Assembly: GCA_944386695.1 (NCBI GenBank)
Contig: CALXCB010000002.1
Span: 12,322 to 76,321, forward strand
Direction of reading: 5' to 3'
DNA: 64,000 nucleotides
DNA from: an uncultured Clostridia bacterium
GTDB taxonomy: Bacteria; Bacillota; Clostridia; TANB77; CAG-508
Below are positions 1 through 64,000 of this stretch, in pieces. How positions within the stretch are numbered: the first letter of the stretch is position 1; each line of letters opens with the position of its first letter. The notes below the pieces were generated by a model. The model did no database searches. It saw only the letters and a program-made list of their open reading frames with translations, and was not told where the DNA came from. A program made the position numbers and the translations under genes.

Positions 1-289
1 TTACATCTGAAAGATTTAATATTTCTTTATGATATGTTTCAATTTCTGACGATAAGATATCGATTTTTGCACATTCTTCTTCTAAATCTTTTTTTATACA
101 TAATTCTTCATTGGCTGTATGCTTTTGATATACTTTTTTACCAATTTCTTGGTATAAATCATTTATTTTTGACTTATTTTCATTGATTTTTAACTTCAAT
201 TTTGCTTCTTTTGCTATCTTGCCTGTCTTTTCAGCAGCTCCTTTATATGTTTCTGTTGCTTTTTTTGTTATCTTGTCAAAAAATTCCAT
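1..289 (-). CDS. hypothetical coiled-coil protein, 3'-truncated by the window start; ATG at 289-287 preceded by GGAGG
   Basis: ORF read by eye on the minus strand (MEFFDKITKKATETYKGAAEKTGKIAKEAKLKLKINENK...) runs off the window start. A good RBS sits 7 nt upstream. No recognisable family. Confidence 0.45.
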   Translation of the reverse strand, partial: MEFFDKITKKATETYKGAAEKTGKIAKEAKLKLKINENKSKINDLYQEIGKKVYQKHTANEELCIKKDLEEECAKIDILSSEIETYHKEILNLSDV

Positions 290-361
290 CTGTAATTTTC
301 CTCCTATACTATTATTCTCTTTTCTTTACTATTATGTATCATTTCATCTTTTTTATGCAAA

Positions 362-1354
362 TTAATCTTCATCTTTTTTCTCTCGTGTCATCAATAATTC
401 CACTGCTTTTTTAGGATCTAAATTATTGTATAAAATATCATAAACAGTATTTAGTATTGGAAGTTCTAATCCTAATTTATCACTTAATTGTTTGGCAACT
501 TCAATATTATCTATTGATTCTATTGTCATTCCTACTTCTTTTTTAGTTTCTTCTACAGTTTTTCCTTGACCAATTAGTTTTCCTGCTTTTCTATTTCTAG
601 AATGTTCGCTTAAACATGTTACAATTAAATCTCCTAATCCACTTAATCCATAAAATGTTTCTTTTTCTCCACCAAGTGCTACTCCTAGTTTTCTAATTTC
701 AACTAAACCTCTTGTAATTAAAGCTGCAAAAGTATTATCTCCACAACCAATTCCAGCTGCTACACCACTACAAAATGCAATTATATTTTTTAATGCTCCT
801 CCAAGTTCTACTCCTTTCACATCATTTGATGTGTATATTCGCATATATTCATTCATAAATGTATTTTGTACTAAAGTTTTTAATTCTTCGTCTTTAGATG
901 CTATAACTAATACTGTTGGAATTGCAATTGATACTTCTTCTGCATGACTAGGCCCTGATAATGCTCCTATTCTTGCATTTGGAATTTCTTCTTTCACAAC
1001 TTCGTCTAATGTAAATGATGTATCCTTTTCAATTCCTTTTGAACAAATTACTATTGGTTGTTTTGTTACATCTATATATTGTTTATATTCTTTTACTATA
1101 TTTCTTGTAAATTTTGAAGGTGTAACTTGTAACACTAGTTCAGCATCTTTTAAAACTTCTTGATAAGAAGTACTACATTCTATATTTTCTGGAAGTTTTA
1201 CTTCAGGCAAAAATTTACATCTTCTTTCGTTATTTATTAAATCTGCCTCTTCTTTTTGAAATGACCATATTTTAATTTTATGACCCATTTTAGCTAGATG
1301 CACTGCTAATGCAACTCCCCAACTTCCGCTTCCTATAATTGCAATATTTTTCAT
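362..1354 (-). CDS. gpsA: NAD(P)H-dependent glycerol-3-phosphate dehydrogenase
   Basis: 330 aa. N-terminal Rossmann motif IAIIGSGSWGVALA. Full-length similarity to GpsA. Adjacent to plsY, the usual arrangement. Confidence 0.9.
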   Translation of the reverse strand: MKNIAIIGSGSWGVALAVHLAKMGHKIKIWSFQKEEADLINNERRCKFLPEVKLPENIECSTSYQEVLKDAELVLQVTPSKFTRNIVKEYKQYIDVTKQPIVICSKGIEKDTSFTLDEVVKEEIPNARIGALSGPSHAEEVSIAIPTVLVIASKDEELKTLVQNTFMNEYMRIYTSNDVKGVELGGALKNIIAFCSGVAAGIGCGDNTFAALITRGLVEIRKLGVALGGEKETFYGLSGLGDLIVTCLSEHSRNRKAGKLIGQGKTVEETKKEVGMTIESIDNIEVAKQLSDKLGLELPILNTVYDILYNNLDPKKAVELLMTREKKDED

Positions 1355-1393
1355 TATATCAATCTCCTTAATCTTTGTTATATTATCATTATA

Positions 1394-2035
1394 TTATTTA
1401 TTTGTATTTTTAAAACTTAATTTATTTTCAGTTCCATTAGCTATCCTTTTTATATTTTCTCTATGGTTGAATATTACTATAAGAGCTAATATTAAACTAT
1501 ATATAAAATATTTTATTCCAGATGCTTCAACAATAAAATTATTATTTATAAACAAAGTCAATACTGGAAATAATATTGCTGCTCCAACAGATCCCATTGA
1601 TACCATTCTACTAAATAGCATTATAACAATTGCAAAAACTAAGCATATTAAACCTATCTGCCAATTTGTCATAAGTAAAACTCCTAAAGAAGTTGCAACT
1701 CCTTTTCCTCCTTTGAATTCAAAAAATATTGGAAAAGTATGACCTAAGACAACAAATATTCCTGCAATTTGTATTAGAAGTGCTTTATCTACATTGTTTG
1801 CTATTTTTCCAGCAATTAAAGCTATTAATATTGCAACTACTCCTTTTAATATATCACATAAAAGTGTAATTAATGCTGCTTTTTTTCCAACTGCACGAAG
1901 CATATTTGTTGTTCCGGCATTTCCACTTCCTTTTTCTCTTACGTCAAAACCTGCCATTTTTCTACTTATTATTACAGAAAAATTTATGCTACCTATTACA
2001 TAAGCTATAACTGCTATTATTATGTATGTTGCCAT
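1394..2035 (-). CDS. plsY: glycerol-3-phosphate acyltransferase PlsY
   Basis: 213 aa multi-TM protein with the PlsY signature GSGNAGTTN and a following G-rich motif. Linked with gpsA. Confidence 0.88.
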   Translation of the reverse strand: MATYIIIAVIAYVIGSINFSVIISRKMAGFDVREKGSGNAGTTNMLRAVGKKAALITLLCDILKGVVAILIALIAGKIANNVDKALLIQIAGIFVVLGHTFPIFFEFKGGKGVATSLGVLLMTNWQIGLICLVFAIVIMLFSRMVSMGSVGAAILFPVLTLFINNNFIVEASGIKYFIYSLILALIVIFNHRENIKRIANGTENKLSFKNTNK

Positions 2036-2114
2036 AATTATTCCTCCTTTGCTTTTTTATATAAGCATTATATTATATAATTTTGCAAATATCAAGTCTA
2101 GAATTATTTCTTTT

Positions 2115-3368
2115 CTAACTTTTTATTAAATATATTTCTGCTCCTAAATTATTTAATTTATCATTTAAATTTTCATATCCTCTTAATATATATTCAATAT
2201 TTTCAACATTTGTAGTCCCCTTAGCTGCTAAACCTGCCAATAATAAGCTTGCTCCTCCCCTTAAATCTGTTGCTTGCACTTTTGTGCCATATAATTTTTT
2301 ACAACCTTTTATTATTGCTGTTTTTCCTTCTATTTTTACTTTTGCTCCCATTTTTTGCAATTCTGTTAGATATTTATATCGGTTTTCAAATATGTTTTCA
2401 ACTATTACTGAAGTTCCATTTGCAATACAAAGCATAGCAGCTATGATTGATTGCATATCTGTTGGAAATCCTGGATATGGCATTGTCTTTATATCTACTG
2501 CTTTTAATCTTTTTGGTGCTTTTATATCTATTTCATGTTCCCTTAATTGAATTTTACATCCAGATTCAATCAACTTATCTATAATAGGTATTATGTGATT
2601 TATATTTACTTTTTTTAATTTTATTTCTCCACCTGTAATAGCCGTTGCTACAAGTAATGTACCCGCTTCTATTCTATCAGGCATTATATTATAACTTACA
2701 TCTTTTAATCTTGATACCCCTTGTATTGTTATAATATTACTTCCGGCTCCTTGTATTTTTGCTCCCATTTTATTTAAAAAATTTTGTAAATCAATTATTT
2801 CTGGCTCCATTGCTGCATTTATAATTTTGGTAGTTCCTTTTGCTAATATTGATGCTAACATGATATTTTCAGTTGCTCCTACACTTGGAAAGTCTAAACT
2901 AATTTCTGTTGGTTTTATTTCTTCTGTTTCACATATTATTTTACCAAAGCTTTTATTTATTGTTACACCTAATTTTTCGAATCCTTTTAAATGTAAATCA
3001 ATTGGTCTTGAACCAATATCACAACCTCCTGGATACGAAAATATCACTTTACCATATCTACCTAATATTGCTCCTGCAAAAATTACTGATGAACGCATCT
3101 GTCTCATTAAATGCTCTGGTATTTCGAATTTTGAAATATTTGATGAATCTATTACTACTTTATTTTGATTTTTTTTAACTTTGCAGCCTAAACTTTTTAA
3201 TATTTCAATCATCATTTGTGTATCATGAATATTTGGTACATTATAAAGTTTTGTTATTCCTCTGTTTAATACACTTGCTGCCATTATTGGAAGCGAAGCA
3301 TTTTTTGAACCTGAGACAAAAGTTTCTCCTTGTAACTTTTTGCCTCCTTCTATTATGTAACTTGACAT
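2115..3368 (-). CDS. murA: UDP-N-acetylglucosamine 1-carboxyvinyltransferase
   Basis: 417 aa, full-length MurA/EPSP-synthase fold, including the CDIGSRPIDLH region around the catalytic Cys. Confidence 0.9.
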   Translation of the reverse strand: MSSYIIEGGKKLQGETFVSGSKNASLPIMAASVLNRGITKLYNVPNIHDTQMMIEILKSLGCKVKKNQNKVVIDSSNISKFEIPEHLMRQMRSSVIFAGAILGRYGKVIFSYPGGCDIGSRPIDLHLKGFEKLGVTINKSFGKIICETEEIKPTEISLDFPSVGATENIMLASILAKGTTKIINAAMEPEIIDLQNFLNKMGAKIQGAGSNIITIQGVSRLKDVSYNIMPDRIEAGTLLVATAITGGEIKLKKVNINHIIPIIDKLIESGCKIQLREHEIDIKAPKRLKAVDIKTMPYPGFPTDMQSIIAAMLCIANGTSVIVENIFENRYKYLTELQKMGAKVKIEGKTAIIKGCKKLYGTKVQATDLRGGASLLLAGLAAKGTTNVENIEYILRGYENLNDKLNNLGAEIYLIKS

Positions 3369-3471
3369 TTTTCTCTCATTCCTTTCATAAAGCTCTAAAT
3401 TATGTTATATTTTATGAGTCGATAATGTGTTTTGTTACTTAATTAGGTTTAAAATGTCGATTTTGATTATA

Positions 3472-4398
3472 TTATTCCCCTATACAAAATTTATAAATTA
3501 TATTATAAACATCCAATTTATCTTTTTCGTGCAATATATCATGCCTATCATTAGGCATTAATTTCAAAGAAATATTATTTATGCCTGCTTTTTTAAATGC
3601 TTTATATGTTTTTATAACACCTTTTCCACAATTTCCTACTGGATCCTTTTGGCCTGATATTAATAAAATCTTTATATCTTTATTCATTTTTTGAATATTA
3701 TTTATTTTCGAAGTATATAACATTCCATTTAGCATCTCTCTAAATAGTCCTGCTGAAAAATCTCCTCCACGTAACGGATCATCTATGTATTCTCTCAAAG
3801 CCTCTTCATTTGCACATAACCAATCATATTCTGTTTTATTAGGTGCAAAAATTTTATTATATGTGCCAAATGTTAAATCATGGATTTTTTGTGTGGAGTG
3901 ATCTTCTCCTACTTTTTTTGCTTCACTGTTTGCCATACTTCTTGCTAATTTTAGAGGTATAGCTGATATTTGACCTGTTCCCATTATAATAGCTTTATGT
4001 ATGTCATTTGGATATTTTATAAGATATGTTCTCATTAAAAAAGAACCTAAAGAAAATCCTAGAAAAATATACTCTAAGTTAGGGAATCTTTTTTTAGTAA
4101 TTTCATAACATTTTTTTATATCATCAACAACAAAATCCCAGCTTCCTTCTTTTCCAAAATACATTTTTTCTCTTCCTTCTGCTACTGAAAGACCATGCCC
4201 AATATGATCATTGCCAACTACAATATATCCTTTTGATGTAAAATATTTTGCAAATTCTTCATATCTTAATATGTATTCTGTTACTCCGTGTGCTATTTGA
4301 ATTATTCCTTTAGGTTGTTTATCATCTGGAATCCATATACAAGCATGGATTTTAGTTATATTGTCTGATGATTCATAATAAAATTCTTCTCTACTCAT
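3472..4398 (-). CDS. alpha/beta hydrolase, lysophospholipase / monoacylglycerol-lipase-like (Hydrolase_4 family)
   Basis: 308 aa. HG oxyanion motif (IAHGVTEY). GXSXG nucleophile elbow GFSLGS. Later Asp (DPVG) and His (HDILHE). Overlaps the upstream ORF by 8 bp. Confidence 0.8.
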   Translation of the reverse strand: MSREEFYYESSDNITKIHACIWIPDDKQPKGIIQIAHGVTEYILRYEEFAKYFTSKGYIVVGNDHIGHGLSVAEGREKMYFGKEGSWDFVVDDIKKCYEITKKRFPNLEYIFLGFSLGSFLMRTYLIKYPNDIHKAIIMGTGQISAIPLKLARSMANSEAKKVGEDHSTQKIHDLTFGTYNKIFAPNKTEYDWLCANEEALREYIDDPLRGGDFSAGLFREMLNGMLYTSKINNIQKMNKDIKILLISGQKDPVGNCGKGVIKTYKAFKKAGINNISLKLMPNDRHDILHEKDKLDVYNIIYKFCIGE

Positions 4399-5407
4399 TT
4401 ATTTCTCCTCCATTCTCAACTATCTCAAATTGCTCTTCTGTAGTCAATTTTCGAATTTTTTCAACTAAATCTGTCTCTTCTTTTACCAATCTTATTACTT
4501 CTCTTTTTAAATCTGTCATAATTTGATTAATTTTTCCTTCTTGTTGTTGTAATAAAGCAAACATATCTACAATTTCTTTTGGTATTTCTATAATTTCTTC
4601 TTTCTCTATTTCTCCATAATGTATTAATTCTAGTGATGAAAATGCTCTTCCTATTGTTTGAACTAATAAATTATTGTTTGCTGTATGTGGAATTATTGGA
4701 GTCATTCCACCTACTCTTTCAAGTATTGTTAACTTTGCTATTATTTTATTTTTTTCCAATGATTGTTTATTATTTAATGCTTTATAACTACTTATTCTTG
4801 CAGTTGGTGCCCTATATACTATTCCTTTTTTTAATTTTGCTTTACTTGTATCAAAATCTTCTTTTGAAATATATCTCATCTCTATTGTATTTTTAATTTC
4901 TTCTTCAGTTTGGCTATTATCTATTTCATTCAATGTTTTTAAGATTTTGCTATTGCCACTTATAGAAGAAGTATATTCAGCTACTTTTTTTGATATTTCT
5001 TCAAGCATATATTGTCCAGCATTTATGACTCTCTTTCCAAATTCTTTTTTTGCTACTTCTACCATTATGTATTTATCTTTGTATCTCCCTCTTCCATAAG
5101 AAATTGAGACATTTGCATTACTGGAAAGTGATATACAATTTGTGTCTTTTCTATAATTCACTTTTATATGGTCATATACTTGTTCTAAACTTATTTCATC
5201 TTCTTTACTATATTTGGGATTTTCATTTTTGGGATTTTCTTCATATCTTTCTCTATCTGTTCTTATTTTAGTTATTTGACCTTTACTATCTGTTATTTTA
5301 CCTTGTTCTAAATCTTGGTTGTCTGCCATATTTAAAGCTCGCAAAAAGTAATAGTTTTCTTCATCTTCTATTATATTAAAATTTTCTATATTAAATATAT
5401 CTTTCAT
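4391..5407 (-). CDS. hypothetical protein, 338 aa from the internal ATG with RBS AGAGGA (the ORF track starts 18 codons earlier); no recognisable domain
   Basis: Long hydrophilic, charged ORF. The C-terminus overlaps the hydrolase start by 8 bp. It lies 78 bp downstream of the KAP NTPase gene on the same strand. Confidence 0.6.
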   Translation of the reverse strand: MKDIFNIENFNIIEDEENYYFLRALNMADNQDLEQGKITDSKGQITKIRTDRERYEENPKNENPKYSKEDEISLEQVYDHIKVNYRKDTNCISLSSNANVSISYGRGRYKDKYIMVEVAKKEFGKRVINAGQYMLEEISKKVAEYTSSISGNSKILKTLNEIDNSQTEEEIKNTIEMRYISKEDFDTSKAKLKKGIVYRAPTARISSYKALNNKQSLEKNKIIAKLTILERVGGMTPIIPHTANNNLLVQTIGRAFSSLELIHYGEIEKEEIIEIPKEIVDMFALLQQQEGKINQIMTDLKREVIRLVKEETDLVEKIRKLTTEEQFEIVENGGEINE

Positions 5408-5539
5408 TTTACATTTTCCTCTGTTTCTTTTTATATAAGTTATTTTATCATAATGCATCAAAATTTGAAAGTTTTTTGTAGCTTTAAATAAAAATAAAGC
5501 CCTAATATTTCTATTAAAGCTTTACTTATCTCTATATAG

Positions 5540-7513
5540 TTACTTTTCAAATTCACTTTTTACTTTTGCAGGTTTAAGTATTTCCGCTAATTCATTTGAA
5601 AATTCTCTTAATAAAACAATTTTTATAGTAGTATCTTTTCCATTGATATATTCATCCATAATATTTTTTAATCGACTTAAGCTCTCCATTTCTTCTTCTG
5701 TTATTTCTGGATTTTCATATGCTCTTTTTACAATCTTTTCTTTAATAGCTACAATATCTTCATTGCTAGCACAAGACACTCTTTGGAAAACTTGGAAAGG
5801 ATCATAATACTTCAATATTGGTATATTCATACATTCTTTATCAAATCTTTCATAGAATTGTTCCATTCTTATTGGAATACATTTAAATATTTCATCTGCT
5901 TTTTCTTTATATTCTTTTTCTAAAAGCTGTTCATTTAATTCATCAAATCTATCTAAAATTTCTTCCATTTCCTCATTTGAATATTCTTTTTCATCTCTTA
6001 TTACAACTTTACCTAATTCTTCATCAACATTTGGGCAATAACTTGAATGAAGTGATGCTAAATTCATTCCATTAAGAAACACTGTTTTTAGTGTTTTTAT
6101 ATCATTATTTATTAAATTACTTTTTGAAAAGTATATGAAATATTCAAATAATTTAACAATATCTACTAGTTCAAGCTCACCATTTTTTACTTCTTCTAAA
6201 GTCTCTGCTACAATTTCTGTAAATTTATCATCTTGAACTTTCCAATATTCTTCAACAAGAATTTTCTTGTATGCTGGTACTTTTCTTGATTGAGGACTTG
6301 CATTTACAGCTTCCATATCTGCTTTGAAAATTTTCATATCAAAAATTCTTGTTCTTACATAATATTCTATAAATTTGAAAAACCTATATTCTGCTTTGAA
6401 ATTATAGTAATAATTTCCATCAAATTCTTTTATATAGAACTGCCTATTATCCATTAAAACTCTTGAAGAAACTAAGATTGACTTATATTCCTCATTATCT
6501 TGAATATTCTTGAATTTTTCTTTTGTTATTTTTCCTGTTTTTATTTCAAAAGATACTGCTATTGTAAATATAAGCATAGTTTGCATTACTCTATTGTTAG
6601 TATTTGGATACACTTTATTTACTTCTTCAAATATTTTATTAAAATCATTTAAAGCATGTTTTAATATACGTAAATTTTTTGTACCACTTTTCTGAAATGT
6701 TGTTAAAATAAGCTCTGAATTTTCTCTTAAAAATCTTATTAACTCTCTATTTGACTCATATCTCATAAGTATTCCATTTATAATGTAGTCAAATTGAGGA
6801 GCATATTCGAAAGTTTCACCAATTAATTTTTCTTTTATTCTTTCATAATCTATTGCTTTATCAAAAACATGCTCTATCTTTTCTTGGATTTTTTCAACCA
6901 TTGGCTTGTCTTCTTTATTAAGCTCTCCTTGTTTATCTAAAAGATATGTTGCTATAAATGTTTTCATTTCTAGATTGCTACTTTTTATTTTAGTTGATAA
7001 CTCTTTTTCATTACATATTATAATTGTTTTTATATGATCATGTTCAACAAAATTGTTAATATATCCTAAAATATCTATAACATCTACATTTGCTCTTTCT
7101 AAATCATCAAAACATAATACTTTATCATCTGTTGAGAAAAATTCTTCATAGTCTATTTTGCTTCCATTTGTTGCATTTCCGAAAAAATTTGCCATATCAA
7201 TTCCTGTCTTAGCATATTCCGGAATGGTAGTTAGGTCATGTGCATTCATATATTTTCTTAAATTTTTGTCCATCAATTGAGATGTTTCCATAAATATTTT
7301 TTTGCTTATTTCTTCAAGATTTGAAATTCCATATAAAGACATATATATTGTTGTAAATTTTTTACCATTTAATTTTAAACTTTCTATTTTTTTCTTTATT
7401 TGGTTATTCCAAAAATATGTCTTTCCTGAACCCCATTCGCCATTTATCATTATTGCATAATCTGTGTAATCTGAGCGTACATAATCTAATATACTTTCTA
7501 TTAATTCATCCAT
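5540..7513 (-). CDS. KAP-family P-loop NTPase
   Basis: 657 aa. Walker A GEWGSGKTYF near the N-terminus and a KAP-type Walker B LCFDDLERANV. Confidence 0.75.
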   Translation of the reverse strand: MDELIESILDYVRSDYTDYAIMINGEWGSGKTYFWNNQIKKKIESLKLNGKKFTTIYMSLYGISNLEEISKKIFMETSQLMDKNLRKYMNAHDLTTIPEYAKTGIDMANFFGNATNGSKIDYEEFFSTDDKVLCFDDLERANVDVIDILGYINNFVEHDHIKTIIICNEKELSTKIKSSNLEMKTFIATYLLDKQGELNKEDKPMVEKIQEKIEHVFDKAIDYERIKEKLIGETFEYAPQFDYIINGILMRYESNRELIRFLRENSELILTTFQKSGTKNLRILKHALNDFNKIFEEVNKVYPNTNNRVMQTMLIFTIAVSFEIKTGKITKEKFKNIQDNEEYKSILVSSRVLMDNRQFYIKEFDGNYYYNFKAEYRFFKFIEYYVRTRIFDMKIFKADMEAVNASPQSRKVPAYKKILVEEYWKVQDDKFTEIVAETLEEVKNGELELVDIVKLFEYFIYFSKSNLINNDIKTLKTVFLNGMNLASLHSSYCPNVDEELGKVVIRDEKEYSNEEMEEILDRFDELNEQLLEKEYKEKADEIFKCIPIRMEQFYERFDKECMNIPILKYYDPFQVFQRVSCASNEDIVAIKEKIVKRAYENPEITEEEMESLSRLKNIMDEYINGKDTTIKIVLLREFSNELAEILKPAKVKSEFEK

Positions 7514-7567
7514 TTTTATCCTCCCTTTCTCCTAAGGCATCAACTTAGTTAAGAGCTAATACATTTT

Positions 7568-8029
7568 TTAATCTTTTGCAAGTGTTAATACATCTACTCT
7601 TTCTACCTTAGCCATTTTTAATATTTTACTACATTCGTTTACTGTTGAACCTGTTGTATATATATCATCTACCAGTAATATCCTTTTGCCTATAATATTT
7701 TTATTATTAAATAATTTATAAACATTATTTACATTATGCTCTCTTTCAATTTTATTTAAAACACTTTGAGCTGAATTGTTCTTTGTTTTTTGTAAAATTC
7801 TATTATCTAACTCTATATTAAGCATTTTTGCCAATTCCTTTGCTATTAAATAGCTTTGATTGTATCCTCTTTGTTTTAATCTTTTTCTACTTATTGGAAC
7901 TGGTATTATTATATCATAATATTCTTTTTTTAAATATTCTTTTTGAAATTTATAACAAAATTCCACAAAAGTTTTGTGTAAATATGGCTTTTCATTAAAT
8001 TTATAATTTAAAATTAAATTTCTTATCAT
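7568..8029 (-). CDS. comFC: ComF-family phosphoribosyltransferase (ComFC); the annotated ORF is only the C-terminal PRTase part. The reading frame continues upstream to about 8217 (zinc-ribbon CGICGKG...CKKC) without a canonical start codon
   Basis: PRTase motif ILLVDDIYTTGSTV. The in-frame upstream translation ...ILDIIYPKICGICGKGKNTYLCKKCENKL... has a TGA at 8219-8221 and no ATG/GTG/TTG before MIRN. A GTG at 8222-8220 is in the +1 frame and would join through the A6 run. Confidence 0.65.
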   Translation of the reverse strand: MIRNLILNYKFNEKPYLHKTFVEFCYKFQKEYLKKEYYDIIIPVPISRKRLKQRGYNQSYLIAKELAKMLNIELDNRILQKTKNNSAQSVLNKIEREHNVNNVYKLFNNKNIIGKRILLVDDIYTTGSTVNECSKILKMAKVERVDVLTLAKD

Positions 8030-8226
8030 TCCATCATATCTAAAAATATAAAAATGTTGTTTAAAATATTTATCTTTATATTCATCTTTTCCAAATATCG
8101 CTTCTTGTTTTAATTTATTCTCACATTTTTTACATAGATATGTATTTTTTCCTTTACCACAAATGCCACATATTTTAGGATATATTATATCTAATATTTT
8201 TTCTATAAAAATTATATCTCACCCTT

Positions 8227-9595
8227 TTACTTTTTTAAATTTAATGCTCTTAAAGCATCATTAATATTCTTTACTCCTATAATTTCTAAATTATATCTTT
8301 CTTCTAAATGTTTTTTATTGCTATCTGGTATAATACATCTTTTAAATCCTAATTTCTCAGCTTCCTTTAGTCTTTTTTCTATCATATTAATTCTTCTTAC
8401 TTCACCAGTTAAACCTACTTCCCCCATAATTACAACATCTTTTGGAATTGGTATATTTCTAAAGCTTGATGCACATACACATATAATTCCTAAATCCACA
8501 GAAGGTTCATTTAATCTGATACCTCCTACAACATTTACATAAATATCTTGTCCACCTATTTGTAAATTAGCTCTTTTTTCTAGAACTGCAATCATTACTG
8601 CTAGTCTGTTATAATCCAAGCCATTTGCTGTTCTCTTAGGTATTCCAAATACACTTAAAGTTGTTAGTGCTTGAAGTTCAATTAACATTGGTCTTGTTCC
8701 TTCCATACTTGCAACTATCGCAGATCCTGGTGGATTATCTTCTCTTTCTGAAATTAATATCTCAGACGGATTAGTAATTTCTACTAATCCTTCTCCTTTC
8801 ATTTCAAACATACCAATCTCATTTGTTGAACCAAATCTATTTTTTACCCCTCTTAAAATTCTATATGAAAAATACCTTTCTCCTTCTAAATAAAGAACAG
8901 TATCTACCATGTGCTCTAGAACTCTTGGTCCTGCTATTGTTCCGTCTTTTGTTACATGTCCAATTATAATTGTTGTAATTAGCTTTGATTTACATATTCT
9001 CATAATTTGAGATGTTATTTCTCTTACTTGACTTACACTTCCTGCAGCAGCTGAAAGTTCTTCTGAATACATAGTTTGTATAGAATCAATTATAACAAGT
9101 TTAGGAGTTAATTCTTCTATATTTTCATTTATTATTGATATATCTGTCTCTCCTAAGAATAAAATATCTTCATTATTGATTCCTAATCTATCAGCTCTTA
9201 GTTTTATTTGTTCTGCTGATTCTTCTCCTGATACATACAATACTTTTCCTTTACCTTGTATTTTATTACATAGCTGTAAAATAAGTGTTGATTTACCTAT
9301 TCCTGGTTCTCCGGCCTAATAAAATTAATGAACCTTTGACAATTCCTCCTCCTAAAACTCTGTCTAATTCATCAAATCCTGTTGATGTTCTTGCTACTTC
9401 TTGCCCTTTGTATGAATTTAAGGCTTTTGGCTCGTTTCTTTCCTTTATTTTTTTTATTCCGTTTTCTGTTACTTTTTCTACTTTTTGCTCAAAAAAGGTA
9501 TTCCAACTATTACATGCAGGACATTTTCCCATCCATTTAGCACTTTCATAACCACATTCATTACATACAAATATTATTTTACTTGCTTTTGCCAT
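8227..9595 (-). pseudogene. radA: DNA repair protein RadA/Sms, split into two ORFs (9595-9293 and 9240-8227) by a +1 frameshift at ~9311-9316 (GGCCGG where GGC GGA is expected)
   Basis: The N-terminal fragment has the zinc finger CNECGYESAKWMGKCPACNSW. After the shift, the Walker A GEPGIGKSTL reads in the other frame and the Lon-like C-terminal domain follows. An essential, conserved gene, so this is probably a sequencing indel. Confidence 0.85.
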
Positions 9596-9727
9596 TTATT
9601 TTTTCCTCTCTTTTTAACTTTTTTTATTCTACTATATTTACTTTAAATTTGCAAGAAAATTTTTTCACTAAGAAAAAAAAATCCAATAGCATACAAACTA
9701 CTGGACCTTTTTATGAATTTGCTTTTT

Positions 9728-11050
9728 TTATGCACTCTCTTGGTTAGTTTTTACTTTTTGTACTCTTATATTATCATCTTTCACTTCTTTATTTTCATTT
9801 ATAATAACTTCTGGGTCTTTTGCATCTTGCACAGTCTCCTTAGTTATTATACATTTTTCAATTTTAGGGTTTGAAGGAATCTCAAACATTATATTTGTCA
9901 TAATACCTTCTATAATAGAACGAAGCCCTCTAGCTCCTGTTTTTAATTCTATTGCCTTATCAACAATTGCCTCTATTGCTTCTTCTTTAAATTCTAACTC
10001 TACTCCATCTATTTCAAACAATTTTTTATATTGTTTTACTAAAGCATTTTTTGGCTCTACAAGGATCTTCTTTAAAGCCTCTTTATCTAATTCTTTTAAT
10101 GTTGCTACAATTGGAAGTCTTCCTATAAATTCTGGAATCAAACCAAATTTTAATAAATCTTGTGGTAATAATTGTTCAAATATTTTGTACCTTTCTATCT
10201 CTTTATTTGACTGAAGAGAAGTTCCAAAACCTATTGTTTTCTTTCCAGTTCTATCTCTTATTATATTTTCTAACCCTTCAAAAGCTCCACCACAAATAAA
10301 TAATATATTTGATGTATTTATCTGTATAAGTTCTTGATGTGGATGTTTCCTTCCTCCTTGAGGTGGAACTGAAGCAATTGTACCTTCTACTATTTTTAGT
10401 AATGCTTGTTGAACTCCTTCTCCACTAACATCTCTTGTTATTGATGGATTTTCTGATTTTCTTGTTATTTTATCTATTTCATCAATATATATTATTCCTT
10501 TTTCCGCTTTTTCTACATCTCCATCTGCTGCTTGGATTAATTTTAATAATATATTTTCTACATCTTCACCAACATAGCCAGCTTCTGTAAGAGTTGTTGC
10601 ATCTGCTATTGCAAATGGAACATTTAAAATTCTAGCTAGTGTACTTGCTAATAATGTTTTTCCACAACCTGTTGGTCCTAGTAACAAAATATTACTTTTT
10701 TGAATTTCTACTTCGTCTTGTGCTTCTTTTATTTTATCTTCATGATTTATTCTTTTATAATGATTATATACAGCTACCGATAATACTTTTTTTGCATTTT
10801 CCTGACCTATTACATAATCATCTAAAACTTGTTTTATTTCTCTTGGACTTGGTATTTTTTCTTCATCATTTAATGTATATGTTTCTTCATCATCAAAATA
10901 TCCTTCTTCTTCTAAAATTCCACTACAAAGACCAATACATTCATCACAAATATATACTCCTGGTCCTGCAATCATTTTTCTAACACTATTTTGAGGTTTT
11001 CCACAAAACGAACAATATACATTTTTTATTGTTTCATTATTTTTTGGCAT
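9728..11050 (-). CDS. clpX: ATP-dependent Clp protease ATP-binding subunit ClpX
   Basis: 440 aa. N-terminal C4 zinc finger CSFCGK...CDEC. Walker A GPTGCGKT. Typical position after clpP. Confidence 0.95.
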
Positions 11051-11061
11051 AAGATTCTCCT

Positions 11062-11667
11062 TTATTTCCTTTTATATAAAATTTCATCTATTAAGCCGTA
11101 TTCTAAAGCTTCTTCTGCTGTCATATAATTATCTCTTTCTGTATCTTTCATTACTTGATCTATTGGTTTTCCTGTTCTATCTGCTAAAATTTTTGTTAAT
11201 CTTTCTCTTGTTTTTATCATTTGATCTGCATGAATTTTTATATCTGTTGTCTGTCCAGATATTCCTCCACCTGCAATTAAAGGTTGATGTATTAATATTT
11301 CTGCATTTGGCATTGCAAATCTTTTTCCTTTTTCTCCATTTGCTAAAAGCACCGCTCCAAAGCTTGCTGCTAATCCTAAGCAAAATGTTGAAACTGGGCA
11401 TTTTATATAATTCATCGTATCTACTATTGCTAATCCGTCTGTAACACTTCCTCCTGGTGAATTAATGTAAAAGTATATTTCTTTATCTGGATCTTCAGAT
11501 TCCAAAAATAGCATTTGAGCTATTACTAAACTTGCTGTTGTAGCATTTACATCTTCTCCTAGGAATATGATTCTATCTTTTAATAATCTTGAGAAAATGT
11601 CATATGATCTTTCCCCTTTGCTTGTTTGTTCAATTACATATGGTACTAAACTATTTTTTTCTAACAT
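11062..11667 (-). CDS. clpP: ATP-dependent Clp protease proteolytic subunit
   Basis: 201 aa. Ser-His-Asp protease with GLAASFG around the active Ser. tig-clpP-clpX order. Confidence 0.95.
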
Positions 11668-11765
11668 AATATTCCTCCTTGTTTGTTTTGTTGATTATAT
11701 AACATAGTTTTTAACACAAATAGGGAATGCTAAAAACTTATTTTAACCTCCCCTATCCTTTTACT

Positions 11766-13124
11766 TTATTCTGCTTTTTTTGTTGTTTTATTTTCAGTTT
11801 TCTCTACTTTTTCTTCTTTTACTTCTTTTTTAGCTTTCGCTTTCTTTTCTTTACTGTTTGCTACAAGAAACTCTATTGCTTTTTCTTGTTCAATTCCTTC
11901 TTTTATGTAATTTTTAATATTTTCGTTTTCTTCTAGTTCTTTTGCTTCTTTACCATAATTTTTAGCCATTTCTTCTATTTTGGCCTTTATTTCTTCTTCA
12001 TTGGCCTCTATTTTTTCAGCTTTTATTACAGCTTCTATTCCTAATCTTGATTTGATAGCTTCGATTGCTTGAGGTTCATATGCTTTTTTAAATTCGTCTT
12101 CTGTTTTATTTATCATTTTTAAGTACTGTTCCATTTTTAATCCTTGATATGACATTCTTTGTTCCATATCTCTCATCATATTTTCTGTTTCCATTTCAAT
12201 CATACCTGATGGAATATCTACTTTCATTTCATCTACTAATACTCTTACTACAGCATCTTGTTTTTCATATTTTTCTCTGTCCTTGTTTTGTTTTTCTAAT
12301 CTTTCTTTAATGCTGTCTTTTAATTCTTTTAAAGTATCATATTCGCTAACATCTTTTGCAAATTCGTCATCTAATTCTGGAAGTTCTTTTTTCTTTATTT
12401 CATTTAATTTTACTTTAAATGTTGCTTCTTTTCCTGCTAAATCTTTTGAGAAATATTCTTCTGGGAATGTTACTTTAATTTCTTTTTCTTCACCAATTTT
12501 CATTCCTATAACTTGTTCTTCAAATCCAGGAATAAATGATCCGCTTCCTAAAACTAGATCATGCCCTTCTGCTTTTCCACCATCAAATGCTATGCCATTT
12601 ACGAATCCTTCAAAGTCTATTTTTGCTGTATCACCTTCTTGCGCTGGTCTATTATCTATTGTAATTAATCTTGCGTTTTTGTCTTGCATATCAGCTAATT
12701 CGTTTTCGATATCTTCATCTTTAACATTATACTCTATTTTTTCAATTTCTATACCTTTATATTTTCCTAATTCAACTTCAGGTTTTGTTTGAACTGTTGC
12801 TGTAAACACTAAATCTTGTCCTTTTTCCATTGTTATGATGTCTATTTCTGGTCTTGATACAGCTTCTATTTTGTTTACTTCTAATGCTTCTTCATATTCG
12901 CTTGGAACTAATTCATTAAATGCATCTTCATAGAAAATTTCTTTTCCATAATATCTTTCTACTATATTTTGTGGTGCTTTACCTTTTCTGAATCCAGGAA
13001 TATTAAAGTATTTTGCATTTTGAAAATATACTTTTTTTATAGCATTTTCAAATTTTTCTGCTTCTATTTTTATCTCTAATTTTACTTCATTTGCATTTTG
13101 TGTTTTTTCTACCTTACACTCCAT
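11766..13124 (-). CDS. tig: trigger factor
   Basis: 452 aa. N-terminal ribosome-binding signature GFRKGKAP. FKBP-type middle domain. Lys/Glu-rich C-terminal tail. Confidence 0.93.
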   Translation of the reverse strand: MECKVEKTQNANEVKLEIKIEAEKFENAIKKVYFQNAKYFNIPGFRKGKAPQNIVERYYGKEIFYEDAFNELVPSEYEEALEVNKIEAVSRPEIDIITMEKGQDLVFTATVQTKPEVELGKYKGIEIEKIEYNVKDEDIENELADMQDKNARLITIDNRPAQEGDTAKIDFEGFVNGIAFDGGKAEGHDLVLGSGSFIPGFEEQVIGMKIGEEKEIKVTFPEEYFSKDLAGKEATFKVKLNEIKKKELPELDDEFAKDVSEYDTLKELKDSIKERLEKQNKDREKYEKQDAVVRVLVDEMKVDIPSGMIEMETENMMRDMEQRMSYQGLKMEQYLKMINKTEDEFKKAYEPQAIEAIKSRLGIEAVIKAEKIEANEEEIKAKIEEMAKNYGKEAKELEENENIKNYIKEGIEQEKAIEFLVANSKEKKAKAKKEVKEEKVEKTENKTTKKAE

Positions 13125-13368
13125 TTAAAATCTTCCTTTCTATTGTCTTCTTTATTTCACGCAAATTTATATGCCTACCTATTATATCACAATTTTGGTA
13201 AAATGCAACAAAAATTTAATATTTTTTTTAAAATGTCTTGTATTTTACTTTATTTTGTGTTAAACTATAGTTCAGTGATTTTTTATAGTTTATTCGTGAT
13301 GCGCATAAATTACCAATTTATCGTGATCAATATATAGAAATTTGTTAGTTTTAAGGAGGTGCAAAAAG

Positions 13369-13566
13369 ATGGCAGTTTGTGCAATTTGTCAAAAAAAACC
13401 TATTTCAGGAAATAAAATAAGTATCGCACGTTCTCACGTAAGTAGAAGAACTTCTAGAACATGGAAACCAAACTTAAGAACTGTTAAGGCTGAAATTAAT
13501 GGTGAAGTTAAAAGAATTCATGTTTGTGCTAAATGTTTAAAAAATGGTAAAGTTAAAAGAGTATAG
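13369..13566 (+). CDS. rpmB: 50S ribosomal protein L28
   Basis: 65 aa from the ATG with RBS AAGGAGG (the ORF track starts 9 codons earlier). CxxC...SH..RRT.R.WKPNL motif plus C-terminal CAKC. Confidence 0.85.
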   Translation: MAVCAICQKKPISGNKISIARSHVSRRTSRTWKPNLRTVKAEINGEVKRIHVCAKCLKNGKVKRV

Positions 13567-13644
13567 AAAAAATACACCACTTAATTGGATATGTGGTGTA
13601 TTTTTTTATTAATCTATTTTCCCTACATAGTTTTCTTTTTTCTT

Positions 13645-14880
13645 TTATTTTTTTGTTGGAACCTTTATGACAACTTCTGTTCCCTTGTCAACTTGACTTT
13701 TAATATCAATACTTCCCCCATTTTTATCCAGTATTTCTTTAGCAATTGATAAACCTAAACCTGTCCCTCCATTTTCTCTGCTCCTTGCTTTGTCTACTCT
13801 ATAAAATCGTTCAAATATTCTATTTAAATCTTCTTCTGGTATTCCAATACCATTATCTATTATTTTTATATACGCATCATTATATACAAAACCAACATAT
13901 ATTTTTATTAGTCCACCATCTGGTGTATATTTTATGCTATTTGTAAAAATATTTAATACTACTCTTTCTATATCATCTCTATCTGCAAAAACAGGTGGTA
14001 CATCTGCTGTTACAAAATTTTCTACATGATGTCCTTTCTTTTTTATTTCTATAGCTAATTTATCTTGGCAACTTTTTACAAGTTCACCTAAATCAAAGCT
14101 TTCTTTTTTTATATTTTTCTTATTATTATCTAATCTTGATAACTCTAGCAAATCTGTTACTAATCTTGCCATTCTCCTTGCTTCTGATGCAATTACTCCT
14201 AAAAATTCTTTTTGGGTATTTTCATCATAATCACCTTCTAAAAGCGTATCTGCATATCCCATAATTGAAGTTATTGGTGTTTTCAATTCATGTGATACAT
14301 CTGCAACAAACTCTTTTCTCATTCTATCTAATCTTGCGTGTTCTATTGTATCTGGAATAAATGCTATTACTCCAGCTGGAATATCTTGTTTGTCTCTAAA
14401 TGGTGAAAATAGTACATTAATCTCTTCATCTTCTATTTTTAATTTTATGCTAGTTGATGTCCAATTGTCTAGATAAATAATTTTTTCCATATTAATATTT
14501 TTATCATATTTATGAAATATATCACCGAAAGAATTATCTTCTGGCGATATTTTTAAAAGTTTTTTAGCTGCCGGATTAATTAAAGCAATTGATCCATCTC
14601 TATTAAAAGCAATTATTCCTTCTGTTGTATGAAGAAGTATTTTTCTCATTTCAATTTCTTCTGTTGATTTTTCTTCATCCTGACTTTTTAAATATTTATT
14701 AATTGGATATACTATTACTTTTGTCATATAAATACTAAAAAATATTCCCTCTAGAAACAAAATTATACTTGCTATAATTAAAATTATGTTTTTCGATGCT
14801 ATCCCTAATCCTAATAACACTATTATTTCTATAAAAAATATTATTAGAATAATTTTTAATGATGTGTTTTTTCTTAACAT
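13645..14880 (-). CDS. sensor histidine kinase (two N-terminal TM segments, PAS-like segment, HisKA, HATPase_c); no cognate response regulator adjacent
   Basis: H-box ADVSHELKTPITSI. N/G boxes IDNGIGIP and GGTGLGLSIAK. The start abuts the murG stop. Confidence 0.85.
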   Translation of the reverse strand: MLRKNTSLKIILIIFFIEIIVLLGLGIASKNIILIIASIILFLEGIFFSIYMTKVIVYPINKYLKSQDEEKSTEEIEMRKILLHTTEGIIAFNRDGSIALINPAAKKLLKISPEDNSFGDIFHKYDKNINMEKIIYLDNWTSTSIKLKIEDEEINVLFSPFRDKQDIPAGVIAFIPDTIEHARLDRMRKEFVADVSHELKTPITSIMGYADTLLEGDYDENTQKEFLGVIASEARRMARLVTDLLELSRLDNNKKNIKKESFDLGELVKSCQDKLAIEIKKKGHHVENFVTADVPPVFADRDDIERVVLNIFTNSIKYTPDGGLIKIYVGFVYNDAYIKIIDNGIGIPEEDLNRIFERFYRVDKARSRENGGTGLGLSIAKEILDKNGGSIDIKSQVDKGTEVVIKVPTKK

Positions 14881-16005
14881 TTATTTACCCCTCATTACTA
14901 ATTTATCAATCTCTCTATAAATTTTTTCCTCTACGTTTTTATTTGAAACTTTATATGCATTTTCCCCCATTTTTAAACATTTTTCTTTATCTAATACAAT
15001 TTTTTCAATTTCAGAGTTTAATAAACTTCCTGTTAATTCATTATTTTTGATTATTTTAGCAGCTCCTACTTTTTCTAATACTTTTGCATTATACATTTGG
15101 TGATCATTACTTACATTTGGAAGTGGTATTAATATTGATGGTTTTGATAAATTTGCTATTTCTGTAATAGTCATTGCTCCACTTCTAGCAACTACTACAT
15201 CTGCAATATTTTCTATTTCTTCCATATTATATATGTATGGCAAAATTTTACAATTAGAAATATCATTTATATTAATATCTTTTTTTTGCAATTCTAATTT
15301 TATTATTTCAAATTGCTTAGGACCAGTTGCCCAAATAATCTGATAATTTTTATTTTTCTTTTGTTCTATAATTTCAATTAATGCTTCATTTATTTTTTGA
15401 GCTCCTTGACTTCCACCAAATATTAAGATTATTGGTTTTGCTTTATTTAAGCCTACCGAATTTATTATTTTTAGTTTTTCATTTATACTATAATTTCGTT
15501 TTTTTACTTTTACTGGGGTACCAGTAAAGACTACATTTTTACAATTAGGAATTCTTTCAATTGCATCTTTAAATGATACTAAAATTGTATCTGCTTTTTT
15601 AGATAACATTTTTATAGCCATTCCTGGAAAAGCATTACTTTCATGTAATAAAACTGGAATCTTATTTGCTTTTGCTGCAAGTACAGTTGCTCCACATATG
15701 TATCCTCCTGTTCCTATTACAATATCTGGTTTGAATTCTTTTACAATCTTTTTTGCTTCTCCTATTCCTTTTATTGTCTTACATATTTTTTTTAAATTAT
15801 CTATGCTTATTTCTTTACTTAAACCATAGGCATCTATAGTTTTTAATTCATACCCTGCTCTTGGTACTAAATCATTTTCTAAGCCTCTTGTTGTTCCTAT
15901 AAATATTATTTTTGAATTTTTTTCTTTTTCTTTTATTATATTTGCTATTGAAAGTGCTGGATTTATATGTCCTGCTGTTCCTGCAGCTGCAATAATTACC
16001 TTCAT
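14881..16005 (-). CDS. murG: undecaprenyldiphospho-muramoylpentapeptide beta-N-acetylglucosaminyltransferase
   Basis: 374 aa, GT28 family. N-terminal AAGTAGHINPAL motif. Sits in a dcw-type cluster. Confidence 0.9.
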   Translation of the reverse strand: MKVIIAAAGTAGHINPALSIANIIKEKEKNSKIIFIGTTRGLENDLVPRAGYELKTIDAYGLSKEISIDNLKKICKTIKGIGEAKKIVKEFKPDIVIGTGGYICGATVLAAKANKIPVLLHESNAFPGMAIKMLSKKADTILVSFKDAIERIPNCKNVVFTGTPVKVKKRNYSINEKLKIINSVGLNKAKPIILIFGGSQGAQKINEALIEIIEQKKNKNYQIIWATGPKQFEIIKLELQKKDININDISNCKILPYIYNMEEIENIADVVVARSGAMTITEIANLSKPSILIPLPNVSNDHQMYNAKVLEKVGAAKIIKNNELTGSLLNSEIEKIVLDKEKCLKMGENAYKVSNKNVEEKIYREIDKLVMRGK

Positions 16006-16046
16006 AATTTAATTTCATTCCTTTCCAAAGGTACAAATCTGGTTGG
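16006..16046 (-). promoter_or_regulatory. conserved 5' leader/RBS motif CCAACCAGATTTGTACCTTTGGAAAGGAATGAAATTAAATT immediately upstream of the murG ATG (copy 1 of 3)
   Basis: About 40 nt shared with the regions upstream of hpt (48881-48908) and the PLP-enzyme gene (52438-52478). Confidence 0.4.
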
Positions 16047-16077
16047 AAAAGATCAATCTTTTTTTCGATCTTTTACT

Positions 16078-17210
16078 TTAAGTTTTTACTCCTGCTCTCG
16101 AAATATTGAGCAATACTCCTATTTGACAGAGCATTATAAATAAGGCTGTACCACCATAACTAAAAAATGGCAATGGCATTCCTGTTGCTGGCATTGATGA
16201 TGTTACAACAGCAATATTTATTATTACTTGTATTGCTACAAGTGCTGTAATACCTGTTGCAACTAAACTACCAAACATGTCTGGTGCTTTTATTGCAATT
16301 AAGATTCCTCTCCAAATAAATATTGCAAATAATATAATAACAAAACAACAACCTATAAAGCCTAATTCTTCTGCTAAAACAGAAAATATAAAATCGTTTT
16401 GTGGTTCTGGTAAATATAAATATTTTTGCTTGCTTTGACCTAAACCTACTCCAAATAATCCTCCGTGATCCTATTGCATACAAACTTTGTATAACTTGCC
16501 ATCCTTCTCCTAACTCATCGCTCCATGGATTTAAAAATGTAGTTACCCTTGAAAGCCTATATGGTGCAATAACAACTAATCCTACTATTAAAGGGATTCC
16601 TGCAACTAAGCCGTGGTATTATTATTTGCCACAGTTTACAGCCTGCAATTATCATCATTATACCAACAATTCCTAACATTACCACAGAAGCACTCATATG
16701 TGGCTGCAATAGCAGTAATACAATTATTGGAATTATCCATAATAAATGTTTTAACCAACCTTTGATAAAATATTTTAGTTCTTCTCTATCTCTTGTTAAT
16801 ATACCTGCAAAAAATATAATCATACAAAATTTAACTAATTCTGATGGTTGAAAAGAAAATGTTTCTGTTAGGTATATCCATCTTTTTGCTCCATTTACTT
16901 CCCTTCCTATAACTAAAACTGCTGCCAGAAGTATAATCGCAACAATATATGCTATTTTATAAAATTTTTTATAAAATCTATAATCTATTTTAGATATGAT
17001 CCCCATTGCGAAAAGTCCTAATGCTGCAAAAATCGCTTGCCTTATAAAATATTTATAACTATTTCCACTTTCAGAAAGTGATGTTGGAGAGCTTGCAGAA
17101 AGTACCATAATCAAACCTAGAGTTAATAGTAATAATACAGTTATAAGTAAGGTATAATCTATTGGGTTATCTAAAAAACTTGAAAATTTCTTGCTTTTTT
17201 TCTTCACCAA
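16078..17210 (-). pseudogene. ftsW: FtsW/RodA (SEDS) cell-division protein, broken into three ORFs by two +1 frameshifts (~16611-16616 and ~16463-16467)
   Basis: The fragments 17210-16557, 16483-16268 and 16278-16078 together give a contiguous SEDS protein once a single C is removed before GGC (..IIP GLVAGIP..) and before GGA (..IGS GGLFG..). Confidence 0.8.
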
Positions 17211-17275
17211 AAACTCTCCTTTCTTTTTTCTATTAGGGGTATATTTTTGCTAGATGAACTGTCCCTAATGATAAA

Positions 17276-18257
17276 TTAAATCATTAAAATTCCTAATATA
17301 CACATTAAAAGTGTTATAACCGAAAATACTCTAACTACTTTATTTTCATTCCAGCCAGAAAGTTCAAAATGATGGTGTAATGGTGCCATTTTAAAAATTC
17401 TATTTCCAGTTTTTTTATAATAATATACTTGAATTATTACAGATAATGTTTCAAGTATTGGTATTAATGCAATTATTACCAATAGCAATGGCATTTTTAA
17501 ATATAATGCAAAGCAAGAAATTAAGCCTCCTAAAAACAATGATCCTGTATCTCCCATCATTACTTTTGCAGGATGTAGGTTAAATATTAAAAAGCCTAAT
17601 ATTGCTCCGGATAGTAATACTTCCTAGTATTGATATCTCAATACTATTATTTATCATAGCTATTACTGTTAAACATGTTATTATTATTGCACAAACACTT
17701 GATGAGAGTCCATCAACACCATCTGTTAAATTTATCGCATTGGTTGTAGCTAGTATTACTAAAATTGTAAATGGTATGTATAGAAATACTGGAAGTGATA
17801 TGCTTGTTTTTACAATAGGTATAAAAATTTCTGTTCCATGATCTGTAAAAAACATTATAAATACTGTATATAAAATTGATATTAGTAATAAACCAAACAT
17901 TTTATAACTTGGTTTTAATCCTTTTGTATTTTCTAATATCAATTTTTTAAAATCATCGACAAATCCTACTATTCCAAATCCAATAGTTAAACATAGTATA
18001 GGTATTAGTTTTTGTGCACTTTCTATTTCTCCTTGCATTTTGAAATATATGTAACTTCCTATTGTACAAATTACAATAGCTAACATGAATATTATTCCAC
18101 CCATTGTAGGTGTTCCTTGTTTTTTTAAATGTGATCTTGGTCCATCTTCTCTTTCTATTTGACCTATTTTTATTTTCTTCAGTATTGGTATTATAATTAT
18201 TGCTAAAACCACTGTTACTGTAAAACTTATTAAAAGTATTGTTGTTTGAAAATTCAT
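17276..18257 (-). pseudogene. mraY: phospho-N-acetylmuramoyl-pentapeptide transferase MraY, split by a +1 frameshift at ~17605-17608 (ATCCGGA where ATC GGA is expected)
   Basis: A 225-aa N-terminal fragment plus a 94-aa C-terminal fragment ([17 protein letters not shown] motifs). Removing one C restores ..[26 protein letters not shown].. Confidence 0.85.
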
Positions 18258-18264
18258 TTTTCTA

Positions 18265-19746
18265 TTAGCCTTTCTTAGTTATTTTGTTTATTAAATCTTT
18301 TACTATAATCCTCTCATCAAAAGGATATTTTACACCATTAATTTCTTGGTATGGTTCATGTCCTTTACCTGCTAGAACTATAATATCATTTTTATTTGCC
18401 ATCTGTATTGCTTTTTTTATTGCCTCTATTCTATCTACTATAACTTCATATTTTCCTTTTGTCTTTTTTATTCCTTCTTCAATTTCATCTACAATTTTTT
18501 TAGGGTCTTCTGTTCGAGGATTATCTGATGTTATTATTGTATAATCTGCAATTTTTCCAGAGATTTCTCCCATTACTGGACGTTTTCTTGCATCTCTATC
18601 TCCTCCACATCCAAAAACAGAAATAACTCTTCCTCTCGTATATGAACTTACAGCCTGAAGTATATTTTGCAAACTTTCTGGTGAATGTGCATAATCTATC
18701 ATTATTGGTATTTCTAATTTATTTTCTACCATTTCTGATCTACCTGGTACTTTTATTTTTTCTAGTGCTTCTTTTATACACTCACCATCTATTCCTAATT
18801 TTTTAGTTATACATATTGCTGCTAGGGCATTATATACCGTAAATCTACCAGGTATATCTACTTTTACTCTTTCATTCCTATCTGTTAGTTTTACTCTAAA
18901 GTCTACATATGAATTTGTTATTGTTATATCTTTTGCTAAGAAATTTCCGCTATTGTCAATCCCATATCCTGTAATATCACTTTCTGGGAACATAGCTGGT
19001 ATTTTATTTCCTTGTAAATCATCTATATTTACAAATCCTGTTTTACACATTTTAAATAACTTTAATTTTGATTCTAAATAATCTTGCATATCAGGATGTT
19101 CTTTTTCACTTATATGGTCTTCTGAAAAGTTTGTAAATGCTACCATATCAAACTTACAGCCATCTACTCTATGTAACTTCAAACTTTGAGATGAAACTTC
19201 CATTACAACATATTCTACTTTTTCTTTTACCATATCAGCAAATATTTTTTGAAGTTCTAAGCTTTCTGGTGTAGTTCTGTCAGAATCAGCTATTTTTTTA
19301 CCATTTATATAAATAGCTATTGTTCCTATCAATCCTACTCTTTTTCCTGCTTTTTCAAGTATCTCTTTTATCATAAATGTTGTTGTTGTCTTTCCCTTTG
19401 TTCCTGTTATTCCTATTAGTTTGAATTTATTTGAAGGATTCCCATAAAAATTGGCTGATGCCAAAGCTAAAAATTCTCTTGTATTTTTACTTACTATTAA
19501 TGTAACATTTTCTGGTATTTTTAGTTTTCTAATATCATGTGTTTCTTCTGCAACTACTACAATAGCTCCATTTTCTATTGCTTGGTTTATAAATTCATGT
19601 CCATCAATGTTAAACCCTTGTATTGCAACAAATAAAAATCCTTTTTTTACATTTTTTGAATTGCTTTCAATTCCTTCTATTTTTAAATCTAAATCCCCCT
19701 TGGCTTTTAGCCCTTCTATTCCACTTAAAATATTTTTTAAATTCAT
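18265..19746 (-). CDS. murE: UDP-N-acetylmuramoyl-L-alanyl-D-glutamate--2,6-diaminopimelate ligase
   Basis: 493 aa Mur ligase. GITGTKGKTTT P-loop. DNPR motif near the C-terminus, consistent with meso-DAP-adding MurE. Confidence 0.85.
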   Translation of the reverse strand: MNLKNILSGIEGLKAKGDLDLKIEGIESNSKNVKKGFLFVAIQGFNIDGHEFINQAIENGAIVVVAEETHDIRKLKIPENVTLIVSKNTREFLALASANFYGNPSNKFKLIGITGTKGKTTTTFMIKEILEKAGKRVGLIGTIAIYINGKKIADSDRTTPESLELQKIFADMVKEKVEYVVMEVSSQSLKLHRVDGCKFDMVAFTNFSEDHISEKEHPDMQDYLESKLKLFKMCKTGFVNIDDLQGNKIPAMFPESDITGYGIDNSGNFLAKDITITNSYVDFRVKLTDRNERVKVDIPGRFTVYNALAAICITKKLGIDGECIKEALEKIKVPGRSEMVENKLEIPIMIDYAHSPESLQNILQAVSSYTRGRVISVFGCGGDRDARKRPVMGEISGKIADYTIITSDNPRTEDPKKIVDEIEEGIKKTKGKYEVIVDRIEAIKKAIQMANKNDIIVLAGKGHEPYQEINGVKYPFDERIIVKDLINKITKKG

Positions 19747-19942
19747 TTTTTATCTTCCTTTCAAGGATATTTTTATAAAAAGAAATAATTATTTCTAATT
19801 TTACCAACTTATTATATATCAAAAAATTTTTTTTGTATAGCTTTTTTTTATTTTTTTTGATTTTTTTGTTGCAATTTTATTTTATCTCTTCTAATTTTTA
19901 TGTAAAAAAAATATATTTATTCTAAAAACTTTTTTAAATCTA

Positions 19943-19971
19943 TTGCACCTAAAAAAAAATTATGATATAAA
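19943..19971 (+). promoter_or_regulatory. sigma70-like promoter (-35 TTGCAC, 17-nt spacer, -10 TATAAA) for the small ORF
   Basis: Canonical hexamers and spacing about 20 nt upstream of a GGAGGG RBS. Confidence 0.4.
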
Positions 19972-19991
19972 AATCCTAAGGAGGGATATAT

Positions 19992-20168
19992 ATGAGCGAA
20001 GAAAAAAATCCTAAAAAAGAAATTGAAGTTGTAAATGGTGATGGAAAAGATTTAACTATTTCACCAGTATATGAACATATAAAATCAGATGATGACCAAA
20101 TTAATAAAAATAATAAAAAACAAAATATTGTAATTCCAAAAGGTAGGTCTGACAAAGACAAAGAATAA
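19992..20168 (+). CDS. small hydrophilic protein, 58 aa (MSEEKNPKKEIEVVNGDGKDLTISPVYEHIKSDDDQINKNNKKQNIVIPKGRSDKDKE); absent from the ORF track because it is under 60 aa
   Basis: Strong RBS AAGGAGGG 7 nt before the ATG. Own promoter. Followed by a 14-bp-stem hairpin terminator. Codon usage looks native. Confidence 0.4.
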   Translation: MSEEKNPKKEIEVVNGDGKDLTISPVYEHIKSDDDQINKNNKKQNIVIPKGRSDKDKE

Positions 20169-20188
20169 AAATTGTATCATGCTAAAAA

Positions 20189-20233
20189 TGACAAAAGTGA
20201 CAAAAAAGACCCCGTCACTTTTGTCACTTTTTC
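20189..20233. terminator. bidirectional rho-independent terminator (AAAAGTGACAAAAG / CTTTTGTCACTTTT stem)
   Basis: Perfect ~14-bp inverted repeat flanked by A and T runs. It lies between the convergent small ORF and the membrane-protein gene. Confidence 0.6.
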
Positions 20234-20314
20234 TCTTCTTTTTCATCATATTTCTCATAAAACCAATCTGTACTTTCTTTATATCTTTCTGGATTATCAG
20301 CTTTAGCTAAATCT

Positions 20315-20584
20315 CTATTTATTCCAAATAATATATCTTTTTGCTCCAATCTCATCATATTGAGACATACGTATTCTTGCAATTAAAAGAAAAATTAAAG
20401 ACGCACCTTCAAAAATTATGCCAAAATCAAAACTATCATAAATTAATACCATTATATATGTTGATAGACTAAGAGCTATAACTATTATTGCTACATTACT
20501 TTTGATTTTTGCTTTATCTATGTAAATTTTTTTTATAAATTCTTTTTCTTTATCTGTCATTTCTTCTACTCCTTTTCTTAGCAT
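20315..20584 (-). CDS. small membrane protein (2 TM). The C-terminus probably continues to 20224 through a -1 shift in a T5 run at 20338-20342
   Basis: 89-aa ORF. After the stop, the adjacent frame encodes a clean hydrophilic tail, DILFGINRDLAKADNPERYKESTDWFYEKYDEKEEKK, which ends inside the terminator stem. Confidence 0.5.
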   Translation of the reverse strand: MLRKGVEEMTDKEKEFIKKIYIDKAKIKSNVAIIVIALSLSTYIMVLIYDSFDFGIIFEGASLIFLLIARIRMSQYDEIGAKRYIIWNK

Positions 20585-21312
20585 TTTATATTCTCTTCTT
20601 CATCAAATAATATTAATTCATCTTTATCTAGTTTTTCCTTTTTATTTTGTATTTTCTGAACCCTTAAAATTTGATAAATTAATAAGATATTAAGTAGAAG
20701 ATGTAGTCCTAATATTATATAACTCTTTATTTTAAAAATATTATATAGATTCATACATTCATCAACATAATATTCTTTTTCTGTTTTTATACTCATACTA
20801 GACATTCCTATATCTAATTTGGATTTTTTATTAGTTATTTCATTAGTATTTTGCTCTATATAGAATTCTTCAAATTTATTTTCTGTATATGTCGAATCTA
20901 AATTTATTTTTACTCCTAAAAAGACTAACATTGCTATTATGGAAATTGCATTTATTAATACTAATCTTCTTATTAAATCTGATTCTGTTTTTGAAAATCG
21001 ATTTGTTACAAATGTTATTGCTAAAAGAACTCCTAGTACAATTAAATGTGTATTTATAAATATTTTTTTTATACTTTCTATGGGATCAACAATATTGGTT
21101 TTATATGACATTAAAAATGCTATTGCTCCAACGATTAATATAATAAATGTGACTATCATTTGCATGATTACATAAGTATTATCTAGTGGAACATAACAAT
21201 AATAATATCTTCCCCAAAAAAGTGGTACATCATGATACAATTCACTAAAGTCATTATCTTCTATACTATCCCTATCTATAGCTGGTCTTTCTCCCCTTCC
21301 CATAAATGACAT
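20578..21312 (-). CDS. hypothetical membrane protein (3-4 TM), overlapping the downstream gene by 7 bp
   Basis: 244-aa ORF with hydrophobic segments. No recognisable family. Confidence 0.5.
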   Translation of the reverse strand: MSFMGRGERPAIDRDSIEDNDFSELYHDVPLFWGRYYYCYVPLDNTYVIMQMIVTFIILIVGAIAFLMSYKTNIVDPIESIKKIFINTHLIVLGVLLAITFVTNRFSKTESDLIRRLVLINAISIIAMLVFLGVKINLDSTYTENKFEEFYIEQNTNEITNKKSKLDIGMSSMSIKTEKEYYVDECMNLYNIFKIKSYIILGLHLLLNILLIYQILRVQKIQNKKEKLDKDELILFDEEENIKC

Positions 21313-21425
21313 ATTTTATTCCCCCTTTCATTTTCAATAAAATTATATATTTTGTAAAAATTTCTGTCAATCATTAATAAACATTGTTATACAAAAATAA
21401 TATTTTTGACATATTTTTGTAATAT

Positions 21426-21483
21426 GACAAATGGGACTGGTTCTTTTTTGTCCTTGTACAAAAAAGAACCAGTCCCATTTGTC
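21426..21483. terminator. long perfect hairpin (~26-bp stem GACAAATGGGACTGGTTCTTTTTTG / CAAAAAAGAACCAGTCCCATTTGTC), a putative terminator of spoVT
   Basis: Perfect inverted repeat with a 10-nt loop immediately downstream of the spoVT-like gene. Confidence 0.5.
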
Positions 21484-21507
21484 CATTTGGCATAATTAAC
21501 ATTGTCA

Positions 21508-22062
21508 CTATATTTCCATTTGACTTCCTAAGAAAGTAGCTGCTGATTGAGCAAGTTTTGTCTCAACTTCATCCATTTTCACATTTGCTTCTTTAGATAA
21601 CAATATAACACTTCCTATTGTATCTCCATTAGAGATTATAGGATAAACTACTTGTGAATTATTCTTTTTATCGTTTTTATCATTTTTGGTAATAGGCATA
21701 GAAATATCTTTATTTTCTTTACTTGTATAAACTTCTTTATCTTCCATTATTTGTTCTATTTCATCACTTACACTTTGTTCTAAATATTCTTTTTTAGAAC
21801 CTCCTGAAACTGCAATTATAGTATCTTTATCTGTTATAAAAGCAATATGTCCAGTAGTTTTGGATAATGTCTCTGCATATTCTGTCGCAAATTCTGTAAG
21901 TTCCCCTATAGGTGAATATTTTTTCAAGATAATTTCTCCATCTTTATCTGTAAATATTTCTAATGGATCACCTTCCTTTATTCTCAAGGTTTTTCTTATT
22001 TCTTTTGGAATTACTACTCTTCCTAAATCATCTATTCTTCTTACAACACCTGTTGCTTTCAT
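21508..22062 (-). CDS. spoVT: SpoVT/AbrB-family transcriptional regulator (AbrB-N swapped-hairpin DNA-binding domain plus GAF-like C-terminal domain)
   Basis: N-terminus MKATGVVRRIDDLGRVVIPKEIRKTLRIKEGDPLEIF is the canonical AbrB/SpoVT fold. The 184-aa length matches SpoVT. Confidence 0.75.
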   Translation of the reverse strand: MKATGVVRRIDDLGRVVIPKEIRKTLRIKEGDPLEIFTDKDGEIILKKYSPIGELTEFATEYAETLSKTTGHIAFITDKDTIIAVSGGSKKEYLEQSVSDEIEQIMEDKEVYTSKENKDISMPITKNDKNDKKNNSQVVYPIISNGDTIGSVILLSKEANVKMDEVETKLAQSAATFLGSQMEI

Positions 22063-22161
22063 TTAACTTTTCCTCCTTAAAATTGTTTTATAATTTTATT
22101 ATGACAAATAAGGAAAAATTTATACATAATTGTAAAAAAATAAAACACATATTAATGTGCT

Positions 22162-22632
22162 TTATTTTTTTATCTCTTCGATATTATTTATTTCTTTTTG
22201 ATTTTTTCCTTTAAACCAATTTTTAATTCCACCAAAAGAATTTCTTTGATTTGAAACTTCATTTACTTGATTTTCTACTTTTTTTCTATTTGGTGCAAAA
22301 TGTATTTTTATAGGTGCTGCTAAATCAATTTCTTGAAATAAGAAATTTTTAATTTTTGACCATATCCCTTGTTTTACTAAAGCTTGTTCTTTTGCTATTG
22401 GTTGAAAAATTGTACTATTGTTTTCTGTTACAGTTTGATTTTCTTTTTGTTGATTTATCTCAAAACTCCCAAATACATTATTAGTACCTATATTTTCAGC
22501 ATTCTCACCGAAATATGATGTATTGTCTATTTCAATATTATTGTTGTTTTCATTATTATCATTATTGGTTTTGTTGTTGTTTTCAAATTGTACTCCACCA
22601 AATACTCCTTTTAATTCATTTATATCAGCCAT
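22162..22632 (-). CDS. hypothetical Asn-rich low-complexity protein
   Basis: 156-aa ORF with poly-N stretches. No domain recognised. Confidence 0.4.
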   Translation of the reverse strand: MADINELKGVFGGVQFENNNKTNNDNNENNNNIEIDNTSYFGENAENIGTNNVFGSFEINQQKENQTVTENNSTIFQPIAKEQALVKQGIWSKIKNFLFQEIDLAAPIKIHFAPNRKKVENQVNEVSNQRNSFGGIKNWFKGKNQKEINNIEEIKK

Positions 22633-22768
22633 ATCTTCCTCCTTTGTAATTTTACATTTAAGTTAATCTATATTTTTTATACTACAAATCTAAAAATTAA
22701 TCAATAGATATTTATAAATTTAATTATTACTTTTTCATGACACTTTTGTTACATTTGTATTACATGAT

Positions 22769-23674
22769 TTATACATTTATCTTCCATTTAGGCACATATT
22801 GTTTTTCATTTAGTCCTAATTCTTGTATGTATCCATTATCTAATTCTAATTTGTATAAATAATTTTCCATTCTTTTATATTCTTTTGTTGTTAATTTTCT
22901 GTTTATATCTTCAAAACCTTTTGCTTTATATGTTGGAAAATATTGTGCCATCACACTTACAAATATTTCTTTTGGAAAATTATTTTTTATCCACTTTAAA
23001 ACTTTTTTACTATTTTCTAAATGGTTAGGAAGTATTAGATGCCTTATAATTAGCCCTTTTTTAGCTATTCCGTTTTCTCCATATTTAATATTTCCTACTT
23101 GCCTATACATTTCTTTTATTGCTGTTGTTGCAACTTCAAAATAATTATCAATATTTGAATATTTTTTTGCTAATTCATTTTCAGCATATTTTAAATCTGG
23201 CAAATATATATCTATATAGTTTTCAAGTAATTTTAACGTTTCTATATTTTCATATCCATTTGAATTATATATTATTGGGATTGTTAATCCTTTTTTCTTT
23301 GCTATTTTTATAGCTTCTATTATTTGGATAGCATAACTTGTTGGTGATACTAAATTAATATTATTTACCCCTTTTGATTGTTGTTCTAAAAAAATCTCTG
23401 ATAATCTTTCTATTGTAATTTCTTTTCCATAACCTAATTGACTAATTTCATAATTTTGACAAAACACACATTTTAAATTGCAATTAGAAAAAAATACTGT
23501 TCCAGAGCCATTTGTTTTGCTAATACATGGTTCTTCAAATTCATGAACCGAAGCCATAGCTACTTTTACAGTATCTTTTGATTTACATTTACCTATTTGC
23601 TTATTTGTTCTATCAATTCTACATTTATGTGGACAAACTTCACATTTTTTTAATAAGTCTAAATTTGTTTCCAT
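22769..23674 (-). CDS. radical SAM protein (PflX / pyruvate-formate-lyase-activating-like family)
   Basis: CxxxCxxC motif CNLKCVFC. N-terminal extra Cys cluster CEVCPHKC. Confidence 0.8.
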   Translation of the reverse strand: METNLDLLKKCEVCPHKCRIDRTNKQIGKCKSKDTVKVAMASVHEFEEPCISKTNGSGTVFFSNCNLKCVFCQNYEISQLGYGKEITIERLSEIFLEQQSKGVNNINLVSPTSYAIQIIEAIKIAKKKGLTIPIIYNSNGYENIETLKLLENYIDIYLPDLKYAENELAKKYSNIDNYFEVATTAIKEMYRQVGNIKYGENGIAKKGLIIRHLILPNHLENSKKVLKWIKNNFPKEIFVSVMAQYFPTYKAKGFEDINRKLTTKEYKRMENYLYKLELDNGYIQELGLNEKQYVPKWKINV

Positions 23675-24219
23675 TTTTCGTATTCTTCTTTTATTTTTTC
23701 AAGTACTTCTTCTGGTTTTAAATTTCCTGTATCTAACACAAAATCATAATTTGACATGTCATCTCTATGAACATTATATAACTTATAGTATCTGGCTAAA
23801 TCATTTTTAGTTCTTCTTATCATATCTTCTTTTTGTGCCTCTAATGTTGGTAAGTTCTCAGATCTTTTTCTGTTTGGATCCGCAAATGCTCTTTTTGCTG
23901 CTATATCTATATCTACTCTTAAATATACTTTAAATGATTCTGGTACGGCATACCATCCCATTTTAGCATCTATTACTATATTTTTATGTGTATTTGCATA
24001 TTCAGTAGCACTTTTTTCAATTTGCATATCAACTTCTGGATGATCTTCTATGTATTCCCCAAATTCTGTTACCGACATTCCTCTTTCGATTGCCATCTTT
24101 CTGAAAGACTCACCATTTCTATATAGATTATAATTTAGCTCTTCTGCTAACATTTTAGATACTGTACTTTGCCCACTTGCTAAGTCTCCTGTTATTGAAA
24201 TTACATCTTTTCTTTTCAT
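23659..24219 (-). CDS. cytidylate-kinase-like family protein with a degenerate P-loop
   Basis: 186 aa. Begins with a P-loop-like ITGDLASGQST. Overall resembles the CMP-kinase-like PF13189 family. Overlaps the radical-SAM gene by 16 bp. Confidence 0.6.
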   Translation of the reverse strand: MKRKDVISITGDLASGQSTVSKMLAEELNYNLYRNGESFRKMAIERGMSVTEFGEYIEDHPEVDMQIEKSATEYANTHKNIVIDAKMGWYAVPESFKVYLRVDIDIAAKRAFADPNRKRSENLPTLEAQKEDMIRRTKNDLARYYKLYNVHRDDMSNYDFVLDTGNLKPEEVLEKIKEEYEKWKQI

Positions 24220-24260
24220 ATTTTATTTTTTATTTCTCCCTCTATTTTTTATTTATTTTC

Positions 24261-24551
24261 TTATTCTTCTTCCTCTTCTTCCTCTTCTTCCTCTTTTTGT
24301 TCTTCTTTTTTCTCTTCCTCAATTTCAGTTTCACTTTCACTTTCTTGTTCATTCTCTAGTTCTTCACAAATAAATACTTTTCCCTCATTTATTTCATTGG
24401 CTGCAATTGTTACAGGTGATTCTTCTTCTACATCTGTTAACTTTTTATCTCCATTCGCTATTTGTCTTGCTCGTCTTGATGTTGCTATTACTAATGCAAA
24501 TCTATTTTCTGCGTGCTCTAAAAGTTCGTTTACAGTTGGTTTTACTATCAT
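24261..24551 (-). CDS. rpoZ: DNA-directed RNA polymerase subunit omega with a poly-Glu C-terminal tail
   Basis: 96 aa. Core ELLEHAENRFALVIATSRRARQI matches RpoZ. The tail EEEEEEEEEE is low-complexity. Confidence 0.8.
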   Translation of the reverse strand: MIVKPTVNELLEHAENRFALVIATSRRARQIANGDKKLTDVEEESPVTIAANEINEGKVFICEELENEQESESETEIEEEKKEEQKEEEEEEEEEE

Positions 24552-24587
24552 AAATTCCTCCTAAAATATAATTTATATTATATAAAA

Positions 24588-24836
24588 TTATTCTTGTGGT
24601 ATATCTTTATCAATTCTTCCTGCTATTGTTTCTGCTTGAACTGCAGATAGCACTATATGGTCAGAATTCATTATAATAACTGCTCTTGTTTTTCTTCCAA
24701 ATGTTGCATCTATTGCTGTTCCATTATCTTTTGCTTCTTGCACCATTCTTTTTATAGGTGCTGAATCTGGGCTAACTATAGCTATTATTTTGTCTGCTGC
24801 TATTGTATTTCCAAAACCAATATTTACTAATTTCAT
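24588..24836 (-). CDS. remA: RemA/YlzA (DUF370) regulator
   Basis: [43 protein letters not shown] is the DUF370 signature. Start set at the ATG 7 nt after GGGAGG (the ORF track starts 5 codons earlier). Confidence 0.8.
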
Positions 24837-24920
24837 TTCCATTCCTCCCATTTTTTAATTCTTCTATATTTTACCACTTTTTCCTTATAAAGTCTAGTAA
24901 AAAGCTATATTTTTAGTATT

Positions 24921-25391
24921 TTATTTATTTTTTCTTTTTTTTGCTTCTTTTTTTATTGGATTGTTATTTACAATCTCATGTATATCACTTAAACTTTTTA
25001 GGTATTCTCTTTTCCCTTCTGTGTAAACAATTATAGATTTCAATATGTAATATATTAAAACAGCATATGTAGAAAATAATATATATGATTGAAAAGATAA
25101 ATTGCTTCTGCTAATTACATACCAAATAGTTAATGTATGAAATGCAATTACTAATATCTCTATCCCATTTATAGCTAATTTTCCATTGTCTTTATGATAT
25201 GCTACTTCAAATAGTAATATACTAAGAAATAATAGCACTATACTAGAGATACTGGTTATTAGTGTTATTAGGTTTTCATTTGTTGTTATATATGTAATAT
25301 TTATTAAATTAAAATAAAAAATTATTAGTACTAAAATTATTAAATTTTTAAATATTTTTCTTAGGATTGTTTTATTGTTATTTTCTTCCAT
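24921..25391 (-). CDS. hypothetical membrane protein (4 TM)
   Basis: 156-aa hydrophobic ORF with a Lys-rich C-terminus. No family recognised. Confidence 0.45.
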   Translation of the reverse strand: MEENNNKTILRKIFKNLIILVLIIFYFNLINITYITTNENLITLITSISSIVLLFLSILLFEVAYHKDNGKLAINGIEILVIAFHTLTIWYVISRSNLSFQSYILFSTYAVLIYYILKSIIVYTEGKREYLKSLSDIHEIVNNNPIKKEAKKRKNK

Positions 25392-25473
25392 TATTTTATT
25401 TAAAATCCTCTCTTAATCTAAATAAAGTAGAATGGCATGCCCTTCTACTCTAGTGTATTTTTTTTATTTATTT

Positions 25474-25548
25474 TGGTGACCCCTACGGGAATCGAACCCA
25501 TGATTCCACCTTGAGAGGGTGGCGTCTTAACCGCTTGACCAAGGGGCC
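25474..25548 (-). tRNA. tRNA-Glu, anticodon CUC (75 nt including CCA)
   Basis: Cloverleaf folded by eye. Acceptor stem GGCCCCU/AGGGGUC. D-arm UGGUCAAGCGGUUAAGAC matches Bacillus tRNA-Glu. Anticodon stem CCACC/GGUGG with loop CUCUCAA. T-arm GGGUUCGAUUCCC. Lacks nucleotide 47, as tRNA-Glu does. Confidence 0.75.
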
Positions 25549-25602
25549 AAAAAATGTTATTTATTATTTATAACATTTTTTTTCAATTTAGTCAACCATT
25601 TT

Positions 25603-26355
25603 TTATGATTTTTGTCTTTTCTTTACTTCTATATCTCCAAATAGCTCATTTTGTTCTGTTTGAACTTTTTCTCTTTTTGATAATTCCAAAAGTCCTGAAA
25701 AAGCTGTTACAACTTCTTGTTTGTTATGTTTTTGAATCGAAAATAATTTATTAAATACAAAACTCTTATTTTTTATTAGTTCTCTAAATATTTCTTTTAC
25801 TTTACTTACTACAGTATAAGTATCTGTTACTGCTATTTTTTCTATATTATCAGCATTTTCATTTACTTTTTCTTTATTTTTATTCCATAATTTTTCATAT
25901 AAGGTTGGAATAATATTTTTTTCATATTCGTCTTCCAATTTTTGCTTTGGAAGATCAATATCTTCTGGTAATTTATAAAATCGATTTGAATATATATTAA
26001 AGTTTTGTCTTAATTTTACAGTAATATCTTTATATTTTTTATATTCTATTATTCTTCTTATAAGTTCATCTTCTGAAATCTCTTCTTCTTCTTGATCTTT
26101 TCCTGGAAGTAATTTCTTTGATTTTATATATAAAAGAGTTGATGCCAAACTTAAAAACTCACTTGCAATTTCTAAATTTAACTCTTTTGCTTTATTTAAA
26201 TATTCTATATATTGATCTGTTATTTCATCTAATTTTATATCATATATATCCATTTTGTTTTTTTCTATTAAATTACATAACAAATCCAGCGGTCCTTGAA
26301 AATTATCTAGCTTTATTGCATATTTTTGTGTTTCTAGAGTTAATATATTTGACAT
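25603..26355 (-). CDS. scpA: segregation and condensation protein A
   Basis: N-terminal ScpA motif DNFQGPLDLLCNLIEKNKMDIYDIKL. Start set at MSNILT with RBS AAGGAGG. Confidence 0.85.
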   Translation of the reverse strand: MSNILTLETQKYAIKLDNFQGPLDLLCNLIEKNKMDIYDIKLDEITDQYIEYLNKAKELNLEIASEFLSLASTLLYIKSKKLLPGKDQEEEEISEDELIRRIIEYKKYKDITVKLRQNFNIYSNRFYKLPEDIDLPKQKLEDEYEKNIIPTLYEKLWNKNKEKVNENADNIEKIAVTDTYTVVSKVKEIFRELIKNKSFVFNKLFSIQKHNKQEVVTAFSGLLELSKREKVQTEQNELFGDIEVKKRQKS

Positions 26356-26365
26356 CTTTTCCTCC

Positions 26366-28561
26366 TTATTCTTCATGATTTGAATTTTGTTCGTCTTTTT
26401 TTGTTAATTCCATATATTCTTCTTCTTTTTCATGCTCATCTTCATTTATATCTTGTCTTTTTTCTCTCATTTCATTCATAGCTAAATTTATTCTTCCTTG
26501 ATGATCTATATCTATTACTTTTACTGTTACTTTTTCTCCTACTTGAATATAGTCTTCTACTCTTCTTATATGTTCATTAGCTATTTTAGATATATGAAGT
26601 AATCCTTCTTTGCCATTTCCTAGGTCTACAAATGCTCCATATGATGTTATTCTAGTTACTGGTCCATAGTAAATTCCTCCAACTTCTATTTCACGTACTA
26701 TGTCTTCTATCATATCTAATGCATCATAAGCTTTTTCACTATTTTGACCATAGATAAATACTTGTCCATCTTCTTCTATATCTATCTTTACACCTGTTTC
26801 CTCTATTATTTTGTTTATTACTTTTCCCCCAGTTCCTATTACATCTTTTATTTTGTCTACTTTTATTTGTGTTGTTATTATTTTTGGCGCATATTCTGAA
26901 ATCTCTTCTCTTGGTTCAGCAAGTACAGGTGCCATTATTTCGTTTAATATATACATACGAGCTTTTTTAGTTCTTTCAAATGCTTCTTTTATTATGTCAT
27001 ATGACAAACCATCTACTTTAATATCTACTTGTATTGCTGTAATTCCTTTTTCTGTTCCTCCAACTTTAAAGTCCATATCTCCAAAGAAGTCTTCTATTCC
27101 TTGAATGTCTGTTAACATTACATAGTTATCAGGATTTTCTGGGTCTGTTATTAGTCCTGTTGATATTCCTGCAACTGGTCTTTTTATTGGAACACCTGCA
27201 TCCATTAATGATAATGTACTTGCACATATACTTCCTTGTGATGTTGATCCATTTGATGATAATATTTCAGATACAACTCTTATTGCATATGGAAATTCTT
27301 GTGATGTTGGAAGTACAGGAATTAGAGCTTTTTCTGCTAGTGCTCCATGTCCTATTTCACGTCTGCCTGGTCCACGAGAAGGTCTTGCTTCTCCTACTGA
27401 ATAAGCAGGGAAATTATATTGATGCATATATCTTTTACTTGTTTCTGTATCTATTCCATCTAATTCTTGTTCTTCACTCATCATTCCAAGTGTTGTAACT
27501 GACATTACTTGTGTTAACCCTCTTGTAAATAATGCGCTTCCATGTACTCTTGGAAGTAATCCTACTTCACATGAAAGTGGTCTTATTTCATCTAATCCTC
27601 TTCCATCTACACGTTTATGCTCATAGAAAATCATGTCTCTTACAATTTTCTTTTCTAGTTTATATAAAGCTTCTCCAATATTTGCTTTATCTTCTTCTAG
27701 TTTTTCTTCTCCGAATTTTTCTTTATATTCTTCATTTACTTTTTCTGTTAATTTTGTAATATTATCATCTCTAACTTGTTTATCTTTTTCTGTTACTGCT
27801 GTTTTCATTGCTTCTGTGTAGTTTTCTGATAGATATTCATATATTTCTGGTATAACTGCAAATGATTTATATTCAAATTTTGGCTTTCCTATTTCTTCTT
27901 TCATTTTTGTAATAAATTCACATAATTTTTTTATTTCTACATGTGCAGCTTTTATTGCCTCTAACATAGTATCTTCCGGAATTTCATTTCCTCCGGCTTC
28001 TATCATAGCTATTTTGTCATGTGTTCCTGCAACTGTTAATGTTAGCTCACTTTTATTTCTTTGTTCTTCTGTTGGATTTATTATTATTTCATTATCTACT
28101 AAACCTACATTTACTGCTGCTGTTGGTCCACCAAATGGGATGTCAGAGATCGAAAGGGCACATGAAGCTCCTATCATTGCTACTACTTCTGGTGAATTAT
28201 CTTGGTCTACTGAAAGAACTGTACAAACTATTACTACATCATTTCTAAAATCTTTTGGAAATAAAGGTCTAAGAGGTCTATCAATTGCTCTTGAAGTTAA
28301 AATTGCTTTATCTGATGGTTTTCCTTCTCTTTTTGTAAATGATCCTGGTATTTTTCCTACTGAGTATAATTTTTCCTCATAATCTACTGATAATGGAAAG
28401 AAGTCTATTCCTTCTCTTGGTTCTTTAGATGCTGTTACATTTACCATAACAACAGTATCTCCATATCTTACTAGTACACTTCCGTTACTTAATGCTGCCA
28501 TTTTTCCTGTTTCTATACTTAGCTTTCTGCCTGCTAATTCTGTTTCATAAATTTTAAACAT
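26366..28561 (-). CDS. pnp: polyribonucleotide nucleotidyltransferase (PNPase)
   Basis: Two RNase PH domains, KH, and S1 (GKVTVKVIDID). Start set at MFKIYETE with RBS AAAGGAGAG. rpsO-pnp linkage. Confidence 0.95.
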   Translation of the reverse strand: MFKIYETELAGRKLSIETGKMAALSNGSVLVRYGDTVVMVNVTASKEPREGIDFFPLSVDYEEKLYSVGKIPGSFTKREGKPSDKAILTSRAIDRPLRPLFPKDFRNDVVIVCTVLSVDQDNSPEVVAMIGASCALSISDIPFGGPTAAVNVGLVDNEIIINPTEEQRNKSELTLTVAGTHDKIAMIEAGGNEIPEDTMLEAIKAAHVEIKKLCEFITKMKEEIGKPKFEYKSFAVIPEIYEYLSENYTEAMKTAVTEKDKQVRDDNITKLTEKVNEEYKEKFGEEKLEEDKANIGEALYKLEKKIVRDMIFYEHKRVDGRGLDEIRPLSCEVGLLPRVHGSALFTRGLTQVMSVTTLGMMSEEQELDGIDTETSKRYMHQYNFPAYSVGEARPSRGPGRREIGHGALAEKALIPVLPTSQEFPYAIRVVSEILSSNGSTSQGSICASTLSLMDAGVPIKRPVAGISTGLITDPENPDNYVMLTDIQGIEDFFGDMDFKVGGTEKGITAIQVDIKVDGLSYDIIKEAFERTKKARMYILNEIMAPVLAEPREEISEYAPKIITTQIKVDKIKDVIGTGGKVINKIIEETGVKIDIEEDGQVFIYGQNSEKAYDALDMIEDIVREIEVGGIYYGPVTRITSYGAFVDLGNGKEGLLHISKIANEHIRRVEDYIQVGEKVTVKVIDIDHQGRINLAMNEMREKRQDINEDEHEKEEEYMELTKKDEQNSNHEE

Positions 28562-28719
28562 AAAATCTCTCCTTTTCATACTAATTTTTTACTTTTGACA
28601 CCACGAAATTTAATTTTTTTGAATTAAAAGTTTTAAGTTTATTATTAGTATGTAACCTCTATAATATGTTTTTTTAAAAAACATATTATACAAGCTACAC
28701 TTACTAATATATAAACTCT

Positions 28720-28758
28720 AAAAATAGGGGCAACATTCCAAAAAGCTGCCCCTAAAAA
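28720..28758 (-). terminator. rpsO terminator / rpsO-pnp intercistronic hairpin (AGGGGCA...TGCCCCT)
   Basis: 7-bp GC-rich stem followed by a T-run on the transcribed strand, directly after the rpsO stop. Confidence 0.6.
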
Positions 28759-29025
28759 TTATTTTCTTAATCCTAAATTTTTAACTATTTCTCTATATCT
28801 GTTTACATCTTTTTTAGCTAAATAGTTTAATAGATTTCTTCTTTTACCTACCATTTTTAAAAGTCCTCTTCTTGAGTGATTGTCTTTTTTGTGAACTTTT
28901 AAATGTTCAGTTAATTCATTGATTCTTTCTGTTAAAAGAGCTACTTGAACTTCTGGTGATCCAGTATCATTATCTCCTCTTTTATATTTTTCAATAATTT
29001 CGGCCTTTGCTTCTTTTGATATCAT
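28759..29025 (-). CDS. rpsO: 30S ribosomal protein S15
   Basis: 88 aa. [17 protein letters not shown]...[16 protein letters not shown] is canonical S15. Confidence 0.95.
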
Positions 29026-29179
29026 TTTTTACACCTCCTATTTTTCTATACTCCTTAAACCTGGTTTTAAATCGGGTGTCTTAATTTATTAACTAAGTTT
29101 AAGGAAATCTTTAACATTACTTATTTTACTACATAAATTCAGTTTTGGCAATAGTTTTTGCACAATTTCCCAAAATAAG

Positions 29180-30088
29180 TTAATTCATTTGAACTTTTCC
29201 CACAATATCATTTACATCATCAATATTATGTTTTTCTAAATATTTTTCTATTCCTGCTACAGTTTTTGGTGCTGTATATGGATCAATAAAATTCCCACAA
29301 CCTATAGAAATTGCCTTTGCACCCGCAAGCATAAATTCTATTGCATCTTCTCCATTTGTTATTCCACCTAATCCCATAACAGGAATTTTTACAGCATTTG
29401 CTATTTGGTATACCATCCTAACTGCTACTGGTTTTATGGCAGGTCCAGAAAGTCCTCCTGTGTTATTTGCAAGAACTGGTTTTCTTGTTTCGATATCAAT
29501 TTTCATTGCTAATAATGTATTTATTGCAGAAATAGCATCTGCTCCTCCATCTTCTGCCCCTTTTGCAATTCCTGCTATATCTGTTACATTAGGCGTCAAT
29601 TTTACTATTAATGGTTTATCTAACACTTTTCTTACTGCTGATGTAACCTCTTTTACTCCTTCATATGTATTGCCAAAAGCCATACATCCTTCTTTTACAT
29701 TCGGACAAGATAAATTTAATTCTACCCCATCTATATCTAACCCATTTAATATTTTACACAATTCAACATATTCATCTATTGAACTTCCACAAGCATTTAC
29801 AATTATTTTTGTATCATATTTTCTTAAAAATGGTAAATCATATTTTGCAAAATATTCTACTCCTGGGTTTTGTAGTCCTATACTATTTATCATTCCAGCT
29901 GCTGTTTCACATACTCTAGATGGTTTATTTCCATTTTTTGGTTTTAAAGATGTTCCTTTAGTTATAACAGCTCCTATTTTTCCTAAATCATAAAAATCAC
30001 TATATTCTCTTCCATATCCAAATGTTCCTGATGCTACTGTAACTGGATTTTTTAATTTTATACCTGCAAAATCTACTTCTAAATTCAT
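29180..30088 (-). CDS. pyrD: dihydroorotate dehydrogenase (class 1B) catalytic subunit
   Basis: 302-aa TIM barrel. Active-site Cys region. Paired with pyrK upstream. Confidence 0.9.
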   Translation of the reverse strand: MNLEVDFAGIKLKNPVTVASGTFGYGREYSDFYDLGKIGAVITKGTSLKPKNGNKPSRVCETAAGMINSIGLQNPGVEYFAKYDLPFLRKYDTKIIVNACGSSIDEYVELCKILNGLDIDGVELNLSCPNVKEGCMAFGNTYEGVKEVTSAVRKVLDKPLIVKLTPNVTDIAGIAKGAEDGGADAISAINTLLAMKIDIETRKPVLANNTGGLSGPAIKPVAVRMVYQIANAVKIPVMGLGGITNGEDAIEFMLAGAKAISIGCGNFIDPYTAPKTVAGIEKYLEKHNIDDVNDIVGKVQMN

Positions 30089-30112
30089 TTTTCAACTCTC
30101 CTTATATTCTTT

Positions 30113-30164
30113 TTTCTCATTGGGGACAGACCCTTTCGCAAAAGTGTCTGTCCCTTTTGCGAAA
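30113..30164. repeat. compound palindromic intergenic element, copy A (GGGACAGACCC / TTTCGCAAAAG arms), directly abutting the pyrK stop
   Basis: On the pyrK strand it reads TAA-TTTCGCAAAAG-GGACAGACAC-TTTTGCGAAA-GGGTCTGTCCCC-AATGAGAA. Same architecture as copies at 35291, 48284 and 51123. Confidence 0.7.
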
Positions 30165-30959
30165 TTAAAATTCAACATAAGTTGCATCAAATACTGGTCC
30201 TGCTTTACATACCCCAACATATTCTGGGTTCTCTGCTGGTGAACTTGCTATTTTTACAGAGCAACCTACACATACTCCCATTCCGCATCCCATTTTTTCT
30301 TCTAAAGATACTTGGCAAGGAATGTTTTTTTCTACCGCTAAGGCTTTTACAGCTCTTAACATTGGCAATGGACCACAAGCATAAATACTATCTATTTTTC
30401 CATTTTCAATATCTTCTTTTAAGAAATTAATGGCAAAACCATTTTTTCCATAACTTCCATCATCTGTTGCTAAACAAAGTTCATCTGATACTTGCTCAAA
30501 TTCTTTTTCTAATAACACAAAATCTTTATTTCTATAACCTAAATAGGTAGTTACATTTTTCCCATCTTTTTTTGCTTCTTTTGCAAGTTCATATAGTGGA
30601 AATACTCCTATTCCTCCCCCGATTATTGCTAAATTTTGATATTTAGAATAGTCAAATATACCAAATCCTAGAGGTCCTACTATATCAATATCATCTCCTA
30701 CTTGTTTTTGAGTAAGTAATTTAGTTCCTTTACCTTTTACTTGGAATATAAATTCTAGAATTCCTTTTTCTTTATCCATGTTGTATATACTAATTGGTCT
30801 TCTTAAAAATGGTTCAACTTGATCTGTTACTCTTATTTCTAAAAATTGACCTGGTTTGGCCTGGTCTGTGATTTCTTTTGCTGCTACACTAAATTTAAAA
30901 ATATCGTGTTTTAATTGGTTTACTTGTACTAATTTTGCTTGTATTTGCACTTTTGGCAT
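30165..30959 (-). CDS. pyrK: dihydroorotate dehydrogenase electron-transfer subunit
   Basis: 264 aa. FAD/NAD-binding ferredoxin-reductase fold. C-terminal 2Fe-2S Cys cluster CGMGVCVGC. Confidence 0.9.
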   Translation of the reverse strand: MPKVQIQAKLVQVNQLKHDIFKFSVAAKEITDQAKPGQFLEIRVTDQVEPFLRRPISIYNMDKEKGILEFIFQVKGKGTKLLTQKQVGDDIDIVGPLGFGIFDYSKYQNLAIIGGGIGVFPLYELAKEAKKDGKNVTTYLGYRNKDFVLLEKEFEQVSDELCLATDDGSYGKNGFAINFLKEDIENGKIDSIYACGPLPMLRAVKALAVEKNIPCQVSLEEKMGCGMGVCVGCSVKIASSPAENPEYVGVCKAGPVFDATYVEF

Positions 30960-30986
30960 GTTTTTTCCTCCTTTATTTTTATATTA

Positions 30987-31916
30987 TTATTGTATAGCTT
31001 GATTTAACTCATCTCTCATTCTTATTGCTTCTTGCCTTGTAGCTTCTGCATATTGCTCTTCTGTAAATTTATCTTTCCACATTTCAGCTTTATATGCTCC
31101 CATTAGACTTCTAGTAGCATTGACAATTCCTCCTAGTCCATTTTCATCAAATCCAAGTGCTATGTCTTCTGCTTTCCCACCTTGTGCTCCATAACCTGGA
31201 ATTAGGAAAAATGTATGTGGTGCTAATTTTCTTAATTCTTTTAGTTGTTCTGGGTAGGTTGCTCCTACTACTGCTGAAATACTACTATATCCATATTTTC
31301 CAATTAAGTCTTTGCCCCATTCTTCAACTAATGTTGCTACTTGTTCATAAACTTTTTTTCCATTTTCTAATTTTAAATCTTGAAGTTCTCCTGATGATTT
31401 ATTTGATGTCTTAACTAATATAAATGCTCCTTTATTATATTTTTTACAGTCTTCTATAAAAGGCTTTACACAATCCGTACCCATATAAGGATTTAATGTT
31501 ATAAAATCAACATCATATACACTTTCGTTTTTATCGTCTATCGGTGTTTTTCCTAAAAATGCATTTGAATAACCTTTAGATGTTGATCCTATATCACCTC
31601 TTTTTGCATCTGCCATCACTATCATGCCTTTTGATACTGCATAGTTCTTTACTTCTTGAAAAGCTTTTAATCCTTCCGGTCCTAACATTTCAAAATATGC
31701 CAGTTGTAATTTTACAGCTGGAATTATATCATATGTACTATCTATCAATGAATTACAAAATTCTACACTTGCTTTTGCATAGCCTGATAAATCTTTAGTA
31801 TATTTTGATTTTACACAGTTTGGTATAATTTCATAACGAGGATCCAATCCTATTACTGTTGGGTTGTTTGTTTGTTTTATTTTTTCTATTAGTCTATCCA
31901 TCATATTTTTTTTCAT
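30987..31916 (-). CDS. pyrF: orotidine-5'-phosphate decarboxylase (long, type-2 form)
   Basis: 309 aa. Resembles long-form OMP decarboxylases. Context pyrF-pyrK-pyrD. Confidence 0.8.
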   Translation of the reverse strand: MKKNMMDRLIEKIKQTNNPTVIGLDPRYEIIPNCVKSKYTKDLSGYAKASVEFCNSLIDSTYDIIPAVKLQLAYFEMLGPEGLKAFQEVKNYAVSKGMIVMADAKRGDIGSTSKGYSNAFLGKTPIDDKNESVYDVDFITLNPYMGTDCVKPFIEDCKKYNKGAFILVKTSNKSSGELQDLKLENGKKVYEQVATLVEEWGKDLIGKYGYSSISAVVGATYPEQLKELRKLAPHTFFLIPGYGAQGGKAEDIALGFDENGLGGIVNATRSLMGAYKAEMWKDKFTEEQYAEATRQEAIRMRDELNQAIQ

Positions 31917-32102
31917 CTTTCCAACTTCCTCTCTTTTTATTTTTCGACGTTATTGTATCATAAAATAATATAATATGCAATGAACAAAAAATTTAATTTT
32001 TTCAATATAAATTAAGAGAGTAACCTATAAATGAACTGTTACTTTAAATGTGAACAGGTCATATAGGAACCCTCTTAAAAATAGATTTGTTCAATTTTTA
32101 CT

Positions 32103-32381
32103 TTAACTCACTTCTTTTATTATGTCTAATTTAGTTTGAGTTTCTATGTCCATAACTAATTCTTTTGATTTTGCTAATTTTATTAAATAATCTAATTTAG
32201 CTTGATTAGCCTTTATATTATATGAATAATAATCAATTAACTCGTCTTCTGCAAATTCAAAATTTTTATGAGCTTGTTTCAAATTTTCCCTTGTTTTTAA
32301 AATGCTTTGAATTAATTCATTATTTTTTTCTTCTTCATTTTTCTCTGTAATACTAGTCTCTTTATAATATTCTTCTTCCAT
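32103..32381 (-). CDS. hypothetical protein, possibly DUF2508/YaaL-like
   Basis: 92-aa charged helical ORF. Weak resemblance only. Confidence 0.4.
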   Translation of the reverse strand: MEEEYYKETSITEKNEEEKNNELIQSILKTRENLKQAHKNFEFAEDELIDYYSYNIKANQAKLDYLIKLAKSKELVMDIETQTKLDIIKEVS

Positions 32382-32483
32382 GAATTCACCTACCTTTTTA
32401 CTACTAATATATTCAAATTTAGTAATTTTATTCCGTCATGGTTATTATTTACAGTTATTTCAGAATTATAACTCTTTTGTTCC

Positions 32484-32888
32484 AATTCATAACTCAGAGA
32501 AGGAGGACTGGATGAAAACTTCAGCCAACCCGTTAGATTGAAATGAAATATAGAATTTCTTAATATAGAAAATGAGGAATGTTCACGCACGAAAATTATA
32601 TATTTATATTTTTTTAGAAATTTCTCGGTTCAATACGTGCTTTAGCCATTCTAAATATAAAATAAACGAGCCTCTCGCTACATACTTCGCGCTTCCTCAT
32701 TTACTTTATATTAAGAATGGCTACAAGCACTTCAATCACATTCATAATTTCTAAAAAAATATAAATATATAATTTCACGAAGCTGAGTGAAAGAGGCGCA
32801 TTTTCTATATTTAGAAATTCTTATTGAATGTAATGATAAGGGTTGGCTGAAGTTTTCATCCAGTCCTCCTTCTCTGAGTTATGAATTG
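32484..32888. repeat. ~405-bp imperfect palindrome with perfect 43-bp termini (ATAACTCAGAGAAGGAGGACTGGATGAAAACTTCAGCCAACCC and its reverse complement) and nested internal inverted repeats. Centre of symmetry ~32685
   Basis: Left arm 32489-32531 is the exact reverse complement of right arm 32840-32882. Inner blocks (e.g. AGAAATTTCT...AAAAAAATATAAATATATAATT) also pair with some divergence. No credible ORF inside. Confidence 0.7.
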
Positions 32889-32908
32889 TAACACTTTTTT
32901 GACATTTT

Positions 32909-32943
32909 TTGTTTTTTATCTTATTAAATGCTTGATATATCTA
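32909..32943 (+). promoter_or_regulatory. putative serS promoter (-35 TTGACA, 17-nt spacer, -10 TATTAA)
   Basis: Consensus -35 box with a reasonable -10 box about 50 nt upstream of the serS RBS. No T-box element detected. Confidence 0.35.
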
Positions 32944-32992
32944 GATAAATACTATATAATAACAAATATTAAAAGAAAGGACGGGTATAATT

Positions 32993-34276
32993 ATGATAGA
33001 TATAAAATTTTTAAGAGAACATCCAGATATTGTAAAAGAAAATATCAAGAAAAAATTTCAAGATCAAAAATTGATATTGGTTGATGAAGTACTTGATTTA
33101 GATAAAAAATATCGTGAGTCTAAATTAAATGGTGACAATTTACGTAGTGAAAGAAAATCTTTAAGTAATCAAATTGGTAATTTAATGAAATCTGGAGAAA
33201 AACTTCAAGCTGAAGAAATAAAGCAAAAAGTTCAAGAACTTAATGAAAGATTAGAGAAAAATGAAGTTTTAGAAGATGAACTTGCTGAAGAAATTAATTC
33301 TAGAATGATGAAAATTCCAAATATTATCCATGAATCTGTTCCAATTGGAGAAGACGATAGTAAAAATGTGGAAATACAAAAATTTGGAGATCCTGTTGTC
33401 CCTGATTATGAAATTCCTTATCATGGAGAAATTATGGAATCTTTGGGTGGATTAGATCTAGATAGTGCACGCCGTGTTTCAGGTCAAGGTTTTTATTATT
33501 TGATTGGAGATATTGCAAGACTTCATTCTGCAGTTCTTACATATGCAAGAGATTTTATGATTAATAAAGGATTTACTTATTGCATTCCTCCTTATATGAT
33601 TCGTTCAAATGTTGTAACTGGTGTTATGAGTTTTGAAGAGATGGATGCTATGATGTACAAAATTGAAGGTGAAGATCTATATTTAATTGGTACTTCTGAA
33701 CATTCTATGATTGGTAAATTTAAAGATCAAATTTTAGATAAATCTAAAATGCCTTATACTATGACTTCTTACTCTCCTTGTTTTAGAAAAGAAAAAGGTG
33801 CTCATGGTATAGAAGAACGTGGTGTTTACCGTATACATCAATTTGAAAAACAAGAAATGATCGTTGTTTGTGAGCCTGAGGATAGCTGGAATTGGTATGA
33901 TAAAATGTGGTCATATACTGTTGAATTTTTTAGAAGTATGAATATTCCTGTTAGAACTCTTGAATGTTGTAGTGGAGATTTAGCAGATCTTAAAGCAAAG
34001 TCTTGTGATGTTGAGGCTTGGTCTCCTCGTCAAAAGAAATACTTTGAAGTTGGAAGTTGCTCTAACTTAACAGATGCTCAAGCTCGTAGACTTGGTATTA
34101 GAATTAAAGGTGAAAAAGAAAATTATTTTGCACATACTTTAAATAATACTGTTGTTGCTCCACCAAGAATGCTTATAGCTATTATGGAAAACAACTATCA
34201 ACCTGATGGAAGTGTTATTATTCCAGAAGTTCTTAGACCTTATATGGGCGGTTTAGGCAAAATTTGTAAAAAATAA
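32993..34276 (+). CDS. serS: serine--tRNA ligase
   Basis: 427 aa. N-terminal coiled-coil arm. Class II motifs (FRKE, GAHGIEERGVYRIHQFEK). Confidence 0.95.
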   Translation: MIDIKFLREHPDIVKENIKKKFQDQKLILVDEVLDLDKKYRESKLNGDNLRSERKSLSNQIGNLMKSGEKLQAEEIKQKVQELNERLEKNEVLEDELAEEINSRMMKIPNIIHESVPIGEDDSKNVEIQKFGDPVVPDYEIPYHGEIMESLGGLDLDSARRVSGQGFYYLIGDIARLHSAVLTYARDFMINKGFTYCIPPYMIRSNVVTGVMSFEEMDAMMYKIEGEDLYLIGTSEHSMIGKFKDQILDKSKMPYTMTSYSPCFRKEKGAHGIEERGVYRIHQFEKQEMIVVCEPEDSWNWYDKMWSYTVEFFRSMNIPVRTLECCSGDLADLKAKSCDVEAWSPRQKKYFEVGSCSNLTDAQARRLGIRIKGEKENYFAHTLNNTVVAPPRMLIAIMENNYQPDGSVIIPEVLRPYMGGLGKICKK

Positions 34277-34337
34277 CATTTTATGATAAAATAATATTGT
34301 AACTTGTAAATCAAGCAATCTTGAAAGGAGGATGCGA

Positions 34338-34637
34338 ATGCATTACCTCGAAAAACAGTATAAGGAGTTGTGCGAAAACTTTTATATTTGCTCTAAAAAT
34401 GTTGAGAGCAAATCAGAAATCGTACGGACTCCTAATGGCGGCCAGATGATTTCTGCCAATTGCCTACTTGACGGAGTTGATCAGAAAGGTAACCCGTTTA
34501 AGTTGGACTTGCTTGAAAAATCCAACATAGCATATGTTGGAAAGCCGGGAACTGCTGAGGCAGGAGTCATCTATCCAGATGACCAGTTACTGGATGCTAT
34601 CGGCAAGGTAGATCCTAAAAACTTACCTCCTCCTTAA
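34338..34637 (+). CDS. hypothetical protein, 99 aa, in a compositionally atypical (~40% GC) islet
   Basis: RBS AAAGGAGG upstream. Much higher GC than the ~27% background. Flanked by two hairpins/terminators. No family recognised. Confidence 0.5.
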   Translation: MHYLEKQYKELCENFYICSKNVESKSEIVRTPNGGQMISANCLLDGVDQKGNPFKLDLLEKSNIAYVGKPGTAEAGVIYPDDQLLDAIGKVDPKNLPPP

Positions 34638-34651
34638 GGAGGTTTTCGGCT

Positions 34652-34690
34652 GAAGGTAACTCCGCAAGGAGTTACCTTTATTGATTTATT
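34652..34690 (+). terminator. rho-independent terminator (AAGGTAACTCC GCAA GGAGTTACCTT + T-run)
   Basis: 11-bp perfect stem followed by a TTTATTGATTTATTTT tail. A second hairpin CCTCCTTAAGGAGG overlaps the stop codon. Confidence 0.6.
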
Positions 34691-34708
34691 TTGAAAGGAA
34701 TTTTAATT

Positions 34709-35290
34709 ATGATAGTTAAAAACCCACAATTTGAAATATCGGCAGTTAGCCCTAATCAATATCCGAAAAATGATTTACCAGAAATTGTTTTAGTTGGAAA
34801 ATCAAATGTTGGAAAATCAAGTTTTATAAATACAATGATAAATAGAAAACGTTTAGCTCGTACAAGTTCAGAGCCTGGTAAAACTAGACAAATTAATTTT
34901 TATAATATTGATGAAAAATTTTATTTTGTAGACCTTCCTGGATACGGCTATAGTAAAATGTCTAAGACAGAACAAGCAAAAGTTGGTAATTTTATAGAAG
35001 AATATTTATTTCATAGAGACAAAATTTCTCTAATTATATTTTTAATAGATATAAGGCATTCTCCAACAGCTAATGATAAACTTATGTACAATTATATTAT
35101 CAGTTCTAAAAGACCTTTTATCATTTTAGCTAACAAGGCTGATAAAATTGCACCTACTAAAGTAGCAGGCACAACAAAATCTTTACAAAAAGAAATAAAT
35201 CCTTTAATGGATTCTATAATGCTTCCATTTTCTTCTGAAAAGAAAATTTATTCAGATGATGTATGGGATATTATAGAAAAATACATTTAA
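34709..35290 (+). CDS. engB: ribosome-biogenesis GTP-binding protein YihA/YsxC (EngB)
   Basis: G1 GKSNVGKSS, G3 DLPGYG, G4 NKADK. Start taken at the ATG after GAAAGGA (the ORF track uses an upstream TTG). Confidence 0.9.
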   Translation: MIVKNPQFEISAVSPNQYPKNDLPEIVLVGKSNVGKSSFINTMINRKRLARTSSEPGKTRQINFYNIDEKFYFVDLPGYGYSKMSKTEQAKVGNFIEEYLFHRDKISLIIFLIDIRHSPTANDKLMYNYIISSKRPFIILANKADKIAPTKVAGTTKSLQKEINPLMDSIMLPFSSEKKIYSDDVWDIIEKYI

Positions 35291-35380
35291 TTTCGCAAAA
35301 GGGACAGACCCTTTTGCGAAAGGGTCTGTCCTCAATGAGAAAAATTTTTCAAAAGGGTCTGTCCCCAATGAGAAATTTTT
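35291..35380. repeat. compound palindromic element, copy B, abutting the engB stop and overlapping the last 10 codons and stop of uvrB
   Basis: TAA-TTTCGCAAAAG-GGACAGACCC-TTTTGCGAAA-GGGTCTGTCC-TCAATGAGAAAAATTTTTCAAAAG-GGTCTGTCCCC-AATGAGAAATTTTT. Confidence 0.7.
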
Positions 35381-37347
35381 CTAATTCTTTTATTTTATCT
35401 CTTAATTCTGCTGCCTTTTCAAATTCCATTTTACTTGCATATTCTAACATTTCATCTGTTAATCTATTTATTGTAGCTTTTATATCTTCACCATTTTCAT
35501 TTTTAAATTCTACTTCTATGTCTTCAGTTTGTACTGCCCTTATAGCATCTCTTACAGATTTGTTTATAGTTTTAGGTATGATTCCATTTTTTTCGTTATA
35601 TTCAGTTTGAATTTTACGTCTTCTATTTGTTTCTGATATAGCTTTTTCCATAGATTCTGTTAATTCATCTGCATACATTATAACTGTCCCATCTGTATTT
35701 CTAGCCGCTCTTCCTATTGTTTGAATTAATGAACGTTCTGAACGTAAAAATCCTTCTTTATCTGCATCTAATATTGCAACTAATGATACCTCTGGAATAT
35801 CTAATCCTTCTCTTAATAAATTGATTCCTACTAAAACATCAAATTCTCCTAACCTTAAATTTCTTATTATTTCCATTCTTTCTAATGCTTTTGTATCTGA
35901 ATGCATGTAATTTACTTTTACATCTAAACTTTTTAAATATTCTGTTAAATCTTCTGCCATCTTTTTTGTCAATGTTGTAACTAGAACTCTTTCTTTTTTG
36001 GCTACCCTTATTCTTATTTGCTCTAATAAATCGTCAACTTGATTTGTTACTGGTTTTACTTCAATTTTAGGATCTAAAAGTCCTGTTGGTCTTATTATTT
36101 GTTCTACGACATTTTCCTTACTATGTTCTTTTTCATATTCAGCAGGTGTTGCACTTACAAAAACCACTTGATTAATTCTTTCCTCAAATTCATTAAATTT
36201 AAGTGGTCTATTATCATATGCTGATGGAAGTCTAAAACCATATTTTACAAGTGAATCTTTTCTGGATTTGTCTCCATTATACATTGCTCTTACTTGTGGA
36301 ATTGTAGCATGTGATTCGTCAATTAATAGCAAAAAATCTTTTGGAAAGTAATCAAATAATGTATATGGTGGCGAACCTGCAGGCCTACCACTCATATGTC
36401 TTGAGTAATTTTCGATTCCTTGACAAAATCCTGTTTCTTTCATCATCTCTATATCAAAATTTGTTCTTTCTTCTATACGTTGAGCTTCTATTAACTTGTT
36501 TTGCGATTTAAAATACTGTATTCTCTCTTCTAGTTCTTCTTCTATTGTTACAATTGCTCTTTCCATTTTATCTTTACTTGTTACATATTGTGAAGCTGGT
36601 GGTATTAGAACATGGGTTCTAGTACCTATGGGTTTTCCTGTTAGTGGATTTATCTCAGATATTTTTTCTATTTCATCTCCCCAAAACTCCACTCTTATTG
36701 CCGCTTCACTTTGTGATGATGGGTAAATCTCTAAGATATCTCCTTTAGCTCTAAATGTTCCTCTTTTAAAATCTATTTCATTTCTGGAATATTGCATTGT
36801 TACTAGTTTTTTCATTATAGAATCTCTTGATTTTTCTTGACCTGGTCTTATAGATAACATCATTTCTTGATAATCTATAGGGTCTCCTAATCCATATATG
36901 CAAGATACTGAAGCAACAACTATTACATCTCTTGTCTCAAACAAAGATAGTGTTGCTGAATGGCGAAGTTTATCTATTTCGTCATTTATTGAAGCATCTT
37001 TTTCTATATAAGTATCAGAGCTCGCTATATAACTTTCTGGTTGGTAGTAATCATAATATGACACAAAATATTCAACTCTATTTTCTGGAAAAAACTCTTT
37101 AAATTCTGAATATAATTGTCCAGCTAAAGTTTTATTATGTGCTAAGACAAGAGTTGGTTTTTGTACCTTCTCTATTATATTTGCCATTGTAAATGTTTTT
37201 CCGAGAGCCTGTAACTCCTAGAAGTGTTTGATATTTCTTGCCTTGTTTTATTCCATTTGATAGATATTCTATTGCTTGTGGCTGATCTCCTGTTGGCTTA
37301 TATTCTGAATGTAATTTAAACATTCTTTGCCTCCTAACTTTTTTCAT
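35349..37347 (-). pseudogene. uvrB: excinuclease ABC subunit B, split by a +1 frameshift at ~37201-37204 (TCTCGGA where TCT GGA is expected, inside the Walker A GVTGSGKT)
   Basis: A 70-aa N-terminal ORF (..LLGVTGS) plus a 612-aa ORF starting ..[11 protein letters not shown]. Removing one C gives a continuous UvrB. The C-terminal codons ..LIGDRPF* come from repeat element B. Confidence 0.85.
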
Positions 37348-37358
37348 ATAATAGACAT

Positions 37359-38525
37359 TTATTTTAATATATTTTCTGCTAATCTTTCAAGCTCTTTTAT
37401 TGTATCTTGATTAGTTGTTGTTTTTATAGTTACTTGTGGTCCTACAACTGTAATATTTTTCATGCCACCTATTATTTCTAGCATTGTTTTAGCAGCTGAT
37501 GGCGCCCAAGTACCATTTTCAATAATAGCAATTTTTCTATTTTGATAGTTTTTATCTTTTATTAATCTTAAAAATTGTTCCATTGGAGGGAATACTCCTG
37601 CATTATAACTAGATGCTGCAAGTACAATTTTATCATATCTAAATGCATCTTCTATACATTCTGCCATATCTTCTCTTGATAAATCTGAAACTACTACTTT
37701 TTTTGCACCTTTTTCTTTTAAAATTTTAGCCATTTCTCTAGCCGCATTTGCAGTATTACCATGAATAGATGCATATGCTATAAATACACCATCATCTTCA
37801 GGTTCATATTTACTCCAAACATCATATTTATTTATATAATATGATAAATTTTCTTTTAATATTGGACCATGTAAAGGACATATCATTTTTATATCTAAGT
37901 TTGCTACTTTTTTTAACAAAGCTTGTACTTGAACACCATACTTTCCAACAATATTGAAATAATATCTTCTTGCTTCACAATCCCATTCTTCATCTGTGTC
38001 TAAAGCTCCGAATTTCCCAAAGCCATCTGCCGTAAATAAAATTTTATTATTTTCCTCATAAGTCACCATTACTTCTGGCCAATGTACCATTGGCGCCATA
38101 TAGAATTTTAGTATGTGATTTCCAGTTGATATTGTGTCTCCTTCTTTTACTTCAATTTTTCTTTCTTCCAAATTCGGAATATCAAAAAATTGTGGTAAAA
38201 ATGCAAATGTCTTATTATTTCCTATTAATTTCATATCTGGATATTTTTCGCAAAGTAATGCTATATTAGAAGAATGGTCTGGTTCTAAATGAGAAATTAC
38301 TAAATAATCTACTTTTTCTCCTTCTAATGCTTCTTCTAAATTCTTAATCCATTGACTAGTCTTTCTTTTATCAACAGTATCCATTACAACATTTTTTTCA
38401 TCTTTAATTAAGTACGAATTATATGATATTCCATTTGGAATTATATATTGGCTTTCAAATAAATCTAAATCTTTGTCATCTACCCCGATATATTTAATAT
38501 TCTCTTTTACTATTACCTTTTCCAT
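37359..38525 (-). CDS. FprA-family flavodiiron protein (metallo-beta-lactamase-like di-iron domain plus flavodoxin domain)
   Basis: 388 aa. H-x-E-x-D-H motif [11 protein letters not shown]-terminal flavodoxin-like segment. Confidence 0.8.
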
Positions 38526-38592
38526 CTAGGTGTTTACCTCCTTTTATAAAAAAAATCCCTTATTAGTATGTTAACATCATTTAATTATTAAA

Positions 38593-39111
38593 CTATCTAA
38601 TTAAATCTACTACATTATTCTTTCTTTTAAATTGCTCATACTCACCATAAACCTTTAAAAATTCAGTAGCATATCTACGAGCATATGAACTTTTGAAATT
38701 ATCTCTTTGATTTGTTAAATAATATTCCAATTTACCAGGATTAACCCAATATGGTTTAGAACCACGCTCTTTTTCTCTTGGTGTTAACTTCATTTTTGTA
38801 TAATCAAAATCTTGTTGAATTGTTACTAAATAAAAACTTGTAATTGTTTTTTTTATTATGTTTTCTCCTTCTTCATTAGTCGACTGATACTCTATTTCAT
38901 TTTGAAAAAACGGACCTTCTATATTTTTAAATTCTATTTCTATACCTGTTTCTTCTAATATTTCCCTTCTAAGAGTCTCTTCGTAAGTCTCTCCTTCATC
39001 TAATTTTCCCCCAGGTAACATAAAAGCTCCACTTTTTTTAGCCTTAATGACTGCTATTTTGCCTTCCCTAACTAACACAGCTCGAACTTTCCTAGTGTTT
39101 TTAATTTCCAT
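38593..39111 (-). CDS. NUDIX hydrolase
   Basis: Nudix box GGKLDEGETYEETLRREILEETGIE. Confidence 0.8.
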   Translation of the reverse strand: MEIKNTRKVRAVLVREGKIAVIKAKKSGAFMLPGGKLDEGETYEETLRREILEETGIEIEFKNIEGPFFQNEIEYQSTNEEGENIIKKTITSFYLVTIQQDFDYTKMKLTPREKERGSKPYWVNPGKLEYYLTNQRDNFKSSYARRYATEFLKVYGEYEQFKRKNNVVDLIR

Positions 39112-39177
39112 TTTTACTCCCTTTCCTTTCCGAAAGCATAAATTGGTTCAAAACTCTTTTTTCGTTTAATTCATAAA

Positions 39178-39834
39178 CTAATCATCCATTACAATCTTTT
39201 CTATAACTGGTTGGTTCTCTTTTAAAACTGTTCCATTATCATCTTCTACTTGAATATTTTCACATATTTTATCAACAACATCTATTCCATCTGTAACTCG
39301 TCCAAATCCTGCATATTGCCCATCTAAAAATGTACTATCTTCATGTACAATGAAGAATTGCGAACTTGCACTATCATAATCTTGTGCTCTTGCCATTGAT
39401 ATTACCCCTCTTGTATGAGATATATCATTTTTAACACCATTTAATTCAAATTCTCCTTTTATTTCTTCATCACTTCCACCTGTTCCATCTCCTAATGGAT
39501 CTCCACCTTGAATCATAAATCCAGATATAATTCTATGGAATGTTAGTCCATCATAAAATCCTTCATTTACTAATTTTGCAAAATTTGAAACTGTTATTGG
39601 TGCTGCATCAGCATTTAATTCTAATTTTATTGTTCCATAGTCTTTTACTTCTATTGTTGCATGATGTATTCCAGAACTATACATATCATCTTCCTCCTTA
39701 TTTTCTTCTCTATTTTCGGAAATCTCATTTGTTTGAGAACTTGTATTCTCCTTTGAGTTCATAAATCCTATACATATTACCACACATATGATTATTATGC
39801 AAATTATTGCTATTACTAAAATTTTCTTATTCAT
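39178..39834 (-). CDS. peptidyl-prolyl cis-trans isomerase, cyclophilin type, with an N-terminal signal/TM anchor
   Basis: FHRIISGFMIQGGDP cyclophilin signature. Hydrophobic N-terminus. Confidence 0.85.
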   Translation of the reverse strand: MNKKILVIAIICIIIICVVICIGFMNSKENTSSQTNEISENREENKEEDDMYSSGIHHATIEVKDYGTIKLELNADAAPITVSNFAKLVNEGFYDGLTFHRIISGFMIQGGDPLGDGTGGSDEEIKGEFELNGVKNDISHTRGVISMARAQDYDSASSQFFIVHEDSTFLDGQYAGFGRVTDGIDVVDKICENIQVEDDNGTVLKENQPVIEKIVMDD

Positions 39835-39865
39835 TTTTTACCATCCTTTCTTTTTGCACATAGTT

Positions 39866-42800
39866 CTAAATTTTAATTTCTTTTCCCAGAAAAGTAGAAT
39901 AAATATATACTTTATCTACTTTTCTATTTAATCCATTCTCTAATGCTTCTTTATATAGCATCAATTGTGCTTTATGCCTTTCAACTAAAATTTGTTCTCC
40001 ACTGGCACCGAATGGACCGGTTCTTTTTGACACCGAGGAACCAAAAAGAACCGGTCCATTTGGTGCATTTGGTGCCAAAAAATCTGTTTTATAATCTAGA
40101 AGTATTAATTCATCATTTTTGTTTATATAATATAAATCTATAATTCCTTGCACTAATATATTTTCATCTTCAGTTGTTTCCATTACATCTTTAGCGGGTA
40201 TATTAATATAAAAAGGCTCTTCTTTATGATATTCTTTTGCTTCTTTTAATTCTTGCCATATATTAGATTGTGTGAATTTTAATATAACATATGGATTAAT
40301 TGCCTCTAGCCCTTTTTGTGTTATCATTTCTCTGGCTTTTAAATCTTCTATAAGATTTTTTATATCTTGCAAATTATAGTCTTTTCCAAATTCTAAATTT
40401 TTCATACATAAATGTACTAGTGTTCCTCTCTGAGCTGGTGTTATTTTTTCTTCTTCTGTTCCAACTAAAAATTTTGGTTTTGGAAACTCTAACATTTCTA
40501 TCTCTTTTTCTTTCTTATCCTCGTCATTATCCACATTATCCGTTTTTTTGTTTTCATTATTTAATTCTTCTATTTCTTCTAAATCGTCTCTTTCACTAAT
40601 TGTTTCTGTTTCATCTTCCAATTTTAGCGAGTACTTTATTTCTTTAATATTTTTATGAACGATATTTGTTACAGATTCTTTTGTTGGTATTTTTATCAAA
40701 TCTTTGTATGGATATTCAAATACCAATTGATTTTTTAATTTTATAATTTCTTCTTCTTTTATATTTTTAGAATTTTCTTCTAATAGTTTGAATATATCTA
40801 TATCTTGTTTTTCCTCTTCTTTTATACCTTTTAATATGTCTTGTCCTTTTAAAACATTTATTTCCATAATGTTTTTTGATTGTTCTGGATTATATAAAAA
40901 TGTGAGTAAAATCCAATCTATATATTTTTTGTATTTTTTTAATAAATTTGAATTTATTTTTCCATTTTCTAGTTTGTATATGTCCACTAATTCCTTCATT
41001 TTTTCTTTTTCTTTATTAGAATCTTTTTTTATACCTGTGATATAAATTTTCTCTTTTGCCCTAGTTAAAGCAACATACAATATACGCATTTCTTCTGCTA
41101 AATTTTCTTCTAGTAACTTTTCTCTTAATGCTAATTTAGTAATTGTATCATATTTTATTTGCTTGTCATAATCGATATATTTCACGCCTATTCCAAGATC
41201 TTGATGTAATAAAATATCATTATTTAAGTCTTGCATATTGAAATTAGAACCTGTGCCTACTAAAAATACAATTGGAAATTCTAGTCCTTTGCTTTTGTGA
41301 ATACTCATTATTCTTACTACATTTTCATTTTCTCCTATTAGTTTTGCAGCTCCTAAATCTCCACTTCCTAATTTTATTTTTTCTATGAAATTAATAAAGT
41401 TGAATAATCCCTTAAATGTCGCACTTTCATATTGCTTTGCTCTTTCAAAAAGCATTTTTAGGTTTGCTACTCTTAAGTTTCCATTTGGCATTAGAGCTAC
41501 ATAATTTAAAAATCCCGTTTTTTCATATATTGTCCAAATTAGTTCGTCCAAATCTAGAATTTGATTTTTTTGGCGAAAATCTTCTAATTTTTCTAAGAAA
41601 TTTTCTATTTTTTCTTTTAATTCTTCTCTTACAGAAAGTTTAGATTTTAACATAGCTGTGTAAAAATCATCTTGATCATCACATAATCTTATTTCTAGTA
41701 AGTCATCATTTGTAAACATACCTATACTTGATAACATAATATGAACTAGCGGTATATCTTGGTATGGATTATCTATAATCTTTAATAAGTCCATAATTAT
41801 TTGTATTTCATAAGATTCTAGATATTCTGATGAGGTATCTGAATATACATCGATATTTTGCAAAGTAAGTTCTTTTTCAAAAATATTTGCTTTATTTTTA
41901 GTTGAACGAAGTAATATTACTATATCTTTACATTCAATTTTACGAAATTTTTCTTTTTTGTTATCATAAACTTGAAAACTACTATCTAACAAGTCACGTA
42001 TTTTTTTTGCTACAAATTTAGCTTCTAGTTCTATATCTTCTAATTTTTCCTGTTCTTCTTGATCTTCTTCTAAGCTATCATTTTGAATGTTACTTTGTAT
42101 CTCACTTTCCTCTAACTTCTCTTCATCCTCTAGTGGGTCTAATATATCTATTTCTGAAATCAAGTTTTCTTTACTTTCTGGATATGCTGCACCTAAATTC
42201 AAATATTCTTCTTCTGTATATTCTATCTCTCCTAGTTCTTTTCCCATTATACTTTCAAAGATCATATTTGTAATTTCAAGTACATTTTCTCTACTTCTAA
42301 AATTTTTAAAAAGTTTGATTTTTAAGCCTTTTTCATTTGCTGTGTTTTCACTATAATTTTGATATTTATTTAAAAATAAATCTGGCATTGCTTGTCTAAA
42401 TTTATAAATACTTTGCTTGACATCTCCTACCATAAAAATATTATTTCCTTTTGATATTGATGTTAATATATATTCTTGTACTAAGTTACTATCTTGATAT
42501 TCATCTATTGCTATTTCTGCAAATTTTTCTTGATATTTTTTTGCAATATCAGAACTTTCTATTTTTTCATCATTTTCTTTTATTAGTATTTCAAGTGCTA
42601 AATGTTCAATGTCACTAAAATCTACTATGTTTTTTTCTTTTTTGCTTTTTTTGAATTTTTCATCAAAATCAAGGATTATTCTTTTTAATTTTACTAATAT
42701 TTCATACATTTCCTGTAAATCTATATTTGCTTGCTCTGAATTTGATATGAAGATTTTATCTCTTTTATCAGTAAAATTCTTTTTTACTTTGTCTCTTATT

Positions 42801-43702
42801 TTTTTTGCATTATCTTTTTCTGGATTTGTTATTTTTCTAGATGATGGCCATTTTAAAAATTCTACTTGATTGGCTAAAAGATATGCTTTATCCCAATTTT
42901 CTAGATTTCCCAAAACCATTTCTAATTGTTGTATATCAGATGTTAGTATTTTTTCATATGATTCTAATTCTTTATCTACTGATAATCTTCTTTCTTCAGA
43001 TTTTAGCTTTTTTATGTTATCTTCTAGTTCTTCTTTCATGCTTTCTAATAAAATCTTTCCCCAAACTGTTTTCGAGAAGTCTTGTTTGATATCTTTAATA
43101 TTGAATTTTTCTATTTGGGTATCTAACCATTTTAAAGGAAATGGGTTTGATTCAATGTATGTGTATATTTTTAATATTAAGTCTTTTAGTGGAGTATCAT
43201 CTCTATAAGATGTATAGGTTTTTATTAATTTTTCAAAATCAGCATCATGATTTTCGTATTTTTCTTCGAAAAGTGTTTCTAATACTTCTTGTTTTTGTAG
43301 ATCTATTTCAGCAGTGTCAGCAATTCTGAAGTTCGGCGAAATTTCTATTTCGAAAAAATTATTTCTTATTACATCTAAACAGAATGAATCTATTGTGCAT
43401 ATACTTGCTTTATTTAATAATGTAATTTGTCTTTGCAAATGATTTATAGTTTCTTCATCTTGCTCTTCTTCATTATCTATTATTTTATATATTGCAGTTA
43501 AAATTCTTTCTCTCATTTCAGATGCTGCTGCATTGGTAAATGTTACGACTAAAAGTTTGTCTATATCTATTTTTTCTTTTATTATTTTATTGATAATTCT
43601 TTCAACAAGTACTGCTGTTTTTCCACTTCCTGCTGCTGCTGCAACTAAAATGTTGCTACCTTTTTCATATATTGCTTGAGATTGCTCCTTTGTCCAATTC
43701 AT
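39866..43702 (-). CDS. addA: ATP-dependent helicase/nuclease subunit A (AddA/RexA)
   Basis: 1278 aa. UvrD-like helicase N-terminus (AAAGSGKT). C-terminal RecB-family nuclease motif IDLYYI...LLDYKTD. No addB upstream. Confidence 0.9.
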   Translation of the reverse strand: MNWTKEQSQAIYEKGSNILVAAAAGSGKTAVLVERIINKIIKEKIDIDKLLVVTFTNAAASEMRERILTAIYKIIDNEEEQDEETINHLQRQITLLNKASICTIDSFCLDVIRNNFFEIEISPNFRIADTAEIDLQKQEVLETLFEEKYENHDADFEKLIKTYTSYRDDTPLKDLILKIYTYIESNPFPLKWLDTQIEKFNIKDIKQDFSKTVWGKILLESMKEELEDNIKKLKSEERRLSVDKELESYEKILTSDIQQLEMVLGNLENWDKAYLLANQVEFLKWPSSRKITNPEKDNAKKIRDKVKKNFTDKRDKIFISNSEQANIDLQEMYEILVKLKRIILDFDEKFKKSKKEKNIVDFSDIEHLALEILIKENDEKIESSDIAKKYQEKFAEIAIDEYQDSNLVQEYILTSISKGNNIFMVGDVKQSIYKFRQAMPDLFLNKYQNYSENTANEKGLKIKLFKNFRSRENVLEITNMIFESIMGKELGEIEYTEEEYLNLGAAYPESKENLISEIDILDPLEDEEKLEESEIQSNIQNDSLEEDQEEQEKLEDIELEAKFVAKKIRDLLDSSFQVYDNKKEKFRKIECKDIVILLRSTKNKANIFEKELTLQNIDVYSDTSSEYLESYEIQIIMDLLKIIDNPYQDIPLVHIMLSSIGMFTNDDLLEIRLCDDQDDFYTAMLKSKLSVREELKEKIENFLEKLEDFRQKNQILDLDELIWTIYEKTGFLNYVALMPNGNLRVANLKMLFERAKQYESATFKGLFNFINFIEKIKLGSGDLGAAKLIGENENVVRIMSIHKSKGLEFPIVFLVGTGSNFNMQDLNNDILLHQDLGIGVKYIDYDKQIKYDTITKLALREKLLEENLAEEMRILYVALTRAKEKIYITGIKKDSNKEKEKMKELVDIYKLENGKINSNLLKKYKKYIDWILLTFLYNPEQSKNIMEINVLKGQDILKGIKEEEKQDIDIFKLLEENSKNIKEEEIIKLKNQLVFEYPYKDLIKIPTKESVTNIVHKNIKEIKYSLKLEDETETISERDDLEEIEELNNENKKTDNVDNDEDKKEKEIEMLEFPKPKFLVGTEEEKITPAQRGTLVHLCMKNLEFGKDYNLQDIKNLIEDLKAREMITQKGLEAINPYVILKFTQSNIWQELKEAKEYHKEEPFYINIPAKDVMETTEDENILVQGIIDLYYINKNDELILLDYKTDFLAPNAPNGPVLFGSSVSKRTGPFGASGEQILVERHKAQLMLYKEALENGLNRKVDKVYIYSTFLGKEIKI

Positions 43703-43705
43703 AAA

Positions 43706-44638
43706 TTAAATCCTCTCTATTTCCTCTATTGATAATCCTGTAATTTCTGATATTTTTTTTATTTCAAAGCCCTCTTCTAAAAGCTTTTTAGCAATTTTTC
43801 TTTTTTCATTTTTTTCTCCTTGCTTTAGTCCTTCCTCTTTTCCTTGTTTCAATCCCTCTTCTTTTCCTTGTTTCAATCCCTCTTCTTTTCCTTGTTTTAA
43901 TCCTTCTTCTTTTCCTTGTCTTAGTCCTTCTTCAGTTCCTTTAGCTTTTGCTGTTTCTAATGCTGAGTGCTCTTCTAGTTCTGACATTAATCTTATTTCT
44001 GCTAGTCTTTTTATTTCTTTATCTCCTGTTAAAACTTCGTAATCATCTAATGCTTCTTTTATTTCTTTATTTTCTTTTTTAGCCATTTCTAGTAAATCCC
44101 CCCTTTCCATATCTACAAATGCTAACCATTGATTTGCACTTTCTTTCATATTTGGTTTTTCTTTTCTAAATTTTTCTAATTCTATATAATAATATTTTAC
44201 TAAATTATTTATTTCATATTCCTTATGTTTCTTTGCTACTCTTACTGTCTCTGTTATATATTCTGGTAATCCTGTTAATGTATAGTTTAATATTGCTATT
44301 ACTATTACTTTTTTTAATTCTTCGTACCTTCCTTTTGGTTCTAATTGTTCTACAATTTTTTTACTGGCATAAAATGTAGTTCTTTCTTCTATATTTTTAT
44401 TATCTCTTAACTGCATTTCGATGTTGACAATTTCTCCATCTTCCAATTCAACCTCTAAATCCAATATTCCATATTTCATTTCTTTTGTTAATTGCTCTAA
44501 ACGAGCATCATGCATAACTTTTTTGATTTTTATATTTTCTTCTAAAATTGCACTTAAAAAGCTTTTTAAATATTTTTCGTTTCTACTGAAAAAAGCTTTA
44601 AATACAATATCATTTTTCATTGTTAATTTTTCTGTCAT
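43706..44638 (-). CDS. Rpn/YhgA-like PD-(D/E)XK nuclease-family putative transposase with a C-terminal DUF4351-like tail and a (KEEGLKQG)x5 tandem repeat
   Basis: N-terminus NDIVFKAFF...LDLEVELEDGEIVNIEMQ...TFYASK matches the Rpn recombination-promoting nuclease family. C-terminus IAKKLLEEGFEIKKISEITGLSIEEIERI is typical of it. Start set at MTEKLTMK with RBS GGAGG. Confidence 0.75.
   Translation of the reverse strand: MTEKLTMKNDIVFKAFFSRNEKYLKSFLSAILEENIKIKKVMHDARLEQLTKEMKYGILDLEVELEDGEIVNIEMQLRDNKNIEERTTFYASKKIVEQLEPKGRYEELKKVIVIAILNYTLTGLPEYITETVRVAKKHKEYEINNLVKYYYIELEKFRKEKPNMKESANQWLAFVDMERGDLLEMAKKENKEIKEALDDYEVLTGDKEIKRLAEIRLMSELEEHSALETAKAKGTEEGLRQGKEEGLKQGKEEGLKQGKEEGLKQGKEEGLKQGEKNEKRKIAKKLLEEGFEIKKISEITGLSIEEIERI
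43818..43937. repeat. 24-bp tandem repeat x5 (CCTCTTCTTTTCCTTGTTTCAATC) inside the Rpn-like gene, encoding EEGLKQGK repeats
   Basis: Direct inspection shows near-identical consecutive 24-mers. Confidence 0.8.
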
Positions 44639-45162
44639 TAATATACCTCCTATTATAATTTGTTTTTTCTTATTTAGCAATATTTTTCAAAAAAATAATA
44701 CATAATAAATAGAATATTGGGCATCACTTCCTTTCTACAAGATTTTATTTGCTTTGACTCAAAACTTTTAATTTAGAAATAAAAAATTAAATTTTTGTAA
44801 TTAATTCAAATAGATTTAAAATCAATAAAAAATTAATTTGCATTTATAATAATAACATAAATAGAAAAAAATTACAATTGATTTTGCAATTTTTTCTATA
44901 AAACCCTATATTTCAACTATTATATCTACTCCTTTAAAATAAATTTTTGAGTAGTTTTGTTCTTTTAATTCTGCTGGTATTTCTTCTGTTTTCCCTTGAT
45001 AAATTATGTTACCATTTTGTTTTATTATTATATTTAATAATCTTAATTCTTTTATTTTCATATTTAATCTTATTCCCTTCAAAAAAAATATATTTTATTG
45101 GTATATTATAATACTTATTTTGATTTGTTTCAAGATATTTATTTGCTTTATTTTTGCCCATT

Positions 45163-45201
45163 TAATAAAAAAAACGTTATCGCTTTTACACGATAACGCC
45201 C
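45163..45201 (-). terminator. rho-independent terminator (CGTTATCG...CGATAACG stem plus a U8 tail on the minus strand)
   Basis: 8-bp stem with an A8 run on the plus strand. Lies downstream of the small membrane-protein gene. Confidence 0.6.
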
Positions 45202-45221
45202 TTCTTTAACTTTTTTGCCAA

Positions 45222-45434
45222 CTATAACAAGCCAGCAAGCCAAGTCAAGAAGTCTTGCAATTTTGTTGCAGCAGCCTCTTGCAGTGAAGGCCACATTGTA
45301 AAAGCAACTAAAATAGCTGCTATTACACATACTGCAGAAATTGCATTTGGGTGTTTCTTAAAAAGATCCACCCGGGTTGATACCTGCACTGCAATTGCTA
45401 CAGTGACAAGTACCAGGAAGAGATTAAATAACAT
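45222..45434 (-). CDS. small two-TM membrane protein (70 aa) inside the higher-GC island
   Basis: MLFNLFLVLVTVAIAVQV...AAILVAFTMWPSL. The region is ~45-50% GC against a ~27% background. Has its own terminator. Confidence 0.5.
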   Translation of the reverse strand: MLFNLFLVLVTVAIAVQVSTRVDLFKKHPNAISAVCVIAAILVAFTMWPSLQEAAATKLQDFLTWLAGLL

Positions 45435-45515
45435 TCTCTTCCTCCTTTCTTTTGTTATGCTTTTGTCAACAAGTTACCCTTTTTATTATAACATTTTACA
45501 CCTTAAAAATCAAAT

Positions 45516-45544
45516 TTGATTTATTTTACATAAAATGATATAAT
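45516..45544 (+). promoter_or_regulatory. sigma70-like promoter (-35 TTGATT, 17-nt spacer, -10 TATAAT) for the 270-aa ORF
   Basis: Consensus hexamers upstream of RBS AAAGGAGGTG and the ATG at 45595. Confidence 0.45.
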
Positions 45545-45594
45545 AATAGTGTAGTTATAAACTTTGCTGAACAAAAGAAAGGAGGTGCCTTACT

Positions 45595-46407
45595 ATGAAG
45601 GCACTTAAAAGACATCCGCGATCACGCGGATTTAATTGGAACTCGTTAAATTTTAAAAAAACAAAAATCCGATTCAACTTCAATCGGATATCAAAAAAGC
45701 AATGGCATTATATCGCTGTTACTATATTCTTAATGCTAGAGATAATAGCATTAGGAATATCCCTAATGCAAGGGACAGTCGAACTCATAATAGGCTTGCT
45801 CCTTAGTGCAGGAGCACTATTATGGTTCACTCAAAAAGAACAGACCCTTGCAGACAATATAGCTCAAGCTATATTGTCAATATTTTGGGGATTCTGGATT
45901 ATAGGATATCTAAGCATATTCTCAATCCTGGAATTTGGCTTGTTCTTGTATTTGTTTATACAAAAAATAAGAACAACGCCAAAAGCAAACCCAATAACCA
46001 AAAGGTTAGGGAACGATGGGGTTGTATTAAAAAAAATACAACCAATATTCCCTTTACCAATAGAAATTCCGGCATTTTACCGGGAAATATACATTACAAA
46101 AAGTGGGACCTCCTACTCTTTTATAACTGTATATCTCGGCAAATTTGTTATACCGACAGATCTTTGCACCTGTTCGGGGGTAGACTTAGACAAGGTTGGG
46201 CTTCAAATCTTTAACTTTGAGCACGTAGTGCTCCTAACTAAGGAAGAAGAAGCTCTCCTTAAGATCTATCTGCCACAGGGAGAAGGTCTCGAGGTAAGGA
46301 ATTTCTTAACAACACAAATAACTTGTGCTTGTACTGATAATAAGATTACAAGAAATCTTATTGAACCCAAACACAAGCACAAGCGAAAAAAAAGAAAGAG
46401 GGAATGA
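45595..46407 (+). CDS. hypothetical membrane protein (~4 TM in the N-terminal half, Cys-containing C-terminal domain, KR-rich tail), higher-GC island
   Basis: 270-aa ORF with a strong RBS. GC far above background. No family recognised. Confidence 0.5.
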   Translation: MKALKRHPRSRGFNWNSLNFKKTKIRFNFNRISKKQWHYIAVTIFLMLEIIALGISLMQGTVELIIGLLLSAGALLWFTQKEQTLADNIAQAILSIFWGFWIIGYLSIFSILEFGLFLYLFIQKIRTTPKANPITKRLGNDGVVLKKIQPIFPLPIEIPAFYREIYITKSGTSYSFITVYLGKFVIPTDLCTCSGVDLDKVGLQIFNFEHVVLLTKEEEALLKIYLPQGEGLEVRNFLTTQITCACTDNKITRNLIEPKHKHKRKKRKRE

Positions 46408-46423
46408 GAGTTCCAGTGAAAGG

Positions 46424-46466
46424 AACAACCACGGCAGATCTATTCCAACGTGGTTGATTCCTTTTT
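46424..46466 (+). terminator. rho-independent terminator (CAACCACG...CGTGGTTG + TTCCTTTTTTGTTTTT)
   Basis: 8-bp stem followed by a T-rich tract right after the 270-aa ORF, between convergent genes. Confidence 0.6.
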
Positions 46467-46471
46467 TGTTT

Positions 46472-48259
46472 TTATACCCCATTCAAAATTCTTTCAGCTA
46501 ACTCCCTATTAACACCTTTAACCTCCATTAACTCTTCTATACTTGCCTTTTTAATCTTCTCAACACTTCCAAACCTCTTAAGCAAAGCCTTTTTCTTTGC
46601 ATCACCAATACCTTTAATACCATCAAGTTCAGATTTAGTTAACTCTTTATCTCTAAGCTTTCTATGGTAAGTAATTGCTGTATCATGTACAGTATCTTGA
46701 AATAAAGTAATCAAATTAAATAAATTCTCTGAAATTTCAATTTCATTTCTTTCTTCATCCATCAAAGCTCTAGTCTGATGCTTATCATTTTTTACCATTC
46801 CAAAAATTTTAATATCCACACCAAATTTATCAACAGCTCTTCTAACTGCTCTAATTTGTGTAATACCACCATCTGCAAATATAGCATCTGGTAATCTTCC
46901 AAAACCTTTATCTTGTGGATTCTCTACCGAATGAGCTAATCTTCTAGTTATAACCTCTTCCATACATCTAGGGTCATCTTGACCCAAAACCGTTTTAATT
47001 TTAAATCTTCTAGACAAATTCTTTTTAATCACTCCATCTTCCATAACGCACATAGCTGCTACCATAAATTCTCCTGATATATTAGATATATCATAAGTCT
47101 CTATCTTTCTTGGTAATTTGTCCATCTTCAATTTATCTTTCAACTCTAGTAAAATAGCATTTTGTGTTTTCTCTTTATTATCTAATGTTACTTTACTATT
47201 TTTTTCAGCCATTTCTACAAACCTTAATTTTCCACCTCTTTTAGTACTATGTATAACCACTTTATGCGTAGTTTTGCTACTTAGCCATTCTTCTAATGCC
47301 TTTTCATCTTCCAACTCTTCTCTTATCATTATTTTATTTGGAATATTTAAATTATCCATATAATATTGTTTAATAAATCCAGATATAATCTCTTTATCTT
47401 CCATATCACCAAGATTATCAAAAAAATAATGCTCTCTTCCTATCATTTTACTACCACGAACAAAAAATATTTCTATACAAACCTCTAATTCTGACTTTGC
47501 CATACCTATTACATCAATATTATTTTCTGAAATATTAGAAACTTTCTGTTTTTGAGATGCTGTTTCAATTGCCATCATTCTATCTCTTATGTAAGCCGCT
47601 TCTTCAAAATTAAGTTTCTCTGATGCTTCTTTCATTTGATGTTTTAAATCTTTCAAGATTTTATCAGTCTTGCCTTCTAATAAGTCTATTATTTCATCAA
47701 TTTGTTTTCTATAATCTTCTTTACTTATATTCCCTATACAAGGAGCCAAACATCTTTTAATATGGTAATTTAAACAAGCTCTTGTATTAGATTTAAAATT
47801 TCTACATTGCCTTATTTTATATTTTTGTTTTATAAAATTAACCATTTCCTTTGCAGCTCCAGGATTTGCATAAGGTCCAAAATACTTTGAACCGTCATTT
47901 ATTACTCTTCTTGTTATGACAACATTTGGAAAATCAGACTTAACATCAATTTTTATATAAGGATATGTTTTATCATCTTTTAATAAAACATTATATTTAG
48001 GTCTATTCTTCTTTATCAAATTACATTCCAAAATTAATGCTTCTGCCTCATTACTAACTACAATATATTCAAAATGGTCTATCAAAGAAACCATTTTTAA
48101 GATTCTATCTGTCTTATTTGTTTTCCTAAAATAAGAACTAACTCTATTTTTCAAATTAACCGCTTTGCCAACATAGATAATATTATCATCTTTATCTTTC
48201 ATCAAGTAAACACCAGGCTCTTTGGGCAACTTTTTAAGTTCTTCTTTTATATCAAACAT
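46472..48259 (-). CDS. uvrC: excinuclease ABC subunit C
   Basis: 595 aa. N-terminal GIY-YIG (GVYLMKDKDDNIIYVGKA). UvrBC-binding domain. RNaseH-like and HhH domains. Confidence 0.95.
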   Translation of the reverse strand: MFDIKEELKKLPKEPGVYLMKDKDDNIIYVGKAVNLKNRVSSYFRKTNKTDRILKMVSLIDHFEYIVVSNEAEALILECNLIKKNRPKYNVLLKDDKTYPYIKIDVKSDFPNVVITRRVINDGSKYFGPYANPGAAKEMVNFIKQKYKIRQCRNFKSNTRACLNYHIKRCLAPCIGNISKEDYRKQIDEIIDLLEGKTDKILKDLKHQMKEASEKLNFEEAAYIRDRMMAIETASQKQKVSNISENNIDVIGMAKSELEVCIEIFFVRGSKMIGREHYFFDNLGDMEDKEIISGFIKQYYMDNLNIPNKIMIREELEDEKALEEWLSSKTTHKVVIHSTKRGGKLRFVEMAEKNSKVTLDNKEKTQNAILLELKDKLKMDKLPRKIETYDISNISGEFMVAAMCVMEDGVIKKNLSRRFKIKTVLGQDDPRCMEEVITRRLAHSVENPQDKGFGRLPDAIFADGGITQIRAVRRAVDKFGVDIKIFGMVKNDKHQTRALMDEERNEIEISENLFNLITLFQDTVHDTAITYHRKLRDKELTKSELDGIKGIGDAKKKALLKRFGSVEKIKKASIEELMEVKGVNRELAERILNGV

Positions 48260-48283
48260 ACTTGCTCCTTTACATAATATTTT

Positions 48284-48355
48284 TCATTAGGGTCGTTTCT
48301 TTTTGCAAAAGGAAACGACCCTTTTGCAAAAAGAAACGACCCCAATGAGAAAAAA
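48284..48355. repeat. compound palindromic element, copy C (GGAAACGACCC-type arms), between the hpt stop and the uvrC start
   Basis: CATTAG-GGTCGTTTC-TTTTTGCAAAAG-GAAACGACCC-TTTTGCAAAAA-GAAACGACCCC-AATGAGAAAAAATTA. Confidence 0.7.
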
Positions 48356-48880
48356 TTAATCTATTTTTCCTATATATGGTAAATTTCTATATTTTTGATT
48401 ATAATCCATTCCAAATCCAATCACAAATTCATCTGGTATTTGAAATCCGATATAATCCACATCAAGTTCTACCACCCTTCTTGATGGCTTACTTAATAAT
48501 GCACAAATTTTTATACTTTTTGGATTTTGTTTACTAATATAATCTTTCAAATATTCTAAGGTTCTTCCTGTATCAATTATATCTTCAATTATTATTATAT
48601 TTTTACCTTCTATTTTTCCTGTTAAATCTTGTGTTAACTTTATAGTACCTGTACTTTCTTCTCCTTCATAACTCTCAACTTGTATAAATTCAAACTCCAC
48701 ATTGTTTTTTATTCTTTTTGCAAGTTCTACCATAAATATTGCTGCTCCTTTTAGAACTCCTATAAATACTAGATCTTCATCCTTATAGTCTCTCATTATA
48801 TTTTTAGCTAATTCATCTAATCTGTTTTGAATCTTTGACTCGCTTATTAAGATATTTACTTTTTCCATTTTTATTTTCAT
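48356..48880 (-). CDS. hpt: hypoxanthine phosphoribosyltransferase
   Basis: PRPP-binding motif IIIIEDIIDTGRT. Start taken at MKIKMEKVN with RBS AGGAAAGGA (the ORF track uses an upstream TTG). Confidence 0.9.
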   Translation of the reverse strand: MKIKMEKVNILISESKIQNRLDELAKNIMRDYKDEDLVFIGVLKGAAIFMVELAKRIKNNVEFEFIQVESYEGEESTGTIKLTQDLTGKIEGKNIIIIEDIIDTGRTLEYLKDYISKQNPKSIKICALLSKPSRRVVELDVDYIGFQIPDEFVIGFGMDYNQKYRNLPYIGKID

Positions 48881-48908
48881 TCCTTTCCTAAGGCACAAAT
48901 CCAGTCGA
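48881..48908 (-). promoter_or_regulatory. conserved 5' leader motif, copy 2 (CGACTGGATTTGTGCCTTAGGAAAGGAATGAAAAT) at the hpt start
   Basis: Shares ~30/40 positions with the murG and PLP-gene leaders. Confidence 0.35.
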
Positions 48909-49015
48909 AAAAATTTAATATAATTTTTTCAAACCAATCCCTTTTATTAATATTAATATTATAACAACTTTTACGCGATTTGGAAATAAGTTTTGTGATT
49001 TTTTTATGAAAATAC

Positions 49016-49042
49016 TTGAAACATTTTTTACATTGTTATAAT
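49016..49042 (+). promoter_or_regulatory. putative glmS promoter (-35 TTGAAA, extended -10 TGTTATAAT)
   Basis: Hexamers about 45 nt upstream of the ribozyme core. Confidence 0.4.
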
Positions 49043-49087
49043 ATACTATAAGAAATTGGAAGTAAAAAAATTTTAAGAAAGGAGTTT

Positions 49088-49235
49088 TTTAGCGCCAGGA
49101 CATATGTATCTATGTTGACGAGGTCTAAGGTTATCGAAAGATTCGGCGGATGCCTTAGTGGTACGTACTTTACCATAGACTTAATCAAAAAATAATGGTG
49201 ACATTATAACAAATGTTAAGTCAAAGTAATACTTT
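49088..49235 (+). ncRNA. glmS ribozyme: glmS ribozyme (GlcN6P-responsive self-cleaving riboswitch) in the glmS 5' leader
   Basis: Conserved core segments AGCGCCAGGAC, GACGAGG, UUAUCGAA, UUCGGCGGAUGCC in the correct order upstream of glmS. Confidence 0.8.
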
Positions 49236-49271
49236 CAATTCCCAAAAATTTATTTAAAAGGAGAAATTTTT

Positions 49272-51122
49272 ATGTGCGGAATTGTTGGATATATAGGATC
49301 TCAAAAAGCTAGTCCTATACTTTTAGCTGGACTTTCAAAATTAGAATACAGAGGTTATGACTCTGCAGGAATTGCAACTATCGAAGGGAATGTCTTAAAA
49401 GTTGTTAAAAATAAAGGTCGTGTTGAAAGTCTTTATAATTTAGATGATACAAAAAAATTAGAAGGATCTATTGGTATTGCTCACACTAGATGGGCAACTC
49501 ACGGAATACCTTCAAAAATAAATTCTCATCCTCATTTAGATAATTCAAACTCTTTTGCTGTTGTTCATAATGGAATTATTGAGAATTATATTGAAATTAG
49601 AAAATTTTTAGAAAAAGAAGGTTATCATTTTATATCTGATACAGATACGGAAATTATACCTAACTTAATTAGTTACTTTTATAATAAAGATACTAAAAAT
49701 GATGATTTAAAAATTTTAAGAGCTGTAAAAAATACTTGTGATAAATTAATCGGAAGCTTTTCTTTAGAAATATTATCTTTATATATGCCTGATAATATGA
49801 TTGTTGTAAGAAAAGATAGCCCTTTGGTTATAGGTAAAGGAAATGGTGAAAGCTATATTGCTTCTGATATACCTGCTATTTTAAGTTATACTAAAGATTT
49901 TTATTTATTAGAAAATTTTGAATATGCTCTTTTGTCTAGAGATTCAATTAAGTTTTATGATAATGATTTAAAAGAATTCGAAAAGAAATCTACTACAATC
50001 ACTTGGGATGCTATGGCTGCTGATAAATCTGGCTTTGAAGATTATATGCTAAAAGAAATTATGGAGCAACCTACTGCTGTTAGAGAAACAATCGGTTCAA
50101 GATTAGATGATATTTATTGTAATTTTGATGAACTTTCTTTTACTAAAGAGTATTTAAGTTCTTTGAAACAAATTTATATAATTGCTTGCGGTACAGCTAT
50201 GCATGCAAGTTTAGGTGTAAAAGATACAATTGAACATTTATGTAAAATTCACACTGAAATTGCTGTGGCTTCTGAATTTAGATATCGCAACCCTCTTATA
50301 GATGAAACAACTTTATGTATTTTTGTTAGTCAATCAGGTGAAACAGCTGATACTTTAGCTGCATTAAAACTTTCAAAAGAACATAAAGCAAAAACTATAT
50401 CTATAACAAATGTTATTGGTAGTTCTATTGCAAGAGAATCTGATTTTGCACTTTATACTCATGCTGGTCCTGAAATTGCTGTAGCTTCTACTAAAGCATA
50501 TACTTCTCAAATAACTTTACTTACTTTACTTGCTATGTATTTTGCTGAAATTTTAGAAACTACTTCTACTGAGGAATTAGAAAAACTAAAATTAGATTTA
50601 CTTGCTTTACCAAATAAAGTTGAAACATCTTTAAAATTAACATCTCAAGCTAAAAACATTGCTAAAAATATATTTAAAGAAAAAGATGTATTTTATCTTG
50701 GTAGAGGCATAGATTATGCTACAGCCTTAGAAGCTTCTTTAAAATTAAAAGAAATTTCTTATATTCATTCTGAAGCTTATTCTGCTGGTGAATTAAAACA
50801 CGGAACCATTGCATTAATTGAAAAAGGCATTAATGTAATTGGCATAATGACAGATGAAAATTTATTAAAGAAAACTGTAAGTAATATAGAAGAACTTATA
50901 ACTAGAGGCGCTGTAACCACTGTTGTAGTTTCAGAAACAACTTCTAAACAGATTGACCATTCAATCTTTGATAATGTAATTGTTGTTCCTGATACAAATA
51001 TTTATTTATCACCCATTGTTACAGTTGTTCCTTTACAACTTCTTGCTTATTATGTATCTAAAGAAAAAGGATTGGATGTTGATAAGCCTAGAAATCTTGC
51101 TAAGTCTGTCACAGTTGAATAA
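49272..51122 (+). CDS. glmS: glutamine--fructose-6-phosphate aminotransferase (isomerising)
   Basis: 616 aa. N-terminal MCGIVGY Ntn-amidotransferase. Two SIS domains. C-terminus ends with ...KSVTVE. Confidence 0.95.
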   Translation: MCGIVGYIGSQKASPILLAGLSKLEYRGYDSAGIATIEGNVLKVVKNKGRVESLYNLDDTKKLEGSIGIAHTRWATHGIPSKINSHPHLDNSNSFAVVHNGIIENYIEIRKFLEKEGYHFISDTDTEIIPNLISYFYNKDTKNDDLKILRAVKNTCDKLIGSFSLEILSLYMPDNMIVVRKDSPLVIGKGNGESYIASDIPAILSYTKDFYLLENFEYALLSRDSIKFYDNDLKEFEKKSTTITWDAMAADKSGFEDYMLKEIMEQPTAVRETIGSRLDDIYCNFDELSFTKEYLSSLKQIYIIACGTAMHASLGVKDTIEHLCKIHTEIAVASEFRYRNPLIDETTLCIFVSQSGETADTLAALKLSKEHKAKTISITNVIGSSIARESDFALYTHAGPEIAVASTKAYTSQITLLTLLAMYFAEILETTSTEELEKLKLDLLALPNKVETSLKLTSQAKNIAKNIFKEKDVFYLGRGIDYATALEASLKLKEISYIHSEAYSAGELKHGTIALIEKGINVIGIMTDENLLKKTVSNIEELITRGAVTTVVVSETTSKQIDHSIFDNVIVVPDTNIYLSPIVTVVPLQLLAYYVSKEKGLDVDKPRNLAKSVTVE

Positions 51123-51195
51123 TTTTTCAAAAGGGTCGTTTCCTTTCGCGAAAGGAAACGACCCTTTTGCAAAAAGAAACGACCCCAATGAAAAA
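51123..51195. repeat. compound palindromic element, copy D, between the convergent glmS stop and the PLP-enzyme gene stop
   Basis: TAA-TTTTTCAAAAG-GGTCGTTTCC-TTTCGCGAAA-GGAAACGACCC-TTTTGCAAAAA-GAAACGACCCC-AATGAAAAATC. Confidence 0.7.
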
Positions 51196-52437
51196 TCATA
51201 ACATTGAAATTGCTTTTAATACACCGATTTTTCCATATTCATATGTTAATCCTCCCTGCATATATGCAATATATGGTTCTCTTAATGGTGCATCACAACT
51301 TAATTCTATTGTTGCACCTTCTACAAATGTTCCCGCTGCCATAATAACCTCATCAGTATAACCAGCCATTGGACTTGGAACTGGAGTTACAAAACTATCT
51401 ATTGGTGAACCTGATTGTATTCCTTGACAAAATTTAATTAATTTTTCTTTGTCGTTAAATATAATATTTTGCACTATATCTGCTCTTGGCTCATTATATT
51501 TGGGATTTGTATTATAGCCCAATCTTTCTAACATTCTACTTGCAAATATCATTGTTTTTAAAGAACTTGCTACTACTGATGGTGCAAAAAATAGTCCTTT
51601 TAAGTAATTTGTATTTTGTCCTAATGATGGTCCTATTTCTTTTCCTAAACCTGTTAATCTTTCAGCTACAAGCTCTATTAAATCTTTGTTTCCTACTATA
51701 TATGCTCCACTTGTTGCGATTCCTGCTCCTAAATTTTTTATTAATGAACCTACCGCTATATCTGCTCCGACTTCTATTGGCTCTTTTTCTGCAACAAATT
51801 CACAATAACAATTATCTACCATTATAATTACTTCTTTATTTACTTTTCTTATTTCTCTTATAATTTCTTCAACTTGATCTATTCTTAAGCTTTTTCTTGT
51901 TGAATATCCTATAGACCTTTGAATTTCCACTAATTTTATGTCTTTTTTTGACAATCTATCTACAATTTTTTCTGTATCAAATTCATTATTTTTTAAATCT
52001 ATTTGTTCATATTTTATATTATATGATTTTAATGAACTTGGGCTAGGATTTTCTCCTATTCCTATTACGGTTTGTAATGTATCATATGGAAGTCCTGTTA
52101 TACTTAGCATAATATCATTTGGTCTCAATAAACCTTGAAGTGTAATTGCTAAAGCATGTGATCCTGATATTAATTGACTTCTAACTATGGCATCTTCTGC
52201 CTTAAATATTTCACTATATATTTCTTCTATTTTATCTCTTCCTGCTTCGTCTATTCCATATCCTGTTGAAGTATTTAAATGCATTCCTGATAAATGATTA
52301 TTTTGCATGGCTTGTAATACTTTTAGACTATTTATTTCACATATTTTTTCTATTTTTGCAAATTGTGGTTTTATTTCTTCTTCCACTTCTATTGATAATT
52401 TTTCTATTCCATCACTTATTCCAAAATTTTTATACAT
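51196..52437 (-). CDS. aluminium-resistance-family protein (YnbB-like PLP-dependent Cys/Met-metabolism enzyme fold)
   Basis: ~413 aa. Resembles the PF06838 / methionine-gamma-lyase-like family. Start set at MYKNFGI, which is 15 nt after GGAGGG. Confidence 0.7.
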   Translation of the reverse strand: MYKNFGISDGIEKLSIEVEEEIKPQFAKIEKICEINSLKVLQAMQNNHLSGMHLNTSTGYGIDEAGRDKIEEIYSEIFKAEDAIVRSQLISGSHALAITLQGLLRPNDIMLSITGLPYDTLQTVIGIGENPSPSSLKSYNIKYEQIDLKNNEFDTEKIVDRLSKKDIKLVEIQRSIGYSTRKSLRIDQVEEIIREIRKVNKEVIIMVDNCYCEFVAEKEPIEVGADIAVGSLIKNLGAGIATSGAYIVGNKDLIELVAERLTGLGKEIGPSLGQNTNYLKGLFFAPSVVASSLKTMIFASRMLERLGYNTNPKYNEPRADIVQNIIFNDKEKLIKFCQGIQSGSPIDSFVTPVPSPMAGYTDEVIMAAGTFVEGATIELSCDAPLREPYIAYMQGGLTYEYGKIGVLKAISML

Positions 52438-52478
52438 AATTAATCTCATTCCCTCCTTTAGGTATAAATCTGGTTGGA
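52438..52478 (-). promoter_or_regulatory. conserved 5' leader motif, copy 3 (CCAACCAGATTTATACCTAAAGGAGGGAATGAGATTAATT) at the PLP-enzyme gene start
   Basis: Near-identical to the murG leader. Lies inside a ~85-nt 5'UTR downstream of a TTACAA-16-TATAAT promoter (52517-52544, minus strand). Confidence 0.4.
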
Positions 52479-52577
52479 AACTATTTGTAATTATTTTCCA
52501 ATCTCTCTTATCCTTCTAATATCCTATTATAACTTAATTTAGCACTTTTGTAAACTCTTTTATAAGCTAATTCATAG

Positions 52578-52616
52578 CAAAAAAAATGCATTCAATTCAG
52601 AATGCATTTTTTTGTT
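52578..52616. terminator. bidirectional rho-independent terminator (AATGCATTC...GAATGCATT flanked by A8/T8)
   Basis: 9-bp stem with flanking homopolymer runs, directly after the cysteine-protease gene stop. Confidence 0.65.
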
Positions 52617-55090
52617 TATTTTACATCTTTCATTTTTCTATATTTTACATAGCATATAACAAATACTATTGCTACTGCACCTATTATTATTAAAATAGTT
52701 CTTATTCCTGTATCTGGCAAATCTCCTGAATATTGTGTATTATCCACTGATCCTGAATAACCAGTTCCTGCCCCAGAATAGTTAGATGTTGGTGTATATG
52801 TAATTTGTCCAAATCCGCCATCTCCAATATCAATTTCTGAATTATTAGTATCAACATCAATTAGCATTGCTGGAGATACTTCAGTAACTGATTCATCACC
52901 AATCGTCGCAACTTCTTTTATATATACATATGCATTTTCACTATCTTCTTCTAAATCAGCCAATTGAGATTCATCATTTATAGTTAATGTTATCTTATAT
53001 GTACCTTCTGATTGCTTTTCAAATGAATCTGCTTTTAACCATTTTGATTCTTCTATATTTTCCTTATTAGGATCAGAACATATGTAAAAATAATGTTCAT
53101 ATTTTTCACATAGTTTATCTACATTTATATTTTGTACTTCTATCTTTATTTCAGCATCAGTACTTGTTGTAATTTTCATACTAGTTATATATGCCTTTGC
53201 TTCTGTAAAATCCGAATTTTCAGGTAACTCTTTGTCATCAGGATTTGGGTCTGGGTCTGGATTAGGATCTGGATCTGGATTAGGATCAGGATCTGGATTA
53301 GCTATTTCACCTGTATAATCATTTTCTGTTACTGCTTTTATGCAAAGATTTCCTCCATAACTTAAAGTCTCACTTGAATCTCCCACATCAACCCAGTTGG
53401 CATCATCACTAAAATAATTTTCAAAAGTAATAAAGCTTTCTTGTGGATTTGATGAAGTATTTTCATCTCCATTAGGTCCATCTGGACTTTCAAAAGTTAT
53501 ATATGTATATTCTCCTTCTGTATGTTTTACTTTTAAAGCAATAACAAAACTATCACCTGTTAGTTTATATGCTTTATCCAAATTTATAGTATTATATCCT
53601 GCATTTAATGTAATTTCACTTCCTGATGTAAGTTCTGCTTTTTGTAAATCATCTTTTGCTTTACTGCTTCCATTAGGATTAATATATACTTCATATGTAT
53701 TAGGAACCCATGTTGTAACTCCTATAGATGTTATATATTCATCTTCTTCTGTATCTCTTTGAAATACATTTGCTATATAAGTATCATTTGTTTTAGAACC
53801 TTCATAAGCTAAAACATAATTTCCACCTAATTCATCATATTGATAAATATTATCATATGTTTTTGTATCATTAGCACTTACAATTCCAAATAAGTCATTA
53901 TATATAGTTGCATCTTCATAAGAAACATAATATATTCCATTATCTCCGTTTTTTAAAATAACCTTTTCATTTGTTTTGTCTATTGTAAATCCTATTTTTT
54001 CTAATTCTTCTAAATATTTATCAAAATTTTCATCACTAATATCTCCACCGATTTCTTCTTTTATTTCATCAAAAGTATATTCTTCTCCTTCTCCCCAAGA
54101 GTTTCTTACAATCCAAGCTCCATTGTTAGTTGGTTTTGTTGTAAAATTATCTTTAGAATAATTATCATCCCATCCAATAATAGAAACAGCATGATTAGGT
54201 TGAGTTGTTGAAGTTATTTTATCAACATACATAGCTCCTGTTTTTTCATTAATATATTTTTCACTTCCCTCTGAACCATCTGAAGCATATACTCCAGCAT
54301 ATAGAGAACCGTATGTTGAAACATGTTCCTTAATTTCTTGTTGTACATCAGCTAATTCAGCTTCACTAGCTTCATTTGTATCTGCTATTGAATCAAGCCA
54401 AGCTATATCATTTACAGTTGTCTGGACTTTTTTGTTTTGTATTTGACTAATATCTATAGCTTCTTGGCTATTAACAAATGGCATATCTTCTTCATTTATT
54501 GCTCCTTGCCCATTTGTTAAATATGCAGTTGACATTAAATAAGTTTCACCTTCACTTATATCTTTAGAATAACCATATTCATTTTTTTGTCCTTCTAAGA
54601 AACTTTGAGTCATTGAATATGCCATATGTCTTTCTGAATAATCATATATCTTTTCAGTTGCTTGATTATTATAGTTCTTCAATGCTAAATTGGTTTCTAG
54701 TGAACTCATTGAAGCAAACGCCCAACATACATTAACATCTTGTTGATTTCTTATTGTTAAATTATTTGGTATTAAATCTTTTAAAGAAAATTTACTTTCT
54801 GTTGCATATGTTGAAGATTTTAATACATTAATTAAATTCTTTAGTGTTATTTTTTGATTGGCTAATAAAGTTTTATTTGTACTATTATTTACACTTGAAA
54901 TATCGTATTTTCTTGGTTCTAAGATTTTACTTTTTTCTTCATCAGACATTTCTATATATTCTTCATATTGCTTTGTATATGGAGCTTCAATAGCTTTAAA
55001 GTCGTTTGATGATATAGCAAATACAGATCCCGCTAGTAAAAATATATTTATTATAAAAATGCCTATTATTTTATTCATTATTTTTTTCAT
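52616..55090 (-). CDS. cell-wall-anchored papain-like (C1 family) cysteine peptidase with signal peptide, (PDPDPN)n linker and LPDTG sortase motif
   Basis: N-terminal signal peptide. Active-site Cys context QQDVNVCWAFAS. PDPDPNPDPDPNPDPDPNPD repeat. C-terminal LPDTG, hydrophobic segment and KYRKMKDVK tail. Confidence 0.8.
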   Translation of the reverse strand: MKKIMNKIIGIFIINIFLLAGSVFAISSNDFKAIEAPYTKQYEEYIEMSDEEKSKILEPRKYDISSVNNSTNKTLLANQKITLKNLINVLKSSTYATESKFSLKDLIPNNLTIRNQQDVNVCWAFASMSSLETNLALKNYNNQATEKIYDYSERHMAYSMTQSFLEGQKNEYGYSKDISEGETYLMSTAYLTNGQGAINEEDMPFVNSQEAIDISQIQNKKVQTTVNDIAWLDSIADTNEASEAELADVQQEIKEHVSTYGSLYAGVYASDGSEGSEKYINEKTGAMYVDKITSTTQPNHAVSIIGWDDNYSKDNFTTKPTNNGAWIVRNSWGEGEEYTFDEIKEEIGGDISDENFDKYLEELEKIGFTIDKTNEKVILKNGDNGIYYVSYEDATIYNDLFGIVSANDTKTYDNIYQYDELGGNYVLAYEGSKTNDTYIANVFQRDTEEDEYITSIGVTTWVPNTYEVYINPNGSSKAKDDLQKAELTSGSEITLNAGYNTINLDKAYKLTGDSFVIALKVKHTEGEYTYITFESPDGPNGDENTSSNPQESFITFENYFSDDANWVDVGDSSETLSYGGNLCIKAVTENDYTGEIANPDPDPNPDPDPNPDPDPNPDDKELPENSDFTEAKAYITSMKITTSTDAEIKIEVQNINVDKLCEKYEHYFYICSDPNKENIEESKWLKADSFEKQSEGTYKITLTINDESQLADLEEDSENAYVYIKEVATIGDESVTEVSPAMLIDVDTNNSEIDIGDGGFGQITYTPTSNYSGAGTGYSGSVDNTQYSGDLPDTGIRTILIIIGAVAIVFVICYVKYRKMKDVK

Positions 55091-55384
55091 AAGAATTTTC
55101 CCCCATATTTTATGGGTTGTGTAAAGTTTATATATAAAAAATGGCTTAAAGCATTGATATTAAAGCATTTCTGCTAAAATATGTTCTCCCCCCCTTAGAC
55201 TAAATTAATTATGTTTCCTCTTAACTACAATCTATGTGCTTTTAAAATTTTGTAAAGGCTAGGCAAAGCCTATTCATTTCAGCCTTTATAAAATTTTATA
55301 AAGCATATTATAATTGAGTTAGAGGATAAGTCTTAATCAACTTATGTCTACCATTTTTTCATATTTTATTTTACACTACCTATT

Positions 55385-58204
55385 TTATTTTACTTCTTTT
55401 AATTTTCTATATTTTACATATGTAAATATACCAGATATTAATACTACAATTATAGATATTATTATTATTCTATTATTTCCTGTTTTAGGGAGACTATTAG
55501 ATGAGGTTGTATTATCTACTCTTGATTGAACCCTATTTGATCTACTATTATTACTATTATTTCCACTAATTCCACTTATATATGGATTTCCACTATTTTG
55601 ATTTTCTATATTAAAATTATTTGTATTATTATCTGTATTTGTGTTATCGTCCGTATTTGTATTTGTGCCTGTATTTGTATTATTGTCTGTATTGGTATTA
55701 TTATCCGTATTTGTATTTGTGTTATTGTCAGTGTTTGTGTTTGTATTATCGTCCGTGTTTGTATTGTTGTCTGTATTTGTGTTATTATCTGTGTTTGTAT
55801 CTGGGTCTGTATTTGTGTTATTATCTGTGTTTGTATCTGGGTCTGTATTTGTATTATTGTCTGTATTTGTACCTGTATTTGTATTTCCTATATCAGTATT
55901 AGTATCATCGTTATCATCTTCTTCCAGAGTGTTTACTGTAACTTCATTTGTTTTTACAAAATTTCCTGCCATATCATATATTTCAGCATAAATACTATAT
56001 GTAGTGTTTTCTTCTAAATTAGGAAATTGATGCACTTTTTCAACAGCATTTGTCTCTCCTGTTCCTGTGGTAGCATAAGTATCTGTTACCTTTGTATAAT
56101 CTGCATCAGATTGCTTTTTATAATACCAATCTATTCTTGCTAATCCACTTTGATTATCTTGTACAGATACCTTTGCTGTAAATTCTGTACTAGTATTTCC
56201 AGATGCCGTTAACTCATTTGTAATTGTAGGATTTGCAATATCTACATGATCTACAGTAACCTTTTGATTTATTATATTTCCTTTTTCATCTTTAAACCAT
56301 ATATAAACATCTTTATTTTGCTGTAATATAATTTCAATTTGAACTGTTGTTGCCTCAGATTCAAAATCCTTCCAAGCAGAATCTGATGGAGTTGCTTGAC
56401 TGTCTGTAAAAGCCCAACTAACTATTGGTTTACCACAAACAGCATATGCCTCTATTGTATTTTTTGTTGCCCATTCATTTGTAACATCAACATTTGCTAT
56501 TACTGGCTTTGAAAACATATTATTGTTAAAATTAATTCCACCATATCCATAATATTTATCTTTTCCTGCAGTTCCTAAATCTTCACTATTGTCTATTAAT
56601 AAATCTTCTATTTGGCTTATTGTGTGATTAGTATTTTCAGCTTTTATCAAAGCTACAGCTGCTGAAACAAAAGGTGCTGCAAATGATGTTCCTGAATTCA
56701 TTTGATATTCTTCAGAAGATGGCTCAAAATCTGCATTGTATAAATTATCACCTGTATAATATGGTAAAATTAATCCTTCTCCTGGTGCAGCAAAATCTAC
56801 AGTATCTCCATAATTAGAAAAACTAGATATATTATCATTTATGTCTATCGCTGAAACTGCAATTGTATATTCACTACTAGCTGGATAAAGAACATTTTCT
56901 TCTCCGTCATTTCCAGATGCACATATAACAGCTTTTCCAGAATTATATATTTGCCTAAATACACTTTCTGTAATAGCCATAGCTCCACTATCTAATTCAT
57001 TTTTATCTACACCTAAACTTAAATTTATTACATCGACATAATTTGTTATTGTAGATAATCCTTCTAATGCGTCTGATAAAATACCCTTACCATCACTTCT
57101 TAAGATTTTAACTGGAACTATTTTTACATTATTAGAAGTTGATTGAGCTATAATACCTGCAACCATTGTCCCATGCCCATTATCATCTGAGATATCATTA
57201 TTATCATCAACATAATTGTATGAATGAGTTGTATCAAGTCTATCTGCTGTTGTTTCATTTGCAAATACTTCATGTGTAGTTCTTACTCCAGAATCAAATA
57301 CAGCTACTTTAACTTCTGTTTCATTCTGTCCATAGTTTAGTTTATTTGTATAGGTTCTTAATCCTGTTGAGCTTATCCCCCAAGCATAATTATTGTTAGA
57401 AATACCTAAAGTATCTACTGTTGTTCCAACACTATTTTCTGTTTCAATATCATCTAATAATTCAATTTCAATATCTGTACTTATATTATTGACTAAGTCA
57501 TCTTCTTTTAATATGTTATATCCTTCTTTTGTATCTTCTGCATTTTCGTAATGGACAGTATATATATCATCTGCAAGTTTTTTAATAGATTGTATATCTC
57601 CACCATTTTGTATTTTTGTTAAATTAGCAGTTTGCATTATGATTGTATTTGTTGAATATGGATTTTCTACTTTTATATTTCCATCTTCATACTCAACATC
57701 TCCAGTAATGTTGTCATTTAAATAATTATAAAAATTATCTTCTGAAGATATTAATTCTTTTTCTTGTTCTTCTGTTATATCAAATAAATCTGCTATATCT
57801 ATTTCATTTCCATCTACTAATGCTGTCCCTGAATCCAAATCAAATTCCATATCAAAATATTCTTGATTTATCTGGTCAAATACATTTGTATTATTATCTA
57901 CTTGATCATTTTCTACTTTATTGCTTTCTACAGAAGTATTTATTTGTTCTTGTGTAGCTGAATCTTGCGTTAAATCAACATATAAAACATCTTTGTCACC
58001 AATTGTTATTTCTGTATTTTTAGCTATTATCTCCTCTTCTACTTTTTGATTTGATCTATATATTAATTGAACTGTTAATATTACACCTAAAATAGTTAAA
58101 ATTATTACAACACAGCTAATAAGTATTTTTAAACTTTTTTTTGATTTGTTATTATTCATCATATTTTCTCCTTTTAATATTCTACCTTTTTTATCATAAC
58201 ACAC
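55385..58204 (-). CDS. cell-wall-anchored subtilisin-like serine peptidase (S8) with (NTDNNT)n repeats and LPKTG sortase motif
   Basis: Catalytic triad contexts VAVFDSGV (Asp), HGTMVAGII (His), GTSFAAPFVSAA (Ser). C-terminal SLPKTG, TM segment and KYRKLKEVK tail. Confidence 0.85.
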   Translation of the reverse strand: MCYDKKGRILKGENMMNNNKSKKSLKILISCVVIILTILGVILTVQLIYRSNQKVEEEIIAKNTEITIGDKDVLYVDLTQDSATQEQINTSVESNKVENDQVDNNTNVFDQINQEYFDMEFDLDSGTALVDGNEIDIADLFDITEEQEKELISSEDNFYNYLNDNITGDVEYEDGNIKVENPYSTNTIIMQTANLTKIQNGGDIQSIKKLADDIYTVHYENAEDTKEGYNILKEDDLVNNISTDIEIELLDDIETENSVGTTVDTLGISNNNYAWGISSTGLRTYTNKLNYGQNETEVKVAVFDSGVRTTHEVFANETTADRLDTTHSYNYVDDNNDISDDNGHGTMVAGIIAQSTSNNVKIVPVKILRSDGKGILSDALEGLSTITNYVDVINLSLGVDKNELDSGAMAITESVFRQIYNSGKAVICASGNDGEENVLYPASSEYTIAVSAIDINDNISSFSNYGDTVDFAAPGEGLILPYYTGDNLYNADFEPSSEEYQMNSGTSFAAPFVSAAVALIKAENTNHTISQIEDLLIDNSEDLGTAGKDKYYGYGGINFNNNMFSKPVIANVDVTNEWATKNTIEAYAVCGKPIVSWAFTDSQATPSDSAWKDFESEATTVQIEIILQQNKDVYIWFKDEKGNIINQKVTVDHVDIANPTITNELTASGNTSTEFTAKVSVQDNQSGLARIDWYYKKQSDADYTKVTDTYATTGTGETNAVEKVHQFPNLEENTTYSIYAEIYDMAGNFVKTNEVTVNTLEEDDNDDTNTDIGNTNTGTNTDNNTNTDPDTNTDNNTNTDPDTNTDNNTNTDNNTNTDDNTNTNTDNNTNTNTDNNTNTDNNTNTGTNTNTDDNTNTDNNTNNFNIENQNSGNPYISGISGNNSNNSRSNRVQSRVDNTTSSNSLPKTGNNRIIIISIIVVLISGIFTYVKYRKLKEVK
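55600..55890. repeat. imperfect ~15-18-bp tandem DNA repeats (TGTATT(A/G)TT(A/G)TC(C/T)GTATTTG...) encoding the NTDNNTNT low-complexity region of the subtilase
   Basis: Direct inspection. These repeats lie within coding sequence and are not a CRISPR array. Confidence 0.7.
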
Positions 58205-58275
58205 CTATTTTCCTTTTTCAAGAAAAAACAAGAATGTTATACATTTGTAACATTCTTGTAATTTTAATGTAATAT

Positions 58276-61200
58276 TTAATTTTCTTCTACATTATCTTGT
58301 ATATTATTTTGCTCGTTATCTTGCTCATTTTGTACATTTTCTTGTGTATTTTCTTCCTCATTTTCTTTTATTTCATGTTTTTCTTCTTTTTCTTCTTCTA
58401 TTTTCTCTTCTTCTTTCTTTTCAGTACTTATATGTAAATCTTGATATTTTTTCATACCTGTTCCTGCAGGGATTAATTTACCAATAATTACATTTTCTTT
58501 AAGACCAACTAAATCATCTTCTTTTCCTTTTATTGCAGCTTCAGTAAGTACTCTTGTTGTCTCTTGGAATGATGCTGCAGATAAGAAACTATCTGTTGCA
58601 AGTGATGCTTTTGTTATTCCAAGTAAGATACGTTTTCCTTTTGCAGGTCTTAAACCTTGCTCTTCTGCTTTTGCATTTTTGTCTGCAAAATCATACATAT
58701 CTACTAATGTTCCTGGGAACATATCTGTATCACCATTATCTTCTACTCTTACTTTTTTAAGCATTTGTCTTGCTATTACTTCAATATGTTTGTCATTTAT
58801 ATCAACACCTTGGTTTCTATAAACTTTTTGAACTTCTGTTGTTAAATATTCAAATACTCCTTCTGGACCTTTAATAGCTAAAATATCTGCTGGATTTAAA
58901 GAACCTTCTATTAATGGATCTCCAGGTTCAACCATATCTCCATCTTTTACTTTCATTTTTGGTCCAAATGGTATTGTATATGATTTAGAAGCTGTATCTG
59001 ATGTAACAATTACTTCTTTTTTCTTTTTAGATTCTTTTACTTTTACTTTTCCTGCAATCTCTGTCATTACAGCTAATCCCTTTGGCTTACGTGCTTCAAA
59101 TAGCTCTTCAACTCTAGGAAGACCTTGAGTAATATCTGTACCAATAGCTCCTCCTGCGTGTTTTGTATTCATTGTAAGCTGTGTTCCAGGTTCACCAATT
59201 GATTGTGCTGCAACTATTCCTATTGTTTCACCGATCTCAACTTTATGATGTCTTGCCAAACTCATACCATAACATTTTTGACATACACCATGTTTTGAAT
59301 GACAACCAAGCACTGAACGTACTTCTACTTTTTCTATTCCTGCTTCTACTATTTTGTCTGCTAAATTATCATTAATCATAGTGTTTGTATCTACTATTAT
59401 TTCATTTGTTTCAGGATTTACAATATCTCTTACAGGATACCTTCCTACTAGTCTTTCTTGCATTGGTTCAATTAGTTGATTTCCATCTTTAATATCATAT
59501 ACATATAATCCTTCGTTTGAACCACAATCTTCTTCTCTTACAATAATCTCTTGAGCAACATCTACTAGTCTTCTTGTTAAGTATCCAGAGTCTGCTGTTC
59601 TTAAAGCTGTATCTGCAAGTCCTTTACGTGCTTGGTGAGAAGATATAAAGTATTCTAGTGCATCTAGACCTTCAGCGAAACAAGATTTGATTGGTATTTC
59701 TATAACTTTACCTGTAGTTCCTGCCATAAGTCCTCTCATACCTGCTGATTGTCTTAATTGGTTTATATTACCACGAGCTCCTGATTCAACCATTAAGTTA
59801 ATTGGATTCAAAGGCTCTAAGTTATCCTCTAAGGCTTTTCCAACTTCTATAGTTGCTTTATTCCAAATATCAACTACAGCTTTGTAACGTTCATCTTCTG
59901 TAATCAAACCTCTTCTATACTGCTTTCTTACAACTTCGATCTGTTCCTCAGCTTTTGCCAAAATCTCTTTCTTTTCTTTTGGAACTTTTACATCTTCCAT
60001 AGAATATGTAAGTCCAGATTTTGTAGCATACTTAAATCCTTTTTCTTTTACATTATCTAGAACTTCTGCAGATACTGATAATCCATGAACTTTTATACAT
60101 CTATTTATTATATCTCCTAGTTTTTTCTTATTAACAGGAAAATTAATTTCATATTGGAACATTTCATCTTCATTAGTTCTATCTATATATCCTAAATCTT
60201 GTGGAATTCCATCATTGTATAAAATTCTTCCAACAGTTGTCTCTATTTTTTTAGATTTAAGCTCTCCATTTATTTTTAATGTTCTTCTTACAAATATTTT
60301 TGCATGCATTCCAACACCTTTATTTTCATAAGCCATTATTGCTTCTTCTGGATCTTTGAAATATTTGCCTTCTCCAAGCTCTCCTGGAACTTCCATCGTT
60401 AAATAATATCCACCAAATACCATATCTATTGTTGGTACTGTTACTGTTTTACCATCCTGTGGTTTCAACAAATTATTTGTAGATAACATTAAAAATCTAG
60501 CTTCTGCTTGTGCCTCTGGTGATAATGGTAAATGTATAGCCATTTGATCTCCATCAAAATCTGCATTAAATGCTGTACAAACTAATGGATGAAGTTTTAT
60601 TGCTCTTCCTTCAACTAATACTGGCTCAAATGCTTGTATACCCAATCTATGTAATGTTGGTGCACGGTTTAACATTACTGGATGATCTTTAATAACCTCT
60701 TCCAATATTCCCCATACTTCTGGCTTTAATCTCTCTACCATACGTTTTGCACTTTTAATATTATGTGCCATACCTCTAGCTACTAGTTCTTTCATTACAA
60801 ATGGTTTGAATAATTCTATAGCCATTTCTTTTGGTACACCACATTGATATATTTTTAATTCTGGTCCTACTACTATAACTGAACGTCCAGAATAGTCAAC
60901 ACGCTTTCCTAATAAGTTTTGACGGAAACGTCCTTGCTTTCCTTTTAGCATATCAGAAAGTGATTTTAAAGCTCTTCCTCCAGCTCCTGTTACTGGTCTT
61001 CCACGTCTTGAGTTATCTATTAAAGCATCTACAGATTCTTGTAACATTCTTTTTTCGTTTCTTACTATTATTTCTGGTGCTTCTAACTCTAAAAGCCTTT
61101 TTAATCTATTATTTCTGTTTATAACTCTTCTATATAAATCATTTAAATCTGATGTTGCAAATCTACCACCATCTAGTTGTACCATTGGTCTTAAATCTGG

Positions 61201-61908
61201 TGGAATTACAGGAACAACATTCATTACCATCCATTCAGGTTTATTTCCTGAAATTCTAAATGACTCTACAGTATCTAATCTTTTTACTATTTTAGCCTTT
61301 TTTTGTTCACTAGCATTTTTTAATTCTTTTCTCAATTGTTGAGACAATTTATCTAAATCTACTTGTTCAAGAAGTGTTTTTATTGCTTCTGCTCCCATAG
61401 ATGCTTTAAATGAATCTTTTCCATATTTCTCAACAGCTTCATGATATTCTTTTTCTGTTAAGCATTGACATTTTTCTAATCCTGATGTCCCTTTATCTGT
61501 AACTATGTATAAAGCAAAGTATATAACTCTTTCTAGATTTCTAGGTGATATATCTAATATTAAAGCTATTCTACTTGGTATTCCTTTAAAATACCATATA
61601 TGTGCTACTGGAGCTGCAAGTTCAATATGTCCCATTCTTTCACGTCTAACTTTTGATTTTGTGACTTCAACTCCACATCTATCACATACTACACCTTTAT
61701 ATCTTACTCTTTTGTATTTTCCACAGTGACATTCCCAATCTTTTGTTGGTCCAAATATCCTTTCACAAAATAAACCATCTCTTTCTGGTTTTAATGTTCT
61801 ATAATTAATGGTTTCAGGTTTTTTTACTTCTCCTTTTGACCATTCTCTTATCTTTTCATCTGATGCAATCCCTATTTTTAACTTGTTAAATGTTTCTATT
61901 TCTTCCAT
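58276..61908 (-). CDS. rpoC: DNA-directed RNA polymerase subunit beta' (with acidic C-terminal extension)
   Basis: 1210 aa. Zn-binding [21 protein letters not shown]. Catalytic NADFDGDQM motif. Confidence 0.97.
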
Positions 61909-61954
61909 TTACCTTCAGATTACTCCTTTCTTTTTGAGATTATCTCTTTTAAAA

Positions 61955-64000
61955 CTATTCATCAATGTCAAAATCATTATCTAGATTATCATCTGCTAAA
62001 TCTTCATTACCAAAAATTCCATTCTCATCATCATCTTCTGTTATATCATCAAATAAATTATCATTATCTTGATAATCATCATCTTCCATCATATCAGTTT
62101 CTGATTCAACATAGCCTTCTGATAACTCATCATTTACAATAACATCTTCTTTTTCTCCGCTTACCATTTTTTTGTTTTCTTCTAAATTAAAGTCAACTGC
62201 GTCTTCTATATTTTCCTTTAATTCTAATTCTTTTTCATTATTGTAAAGTCTGACATCTAGTCCTAAAGATTGTAATTCCTTTATAAGGACTTTAAATCCT
62301 TCAGGTATTCCTGGTTTTGGTATGTTTTCGCCTTTTACAATTGCTTCATATGTTTTAACACGACCAACAACATCATCCGATTTTACTGTTAACATTTCTT
62401 GTAAAGTATATGCTGCTCCATAAGCTTCTAATGCCCAAACTTCCATCTCTCCAAAACGTTGTCCTCCGAATTGAGCTTTTCCTCCAAGTGGTTGTTGAGT
62501 AACTAATGAATATGGTCCTGTAGAACGAGCATGTATTTTGTCATCTACTAAATGGTGAAGTTTTAACATATATTGAACTCCAACTGTTACCGGTTTATCA
62601 AATGGTTCTCCTGTTCTTCCATCATATAAAATAGTTTTTCCGTCAGGAGAAAGTCCTGTTTCTATTAATAGTTGTTCGATTTCTTCTTGGTTTGCTCCAT
62701 CAAATACAGGAGTTGATATCTTCCAACCACGTTCTCTTGCTACCATTCCTAAATGTACTTCTAGTATTTGACCTAAGTTCATACGAGAAGGTACACCTAA
62801 TGGGTTTAGTAAAATATCTATTGGTGTTCCATCTGGCATAAATGGCATATCTTCAACTGGTAATATTCTTGATACAACACCTTTGTTTCCGTGTCTTCCT
62901 GCCATTTTATCTCCAACAGAAATTTTTCTTTTTGTTGCTATGTAACATCTTATTACTTGTTGTACTCCTGGTGCTAATTCATCAGAATTTTCTCTTGTAA
63001 ATATTTTTACATCAACAACTGTTCCTGCTTCACCATGAGGCACTTTAAGTGATGTGTCTCTAACTTCTCTTGCTTTTTCACCAAAAATTGCACGTAATAA
63101 TCTTTCTTCGGCTGTAAGTTCTGTTTCTCCTTTTGGAGTAACTTTTCCTACTAATATATCTCCTGGTCTTACTTCTGCACCTATTCTTATAATACCATTT
63201 TCGTCTAGATCTTTTAATCCGTCATCTCCAACATTTGGAATATCCCTTGTTATTTCTTCTGCTCCTAGTTTTGTATCTCGACATTCACATTCATATTCTT
63301 CTATATGTATTGATGTAAATACATCTTCTTTTACTAATCTTTCACTAAGTAGTATAGCATCTTCGTAATTATATCCTTCCCAAGTTGAAAATGCTATTAG
63401 TACATTTTTTCCAAGAGCCATTTCGCCATTTTGTGTTGATGGCCCATCTGCTATAGCATTTCCTTTTTTTACTTTTTCGCCTTTCTTTACAATTGGTTTT
63501 TGATTAATACAAGTTCCACCATTTGTTCTTTTGAATTTACGAAGTTTATGTACTACTGTTTTTCCATTTTTATATTTTACTGTAATTGTATCTGATGTTA
63601 CTTTTTCTACAACACCATCATCTTCTGCTAATAGTAGTATTCCTGAATCTTTAGCAGCTCTATATTCTATACCTGTTCCTATCATTGGACTATCTGTAAT
63701 CATAAGAGGAACAGCTTGTCTTTGCATGTTGGCACCCATTAAGGCACGTTTTGCATCATCATGCTCTAAGAATGGTATCATAGCTGCTGCAATTGATACA
63801 AGTTGTTTTGGAGATACGTCCATATATTGAACTTTATCTTTTTCAACTTCTATAATTTCGTTTTTATGTCTTACTTTTATTCTGTCATGTACAAATGTAC
63901 CATCTTCGTTTAAAGGCTCTGATGCCTCTGCAATGAATAATTTGTCTTCTTCTCCAGCACTCATGTTTTCTACTATATCTGTTACTTTATGTGTTTCTGG
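61955..64000 (-). CDS. rpoB: DNA-directed RNA polymerase subunit beta, 3' portion (the gene continues beyond the window end); acidic C-terminal tail
   Basis: The ORF is open to the window edge. The C-terminal half of RpoB is recognisable (..[24 protein letters not shown]..). Directly upstream of rpoC. Confidence 0.95.

Follow-up and report, generated by a model that had tools for sequence, protein, structure and literature searches.

The window, the 64-kb stretch of Clostridia DNA analysed here, carries four palindromic elements, c1 to c4, next to the stop codons of pyrK, engB, hpt and glmS (Table 1), gene names that NCBIfam confirmed. All four copies proposed by the initial annotation exist, and their coordinates hold exactly or to within a few bases; c3 begins at 48279/48280 rather than 48284, and the stretch assigned to c2 holds, besides the main unit, an extra partial unit that ends at 35375. 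Each copy had been described as starting immediately after a stop codon, and indeed c1, c2 and c4 exactly adjoin the stops of pyrK (TTA, 30165-30167), engB (TAA, 35288-35290) and glmS (TAA, 51120-51122), with three extra A of a run lying between the hpt stop (TTA, 48356-48358) and the modelled end of c3. The other end of c4 abuts the TGA (51196-51198) of a convergent, PLP-enzyme-like gene of 417 aa, and the element fills the entire gap between these two stops. A location between convergent genes applies to c2 and c4 only, as c1 (pyrK-pyrD) and c3 (hpt-uvrC) lie between co-directional genes.

The elements are mosaics of 21-nt modules, each combining a linker, L1 or L2, with an 11-nt core that may face either way. 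The core reads GGGAC.G..CC or its complement, in alternating orientation; linker L1, TTTCTCATTG (T-run-CTCATTG / CAATGAG-A-run), caps the mosaic, and the self-palindromic linker L2, TTTYGCRAAA, joins the cores. The resulting palindromes are 52 nt long with a 24-bp stem, or 73 nt long with a 33-34-bp stem. The originally proposed order, a stop followed by Y-X-Y'-X' and a tail, describes c1 and c2 but not c3 and c4, which are 73-nt palindromes with three cores (L1/L2-X-L2-X'-L2-X'-L1'). The core and the Y motif are far too frequent to be due to chance: in the window, GGGWCNKWYCC occurs nine times against 0.20 expected, a count reached in none of 100 shuffles, and TTTYGCRAAA ten times against 0.96, while the tail motif alone was not significant there (5 against 2.97 expected).

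A covariance model (CM R1) found four strong matches in the window (48-60 bits), the best of them c4, and three weaker ones. The copy at 17226, which adjoins the TAA of a 94-aa mraY-fragment ORF (17276-17560; stop distance 0), has lost its stable fold. The palindrome at 21425 lies 22 nt 3' of the spoVT stop, and its core resembles half-repeats found around a transposase gene in two sister-genome loci, L053 and L058. The third adds about 20 residues (APNAPNGPVLFGSSVSKRTGPFGASGE) to AddA after the DYKTD nuclease motif; this insertion is missing from most AddA homologues and from the related metagenome-assembled genome E40__bin214 (E40), and varies in length among conspecific contigs.

Table 1. 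Repeat elements in the window, with covariance-model scores and predicted RNA folds.
Element	Position	Strand	Modules and setting	CM R1 (bits)	RNA fold (kcal/mol; z)
Degenerate copy	17226-17275		TTTTCTATTAGGGG...GAACTGTCCCTAATGATAAA	25.2 (E 0.002)	z -0.4
Sub-family C palindrome	21425-21485		perfect 26-bp arms (GACAAATGGGACTGGTTCTTTTTTGT, I23)	34.8	-43.7; z -11.4
c1	30110-30164	-	between pyrK stop and pyrD RBS + start (30088); minus (pyr mRNA) strand: L2(TTTCGCAAAA)-X(GGGACAGACAC)-L2(TTTTGCGAAA)-X'(GGGTCTGTCCC)-L1'(CAATGAGAAAAAA)	52.1	-23.4; z -4.6 (minus strand), -24.9; z -5.4 (plus strand)
c2 main unit	35291-35342	+	directly after engB TAA; L2-X(GGGACAGACCC)-L2-X'(GGGTCTGTCCT)-L1'	53	
c2 extra partial unit	35345-35375	+	TTTTTCAAAA-GGGTCTGTCCC-CAATGAGAAA; holds last codons and stop of uvrB		
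Sub-family C palindrome in addA	40004-40067	-	in-frame insertion	30.3	
One-sided flank module with RBS	48260-48279	-	...ATATTATGTAA-AGGAG-CAAGT before uvrC ATG (48257-48259)		
c3	48279-48355	-	73-nt compound palindrome plus run, between hpt and uvrC; minus (hpt-uvrC mRNA) strand: TAA-T6CTCATTG-GGGTCGTTTCT-TTTTGCAAAA-GGGTCGTTTCC-TTTTGCAAAA-AGAAACGACCC-TAATGAAAAA	51.7	-49.7; z -13.6
c4	51123-51195	+	73-nt compound: TTTTTCAAAA-GGGTCGTTTCC-TTTCGCGAAA-GGAAACGACCC-TTTTGCAAAA-AGAAACGACCC-CAATGAAAAA	59.5	z -7.6 and -10.0

The arms proved complementary on alignment, as had been proposed: c1 and c2 are 97% complementary over 59 nt (inverted repeat I1), the 33-nt arms of c3 match at 94% (I7), and c3 and c4 are joined by inverted repeats I4 and I6. 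Some arms are imperfect (c1 GTGTCTGTCCC, c2 ...GTCCT, c3 ...TTTCT). All differences between the core types are compensated in the partner arm, although, oriented by linker L1, the types differ at five positions and not the three first counted. Across a larger alignment set, 94.3% of cells are paired (slid controls, 40-66%), double-sided changes occur in 12 of 24 pairs, the covariation score was unmatched in 500 shuffles, and each relative's genome has its own compensated core variant. The covariation is thus real, but selection on RNA structure, for which it had been taken as an argument, does not follow from it, because Y1 transposases need hairpins in single-stranded DNA and because orthologous sites switch all their cores together. 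At hpt-uvrC, for example, E40 (L016) has the architecture and flanks of c3 with type-A cores, all three of which differ; such concerted differences point to replacement at the level of the family and not to compensatory drift locus by locus. No Rfam family matched the elements.

Related metagenomic genomes carry the family in large numbers. About 40 distinct copies were found in the relatives' loci with CM R1, and E40 alone has copies at at least 25 loci. Comparison with relatives also revealed empty sites, at addA and at hpt-uvrC, where L047-L058 (~80% Hpt identity) read hpt-TAA-AAGAAGGAGTCAAAG-ATG-uvrC. The glmS junction, the site of c4, has an ordinary A-run/hairpin/T-run terminator in E40 and a transposase gene with flanking repeats in L053-type relatives, and the uvrB/engB junction, occupied in every relative examined, holds four different variants across four relatives. 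The c2 main unit is kept in conspecific contigs L110-L112; c1 carries three pair-breaking SNPs in L110, evidence against a strong constraint acting on all copies. In relatives, the flank module before uvrC (AAAAATRTTATGTAA) follows about 13 copies, and L103 and L114 also have it 3' of the transposase gene.

Almost all copies occupy a gap of a few bases that separates a stop from the following RBS or one convergent stop from another. Of 89 element ends, 21 come immediately after a true ORF stop, against a background of 0.35%, and a stop codon lies within 0-3 nt in 29 of 45 copies; selection, the choice of target or a function could each account for this bias. In some cases the element itself supplies the stop. 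The last residues of UvrB (...FLIGDRPF) and its stop (35349-35351, minus strand) are encoded by the extra unit of c2; most homologues end in KELEKL[LIVMT]*, FLIGDRPF is confined to the window group, and UvrB of other relatives has different element-coded tails. The elements donate C-terminal tails and stop codons, to UvrB and to the 417-aa gene.

As there is no transposase gene within the 64-kb window, the link between repeat and transposase rests on the sister genomes. There, type A/B repeats lie on both sides of ORFs with an H-hydrophobic-H (HUH-type) motif (E40 L001, L103, L113 and L114), and the upstream flank in L114 has cores identical to type B of the window (GGGTCGTTTCC...AGAAACGACCCCAATG); in L053/55/57, L058 and L007 such ORFs have half-repeats of sub-family C, a direct pair upstream and an inverted pair downstream. 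Of five relatives examined for the clade, three to four have the gene between hisS and mutS2; this conserved order is seen in E40 L001, L113 and L114, and in L103 mutS2 lies downstream, with a 1427-aa ORF in place of hisS upstream. Pfam Y1_Tnp matched the transposase at 64, 48 and 38 bits (gathering score 23), and the best NCBIfam match, across the full profile length, was the REP-associated tyrosine transposase NF047646, at 58-63 bits, under its curated cut-off of 80. Among PDB entries, the AF2 model (pLDDT 90) matched 4ER8 best (E 1.6e-7, TM 0.71), a structure of a REP-associated tyrosine transposase on a REP hairpin; the TnpA structures of IS608 and ISDra2 came next. The protein, of 255 aa, has an additional helical domain at its C-terminus (~110 aa), which gave no Pfam HTH match.

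We consequently read the four elements as REP/REPIN-type palindromic repeats in a BIME-like mosaic, whose family in this lineage goes with a long, TIRYT-type REP-associated Y1/HUH transposase, and give this reading a probability of roughly 0.8. The REP/BIME-like or MITE-like identity suggested at the outset is well supported by the transposase flanked by the same repeats, the empty sites and the many copies in relatives.

It is possible, though we consider it doubtful, that the elements are primarily cis-acting RNA elements selected at the stop codon, as a 3'-exonuclease barrier, RNase III site or ribosome-stalling hairpin that tunes expression, with the transposase merely supplying copies. 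RNA folding of the copies predicts structures much more stable than those of shuffled sequences (z -4.6 to -13.6), the elements are enriched directly after true stops while many long intergenic regions of the window have none, and the filled uvrB/engB junction would also fit. Compound forms are biased in orientation relative to transcription (9 of 10), but replication direction could explain this. REPs have been described as plausibly transcribed RNA elements 3' of ORFs (PMC3733652). The decay of c1 in a conspecific strain and the degenerate copy at 17226 speak against such selection, as do sister-genome sites that are empty or carry a normal terminator, and recognition of a DNA hairpin needs pairing equally. 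In E. coli, according to Liang, Rudd and Deutscher in 2015, REPs within ~15 nt of a stop reportedly lower translation via ribosome stalling.

That the copies are ordinary intrinsic, bidirectional terminators, alike through functional convergence and vertical descent without mobility, is improbable. Strong hairpins located where genes end or converge would suit this, as would the classical terminator that E40 has at the position of c4. However, whichever strand is read, the simple element has the T-run on its 5' side and the A-run on its 3' side, a polarity opposite to that of intrinsic terminators, whereas genuine terminators of the window (34651-34680, 52580-52613) have the normal one, and the terminator scan called no copy; the proposal of a bidirectional terminator is thus not supported for the basic element. 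Only some compound orientations look terminator-like. TTTTGC follows a hairpin only in L2-ended or compound forms (either strand of c4, the uvrB side of c2 and the antisense strand of c1), and nine of ten compound copies avoid this orientation where the neighbouring genes run in the same direction. Further against terminators, c1, c3 and most of the relatives' copies lie inside probable operons, directly 5' of an RBS, dozens of near-identical copies occur per genome, sites are empty in relatives, one copy is in frame within addA, and a Y1 transposase gene is flanked by the repeats. A classical MITE, with terminal inverted repeats mobilised in trans by a DDE-type insertion sequence and a target-site duplication, is very improbable, since, despite the small size, the inverted-repeat ends (T-run-CTCATTGGGG ... 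CCCCAATGAG-A-run) and the dispersed copies with presence/absence polymorphism, the flanks show no consistent target-site duplication, the entire element is a hairpin and not inverted repeats around unrelated DNA, no DDE transposase with such ends was seen in the relatives' loci examined, and the sole associated gene found is the Y1/HUH transposase, repeat-flanked in REPtron/TIRtron manner.

REPtrons of Proteobacteria such as E. coli and Pseudomonas (PMC2817692, PMC3116915, PMC3333891, PMC3479197) share with this family many short palindromes, mainly extragenic and 3' of genes, species-specific sequence variants, the doublet (hairpin) as likely unit, and a Y1/HUH transposase gene whose chromosomal position is fixed and which has inverted repeat copies on both sides; 4ER8, the best structural match of the Clostridia protein, is the E. 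coli RAYT-REP complex. In contrast, the Clostridia repeats lack the classical GTAG or CGTC tag, their unit is a long perfect hairpin of 24-34 bp and not two separately palindromic REPs, the transposase has its extra C-terminal domain and falls below the NCBI RayT cut-off, and the host is a low-GC Clostridia lineage. A longer Y1 transposase with a C-terminal extension is also found in TIRtrons/TIRYT (Di Nocera et al. 2013, PMC3733652) and TnpA_REP subclass 2.1 (Quentin et al. 2018, PMC6006769). TIRYT genes are flanked by inverted repeats (TIRs) that share GGGGWSAS, and dispersed copies occur, as in the Clostridia family, as dimers or clusters; Clostridia type A has GGGGACAG, whereas types B and C match only partly. 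No REP-like sequences were reported near subclass 2.1 genes (PMC6006769), which counts against our linking of repeat and transposase; the Clostridia repeats, by contrast, are abundant and form a 21-nt modular mosaic. Group 1 RAYTs are present in Clostridia (PMC5581495). The main text of PMC3733652 describes no such Clostridia repeat family ('Clostridi' occurs 0 times), nor does that of PMC6006769, which mentions the class only for subclass 1.1.

Like enterobacterial BIMEs, the family is a mosaic in which the repeat cores alternate in orientation between a few conserved linker motifs, and it has simple and compound forms; the sequences are unrelated, and the 21-nt period is strict in Clostridia. 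Binding of IHF, gyrase or Pol I is a BIME hallmark. Peptides added by in-frame palindromes, as here in addA and at the UvrB C-terminus, recall Rickettsia palindromic elements (RPE) and intragenic REPs, although the Clostridia copies are mostly extragenic, with one in-frame insertion and two 3'-end overlaps in 64 kb. The 2013 survey found that REPs lie 3' of ORFs, can provide stop codons and occur within genes, with intragenic copies biased to uvr and recBCD (PMC3733652). Transcription next to genes and folding into long hairpins are also features of the Clostridia repeats' counterparts in Neisseria. There, Correia/NEMIS inverted repeats are cleaved by RNase III, which alters mRNA stability; unlike the Clostridia repeats, Correia elements are 100-150 bp long with a TA target duplication and are not known to have a Y1 transposase.

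Under the REP/REPIN reading, the transposase would recognise hairpins in single-stranded DNA, then cut and rejoin them. The repeats would thus be mobile, and copying or replacement of elements would hold each genome to one or a few uniform core variants with complementary arms. Insertions that clip gene 3' ends leave element-coded tails and stops, as in UvrB and the 417-aa gene, and occasional in-frame insertions, as in addA, survive inside genes. At the RNA level, transcribed elements would be expected to fold, immediately 3' of the stop, into hairpins of high stability, which might serve as 3' exonuclease barriers or processing sites, and the orientation with TTTTGC after the last hairpin may give weak terminators.

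To conclude, this repeat family probably belongs to a known kind of miniature mobile DNA and is not a new class of RNA. The family itself is new and its kind is already known; the REP/REPIN-RAYT (TIRYT) kind would thereby gain a member in uncultured low-GC gut Clostridia.

Direct reading of the sequence confirmed that four palindromic copies (c1-c4) are present as the initial annotation had described. The window has nine occurrences of the core pattern GGGWCNKWYCC, where shuffles predict 0.20, and ten of the Y motif TTTYGCRAAA, where 0.96 are expected; the tail motif on its own showed no enrichment within the window. The complementarity claimed for the arms was also borne out, since a repeat search connected the four loci through repeats in both direct and inverted orientation, with c1 and c2 complementary at 97% over 59 nt, c3 a palindrome with arms of 33 nt, and c3 and c4 sharing 92% identity over 74 nt. 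Predicted folds of all four loci beat those of shuffled sequence (z -4.6 to -13.6). The names of the genes concerned (pyrK, pyrD, engB/YsxC, uvrB, hpt, uvrC, glmS and addA) were verified, and the stops of pyrK, engB, hpt and glmS do contact elements. In addition, c4 abuts the TGA of a convergent 417-aa gene and the uvrB stop codon lies within c2.

Copies, genes and other features located in the window
Feature	Position	Strand	Description
c1	30110-30164		52-nt unit, L2 on stop-codon side; core type A, GGGACAGACCC
c2	35291-35375		52-nt unit, L2 on stop-codon side, plus an additional partial unit beyond it; core type A
c3	48279-48355		73-nt compound form; core type B, GGGTCGTTTCC
c4	51123-51195		73-nt compound form, left L1 replaced by L2; core type B
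Degenerate copy	17226-17275		adjoins TAA; found with R1
Palindrome	21425-21485		perfect arms of 26 bp; found with R1
Related palindrome	40004-40067	minus	inside addA; found with R1
addA	39866-43702	minus
mraY fragment ORFs	17580-18257, 17276-17560		gene apparently split
FtsW/RodA-like ORF	16557-17210		appears truncated
uvrB split site	37190-37215	minus	one extra C in the Walker A codons
Inverted-repeat segment	32478-32893		DUF2508 gene to serS
glmS ribozyme	49080-49232		upstream of glmS; Rfam RF00234, 86.9 bits
18-nt tandem repeats	55584-55939		at least 14 copies
939-aa ORF	55385-58204		contains the 18-nt repeats

When copies from the window and from relatives were read jointly, they proved to be a strict modular mosaic with a period of 21 nt. 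Its three modules are a core of 11 nt (X; X' in complementary form), a self-palindromic linker (L2, TTTYGCRAAA) and a cap (L1), which reads T-run-CTCATTG or, as reverse complement, CAATGAG-A-run. In its basic form, L1-X-L2-X'-L1', the element is a perfect 52-nt palindrome with a 24-bp stem, some copies having a ATGTTATGTAA flank on one side, and a frequent compound form, L1-X-L2-X-L2-X'-L1', is a 73-nt palindrome with a stem of 33-34 bp whose loop is the centre of the middle core. The regularity of this 21-nt mosaic is unusual. The core variants are indeed compensated in the partner arm as had been proposed, the differing positions being five (L1-oriented) and not three.

We built a covariance model (R1), trained on 12 simple elements from several genomes and run filter-free, which retrieved the four known loci at 48-60 bits and three weaker copies in the 64-kb window. 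No Rfam family matched any copy: the gathering score was reached only by the glmS ribozyme and a tRNA, and a scan by E-value gave spurious miRNA-hairpin matches alone, far under threshold. The degenerate copy sits between the two mraY fragment ORFs and the FtsW/RodA-like ORF.

A scan with the element pattern over a collection holding one genome per species, outside which the window's own genome lies, found at least 25 loci in uncultured Clostridia bacterium E40__bin214 (E40; GC about 0.30), whose UvrB is 94% identical to that of the window. For engB, glmS and the window's UvrB, no identical protein was on record. Further low-GC Clostridia MAGs, originating from the gut of goat, rabbit and human, also had copies, and the core variant was specific to each genome. 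Matches in high-GC loci (e.g. L005, L006, L020, L022, L023, L026, L027, L035, L037 and L038) were rejected as chance, having no palindrome. The element pattern had no match in viral contigs, and there is thus no sign of phage carriage; a literature search with the core sequences returned unrelated primers only. R1 identified about 40 distinct copies in the fetched loci, which came from conspecific contigs at 98-99% nucleotide identity and from other relatives. Across 27 distinct 52-nt units, 94.3% of cells were paired, against 40-66% in slid controls, both sides had changed in 12 of 24 pairs, and the covariation score was reached by no shuffle.

RAYT genes flanked by REPs are a known arrangement. 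By motif scan over all ORFs of the fetched loci, we detected a Y1/HUH transposase-like gene flanked by the same repeats in E40 (L001) and in the relatives' loci L103, L113, L114, L053/55/57, L058 and L007; the 64-kb window itself is without such a gene. In E40 one simple type-A element lies just 5' of the RBS of the 255-aa ORF and another 6 nt past the stop of this ORF, and the homologous genes of L103, L113 and L114 have compound elements on their flanks, those of L114 carrying exactly the type-B cores of the window. The gene lies between hisS and convergent mutS2 in E40, L113 and L114; in L103, mutS2 is downstream and a 1427-aa ORF, not hisS, is upstream. A second homologue, carried by L053/55/57, L058 and L007, is preceded by a pair of half-repeats in direct orientation and followed by an inverted pair; these half-repeats are of the sub-family to which the window copies at 21425 and 40004 belong. 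One metagenomic contig (L115, ERZ28614519 scaffold_10576) reads hisS-transposase-hisS-transposase in tandem, either a duplicated transposase locus or an assembly artefact.

The protein matched Pfam Y1_Tnp over the gathering score, and its top NCBIfam match was NF047646, REP-associated tyrosine transposase, over the full length at 58-63 bits, below the curated cut-off of 80. The motifs NH[IV]H and Y(I/V)HRNP are invariant among the homologues. Searching the PDB by sequence alone, with a single sequence and with a profile, gave no match. The AlphaFold model was confident (pLDDT 90), and its best PDB match in Foldseek was 4ER8, the E. coli REP-associated tyrosine transposase with bound REP hairpin, followed by IS608 and ISDra2 TnpA.

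The REP/BIME-like identity given in the initial annotation is right, supported by the repeat-flanked transposase in sister genomes, and we conclude that the elements are of the REP/REPIN-RAYT (TIRtron) kind, here in uncultured gut Clostridia. TIRYT genes are flanked by inverted repeats with a common GGGGWSAS (PMC3733652). This motif is found in the flanking inverted repeats here: type A carries TTGGGGACAGACCC, with GGGGACAG as an exact fit, and 6-7 of the 8 positions agree in type B, GGGGTCGT, and in GGGGACGG of the relatives. A TnpA_REP subclass with an additional C-terminal domain has been described (PMC6006769), and TIRYT (subclass 2.1) transposases are longer than classical RAYTs, with a C-terminal HTH-type domain; the protein found here, at 255 aa, ends in a confidently modelled helical part of about 110 aa which had no HTH or Bac_DnaA_C match in Pfam even at E<=5. 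Much of the REPtron description also applies, namely a many-copy, mostly extragenic short palindrome, a Y1 (HUH) transposase gene between inverted repeat copies (in sister genomes) and a protein of the RAYT branch with HUH motif, catalytic Tyr and RAYT-like fold, albeit with an NF047646 score under the cut-off. The hairpin foot, however, lacks the REPtron tag: GTAG is absent from every copy, and CGTC/TGTC, where variants have it, is confined to the stem and never forms the unpaired terminal tag that defines CGTC-type REPs (PMC3733652), an identity we rejected as an architectural misfit. Alternating cores joined by few conserved linkers resemble BIMEs in organisation, not in sequence.

The elements had also been read as bidirectional terminators, which is not supported for the basic element. 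An intrinsic terminator has a G+C-rich hairpin followed by a U-tract, whereas the basic element has its T-run 5' and its A-run 3' on both strands and ends in AAUGA-A-run, a polarity opposite to that of the genuine terminators in the window, where a terminator scan called none of the copies. The reading stands at best partially, for L2-ended forms, the only ones with a U-tract after the hairpin (UUUUGC, 4 U); a hairpin followed by TTTTGC is found on both strands of c4, on the uvrB strand of c2 and on the antisense strand only of c1. Nine of ten compound copies between co-directional genes have CAAUGA-A-run, not UUUUGC, after the last hairpin. Such an orientation fits avoidance of the terminator-like direction inside operons, and it could also reflect a replication-strand bias of a single-strand transposase. 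A role as 3'-exonuclease barrier, RNase III site or stop-codon-proximal regulator would be plausible. A DDE-derived MITE, with TIRs, target-site duplication and a parent IS, does not fit, as no consistent target-site duplication was found at the flanks of the copies and the sole associated gene in the fetched loci was the Y1 transposase. A candidate TAA duplication at c3 (TAA ... TAA-AGGAG) was dismissed as a general feature, since it is missing from further copies that carry this flank module.

Sites differ between genomes. The hpt-uvrC junction is filled in the window and E40 and empty (TAA-AAGAAGGAGTCAAAG-ATG) in relatives whose Hpt is about 80% identical. The insert in addA is missing in E40 and most homologues. 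Close relatives have lost part of it, and its length varies across conspecific contigs, with a symmetrically shortened form in L111; in L108 it breaks the frame. Three states occur at the junction of glmS and the 417-aa PLP-enzyme-like gene: the 73-nt repeat c4 alone in the window, a classical bidirectional A-run/hairpin/T-run terminator AGAGGAAAAAAATATCATTTTCAAAATGATATTTTTTTCCTCT in E40 (L016 1838-1931), and the repeat-flanked transposase gene in L053-type relatives. The uvrB/engB junction is occupied throughout, with a different variant in each of four cases (window, E40, L108, L041). Compared with its E40 orthologue, c3 has a common architecture and flanks, including ATATTATGTAA-AGGAG, and all three cores differ at the same five positions. 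This concerted change indicates replacement, by gene conversion or re-insertion, rather than locus-by-locus compensatory drift. In one conspecific contig c1 carries three pair-breaking SNPs, and strong constraint thus does not act on every copy. From these comparisons we infer that the elements are mobile and turn over; empty and filled sites and concerted variant replacement suggest, indirectly, that the repeat may be cleaved and mobilised by its transposase.

The closeness of the copies to stop codons is striking. Element ends fall directly after a true stop, with the T-run alone intervening, in 21 of 89 cases (ORFs of at least 80 aa), against a background of 0.35% for T-run starts in the same loci, and such a stop lies 0-3 nt away in 29 of 45 copies. 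The window is not extremely compact (median gap 74.5 nt) and holds several copy-free gaps of 300-900 nt; the stop-codon bias is therefore real. Purifying selection, target preference or function could cause it. Copies also enter coding sequence. UvrB homologues mostly end ...KELEKL[LIVMT]*, the window group has element-read residues and a FLIGDRPF tail, E40 ends ...RFFFIGDRPFCKRVCPQ*, and other relatives have different element-coded tails. The 417-aa protein terminates KAISML* and its relatives run on KAIEFM..., and the in-frame palindromic insert lengthens AddA by about 20 residues, placed directly behind its nuclease motif DYKTD. A mini-ORF in the flank module (ATG AAA AAT GTT ATG TAA) was discarded, its conservation failing in some copies. 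A bolder proposal, which we consider rather unlikely, is a "stop-codon-homing" mobile element, in which the transposase, or selection on it, would put hairpins specifically at translation stops, routinely displacing classical terminators, rewriting C-termini and supplying stops. The hairpin-plus-TTTTGC form would then be a polar terminator, and the reversed form would serve as a read-through stabiliser.

The uvrB gene is split by one extra C in its Walker A codons (GG(C/T) TC(T/A) C GGA AAA ACN TTT ACN ATG). The extra C is also present in L110-L112, L108, L028 and L041-L044 and kept across species, the adjoining codons varying synonymously, and UvrB homologues in the database are mostly called as 606 aa from MANII, with an intact minority of 651-656 aa. 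A programmed +1 frameshift at the rare CGG codon and a tolerated split gene are both candidates. Between the DUF2508 gene and serS, a 308-bp segment between 54-nt inverted repeats (98% complementary) is flipped relative to its flanks in conspecific L112 (98.8% match) and has the window orientation in L110, which looks like an invertible DNA switch. A glmS ribozyme 5' of glmS is expected in a Firmicute. The 18-nt repeat array probably encodes a repetitive surface or linker protein segment.

REP/REPIN-RAYT work has, to our knowledge, been carried out nearly all in Proteobacteria. Group 1 RAYTs occur in Clostridia with few associated repeats (PMC5581495), and long C-terminally extended Y1 transposases (TIRYT, subclass 2.1) were reported to be mostly without REP-like partners (PMC6006769); this gut Clostridia lineage would be a clear case of an extended Y1 transposase paired with abundant modular repeats. 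The copies reshape gene ends, giving UvrB its tail, the 417-aa gene its C-terminus and addA its insert, and also occupy terminator positions. For annotation, the repeat family accounts for anomalous C-terminal extensions in these MAGs as well as for short spurious ORFs, and it is usable as a strain-typing marker. For REPIN biology, it offers many metagenomic strains in which to follow concerted variant turnover and extreme closeness to stop codons.

Follow-up and report, generated by a model that had tools for sequence, protein, structure and literature searches.

A non-coding palindromic insert of about 400 bases, present in a subset of the lineages of an uncultured Clostridia bacterium from the gut, occurs in both orientations

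Background

The upkeep of long palindromes in bacterial chromosomes is considered difficult, and knowledge of such sequences comes mostly from engineered Escherichia coli constructs. Foldback elements or palindromic MITEs, such as ERIC/IRU and Correia, are small non-coding insertions with long terminal inverted repeats, able to form one hairpin and variable in presence between lineages. The classic invertible switches (fimS of E. coli, hin of Salmonella, cwpV and flgB of Clostridioides difficile) are flanked by repeats of roughly 9-26 bp. For Clostridia-like gut genomes, a median of 3 invertons each has been reported (PMC11892184). In experiments with engineered E. coli palindromes, SbcCD cleaves an interrupted palindrome of 246 bp but not one of 85 bp (PMC3315005, PMC4245961). 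Template switching between the arms of an inverted repeat has been described as producing, together, homogenised arms, expanded arms and an inverted spacer (PMC8604942, PMC13100816, PMC8794818).

Through analysis of a 64-kb stretch of DNA from an uncultured, very A+T-rich Clostridia bacterium of the gut (the window, meaning the whole stretch that was analysed), a quasi-palindrome has been characterized between the divergent genes of a DUF2508 (YaaL-family) protein and serS. The palindrome is a non-coding DNA insert of about 400 bases and an invertible element, found in only some lineages of the bacterium; it is neither a T-box nor a product of faulty assembly, and very probably no RNA gene.

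The element shares features with each of the described systems. As in the invertons (E. coli fimS, Salmonella hin, the C. difficile cwpV and flgB switches and the PhaseFinder gut invertons), a short intergenic segment flanked by repeats exists in nature in both orientations. However, there are major differences, which relate to the repeats (49-54 bp), the invertible segment (itself a nested quasi-palindrome), the lack of an invertase gene within 64 kb and of a convincing orientation-specific promoter, and the status of the element as a recent insertion missing from close relatives. Spacer inversion, arm homogenisation and apparent arm extension are also known from quasi-palindrome mutagenesis in E. 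coli and yeast (PMC8604942, PMC13100816, PMC8794818) and from plastid hairpin-loop inversions. Those cases measure tens of bases, whereas the present element is larger (416 bp, of which 308 bp form the spacer between perfect arms of 49 bp) and has both orientations at high frequency in a bacterial population. The ERIC/IRU and Correia-type elements resemble it in size class, repeats, single hairpin and patchy presence; in contrast to them, it is apparently single-copy, with no family found where searched, no target-site duplication and no cognate transposase. Like the 246-bp palindrome of E. coli (PMC3315005, PMC4245961), it is chromosomal and above the size at which SbcCD acts in that species, but it is natural, persists across many samples and has a 25-nt centre and four mismatch blocks as interruptions. 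In the large palindromes of mammalian sex chromosomes (PMC3723533), arm-to-arm gene conversion similarly keeps the arms near-identical and the spacer inverts; the present element is about 1000 times smaller, bacterial and non-coding.

A natural 416-bp quasi-palindrome that occurs across many gut samples, with an empty-site allele and with both orientations on identical backgrounds, offers a natural system for palindrome tolerance, the upkeep of arm identity and the rate of flipping in the absence of a dedicated enzyme. Inverton surveys call for similar care: the presence of both orientations does not by itself make a repeat-flanked segment a regulatory switch. Should the flip alter expression of serS or of the pyrimidine genes, it would represent an unusual invertase-independent switch beside an essential gene.

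Architecture of the palindrome

The quasi-palindrome occupies positions 32478-32893 of the window (416 nt) and is non-coding. An inverted-repeat search revealed terminal arms of 54 nt which differ at one position pair (32482/32889), with a perfect core of 49 nt (32483-32531 / 32840-32888). Arm-versus-arm alignment gives 86% identity, with perfect blocks interleaved with wholly unmatched ones. A 39-nt arm core and the 30-mer of the inner repeat are each present only at their own two sites in the 64-kb window, at a chance expectation of 0. The parts of the palindrome are as follows.

32478-32531: left terminal inverted repeat, 54 nt, perfect over 32483-32531
32840-32893: right terminal inverted repeat, 54 nt, reverse complement of the left one
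32532-32839: interior of the element, 308 nt, itself quasi-palindromic
32552-32589 / 32784-32821: inner repeat, 79% complementary
32593-32622 (left arm) / 32746-32775 (right arm): inner inverted repeat, 30 nt, perfect
32643-32670 / 32696-32723: innermost inverted repeat, 28 nt, 89% complementary
32671-32695: centre of the innermost repeat, 25 nt, relatively G+C-rich, non-palindromic
about 32532-32551, 32576-32592, 32623-32636 and 32671-32695: the four asymmetric blocks of the interior, each with a counterpart on the other arm

The predicted RNA fold of the whole span is one hairpin, with a dG of -196 kcal/mol on the plus strand and -205 kcal/mol on the minus strand (z = -21.7 and -22.5, respectively; 0 of 100 shuffles as stable). 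Folded as DNA, the span reaches a dG of -127 kcal/mol (z = -23). The first-pass annotation, made by reading the sequence, had described a long imperfect palindrome with perfect termini, the whole of which could fold into a single hairpin with its diverged inner blocks included. Both statements have been confirmed: the palindrome is slightly larger, the 43-nt arms given there lie inside the 49-nt core, and the computed z for the hairpin is about -22.

Insertion and empty site

In a close sister lineage, represented by four contigs (L115, L116, L117 and L119), 35 nt replace the 416 nt of the palindrome. The intergenic region of this lineage measures 229 nt, and its flanks are 91-97% identical to the window. 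In more distant relatives, the intergenic region is 128-194 nt long and the element is absent. The empty site in the sister lineage together with the absence in distant relatives indicates that the element is an insertion, 398 nt of which are new; an otherwise conserved site is polymorphic for its presence and absence.

32491-32888: stretch missing from the empty-site allele, 398 nt; the empty allele has the 17 nt CGCCAAAATAGGGATCA there

No target-site duplication has been identified at the borders: 17 nt of the empty site have been replaced and there is no flanking direct repeat, while the symmetric TA dinucleotides are uninformative within a palindrome. On the left side, the outer TGTTCCAATTCAT is homologous to TGTTACCATTCAT of the empty site. 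On the right side, ATGAATTG, which mirrors the ancestral left-side CAATTCAT, stands where the empty allele has GGGATCA. The identity of the arms may have been extended outward into flanking DNA, the other reading being an insertion at a microhomology (ATTCAT).

Orientation in natural populations

Carriers of the element comprise the window and 20 independent metagenome contigs, which represent different samples and no fewer than three assembly projects. The segment 32483-32888 has the window-like orientation in 12 of these 21 sequences and is inverted in the other 9, the evidence for inversion being contigs of short-read assemblies, not reads. The inverted contigs, whose junctions were drawn from 9 different samples, correspond to the exact in-silico inversion of 32483-32888 with 0-3 SNPs. 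As the mismatch 32482/32889 keeps its place in them, the exchange took place inside the 32483-32531 repeat. A flip of only the inner segment, bounded by the 30-nt repeat, was found in none of the 12 contigs covering more than one block.

The same 611-nt intergenic haplotype exists both ways, inverted in L001 and forward in L008 and L009. Among the partial contigs which are identical to the window wherever they overlap it, L113, L114 and L102 are inverted, and L013, L098 and L103 are forward, like the window. Identical haplotypes in both orientations indicate at least two flips without an accompanying SNP, and flipping, as read from the contig sequences, is recurrent. The flanking haplotypes were also considered as a test of single versus recurrent inversion, but they are blurred by recombination between strains; the question has been settled by the identical intergenic haplotypes instead.

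Six contigs have an end that falls, to within 1 base, k bases from where the perfect 49-nt repeat begins (at 32537, 32559 and 32569 on the left; at 32834, 32812 and 32813 on the right). These ends imply a k of 55, 77 and 87, and for L110 the k is given by its name, 'k87_'. Contigs of ERZ17292903, ERZ24773273, ERZ24773456, ERZ28614420 and ERZ28614305 are examples of those that stop at the diagnostic k-mer. Such ends call for a second sequence context in the sample concerned. They are a hint that both orientations are mixed within a sample, although they would look no different if the element had a second copy. Another k87 contig, L011, passes through the same break point, which argues against a constant second copy. 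Further contig ends lie deeper in the element (32584, 32616, 32697, 32715, 32754 and 32615) and are probably coverage drop-outs in the hairpin.

Variation within the element

The paired arm positions 32522/32849 read either C/G or A/T, except in L007, where they are mismatched; in most contigs 32849 has changed along with 32522. On the sequences compared, this concerted change represents homogenisation of the arms, with L007 as the one mismatched intermediate. In the eight full-length contigs, 4 segregating sites fall in the 108 nt of the arms and 1 in the 308 nt of the interior, so that the arms hold most of the variation, and the variants of the element are about 99% identical to each other. 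The low diversity cannot be interpreted as a signal of constraint, as the contigs were selected by an identical DUF2508 protein.

Neighbouring genes and candidate signals

A strong serS promoter, TTGATA-17-TATAAT (32932-32960), is located outside the element and is conserved in relatives, in agreement with the earlier proposal that serS has its own promoter downstream of the palindrome. The element lies upstream of both neighbouring promoters, and thereby its flip has probably little or no effect on serS. The linkage of the other neighbour to pyrimidine genes (DUF2508-pyrF-pyrK-pyrD) is specific to this lineage. The region has also been considered as a replication origin or terminus, which was rejected on the uniformly negative GC skew across the window.

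Each arm contains an inward-facing AAGGAGG (32500-32506 in the left arm) followed by ATG (32512-32514), so that the RBS-like motif and start codon which the first-pass annotation placed in the termini are indeed present. The candidate signals of the element are listed below.

32512-32541, plus strand: mini-ORF MKTSANPLD, preceded by the RBS-like motif; with 32522 C>A, codon 4 becomes a stop (MKT-stop)
32821-32859, minus strand: mirror mini-ORF MKTSANPYHYIQ, shortened by the paired change 32849 G>T
32538-32566, plus strand: promoter-like site TTGAAA-17-TAATAT, inward-facing, in one arm only
32655-32679, minus strand: weak terminator-like hairpin, a 6-bp stem followed by TATTTTATAT; consensus match only

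The mini-ORFs have been rejected as coding sequences: they run for 9 or 12 codons, or for 3 in common variants, and no conserved ORF has been identified within the element. The lack of conservation of the mini-ORF had been missed in the first reading, together with the natural inversion polymorphism of the interior and the close sister lineage without the element. The site TTGAAA-17-TAATAT would face serS in the window orientation and the DUF2508 gene when inverted, and the terminator-like hairpin moves to the plus strand in the inverted form. Scans for promoters and terminators in both orientations gave a signal no greater than chance; the region has 7 promoter-like sites, compared with 5.5 +/- 2.3 in shuffles.

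Origin and mechanism of inversion

It is somewhat probable that the element is a single-copy foldback insertion whose own repeats bring about the flip, through recombination or through template switching at replication; among the labels offered by the first-pass annotation, that of a foldback element is the best. The 49-54-bp terminal repeats would recombine with each other, either through homologous recombination or through template switching between the arms during replication. Such an exchange would flip the 308-bp interior, making both orientations common in nature, and would keep the two arms identical, with paired positions changing together. The repeat would probably have extended outward by a few bases, taking in adjoining chromosomal DNA, and a dedicated invertase would not be needed. 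We infer this enzymatic route, along with the outward growth of the arms and the lack of a regulatory role. Pfam scans for tyrosine and serine recombinases (Phage_integrase and Resolvase domains) found none in 40 ORFs of the 64-kb window, which include all but six of its 46 ORFs of at least 150 aa; four of these six are recognisable housekeeping genes. Several observations fit less well with the foldback account. Only the outermost repeat is seen in use, whereas pure homology-driven exchange should occasionally flip an inner segment; a fixed exchange site would be expected from a site-specific recombinase. The 12:9 ratio of orientations and the hinted mixtures within samples resemble programmed phase variation, and the pattern of perfect and asymmetric blocks, with a near-invariant interior, could reflect functional constraint.

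Part of this evidence would also be expected from a programmed inverton, in which the 49-54-bp repeats serve as sites for an unlinked site-specific recombinase and the flipped segment carries an asymmetric promoter (TTGAAA-17-TAATAT) and a terminator-like hairpin, giving extra transcription toward serS in one orientation and toward DUF2508-pyrF-pyrK-pyrD in the other. Both orientations are frequent and occur on identical haplotypes, the contig ends suggest mixtures within samples, and the outer repeat alone is used, no inner flips having been seen. Moreover, the promoter-like and terminator-like sites are one-sided and change strand on inversion, the location between divergent genes is that of many invertons, and a Clostridia-like gut genome has a median of 3 of them (PMC11892184). 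We regard this explanation as rather unlikely nonetheless. No recombinase gene turned up in the scan of 40 ORFs from the 64-kb window; promoter-like matches are as frequent in shuffles and the terminator is weak; the conserved strong promoter of serS is located outside the element; and the repeats are far longer than typical recombinase sites, with an atypical palindromic interior. The absence of the element from close relatives indicates that it is not a conserved regulatory device, and homology-driven processes are indicated by the joint change of the paired arm positions and by the apparent extension of the arms. A bolder and quite improbable variant is a self-sufficient phase switch of novel design: a nested quasi-palindromic inverton with no linked invertase, flipping at high frequency via host recombination or cruciform processing and redirecting a one-sided promoter/terminator pair between the essential serS and DUF2508-pyrF-pyrK-pyrD. 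Returning to the foldback insertion, its apparent single-copy state separates it from membership in a MITE or foldback transposon family whose transposase is encoded elsewhere and for which inversion is a side effect of the long terminal repeats. Terminal inverted repeats, small size, lack of coding capacity and presence in some lineages but not in close relatives are all consistent with such a family; in simulation, a second genomic copy likewise gives contig ends exactly k bases into the repeat, and the window holds an ORF of a PD-(D/E)XK transposase family (43706-44680). Family membership is decidedly improbable, however, as no other copy has been identified in the 64-kb window at up to 3 mismatches, and exact scans with a 22-mer from the repeat gave 0 matches, whether in the 185,579 species genomes, in JGI metagenomes or among viral contigs. 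Searches with blastn gave no match among phages, one chance-level match of 41 bases among plasmids (E = 9e-3), and one weak 66-nt match, far from serS, among 80 syntenic loci of relatives. A 66-aa ORF spanning the repeat, used in a protein-word search of 5.8 billion predicted proteins, returned the same locus only. The MEGAHIT k87 contig passes the point at which a second copy would force a break, and 17 nt of the target were replaced without duplication. The element thus appears, from these sequence searches, to be single-copy, and the earlier suggestion of two head-to-head copies of a MITE of about 200 bp is not upheld, no single-arm or other copy being present in the window or in any collection searched.

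Two further explanations are an assembly artefact and a role at the RNA level. An artefact, with a chimeric palindrome or with orientations that come from arbitrary graph traversal, draws on the fact that the data are all short-read assemblies, that orientation is arbitrary where inverted repeats exceed k, and that many contigs break within the element. It can practically be dismissed. The complete 611-nt intergenic region is spanned by eight independent assemblies besides the window, with 0-5 SNPs in the element; the perfect repeat of 49 nt is shorter than the final k of the assemblers with an inferable k (55, 77, 87); a de Bruijn simulation assembled a pure sample straight through, without ambiguity, at k = 55, 77 and 87; and the inverted junctions derive from 9 different samples. 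The chimera that the first reading had allowed for is thereby ruled out. At the RNA level, a transcribed hairpin with a stem of about 200 bp could act as a small-RNA precursor, as an RNase III substrate, or as a leader of serS or of DUF2508-pyr. The predicted fold is extremely stable on both strands, one pair change is compensatory (32522/32849) and the promoter-like sites face inward. Such a role is nevertheless very improbable, given the conserved serS promoter downstream of the element and the close relatives that lack the element; in addition, a hairpin that folds alike in both orientations gives the DNA no reason to flip, arm-to-arm DNA conversion explains the paired change equally well, and the variation is too scant for a covariation test. 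In a scan of the whole window at gathering score, no Rfam family matched the element, and at E up to 10 the locus gave only generic long-hairpin microRNA models, far below their thresholds, so that the structured sRNA proposed earlier receives no direct support.

RNA motifs upstream of serS and the pyr genes

The sequence ACUCAGAGAAGGAG in the repeat resembles the PyrR-binding motif. A PyrR leader has been rejected, the PyrR model being without a match despite the nearby pyr genes. No T-box before serS matched Rfam, either at gathering score or at E up to 10, which bears out the earlier view that the palindrome is not a T-box. In one relative (L057), a T-box core and a terminator can be read from the sequence before serS.

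Structure and setting of the palindrome

The long palindrome reported by the first-pass annotation between the DUF2508 gene and serS is real. Repeat search delimits terminal arms with a single mismatch (32482/32889) and a perfect core of 49 nt, enclosing a 308-nt interior. When one arm is reverse-complemented and aligned with the other, they are 86% identical, unevenly distributed, with perfect blocks interspersed with four wholly non-matching blocks, in addition to a 25-nt centre. The main features of the locus are as follows.

32103-32381, - strand: DUF2508 (YaaL-family) gene, 92 aa, one neighbour of the element
32478-32531 / 32840-32893: terminal arms, 54 nt, one mismatch
32538-32566: promoter-like site, one-sided, changing strand on inversion
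32593-32622 / 32746-32775: inner inverted repeat, 30 nt, perfect
32643-32670 / 32696-32723: innermost inverted repeat, 28 nt, 89% identity
32655-32679, - strand: weak terminator-like hairpin, changing strand on inversion
32932-32960: serS promoter, near-consensus TTGATA-17-TATAAT, 39 nt beyond the element
32993-34276, + strand: serS, the other neighbour

The repeat search also revealed an additional inner pair (38 nt, 79% identity). Fold prediction, proposed in the annotation, turns the whole span into a single hairpin, both as RNA (-196 and -205 kcal/mol for the two strands, z about -22) and as DNA (-127 kcal/mol, z = -23). The G+C content of the window is about 28%. The serS relatives (top match 92% amino-acid identity) all come from metagenome-assembled genomes of uncultured Clostridia in rabbit, ruminant, chicken and human guts, namely the Clostridium sp. 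CAG:452 and CAG:273 types and Candidatus Merdicola.

At threshold, Rfam identified nothing in the whole window but the glmS ribozyme and tRNA, both away from the element, and with E relaxed to 10 the only matches at the locus were generic long-hairpin microRNA models, far under their cut-offs. The element is therefore not a T-box, in agreement with the annotation, and not a known small RNA, which leaves its suggested structured sRNA without a match; an RNA-level function is considered very improbable. The ribosome-binding-site-like motif followed by ATG is indeed present, once per arm (AAGGAGG-ATG), but it opens ORFs of merely 9 and 12 codons, and in a common variant the paired changes 32522 C>A and 32849 G>T make codon 4 a stop codon in each arm, so a coding role is ruled out. 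The serS promoter lies outside the element, as had been proposed, and is kept in relatives lacking it. A replication origin or terminus is ruled out by the GC skew, negative throughout the window.

Orientation of the element in metagenomic contigs

Exact-protein look-up gathered many independent metagenome contigs of the window organism. Eight of them contain the complete 611-nt intergenic region with 0-5 SNPs, which disposes of the assembly chimera considered in the annotation. Contigs L001 (also labelled L004 and L106) and L007 carry segment 32483-32888 as an exact inversion of the window sequence, apart from 3 SNPs each, with collinear flanks. The 32482/32889 mismatch stays in place in inverted contigs, so the exchange occurs within the perfect 49 nt; no flip limited to an inner block was seen in any contig. 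Counting partial contigs, each orientation call coming from a different sample and the whole from at least three projects, the two forms are distributed as follows.

Forward (12): window, L002, L003, L005, L006, L008, L009, L010, L011, L013/L097, L098, L103
Inverted (9): L001, L007, L012, L094, L102, L109, L110, L113, L114

Orientation is uncoupled from sequence. The same intergenic haplotype occurs in L001 (inverted) and in L008 and L009 (forward), and six partial contigs, inverted (L113, L114, L102) and forward (L013, L098, L103), are identical to the window as far as they reach. Identical haplotypes in both orientations indicate at least two flips without accompanying point mutation, and thereby flipping much faster than mutation across about 600 nt.

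An inverted repeat longer than the assembler k-mer length (k) makes orientation arbitrary in an assembly. With the perfect repeat of 49 nt, a de Bruijn simulation traversed a pure forward or pure inverted genome branch-free at k = 55, 77 or 87, and we give almost no credence to the orientations or the palindrome being assembly artefacts. The simulation also accounts for six contig ends, which coincide, one of them to within a base, with the graph vertex at which a "repeat plus interior" k-mer gains a second predecessor.

L114, left end: 32537 = 32482 + 55
L113, left end: 32559 = 32482 + 77
L110 (named "k87_"), left end: 32569 = 32482 + 87
L103, right end: 32834 = 32889 - 55
L098, right end: 32812 = 32889 - 77
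L102, right end: 32813 = 32889 - 77, one base off

Such ends can arise from the opposite orientation in the same sample or from a second copy. Another k87 contig, L011, runs past the vertex where L110 ends, which argues against a constant second copy; mixed orientations within one sample are suggested rather than demonstrated.

Insertion and copy number

Protein search identified a DUF2508 homologue (P0002, 92% identical) on four contigs from four samples (L115, L116, L117, L119), in which the DUF2508-serS spacer is 229 nt and the flanks are 91% (DUF2508 side) and 95.5-97% (serS side) identical to the window. This empty site has 35 nt, TGTTACCATTCAT-CGCCAAAATAGGGATCA-TAACA, where the window has 416 nt. 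Homology extends on the left through 32490 and resumes on the right from 32889, so that 398 nt (32491-32888) are new and replace 17 nt; the comparison revealed no duplication of the target site. In more distant relatives the spacer measures 128-194 nt and likewise lacks the element, which, judged from these alleles, is an insertion.

The annotation had proposed two head-to-head MITE copies and a search for single ones. The arm core and the inner 30-mer do not recur in the 64-kb window with up to 3 mismatches, and no relatives of the 398 new nt were found in any collection searched. A 66-aa ORF reading through the repeat, compared with 5.8 billion predicted proteins, matched solely the inverted form of the same locus, whereas a multi-copy element should yield partial ORFs at contig ends from other loci too. 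With neither further copies in the window and the collections searched nor a target duplication, membership of a MITE family is improbable. The "foldback element" label is retained: a lineage-specific, apparently single-copy, invertible foldback insertion.

In one contig with the sister-lineage DUF2508 allele (L118, 1-273, equivalent to the window from about 32465 toward serS), the sequence turns into unrelated A+T-rich DNA about 13 nt ahead of the palindrome site, pointing to either another structural variant at this position or chimerism of the contig.

Evolution of the arms

Positions 32522 and 32849, paired in the hairpin, read C/G in three sequences (window, L005, L010), A/T in five (L001, L002, L006, L008, L009), and are mismatched in L007; in this paired change the arms evolve in concert. 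At the outer end of the left arm, TGTTCCAATTCAT (other strains: TGTTACAATTCAT) corresponds by homology to TGTTACCATTCAT of the empty site, and its right-side mirror image ATGAATTG takes the place of GGGATCA in the empty allele, possibly through outward repeat growth by templated correction or through insertion via ATTCAT microhomology. Segregating sites number 4 in the 108 nt of arms versus 1 in the 308 nt of interior, among contigs selected for an identical DUF2508 protein and inside a low-diversity block.

That block of about 2.4 kb (31917-34276: DUF2508 gene, element, serS) has 0-0.9% segregating sites across L001-L009, and the regions beside it have 5-8% with mosaic haplotypes. The pattern is compatible with recombination having recently carried the block from strain to strain, a reading confounded by the contig choice.

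Mechanism of inversion

Template switching by DNA polymerase between inverted-repeat arms leads to spacer inversion, arm homogenisation and arm expansion (PMC8604942, PMC13100816, PMC8794818), and homologous recombination with arm-to-arm gene conversion produces the same picture in sex-chromosome palindromes (PMC3723533). The 40 ORFs scanned in the window encode no tyrosine or serine recombinase; an AddA-type helicase-nuclease is encoded there. Given these published outcomes and the recombinase result, we lean, by a little over even chances, towards flipping driven by the element's own arm homology, which would proceed through template switching or homologous recombination with gene conversion.

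The main rival, a programmed inverton whose invertase is encoded at an unlinked site, is possible but rather doubtful. The use of the outer repeat alone, the high frequency of both orientations and the strand swap of the promoter-like site and weak terminator-like hairpin would fit it, but neither motif match exceeds chance expectation, serS is preceded by a conserved promoter of its own, the repeats are of unusual length and surround a palindromic interior, and close relatives lack the element. Invertons and quasi-palindromes evolving by template switching are the closest known kinds; the element resembles the former in structure and population distribution, but the ORFs scanned around it include no invertase, and any regulatory payload is putative.

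In E. coli, the SbcCD hairpin nuclease targets a 246-bp interrupted palindrome but not an 85-bp one (PMC3315005). The present element is larger than the former, yet interrupted by its centre and mismatch blocks. Its main value is that it offers a natural case for studying how palindromes are maintained and, under homology-driven flipping, how inversion proceeds independently of a recombinase; it also calls for caution in inverton surveys.

Other repeats and rearrangements

Small-hairpin repeats of one family occur in the window genome and in its relatives; their sequences bear no relation to that of the 416-nt element. These REP-like short intergenic palindromes (30092-30242, 35252-35368, 21426-21483, 40005-40066) contain the motifs GGGAC(A/T)G..., GGACCGG and TTTTGCAAAAGG, and translate into spurious ORFs, e.g. 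"GTDPFAKGSVP". Two further ones (48279-48352 / 51123-51196) form a 52-nt inverted-repeat pair, 87% identical and 2.8 kb apart, enclosing the glmS ribozyme (49080-49232) and glmS gene (49272-51122), which could be another invertible segment.

In a relative (L049, 921-1140, serS at 1145), two REP-like GGGGACG hairpins form a perfect 44-nt inverted repeat bearing the ribosome-binding sites of both divergent genes. The 132 nt between them hold the seemingly sole strong promoter (TTGCTA...TGTAGTATAAT), aimed at serS, making this segment, adjacent to an essential gene, a candidate promoter inverton. In another relative (L057, 2520-2690), an 82-nt palindrome directly ahead of serS lies downstream of a T-box leader (AAGGTGGCACCGCGA plus terminator), and in L027 (1151-1261) a hairpin with a 34-nt stem precedes the serS promoter. 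L014, L015 and the window species have only a 32-nt leader without a T-box, so serS regulation varies within the clade.

In all relatives examined, the empty-site lineage included, radA comes next after the DUF2508 gene. The window instead has radA starting at about 9663, and a 22.4-kb block (9664-32102: clpX, clpP, tig, murG, spoVT-like, scpA, pnp, rpsO, pyrD, pyrK, pyrF) separates it from the DUF2508 gene, by gene order a lineage-specific rearrangement; one breakpoint coincides with the stop codon of the DUF2508 gene, some 375 nt away from the palindrome. The sole mobile-element-like gene found in the window is a PD-(D/E)XK nuclease transposase family ORF (43706-44680, - strand; PF12784, Rpn/YhgA-like recombination-promoting nucleases). 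The ftsW/rodA-like (16268-17210, 71+217 aa) and mraY-like (17276-18257, 94+225 aa) genes are each split into two ORFs covering only half of the Pfam profiles; these are frameshifts, representing pseudogenes or assembly consensus errors.

What the first reader, a model, noticed from the sequence alone, without database searches (positions are those of the whole stretch)
45163..46466. Higher-GC (~45-50%) 1.3-kb islet with two divergently transcribed membrane-protein genes and its own promoter and terminators
Base composition jumps from ~27% to ~45-50% GC between the terminators at 45163-45201 and 46424-46466. Inside are a 70-aa two-TM protein (minus strand) and a 270-aa protein with ~4 TM plus a Cys-containing soluble domain and a KHKHKRKKRKRE tail (plus strand; consensus promoter TTGATT-17-TATAAT and RBS AAAGGAGGTG). 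Compositional foreignness, compactness and self-contained signals suggest a horizontally acquired cassette. It could be a toxin/immunity or holin-like pair, or a phage or plasmid remnant. It lies next to the Rpn-like nuclease gene.
Basis: seen in the sequence. Interest (0 to 1): 0.55.

Follow-up and report, generated by a model that had tools for sequence, protein, structure and literature searches.

The report
Hypervariable, hairpin-packed membrane-protein gene cassette
The GC-richer 1.3-kb islet is a swappable gene cassette that sits in the same slot next to uvrC in a whole group of uncultured gut Clostridia; it encodes a previously undescribed, extremely variable membrane protein, and its coding DNA is packed with hairpins that are actively maintained, which is very unusual for a bacterial gene.

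Summary
The islet is real, but its GC is 36% (background 28%), not 45-50%.

- **Not a recent import.** It shows no phage or plasmid similarity. Homologues of the 270-aa gene sit in the same position, convergent with uvrC, in at least 12 related species of uncultured gut Clostridia. uvrC stays 86-91% identical there, while the family protein is under 40% identical.
- **Alleles swap as cassettes.** Within one species a 270-aa allele and a 378-aa allele, related only at profile level, replace each other. The breakpoints are just after the -10 box and in the last codon of uvrC.
- **The protein is new by sequence.** It has four TM helices, a cytoplasmic PH-like domain and a basic tail, with no Pfam, NCBIfam, PHROG or PADLOC match. 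dN/dS is 0.2-0.4.
- **The extra GC is synonymous and marks dense hairpins.** GC3 is 0.35 against 0.13. Folding z is -13 to -18, and -11.5 against synonymous-codon shuffles. Real substitutions between alleles preserve the fold energy.
- **Every allele has a hairpin joining the SD spacer to codons 2-5.**

Function is inferred, not shown: a tightly throttled, conflict-type membrane protein, possibly for phage exclusion or immunity.

The parts
45163..45201 (-). Intrinsic terminator of the 70-aa gene. Also the left edge of the islet: similarity to L020/L021 starts at 45167.
   Evidence: Hairpin CGTTATCG-N8-CGATAACG at 45175-45198, followed by T8 on the minus strand. The L020 match begins at 45167.
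45222..45434 (-). 70-aa small membrane protein (p70): two hydrophobic helices and an amphipathic C-terminus. It is a lineage-restricted, variable partner gene.
   Evidence: ORF. Only two 90%-identity clusters in 5.8e9 proteins, at 93% and 83% identity. GC 40.8%, GC3 0.33. Synonymous-shuffle folding z -4.5. dN/dS 0.22-0.26.
45441..45585 (.). Mirror-symmetric divergent control region. It holds two back-to-back TTGATT-17-TATAAT promoters and two mirrored leader/RBS segments.
   Evidence: Promoters: + 45516-45544 and - 45513-45485. Inverted repeat I1 45483-45514/45515-45546. A 16-nt perfect inverted repeat covers both RBS regions, 45441-45456/45570-45585.
45547..46471 (+). The exchangeable cassette proper: leader and RBS, family gene, and its own terminator.
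   Evidence: The window and L007/L010/L016 are identical up to ...GATATAATAA, and again from CCATTCAAAAT (the last codons of uvrC). They are unrelated in between.
45585..45604 (+). SD-start hairpin. The spacer 3' of the SD pairs with codons 2-4, and the AUG lies in the loop.
   Evidence: GTGCCTT-ACTATG-AAGGCAC. The -16..+24 region folds at -12.5 kcal/mol, against -1.8 +/- 1.8 for 45 other genes. An equivalent hairpin with a different sequence is seen in most of the 22 islet genes tested (Mann-Whitney p 1e-8).
45595..46407 (+). 270-aa family gene: a 4-TM membrane protein with a cytoplasmic PH-like domain and a basic tail.
   Evidence: ORF. Remote homologues E 9e-33 to 2e-4. Profile-profile match to the 378-aa allele family: probability 96%, E 4.7e-9. 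dN/dS 0.2-0.4 in allele pairs of the family. No Pfam, NCBIfam, PHROG or PADLOC family.
45694..45975 (+). Four predicted transmembrane helices (residues 34-127), forming two helical hairpins.
   Evidence: AF2 helices 34-59, 62-80, 85-105 and 108-127. The basic N-terminus and the basic post-TM4 linker imply N-in/C-in by the positive-inside rule (inference).
46012..46344 (+). C-terminal domain of about 110 aa: seven beta-strands plus a C-terminal helix (PH-like). It carries the motifs QPIxPxP..IPAF[WY]R, K.G.SY, PTDLCxC..(P)D and ITxAC...(I)xR.
   Evidence: Domain-only AF2 model: pLDDT 77.7, pTM 0.70. Foldseek top hits are almost all PH/PTB folds, with weak E-values of about 0.02. The best viral hit is 'Bacterial PH domain protein', E 2e-3, TM 0.53. 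Alignments A3, A5, A6.
46369..46404 (+). Basic tail KHKHKRKKRKRE.
   Evidence: Translation. Similar K/R-rich tails occur in P0008, P0010, P0014 and P0016.
46424..46466 (+). Terminator of the family gene, back to back with the end of uvrC. It belongs to the cassette, because the other allele brings a different terminator.
   Evidence: Hairpin AACCACG...CGTGGTT plus a T-run. L007 has a different hairpin at the same place.
44906..45082 (-). Conserved 51-aa gene (p51, start most likely at 45061). It marks the addA-side border of the variable slot.
   Evidence: 57-80% identical in 19 related MAGs (one distant hit at 35%), and next to addA in most of them.
46472..48259 (-). uvrC, the conserved right-hand anchor of the slot.
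   Evidence: 86-91% aa identity across the related species. Pfam domains were called in the syntenic loci.

Best explanation
The islet occupies a long-lived hypervariable slot between addA/p51 and uvrC in a clade of uncultured, low-GC (about 28%) gut Clostridia.

**The gene.** Its main gene encodes a clade-restricted, previously undescribed membrane protein. The protein has four TM helices (N-in/C-in), a cytoplasmic PH-like beta-sandwich domain and a basic tail.

**The alleles.** They are very old and very different. The 270-aa and 378-aa forms coexist in one species. TM and C-terminal modules are shuffled between species. Alleles are exchanged as whole cassettes by homologous recombination in the conserved flanks.

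**The GC.** The raised GC is not a sign of foreign origin. It sits mostly at synonymous sites and reflects dense local hairpins superimposed on the coding sequence. These are kept during divergence. They include a hairpin that ties the SD-proximal spacer to codons 2-5 in nearly every allele.

**Shown.** Synteny, cassette exchange, homology, purifying selection on the protein, and the extreme and maintained foldedness.

**Inferred.**
- The initiation hairpin throttles translation, and the hairpin-dense mRNA is long-lived or nuclease-resistant.
- The protein is a dosage-sensitive, conflict-type factor acting at the inner face of the membrane. It may work in phage superinfection exclusion or in immunity to membrane-active agents, like other membrane-anchored bacterial PH-domain proteins.
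- Balancing or diversifying selection would then explain the allele diversity.
- I put about 0.3 on this functional part alone.
For: **Synteny.** The family gene is directly convergent with uvrC in L022, L023-27, L028-33, L038, L039, L041-43, L048 and L052. These are uncultured Clostridia MAGs from human, Hadza, rabbit and other guts. uvrC is 86-91% aa identical, while the family gene is under 40% identical.

**Allele exchange within a species.** L007/L010/L016/L018 carry the 378-aa allele in 98.8-99.6% identical flanks, with sharp junctions. L052 has uvrC at 98.9% but the family gene at 93.2%.

**Homology.** Exhaustive phmmer finds P0008 at E 9e-33 and six further hits. hhalign of the 270-type against the 378-type gives 96% probability, E 4.7e-9. 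The same TM module is joined to different C-terminal types.

**A real protein.** dN/dS is 0.2-0.4. The C-terminal domain gives a coherent AF2 model with PH-like hits.

**Composition.** GC3 is 0.35 against 0.13 +/- 0.04 in the window. In 14 other alleles it is 0.28-0.51, against 0.12-0.28 for the flanking uvrC or addA genes.

**Foldedness.**
- z -18.5 for the mRNA against dinucleotide shuffles; the uvrC control gives -1.95.
- z -5.5 to -16.5 in nine alleles, but only -2.5 and -3.2 in L023 and L028.
- The structured zone is confined to 45200-46500 and is the most structured 1.2 kb of the window.
- Synonymous-codon shuffles give z -11.5 for the window gene and -4.9 to -15.8 for other alleles. Controls give +0.6 to -1.6.
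- The gene is a unique outlier among 48 ORFs.

**Maintenance.** The 55 real substitutions between W and L052 leave the MFE unchanged (-239 to -242). Matched random substitutions give -190 +/- 8 (z -6.6). The reciprocal test and the 378-type pair give z -3.9 to -4.7. The uvrC control gives +0.4.

**Initiation hairpin.** It covaries across unrelated alleles.

**Functional analogy.** TM-anchored PHb proteins have a cytoplasmic PH domain (PMC2817789). The lactococcal prophage protein sie285 is a membrane PHb protein (PMC6127208).
Against: - No experiment and no annotated homologue bears on function.
- The PH-like assignment rests on a model of moderate confidence. Foldseek E-values are only 2e-3 to 2e-2, TM-scores are 0.36-0.53, and no Pfam bPH model matches.
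- There is no defence-system signature (PADLOC negative).
- dN/dS gives no evidence of pervasive positive selection.
- Hairpin positions are not conserved between diverged alleles: 36 of about 190 pairs are shared in the divergent half of L007 versus L011.
- Both strands fold almost equally well. A DNA-level or mutational origin, such as template switching, therefore cannot be separated from RNA-level selection for the body of the gene.
- Two alleles (L023, L028) have weak structure, and L023 has near-host GC.
- The family was not detected in some more distant relatives.
Confidence: 0.6

Rival explanations
1. Recent horizontally acquired cassette, or a phage or plasmid remnant.
For: - GC and GC3 are far above the host values.
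- The unit is compact, with its own promoter, RBS and terminators.
- The same islet occurs beside an IS200-like transposase and PAP2 in L020.
- GC and foldedness vary among alleles, as if they decayed after import.
Against: - A homologue sits in the same slot in at least 12 related species.
- The family is essentially restricted to this clade: 9 hits in 1.84e9 representatives.
- There are no phage, plasmid or IMG/VR hits.
- No PHROG matches the window's proteins; one homologue gives a weak hit at E 7e-4, and L033 another at E 0.003.
- No direct repeats or integrase were found.
- The GC excess is tied to maintained hairpins, not to a donor's general codon usage.
Confidence: 0.12
2. A two-gene toxin/immunity or holin-like pair, p70 plus the 270-aa protein, that works as one functional unit.
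For: - Both are membrane proteins, transcribed divergently from a mirror-symmetric promoter/RBS region.
- They stay linked in a second genomic context, L020/L021.
- Both have SD-occluding hairpins, as expected for toxic products.
Against: - p70 is not a conserved partner. L022 has a 117-aa soluble acidic protein, L023-27 have 390- and 802/818-aa coiled-coil proteins, and L028 has a 389-aa protein.
- p70 is found with both the 270- and the 378-aa alleles.
- There is no endolysin nearby.
- No holin or toxin match reaches significance in Pfam, PHROGs or PADLOC. The only hit is Phage_holin_10 at E 0.18, far below threshold.
- The p70 C-terminus is amphipathic, not highly charged.
Confidence: 0.1
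3. The hairpin density is a by-product of a local mutational process rather than of selection. The process would be intra-strand template switching at quasipalindromes in a recombination-prone or conflict-prone locus. The GC rise would follow from which hairpins are stable, or from GC-biased repair.
For: - The stems are mostly Watson-Crick, and both strands fold about equally well.
- Hairpins turn over in position between diverged alleles.
- The loops carry no functional motifs.
- Template switching is known to create and maintain hairpins (PMC8794818).
- The gene is oriented against most genes of the window.
Against: - Between close alleles, substitutions avoid stems: 24 of 56 fall in the 62% of positions that are paired. 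Only 2 of 22 affected pairs show paired double changes.
- Fold energy is conserved against matched random substitutions.
- The SD-start hairpin has the same functional geometry in unrelated alleles, which points to selection at the RNA level.
- Neighbouring variable genes in the same slot, the coiled-coil proteins, have no such signature.
Confidence: 0.2
4. An ordinary, weakly constrained core membrane protein that simply evolves fast; nothing special.
For: The position is syntenic across the clade. dN/dS is below 1.
Against: - Two alleles in one species lack any BLAST-detectable similarity.
- The recombination junctions are sharp.
- Modules are shuffled between species.
- The family gene diverges about 6.5 times more than uvrC within one species.
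- It is a unique outlier in GC3 and foldedness among 48 ORFs.
Confidence: 0.06
5. The region is really a large structured non-coding RNA and the ORF is fortuitous.
For: Extreme folding z-scores.
Against: - There is no Rfam match, even at E up to 10.
- An 810-nt ORF is unlikely by chance at 36% GC.
- Protein-level homology reaches E 9e-33 with no significant DNA match in the blastn comparison.
- dN/dS is 0.2-0.4.
- The AF2 domain model is coherent.
- The structure is not conserved in position.
Confidence: 0.02

Closest known systems
Membrane-anchored bacterial PH (PHb) domain proteins: Pfam bPH_2/DUF304, DUF1200 and DUF2244 (Xu et al. 2010, PMC2817789)
   Same: N-terminal TM helices are followed by a predicted intracellular PH-like beta-sandwich capped by a C-terminal helix. 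The proteins are small and of unknown biochemical function. Some members are linked to envelope stress or to phage lysogeny modules.
   Different: No sequence match to any Pfam bPH model. There are four TM helices rather than the usual two. There is a basic tail and conserved Cys positions. The family is clade-restricted and hypervariable. The fold match is only moderate (TM 0.36-0.53).
Lactococcal prophage superinfection-exclusion proteins (sie285 / Sie2009 type)
   Same: Small membrane protein with a PHb domain (PMC6127208, citing Xu et al.). This is a plausible model for a polymorphic, conflict-driven membrane factor.
   Different: Sie genes lie in prophage lysogeny modules. This gene is chromosomal, between addA and uvrC, with no prophage around it. 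There is no sequence similarity, and function has not been tested here.
[quoted passage not shown] 2019, PMC6649704)
   Same: Numerous hairpin-forming inverted repeats are embedded in translated protein-coding sequence. This is a compromise between protein function and nucleic-acid structure.
   Different: Those are long perfect inverted repeats (up to 284 bp) in conserved respiratory genes of an organelle. Here the stems are short (6-15 bp) and local, they turn over quickly, and they lie in a hypervariable bacterial accessory gene. They go with raised GC3.
Hypervariable or idiomorphic loci held between conserved genes (for example pneumococcal cps between dexB and aliA, or agr specificity groups); comparison from my own knowledge
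   Same: The chromosomal slot is fixed. Deeply divergent alleles are exchanged by recombination in conserved flanks. Several alleles coexist in one species.
   Different: Here the slot holds a single small gene of unknown function. The composition anomaly runs towards higher GC and is tied to secondary structure.
Type I toxin and holin-like small membrane proteins with structured, translation-occluded mRNAs; comparison from my own knowledge
   Same: Hydrophobic products. A strong SD is partly sequestered by a local hairpin. The mRNAs are highly folded.
   Different: No antisense RNA or endolysin was identified. The main product is 210-400 aa with a soluble domain. No family match.

Membership tests
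Bacterial PH-domain (PHb/bPH) membrane proteins | PH-like fold: a seven-stranded beta-sandwich capped by a C-terminal helix | tested here: inconclusive
Bacterial PH-domain (PHb/bPH) membrane proteins | Sequence match to Pfam bPH models (PF03703, PF08000, PF06713, PF10756 and others) | tested here: not met
   No bPH family was reported at E up to 1, either for the full protein or for 15 C-terminal domains.
Bacterial PH-domain (PHb/bPH) membrane proteins | N-terminal TM anchor with the PH domain on the cytoplasmic side | tested here: met
   Four AF2 helices at residues 34-127. The N-terminus is basic, the linker after TM4 is basic and the tail is basic. Topology follows from the positive-inside rule and is a prediction only.
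Superinfection-exclusion (Sie) proteins of temperate phages | Encoded in a prophage lysogeny module | tested here: not met
   The flanks are addA, p51, uvrC and hpt. There are no phage genes, and no phage or IMG/VR hits.
Superinfection-exclusion (Sie) proteins of temperate phages | Blocks phage DNA entry | not testable with these tools
   This needs infection assays, and the host is uncultured.
Holin / lysis cassette | Small 1-3 TM protein with a highly charged C-terminus, next to an endolysin | tested here: not met
   p70 has 2 TM helices but an amphipathic, weakly charged C-terminus. No endolysin ORF is nearby. There are no holin hits above threshold.
Recently acquired genomic islet (HGT) | Atypical base composition or codon usage | tested here: met
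   GC 36% against 28%. GC3 0.35 against 0.13 +/- 0.04.
Recently acquired genomic islet (HGT) | Absent from the same locus in close relatives | tested here: not met
   A family member sits next to uvrC in at least 12 related species.
Recently acquired genomic islet (HGT) | Mobility signatures: integrase or transposase, flanking direct repeats, similarity to mobile elements | tested here: not met
   No flanking direct repeats and no phage or plasmid similarity. The only hint is an IS200-like gene beside the islet in L020.
Known anti-phage defence systems (PADLOC-DB 2.0) | Match to a defence-protein HMM | tested here: not met
   No hits for the family alleles, p70 or p117. The other partner proteins give only sub-significant hits (E 0.02-0.04).
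Known structured RNA families (Rfam 15) | Covariance-model match | tested here: not met
   Nothing at the gathering threshold, and only noise at E up to 10 in 44600-46600.

The most novel reading that the evidence does not exclude
These cassettes may represent a class of bacterial genes whose nucleic-acid foldedness is itself the selected trait. One possibility is that the cassette spends a critical stage as single-stranded nucleic acid: either ssDNA during inter-strain transfer and recombination, or an mRNA that must survive nuclease attack during phage infection or toxin activation. Another is that dense quasipalindromes act as a built-in diversification engine, through template switching, for a membrane PH-domain exclusion protein. 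Either way, this would be a bacterial counterpart of 'coding palindromes', coupled to a hypervariable immunity-like locus.
Probability: 0.15. Interest if true: 0.85.

Novelty: new variant of a known kind. Interest (0 to 1): 0.7.

Why it matters
1. It defines a new protein family restricted to one clade: 4 TM helices, a PH-like domain and a basic tail. The family marks a hypervariable slot in abundant but uncultured gut Clostridia. The slot is a natural strain marker and a candidate locus for phage-host or inter-strain conflict.
2. It shows that a GC-rich islet in an AT-rich genome need not mean foreign DNA. Here the excess GC lies at synonymous sites and encodes secondary structure.
3. The degree of maintained folding inside a bacterial coding sequence is far outside the usual range. 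z is about -12 against synonymous shuffles, the fold energy is conserved through real divergence, and an SD-start hairpin covaries in unrelated alleles. This makes the locus a clean natural system for asking why an entire mRNA, or its DNA, is selected to be folded.

Tried and rejected
**Family and RNA-model searches**
- Rfam, at gathering thresholds and at E up to 10: nothing in the region.
- Pfam, NCBIfam, PHROGs and PADLOC on the family alleles, p70, p51 and partner genes: nothing above threshold.

**Homology searches**
- The word-indexed search made the 270-aa protein look like an orphan. The exhaustive search corrected this.
- Its hit P0009, a 5185-aa repeat protein with 16 stretches, was rejected as spurious summed repeat matches.
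- BLASTP of the 270-aa against the 378-aa allele showed no similarity. A profile-profile comparison was needed.
- tblastn against phages and plasmids, and IMG/VR scans: no relatives.
- A profile search against PDB sequences returned only noise.

- The genome-contig scan with the family alignment failed because no conserved stretch was long enough. The conserved 51-aa neighbour was used instead.

**Ideas tested and dropped**
- Flanking direct repeats or target-site duplications: none.
- REP, MITE or RPE-like repeated palindromes: rejected, because the hairpin sequences share no consensus and are not repeated.
- A single conserved RNA structure: rejected, because hairpin positions are not shared between diverged alleles.
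- GNRA or UNCG loop enrichment: none.
- Sense-versus-antisense asymmetry as a test of RNA-level against DNA-level structure: inconclusive. Sense is more negative in 13 of 18 genes, but controls are also asymmetric in energy.
- Compensatory-change counting in close pairs: too few informative pairs.
- The signature as a general property of all accessory genes in the slot: rejected. The coiled-coil partners are host-like.

**Other**
- The first literature search for bPH terms returned only irrelevant hits.
Full report
**1. The observation**

The composition claim is overstated.
- GC of 45163-46466 is 36.0%. The 70-aa gene is 40.8% and the 270-aa gene 36.5%. Only single 100-nt windows reach 43-45%.
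- The anomaly is still real. This is the highest-GC 1.3-kb window of the 64 kb (mean 28.3%, sd 2.7%).
- At third codon positions the 270-aa gene has GC3 0.35, against 0.129 +/- 0.043 for 35 ORFs of at least 200 aa (a set that includes the family gene). It is a lone outlier among 48 ORFs.
- The surroundings are addA (39866-43702), a PDDEXK_2/Rpn-like gene (43706-44680), a small conserved 51-aa gene (44906-45061), then the islet. After it come uvrC (46472-48259), hpt and the glmS ribozyme with glmS.

**2. Is it foreign?**

The word-indexed protein search found only the protein itself. An exhaustive HMMER search of 1.84 billion representatives then found a handful of remote homologues. P0008 is 39% identical (E 9e-33), and P0010-P0015 are 24-35% identical. 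All are 210-280 aa with the same layout. One further hit, a 5185-aa repeat protein, is spurious.

The genomic contexts are the key result.
- Every homologue whose contig could be read lies at the same place, directly convergent with uvrC. The order is addA - p51 - variable genes - family gene - uvrC - hpt - glmS.
- I used the conserved 51-aa neighbour as bait against one genome per species. This returned 20 loci, all uncultured gut Clostridia MAGs.
- Profile searches of their ORFs found a family member next to uvrC in most of the closer species.
- Across these species UvrC is 86-91% identical to the window's, while the family protein is below 40% identical.
- There are no hits in phage or plasmid collections or in IMG/VR. 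PHROGs gave only weak single-homologue hits and PADLOC only sub-significant ones. No flanking direct repeats were found.

So this is not a recent import. It is a long-standing variable slot. The Rpn-like gene is an incidental neighbour, because the syntenic loci L022, L023, L027 and L028 lack it.

**3. Cassette exchange**

Contigs from the same species carry a 378-aa gene in place of the 270-aa gene (L007, L010, L016, L018). Their flanks are 98.8-99.6% identical to the window.
- The sequences are identical through the -10 box (...GATATAATAA, 45546) and again from the last codon of uvrC (about 46469-46477). They are unalignable in between. Each allele brings its own leader, RBS and terminator.
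- BLASTP sees no similarity between the two alleles. A profile-profile comparison shows they are remote homologues over TM3-4 and the C-terminal domain (probability 96%, E 4.7e-9).
- Both alleles occur in metagenomes of the same study series.
- A third strain, L052, has uvrC at 98.9% but a 270-type allele at only 93.2%.
- In L020/L021 the islet 45167-46104 recurs at 95% identity, but its left neighbours are an IS200-like transposase and a PAP2 gene.
- Between species, one TM module is combined with different C-terminal domain types.
- The 70-aa gene is not a fixed partner. It accompanies both alleles here. Elsewhere it is replaced by a 117-aa soluble protein or by coiled-coil proteins.

**4. 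The protein**

- dN/dS between allele pairs is 0.2-0.4. The gene therefore encodes a protein under purifying selection, though it is less constrained than uvrC at 0.05-0.15.
- AlphaFold predicts four TM helices at residues 34-127.
- For the C-terminal 130 residues it predicts seven beta-strands followed by a helix (pLDDT 77.7, pTM 0.70).
- Foldseek hits are almost exclusively PH/PTB-superfold domains. They include two bacterial PH structures and, in BFVD, a phage 'Bacterial PH domain protein'. The statistics are weak: E 2e-3 to 2e-2 and TM 0.36-0.53. No Pfam bPH model matches.
- The basic N-terminus, the basic linker after TM4 and the basic tail place the domain in the cytoplasm. This rests on the positive-inside rule and is an inference.
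- This is the general architecture described for membrane-anchored bacterial PH proteins (PMC2817789). One of these, the lactococcal prophage protein sie285, is named as a superinfection-exclusion (sie) gene (PMC6127208).

I therefore treat the family as new by sequence, with a probable PH-like fold. The Sie or immunity analogy is a lead, not a membership.

**5. Why the GC is high**

The terminator scan found nine terminator-like hairpins where 1.3 were expected, most of them inside the ORF.

How structured the region is:
- The 925-nt mRNA folds at -324.6 kcal/mol, against -196.5 +/- 6.9 for dinucleotide shuffles (z -18.5). The equivalent uvrC stretch gives z -1.95.
- In 200-nt sliding windows the strong signal is confined to about 45200-46500, on both strands.
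- It is the most structured 1.2 kb of the window.
- Seven of the window's 42 perfect hairpins with stems of at least 8 bp lie in this 2% of the sequence.

How general the property is:
- Whole-gene z is -16.5 for the 378-aa allele, -15.8 for L022, and -5.5 to -9.1 for six further alleles. It is weak only in L023 and L028.
- Mean local z is -1.2 to -5.9 in all 18 islet genes tested, against +0.1 to -0.7 in the controls.

Two tests show that the structure is encoded on purpose, or at least kept:
- Shuffling synonymous codons, which keeps the protein and the codon counts, abolishes it. z is -11.5 for the window gene, -15.8 for L052, -13.4 for L007 and -4.9 to -8.9 for other alleles. p70 gives -4.5 and p117 gives -7.7. 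The controls uvrC, hpt and Rpn give +0.6 to -1.6.
- The 55 real substitutions separating the window and L052 alleles leave the fold energy unchanged (-239.4 to -241.6). The same number, type and codon phase of substitutions placed at random give -189.6 +/- 7.9 (z -6.6, 0 of 60). The reciprocal test and the 378-type pair give z -3.9 to -4.7. A uvrC control gives +0.4.

Consistently, substitutions are under-represented in paired positions.

The structure is generic rather than specific:
- In the divergent half of L007 versus L011, each allele has about 190 predicted pairs but only 36 are shared.
- The loops show no GNRA or UNCG bias.

**6. A shared RNA feature**

In most alleles a hairpin pairs the spacer just 3' of a strong SD with codons 2-5, leaving the AUG in the loop. 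This also holds for p70, p117 and the second GC-rich orphan in the window.
- The sequences differ in every allele. Examples are GTGCCTT/AAGGCAC, GGGATC/GATCCC, GTAGC/GCTAC and GTGCTCA/TGAGCAC. The geometry is the same.
- The -16..+24 region folds at a mean of -8.4 kcal/mol in 22 islet genes. The 45 other genes of the window average -1.8 +/- 1.8 (Mann-Whitney p 1e-8).

This is the best evidence that at least part of the selection acts on the mRNA. It suggests throttled translation, as expected for a dosage-sensitive membrane protein. That last step is an inference.

**7. Interpretation and limits**

Shown:
- A syntenic hypervariable slot, with allele exchange by cassette.
- A new protein family under purifying selection.
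- Raised synonymous GC tied to dense, maintained hairpins.
- A covarying initiation hairpin.

Inferred:
- A cytoplasmic PH-like domain.
- Translational throttling and a stable mRNA.
- A conflict-type role such as phage exclusion or immunity, which would explain ancient coexisting alleles.

Not resolved:
- Whether the body-wide hairpins are selected at the RNA level, at the DNA or ssDNA level, or are partly generated by template switching (PMC8794818).
- Why foldedness should be favoured in this gene.
- What the protein does.

The nearest described phenomenon for hairpins inside translated sequence is the 'coding palindromes' of nematomorph mitochondria (PMC6649704), which differ in scale and context.

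**8. Verdict**

It is a cassette, but not a recent foreign one, and not demonstrably a toxin or holin pair. The locus is more interesting than proposed, because of the within-species idiomorphs and the extraordinary maintained secondary structure of the coding sequence.

Noticed in passing
window 34332-34637 (+): A second small orphan-like gene (101 aa, between serS and the engB-like GTPase gene) has the same signature as the islet. GC3 is 0.43, fold density -0.30 kcal/mol/nt and synonymous-shuffle z -4.1 to -4.8. It also has an SD-start hairpin (-8.6 kcal/mol). There is no Pfam-like or NCBIfam/PHROG match, and the exact sequence is not in the protein collection.
   Followed up: partly
window 35349-37347 (-): uvrB appears split. 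A 70-aa ORF carries the N-terminus up to a garbled Walker A motif (GVTGSRKN...). A 612-aa ORF starts at ...[11 protein letters not shown]. This is either a frameshift (pseudogene) or an assembly error in a homopolymer.
   Followed up: no
window 45441-45585: The divergent promoter region is a large imperfect palindrome. It has two mirrored TTGATT-17-TATAAT promoters and a 16-nt perfectly complementary pair of leader/RBS segments (CCTCCTTTCTTTTGTT / AACAAAAGAAAGGAGG). The left cassette junction coincides with the end of the right arm.
   Followed up: partly
window 43706-44680 (-); L013, L017: The Rpn-like PDDEXK_2 protein ends in tandem GKEEGL[KR]Q repeats whose number differs between strains. 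The gene is present or absent at this locus among close relatives. A related Rpn-like gene lies beside a 259-aa family member in a different context (an aquaporin gene upstream) in L013.
   Followed up: partly
window 44906-45082 (-): A 51-aa protein (MKIKELRLLNI.IKQN...GVD.I.EI) is conserved in 19 related MAGs and lies next to addA in most of them (57-80% identity). It has no family assignment. Its protein cluster oddly also lists a stingray MECOM isoform, presumably a clustering artefact.
   Followed up: partly
L023-L027 (about 2100-5800) and L028 (4663-5832): In other species the slot also holds large coiled-coil proteins (390, 691-818 and 389 aa) with host-like GC and no Pfam or significant PADLOC match. 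A 126-129-aa membrane protein lies between addA and p51. These are further uncharacterised occupants of the same variable region.
   Followed up: partly
L020 1064-1564; L023-L027 about 11347-12120: IS200/Y1-type transposase genes recur near the locus. One lies beside the islet in L020, and others lie downstream of glmS in several species. The L020 copy has a structured mRNA (synonymous-shuffle z -4.7).
   Followed up: no
window about 55201, 35251, 52501, 17851, 58201: Isolated 150-nt windows fold very strongly (z -5.8 to -9.3) without any Rfam hit. They are probably terminators between convergent genes or unannotated leader elements.
   Followed up: no
L036 6253-6828: In one species a 192-aa family-like protein (4 TM helices plus an ...LGLPNIFRRY... 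motif; GC 38%; synonymous-shuffle z -5.9) lies next to uvrC but on the same strand as uvrC. Its orientation is inverted relative to all other loci.
   Followed up: no
L020 280-504 and 2-283: The 270-type allele in L020 is split into two frames, 74 aa plus a 94-aa continuation in the +1 frame. This is a frameshifted pseudogene or an assembly error. L021 from the same study series is intact over the same stretch.
   Followed up: no
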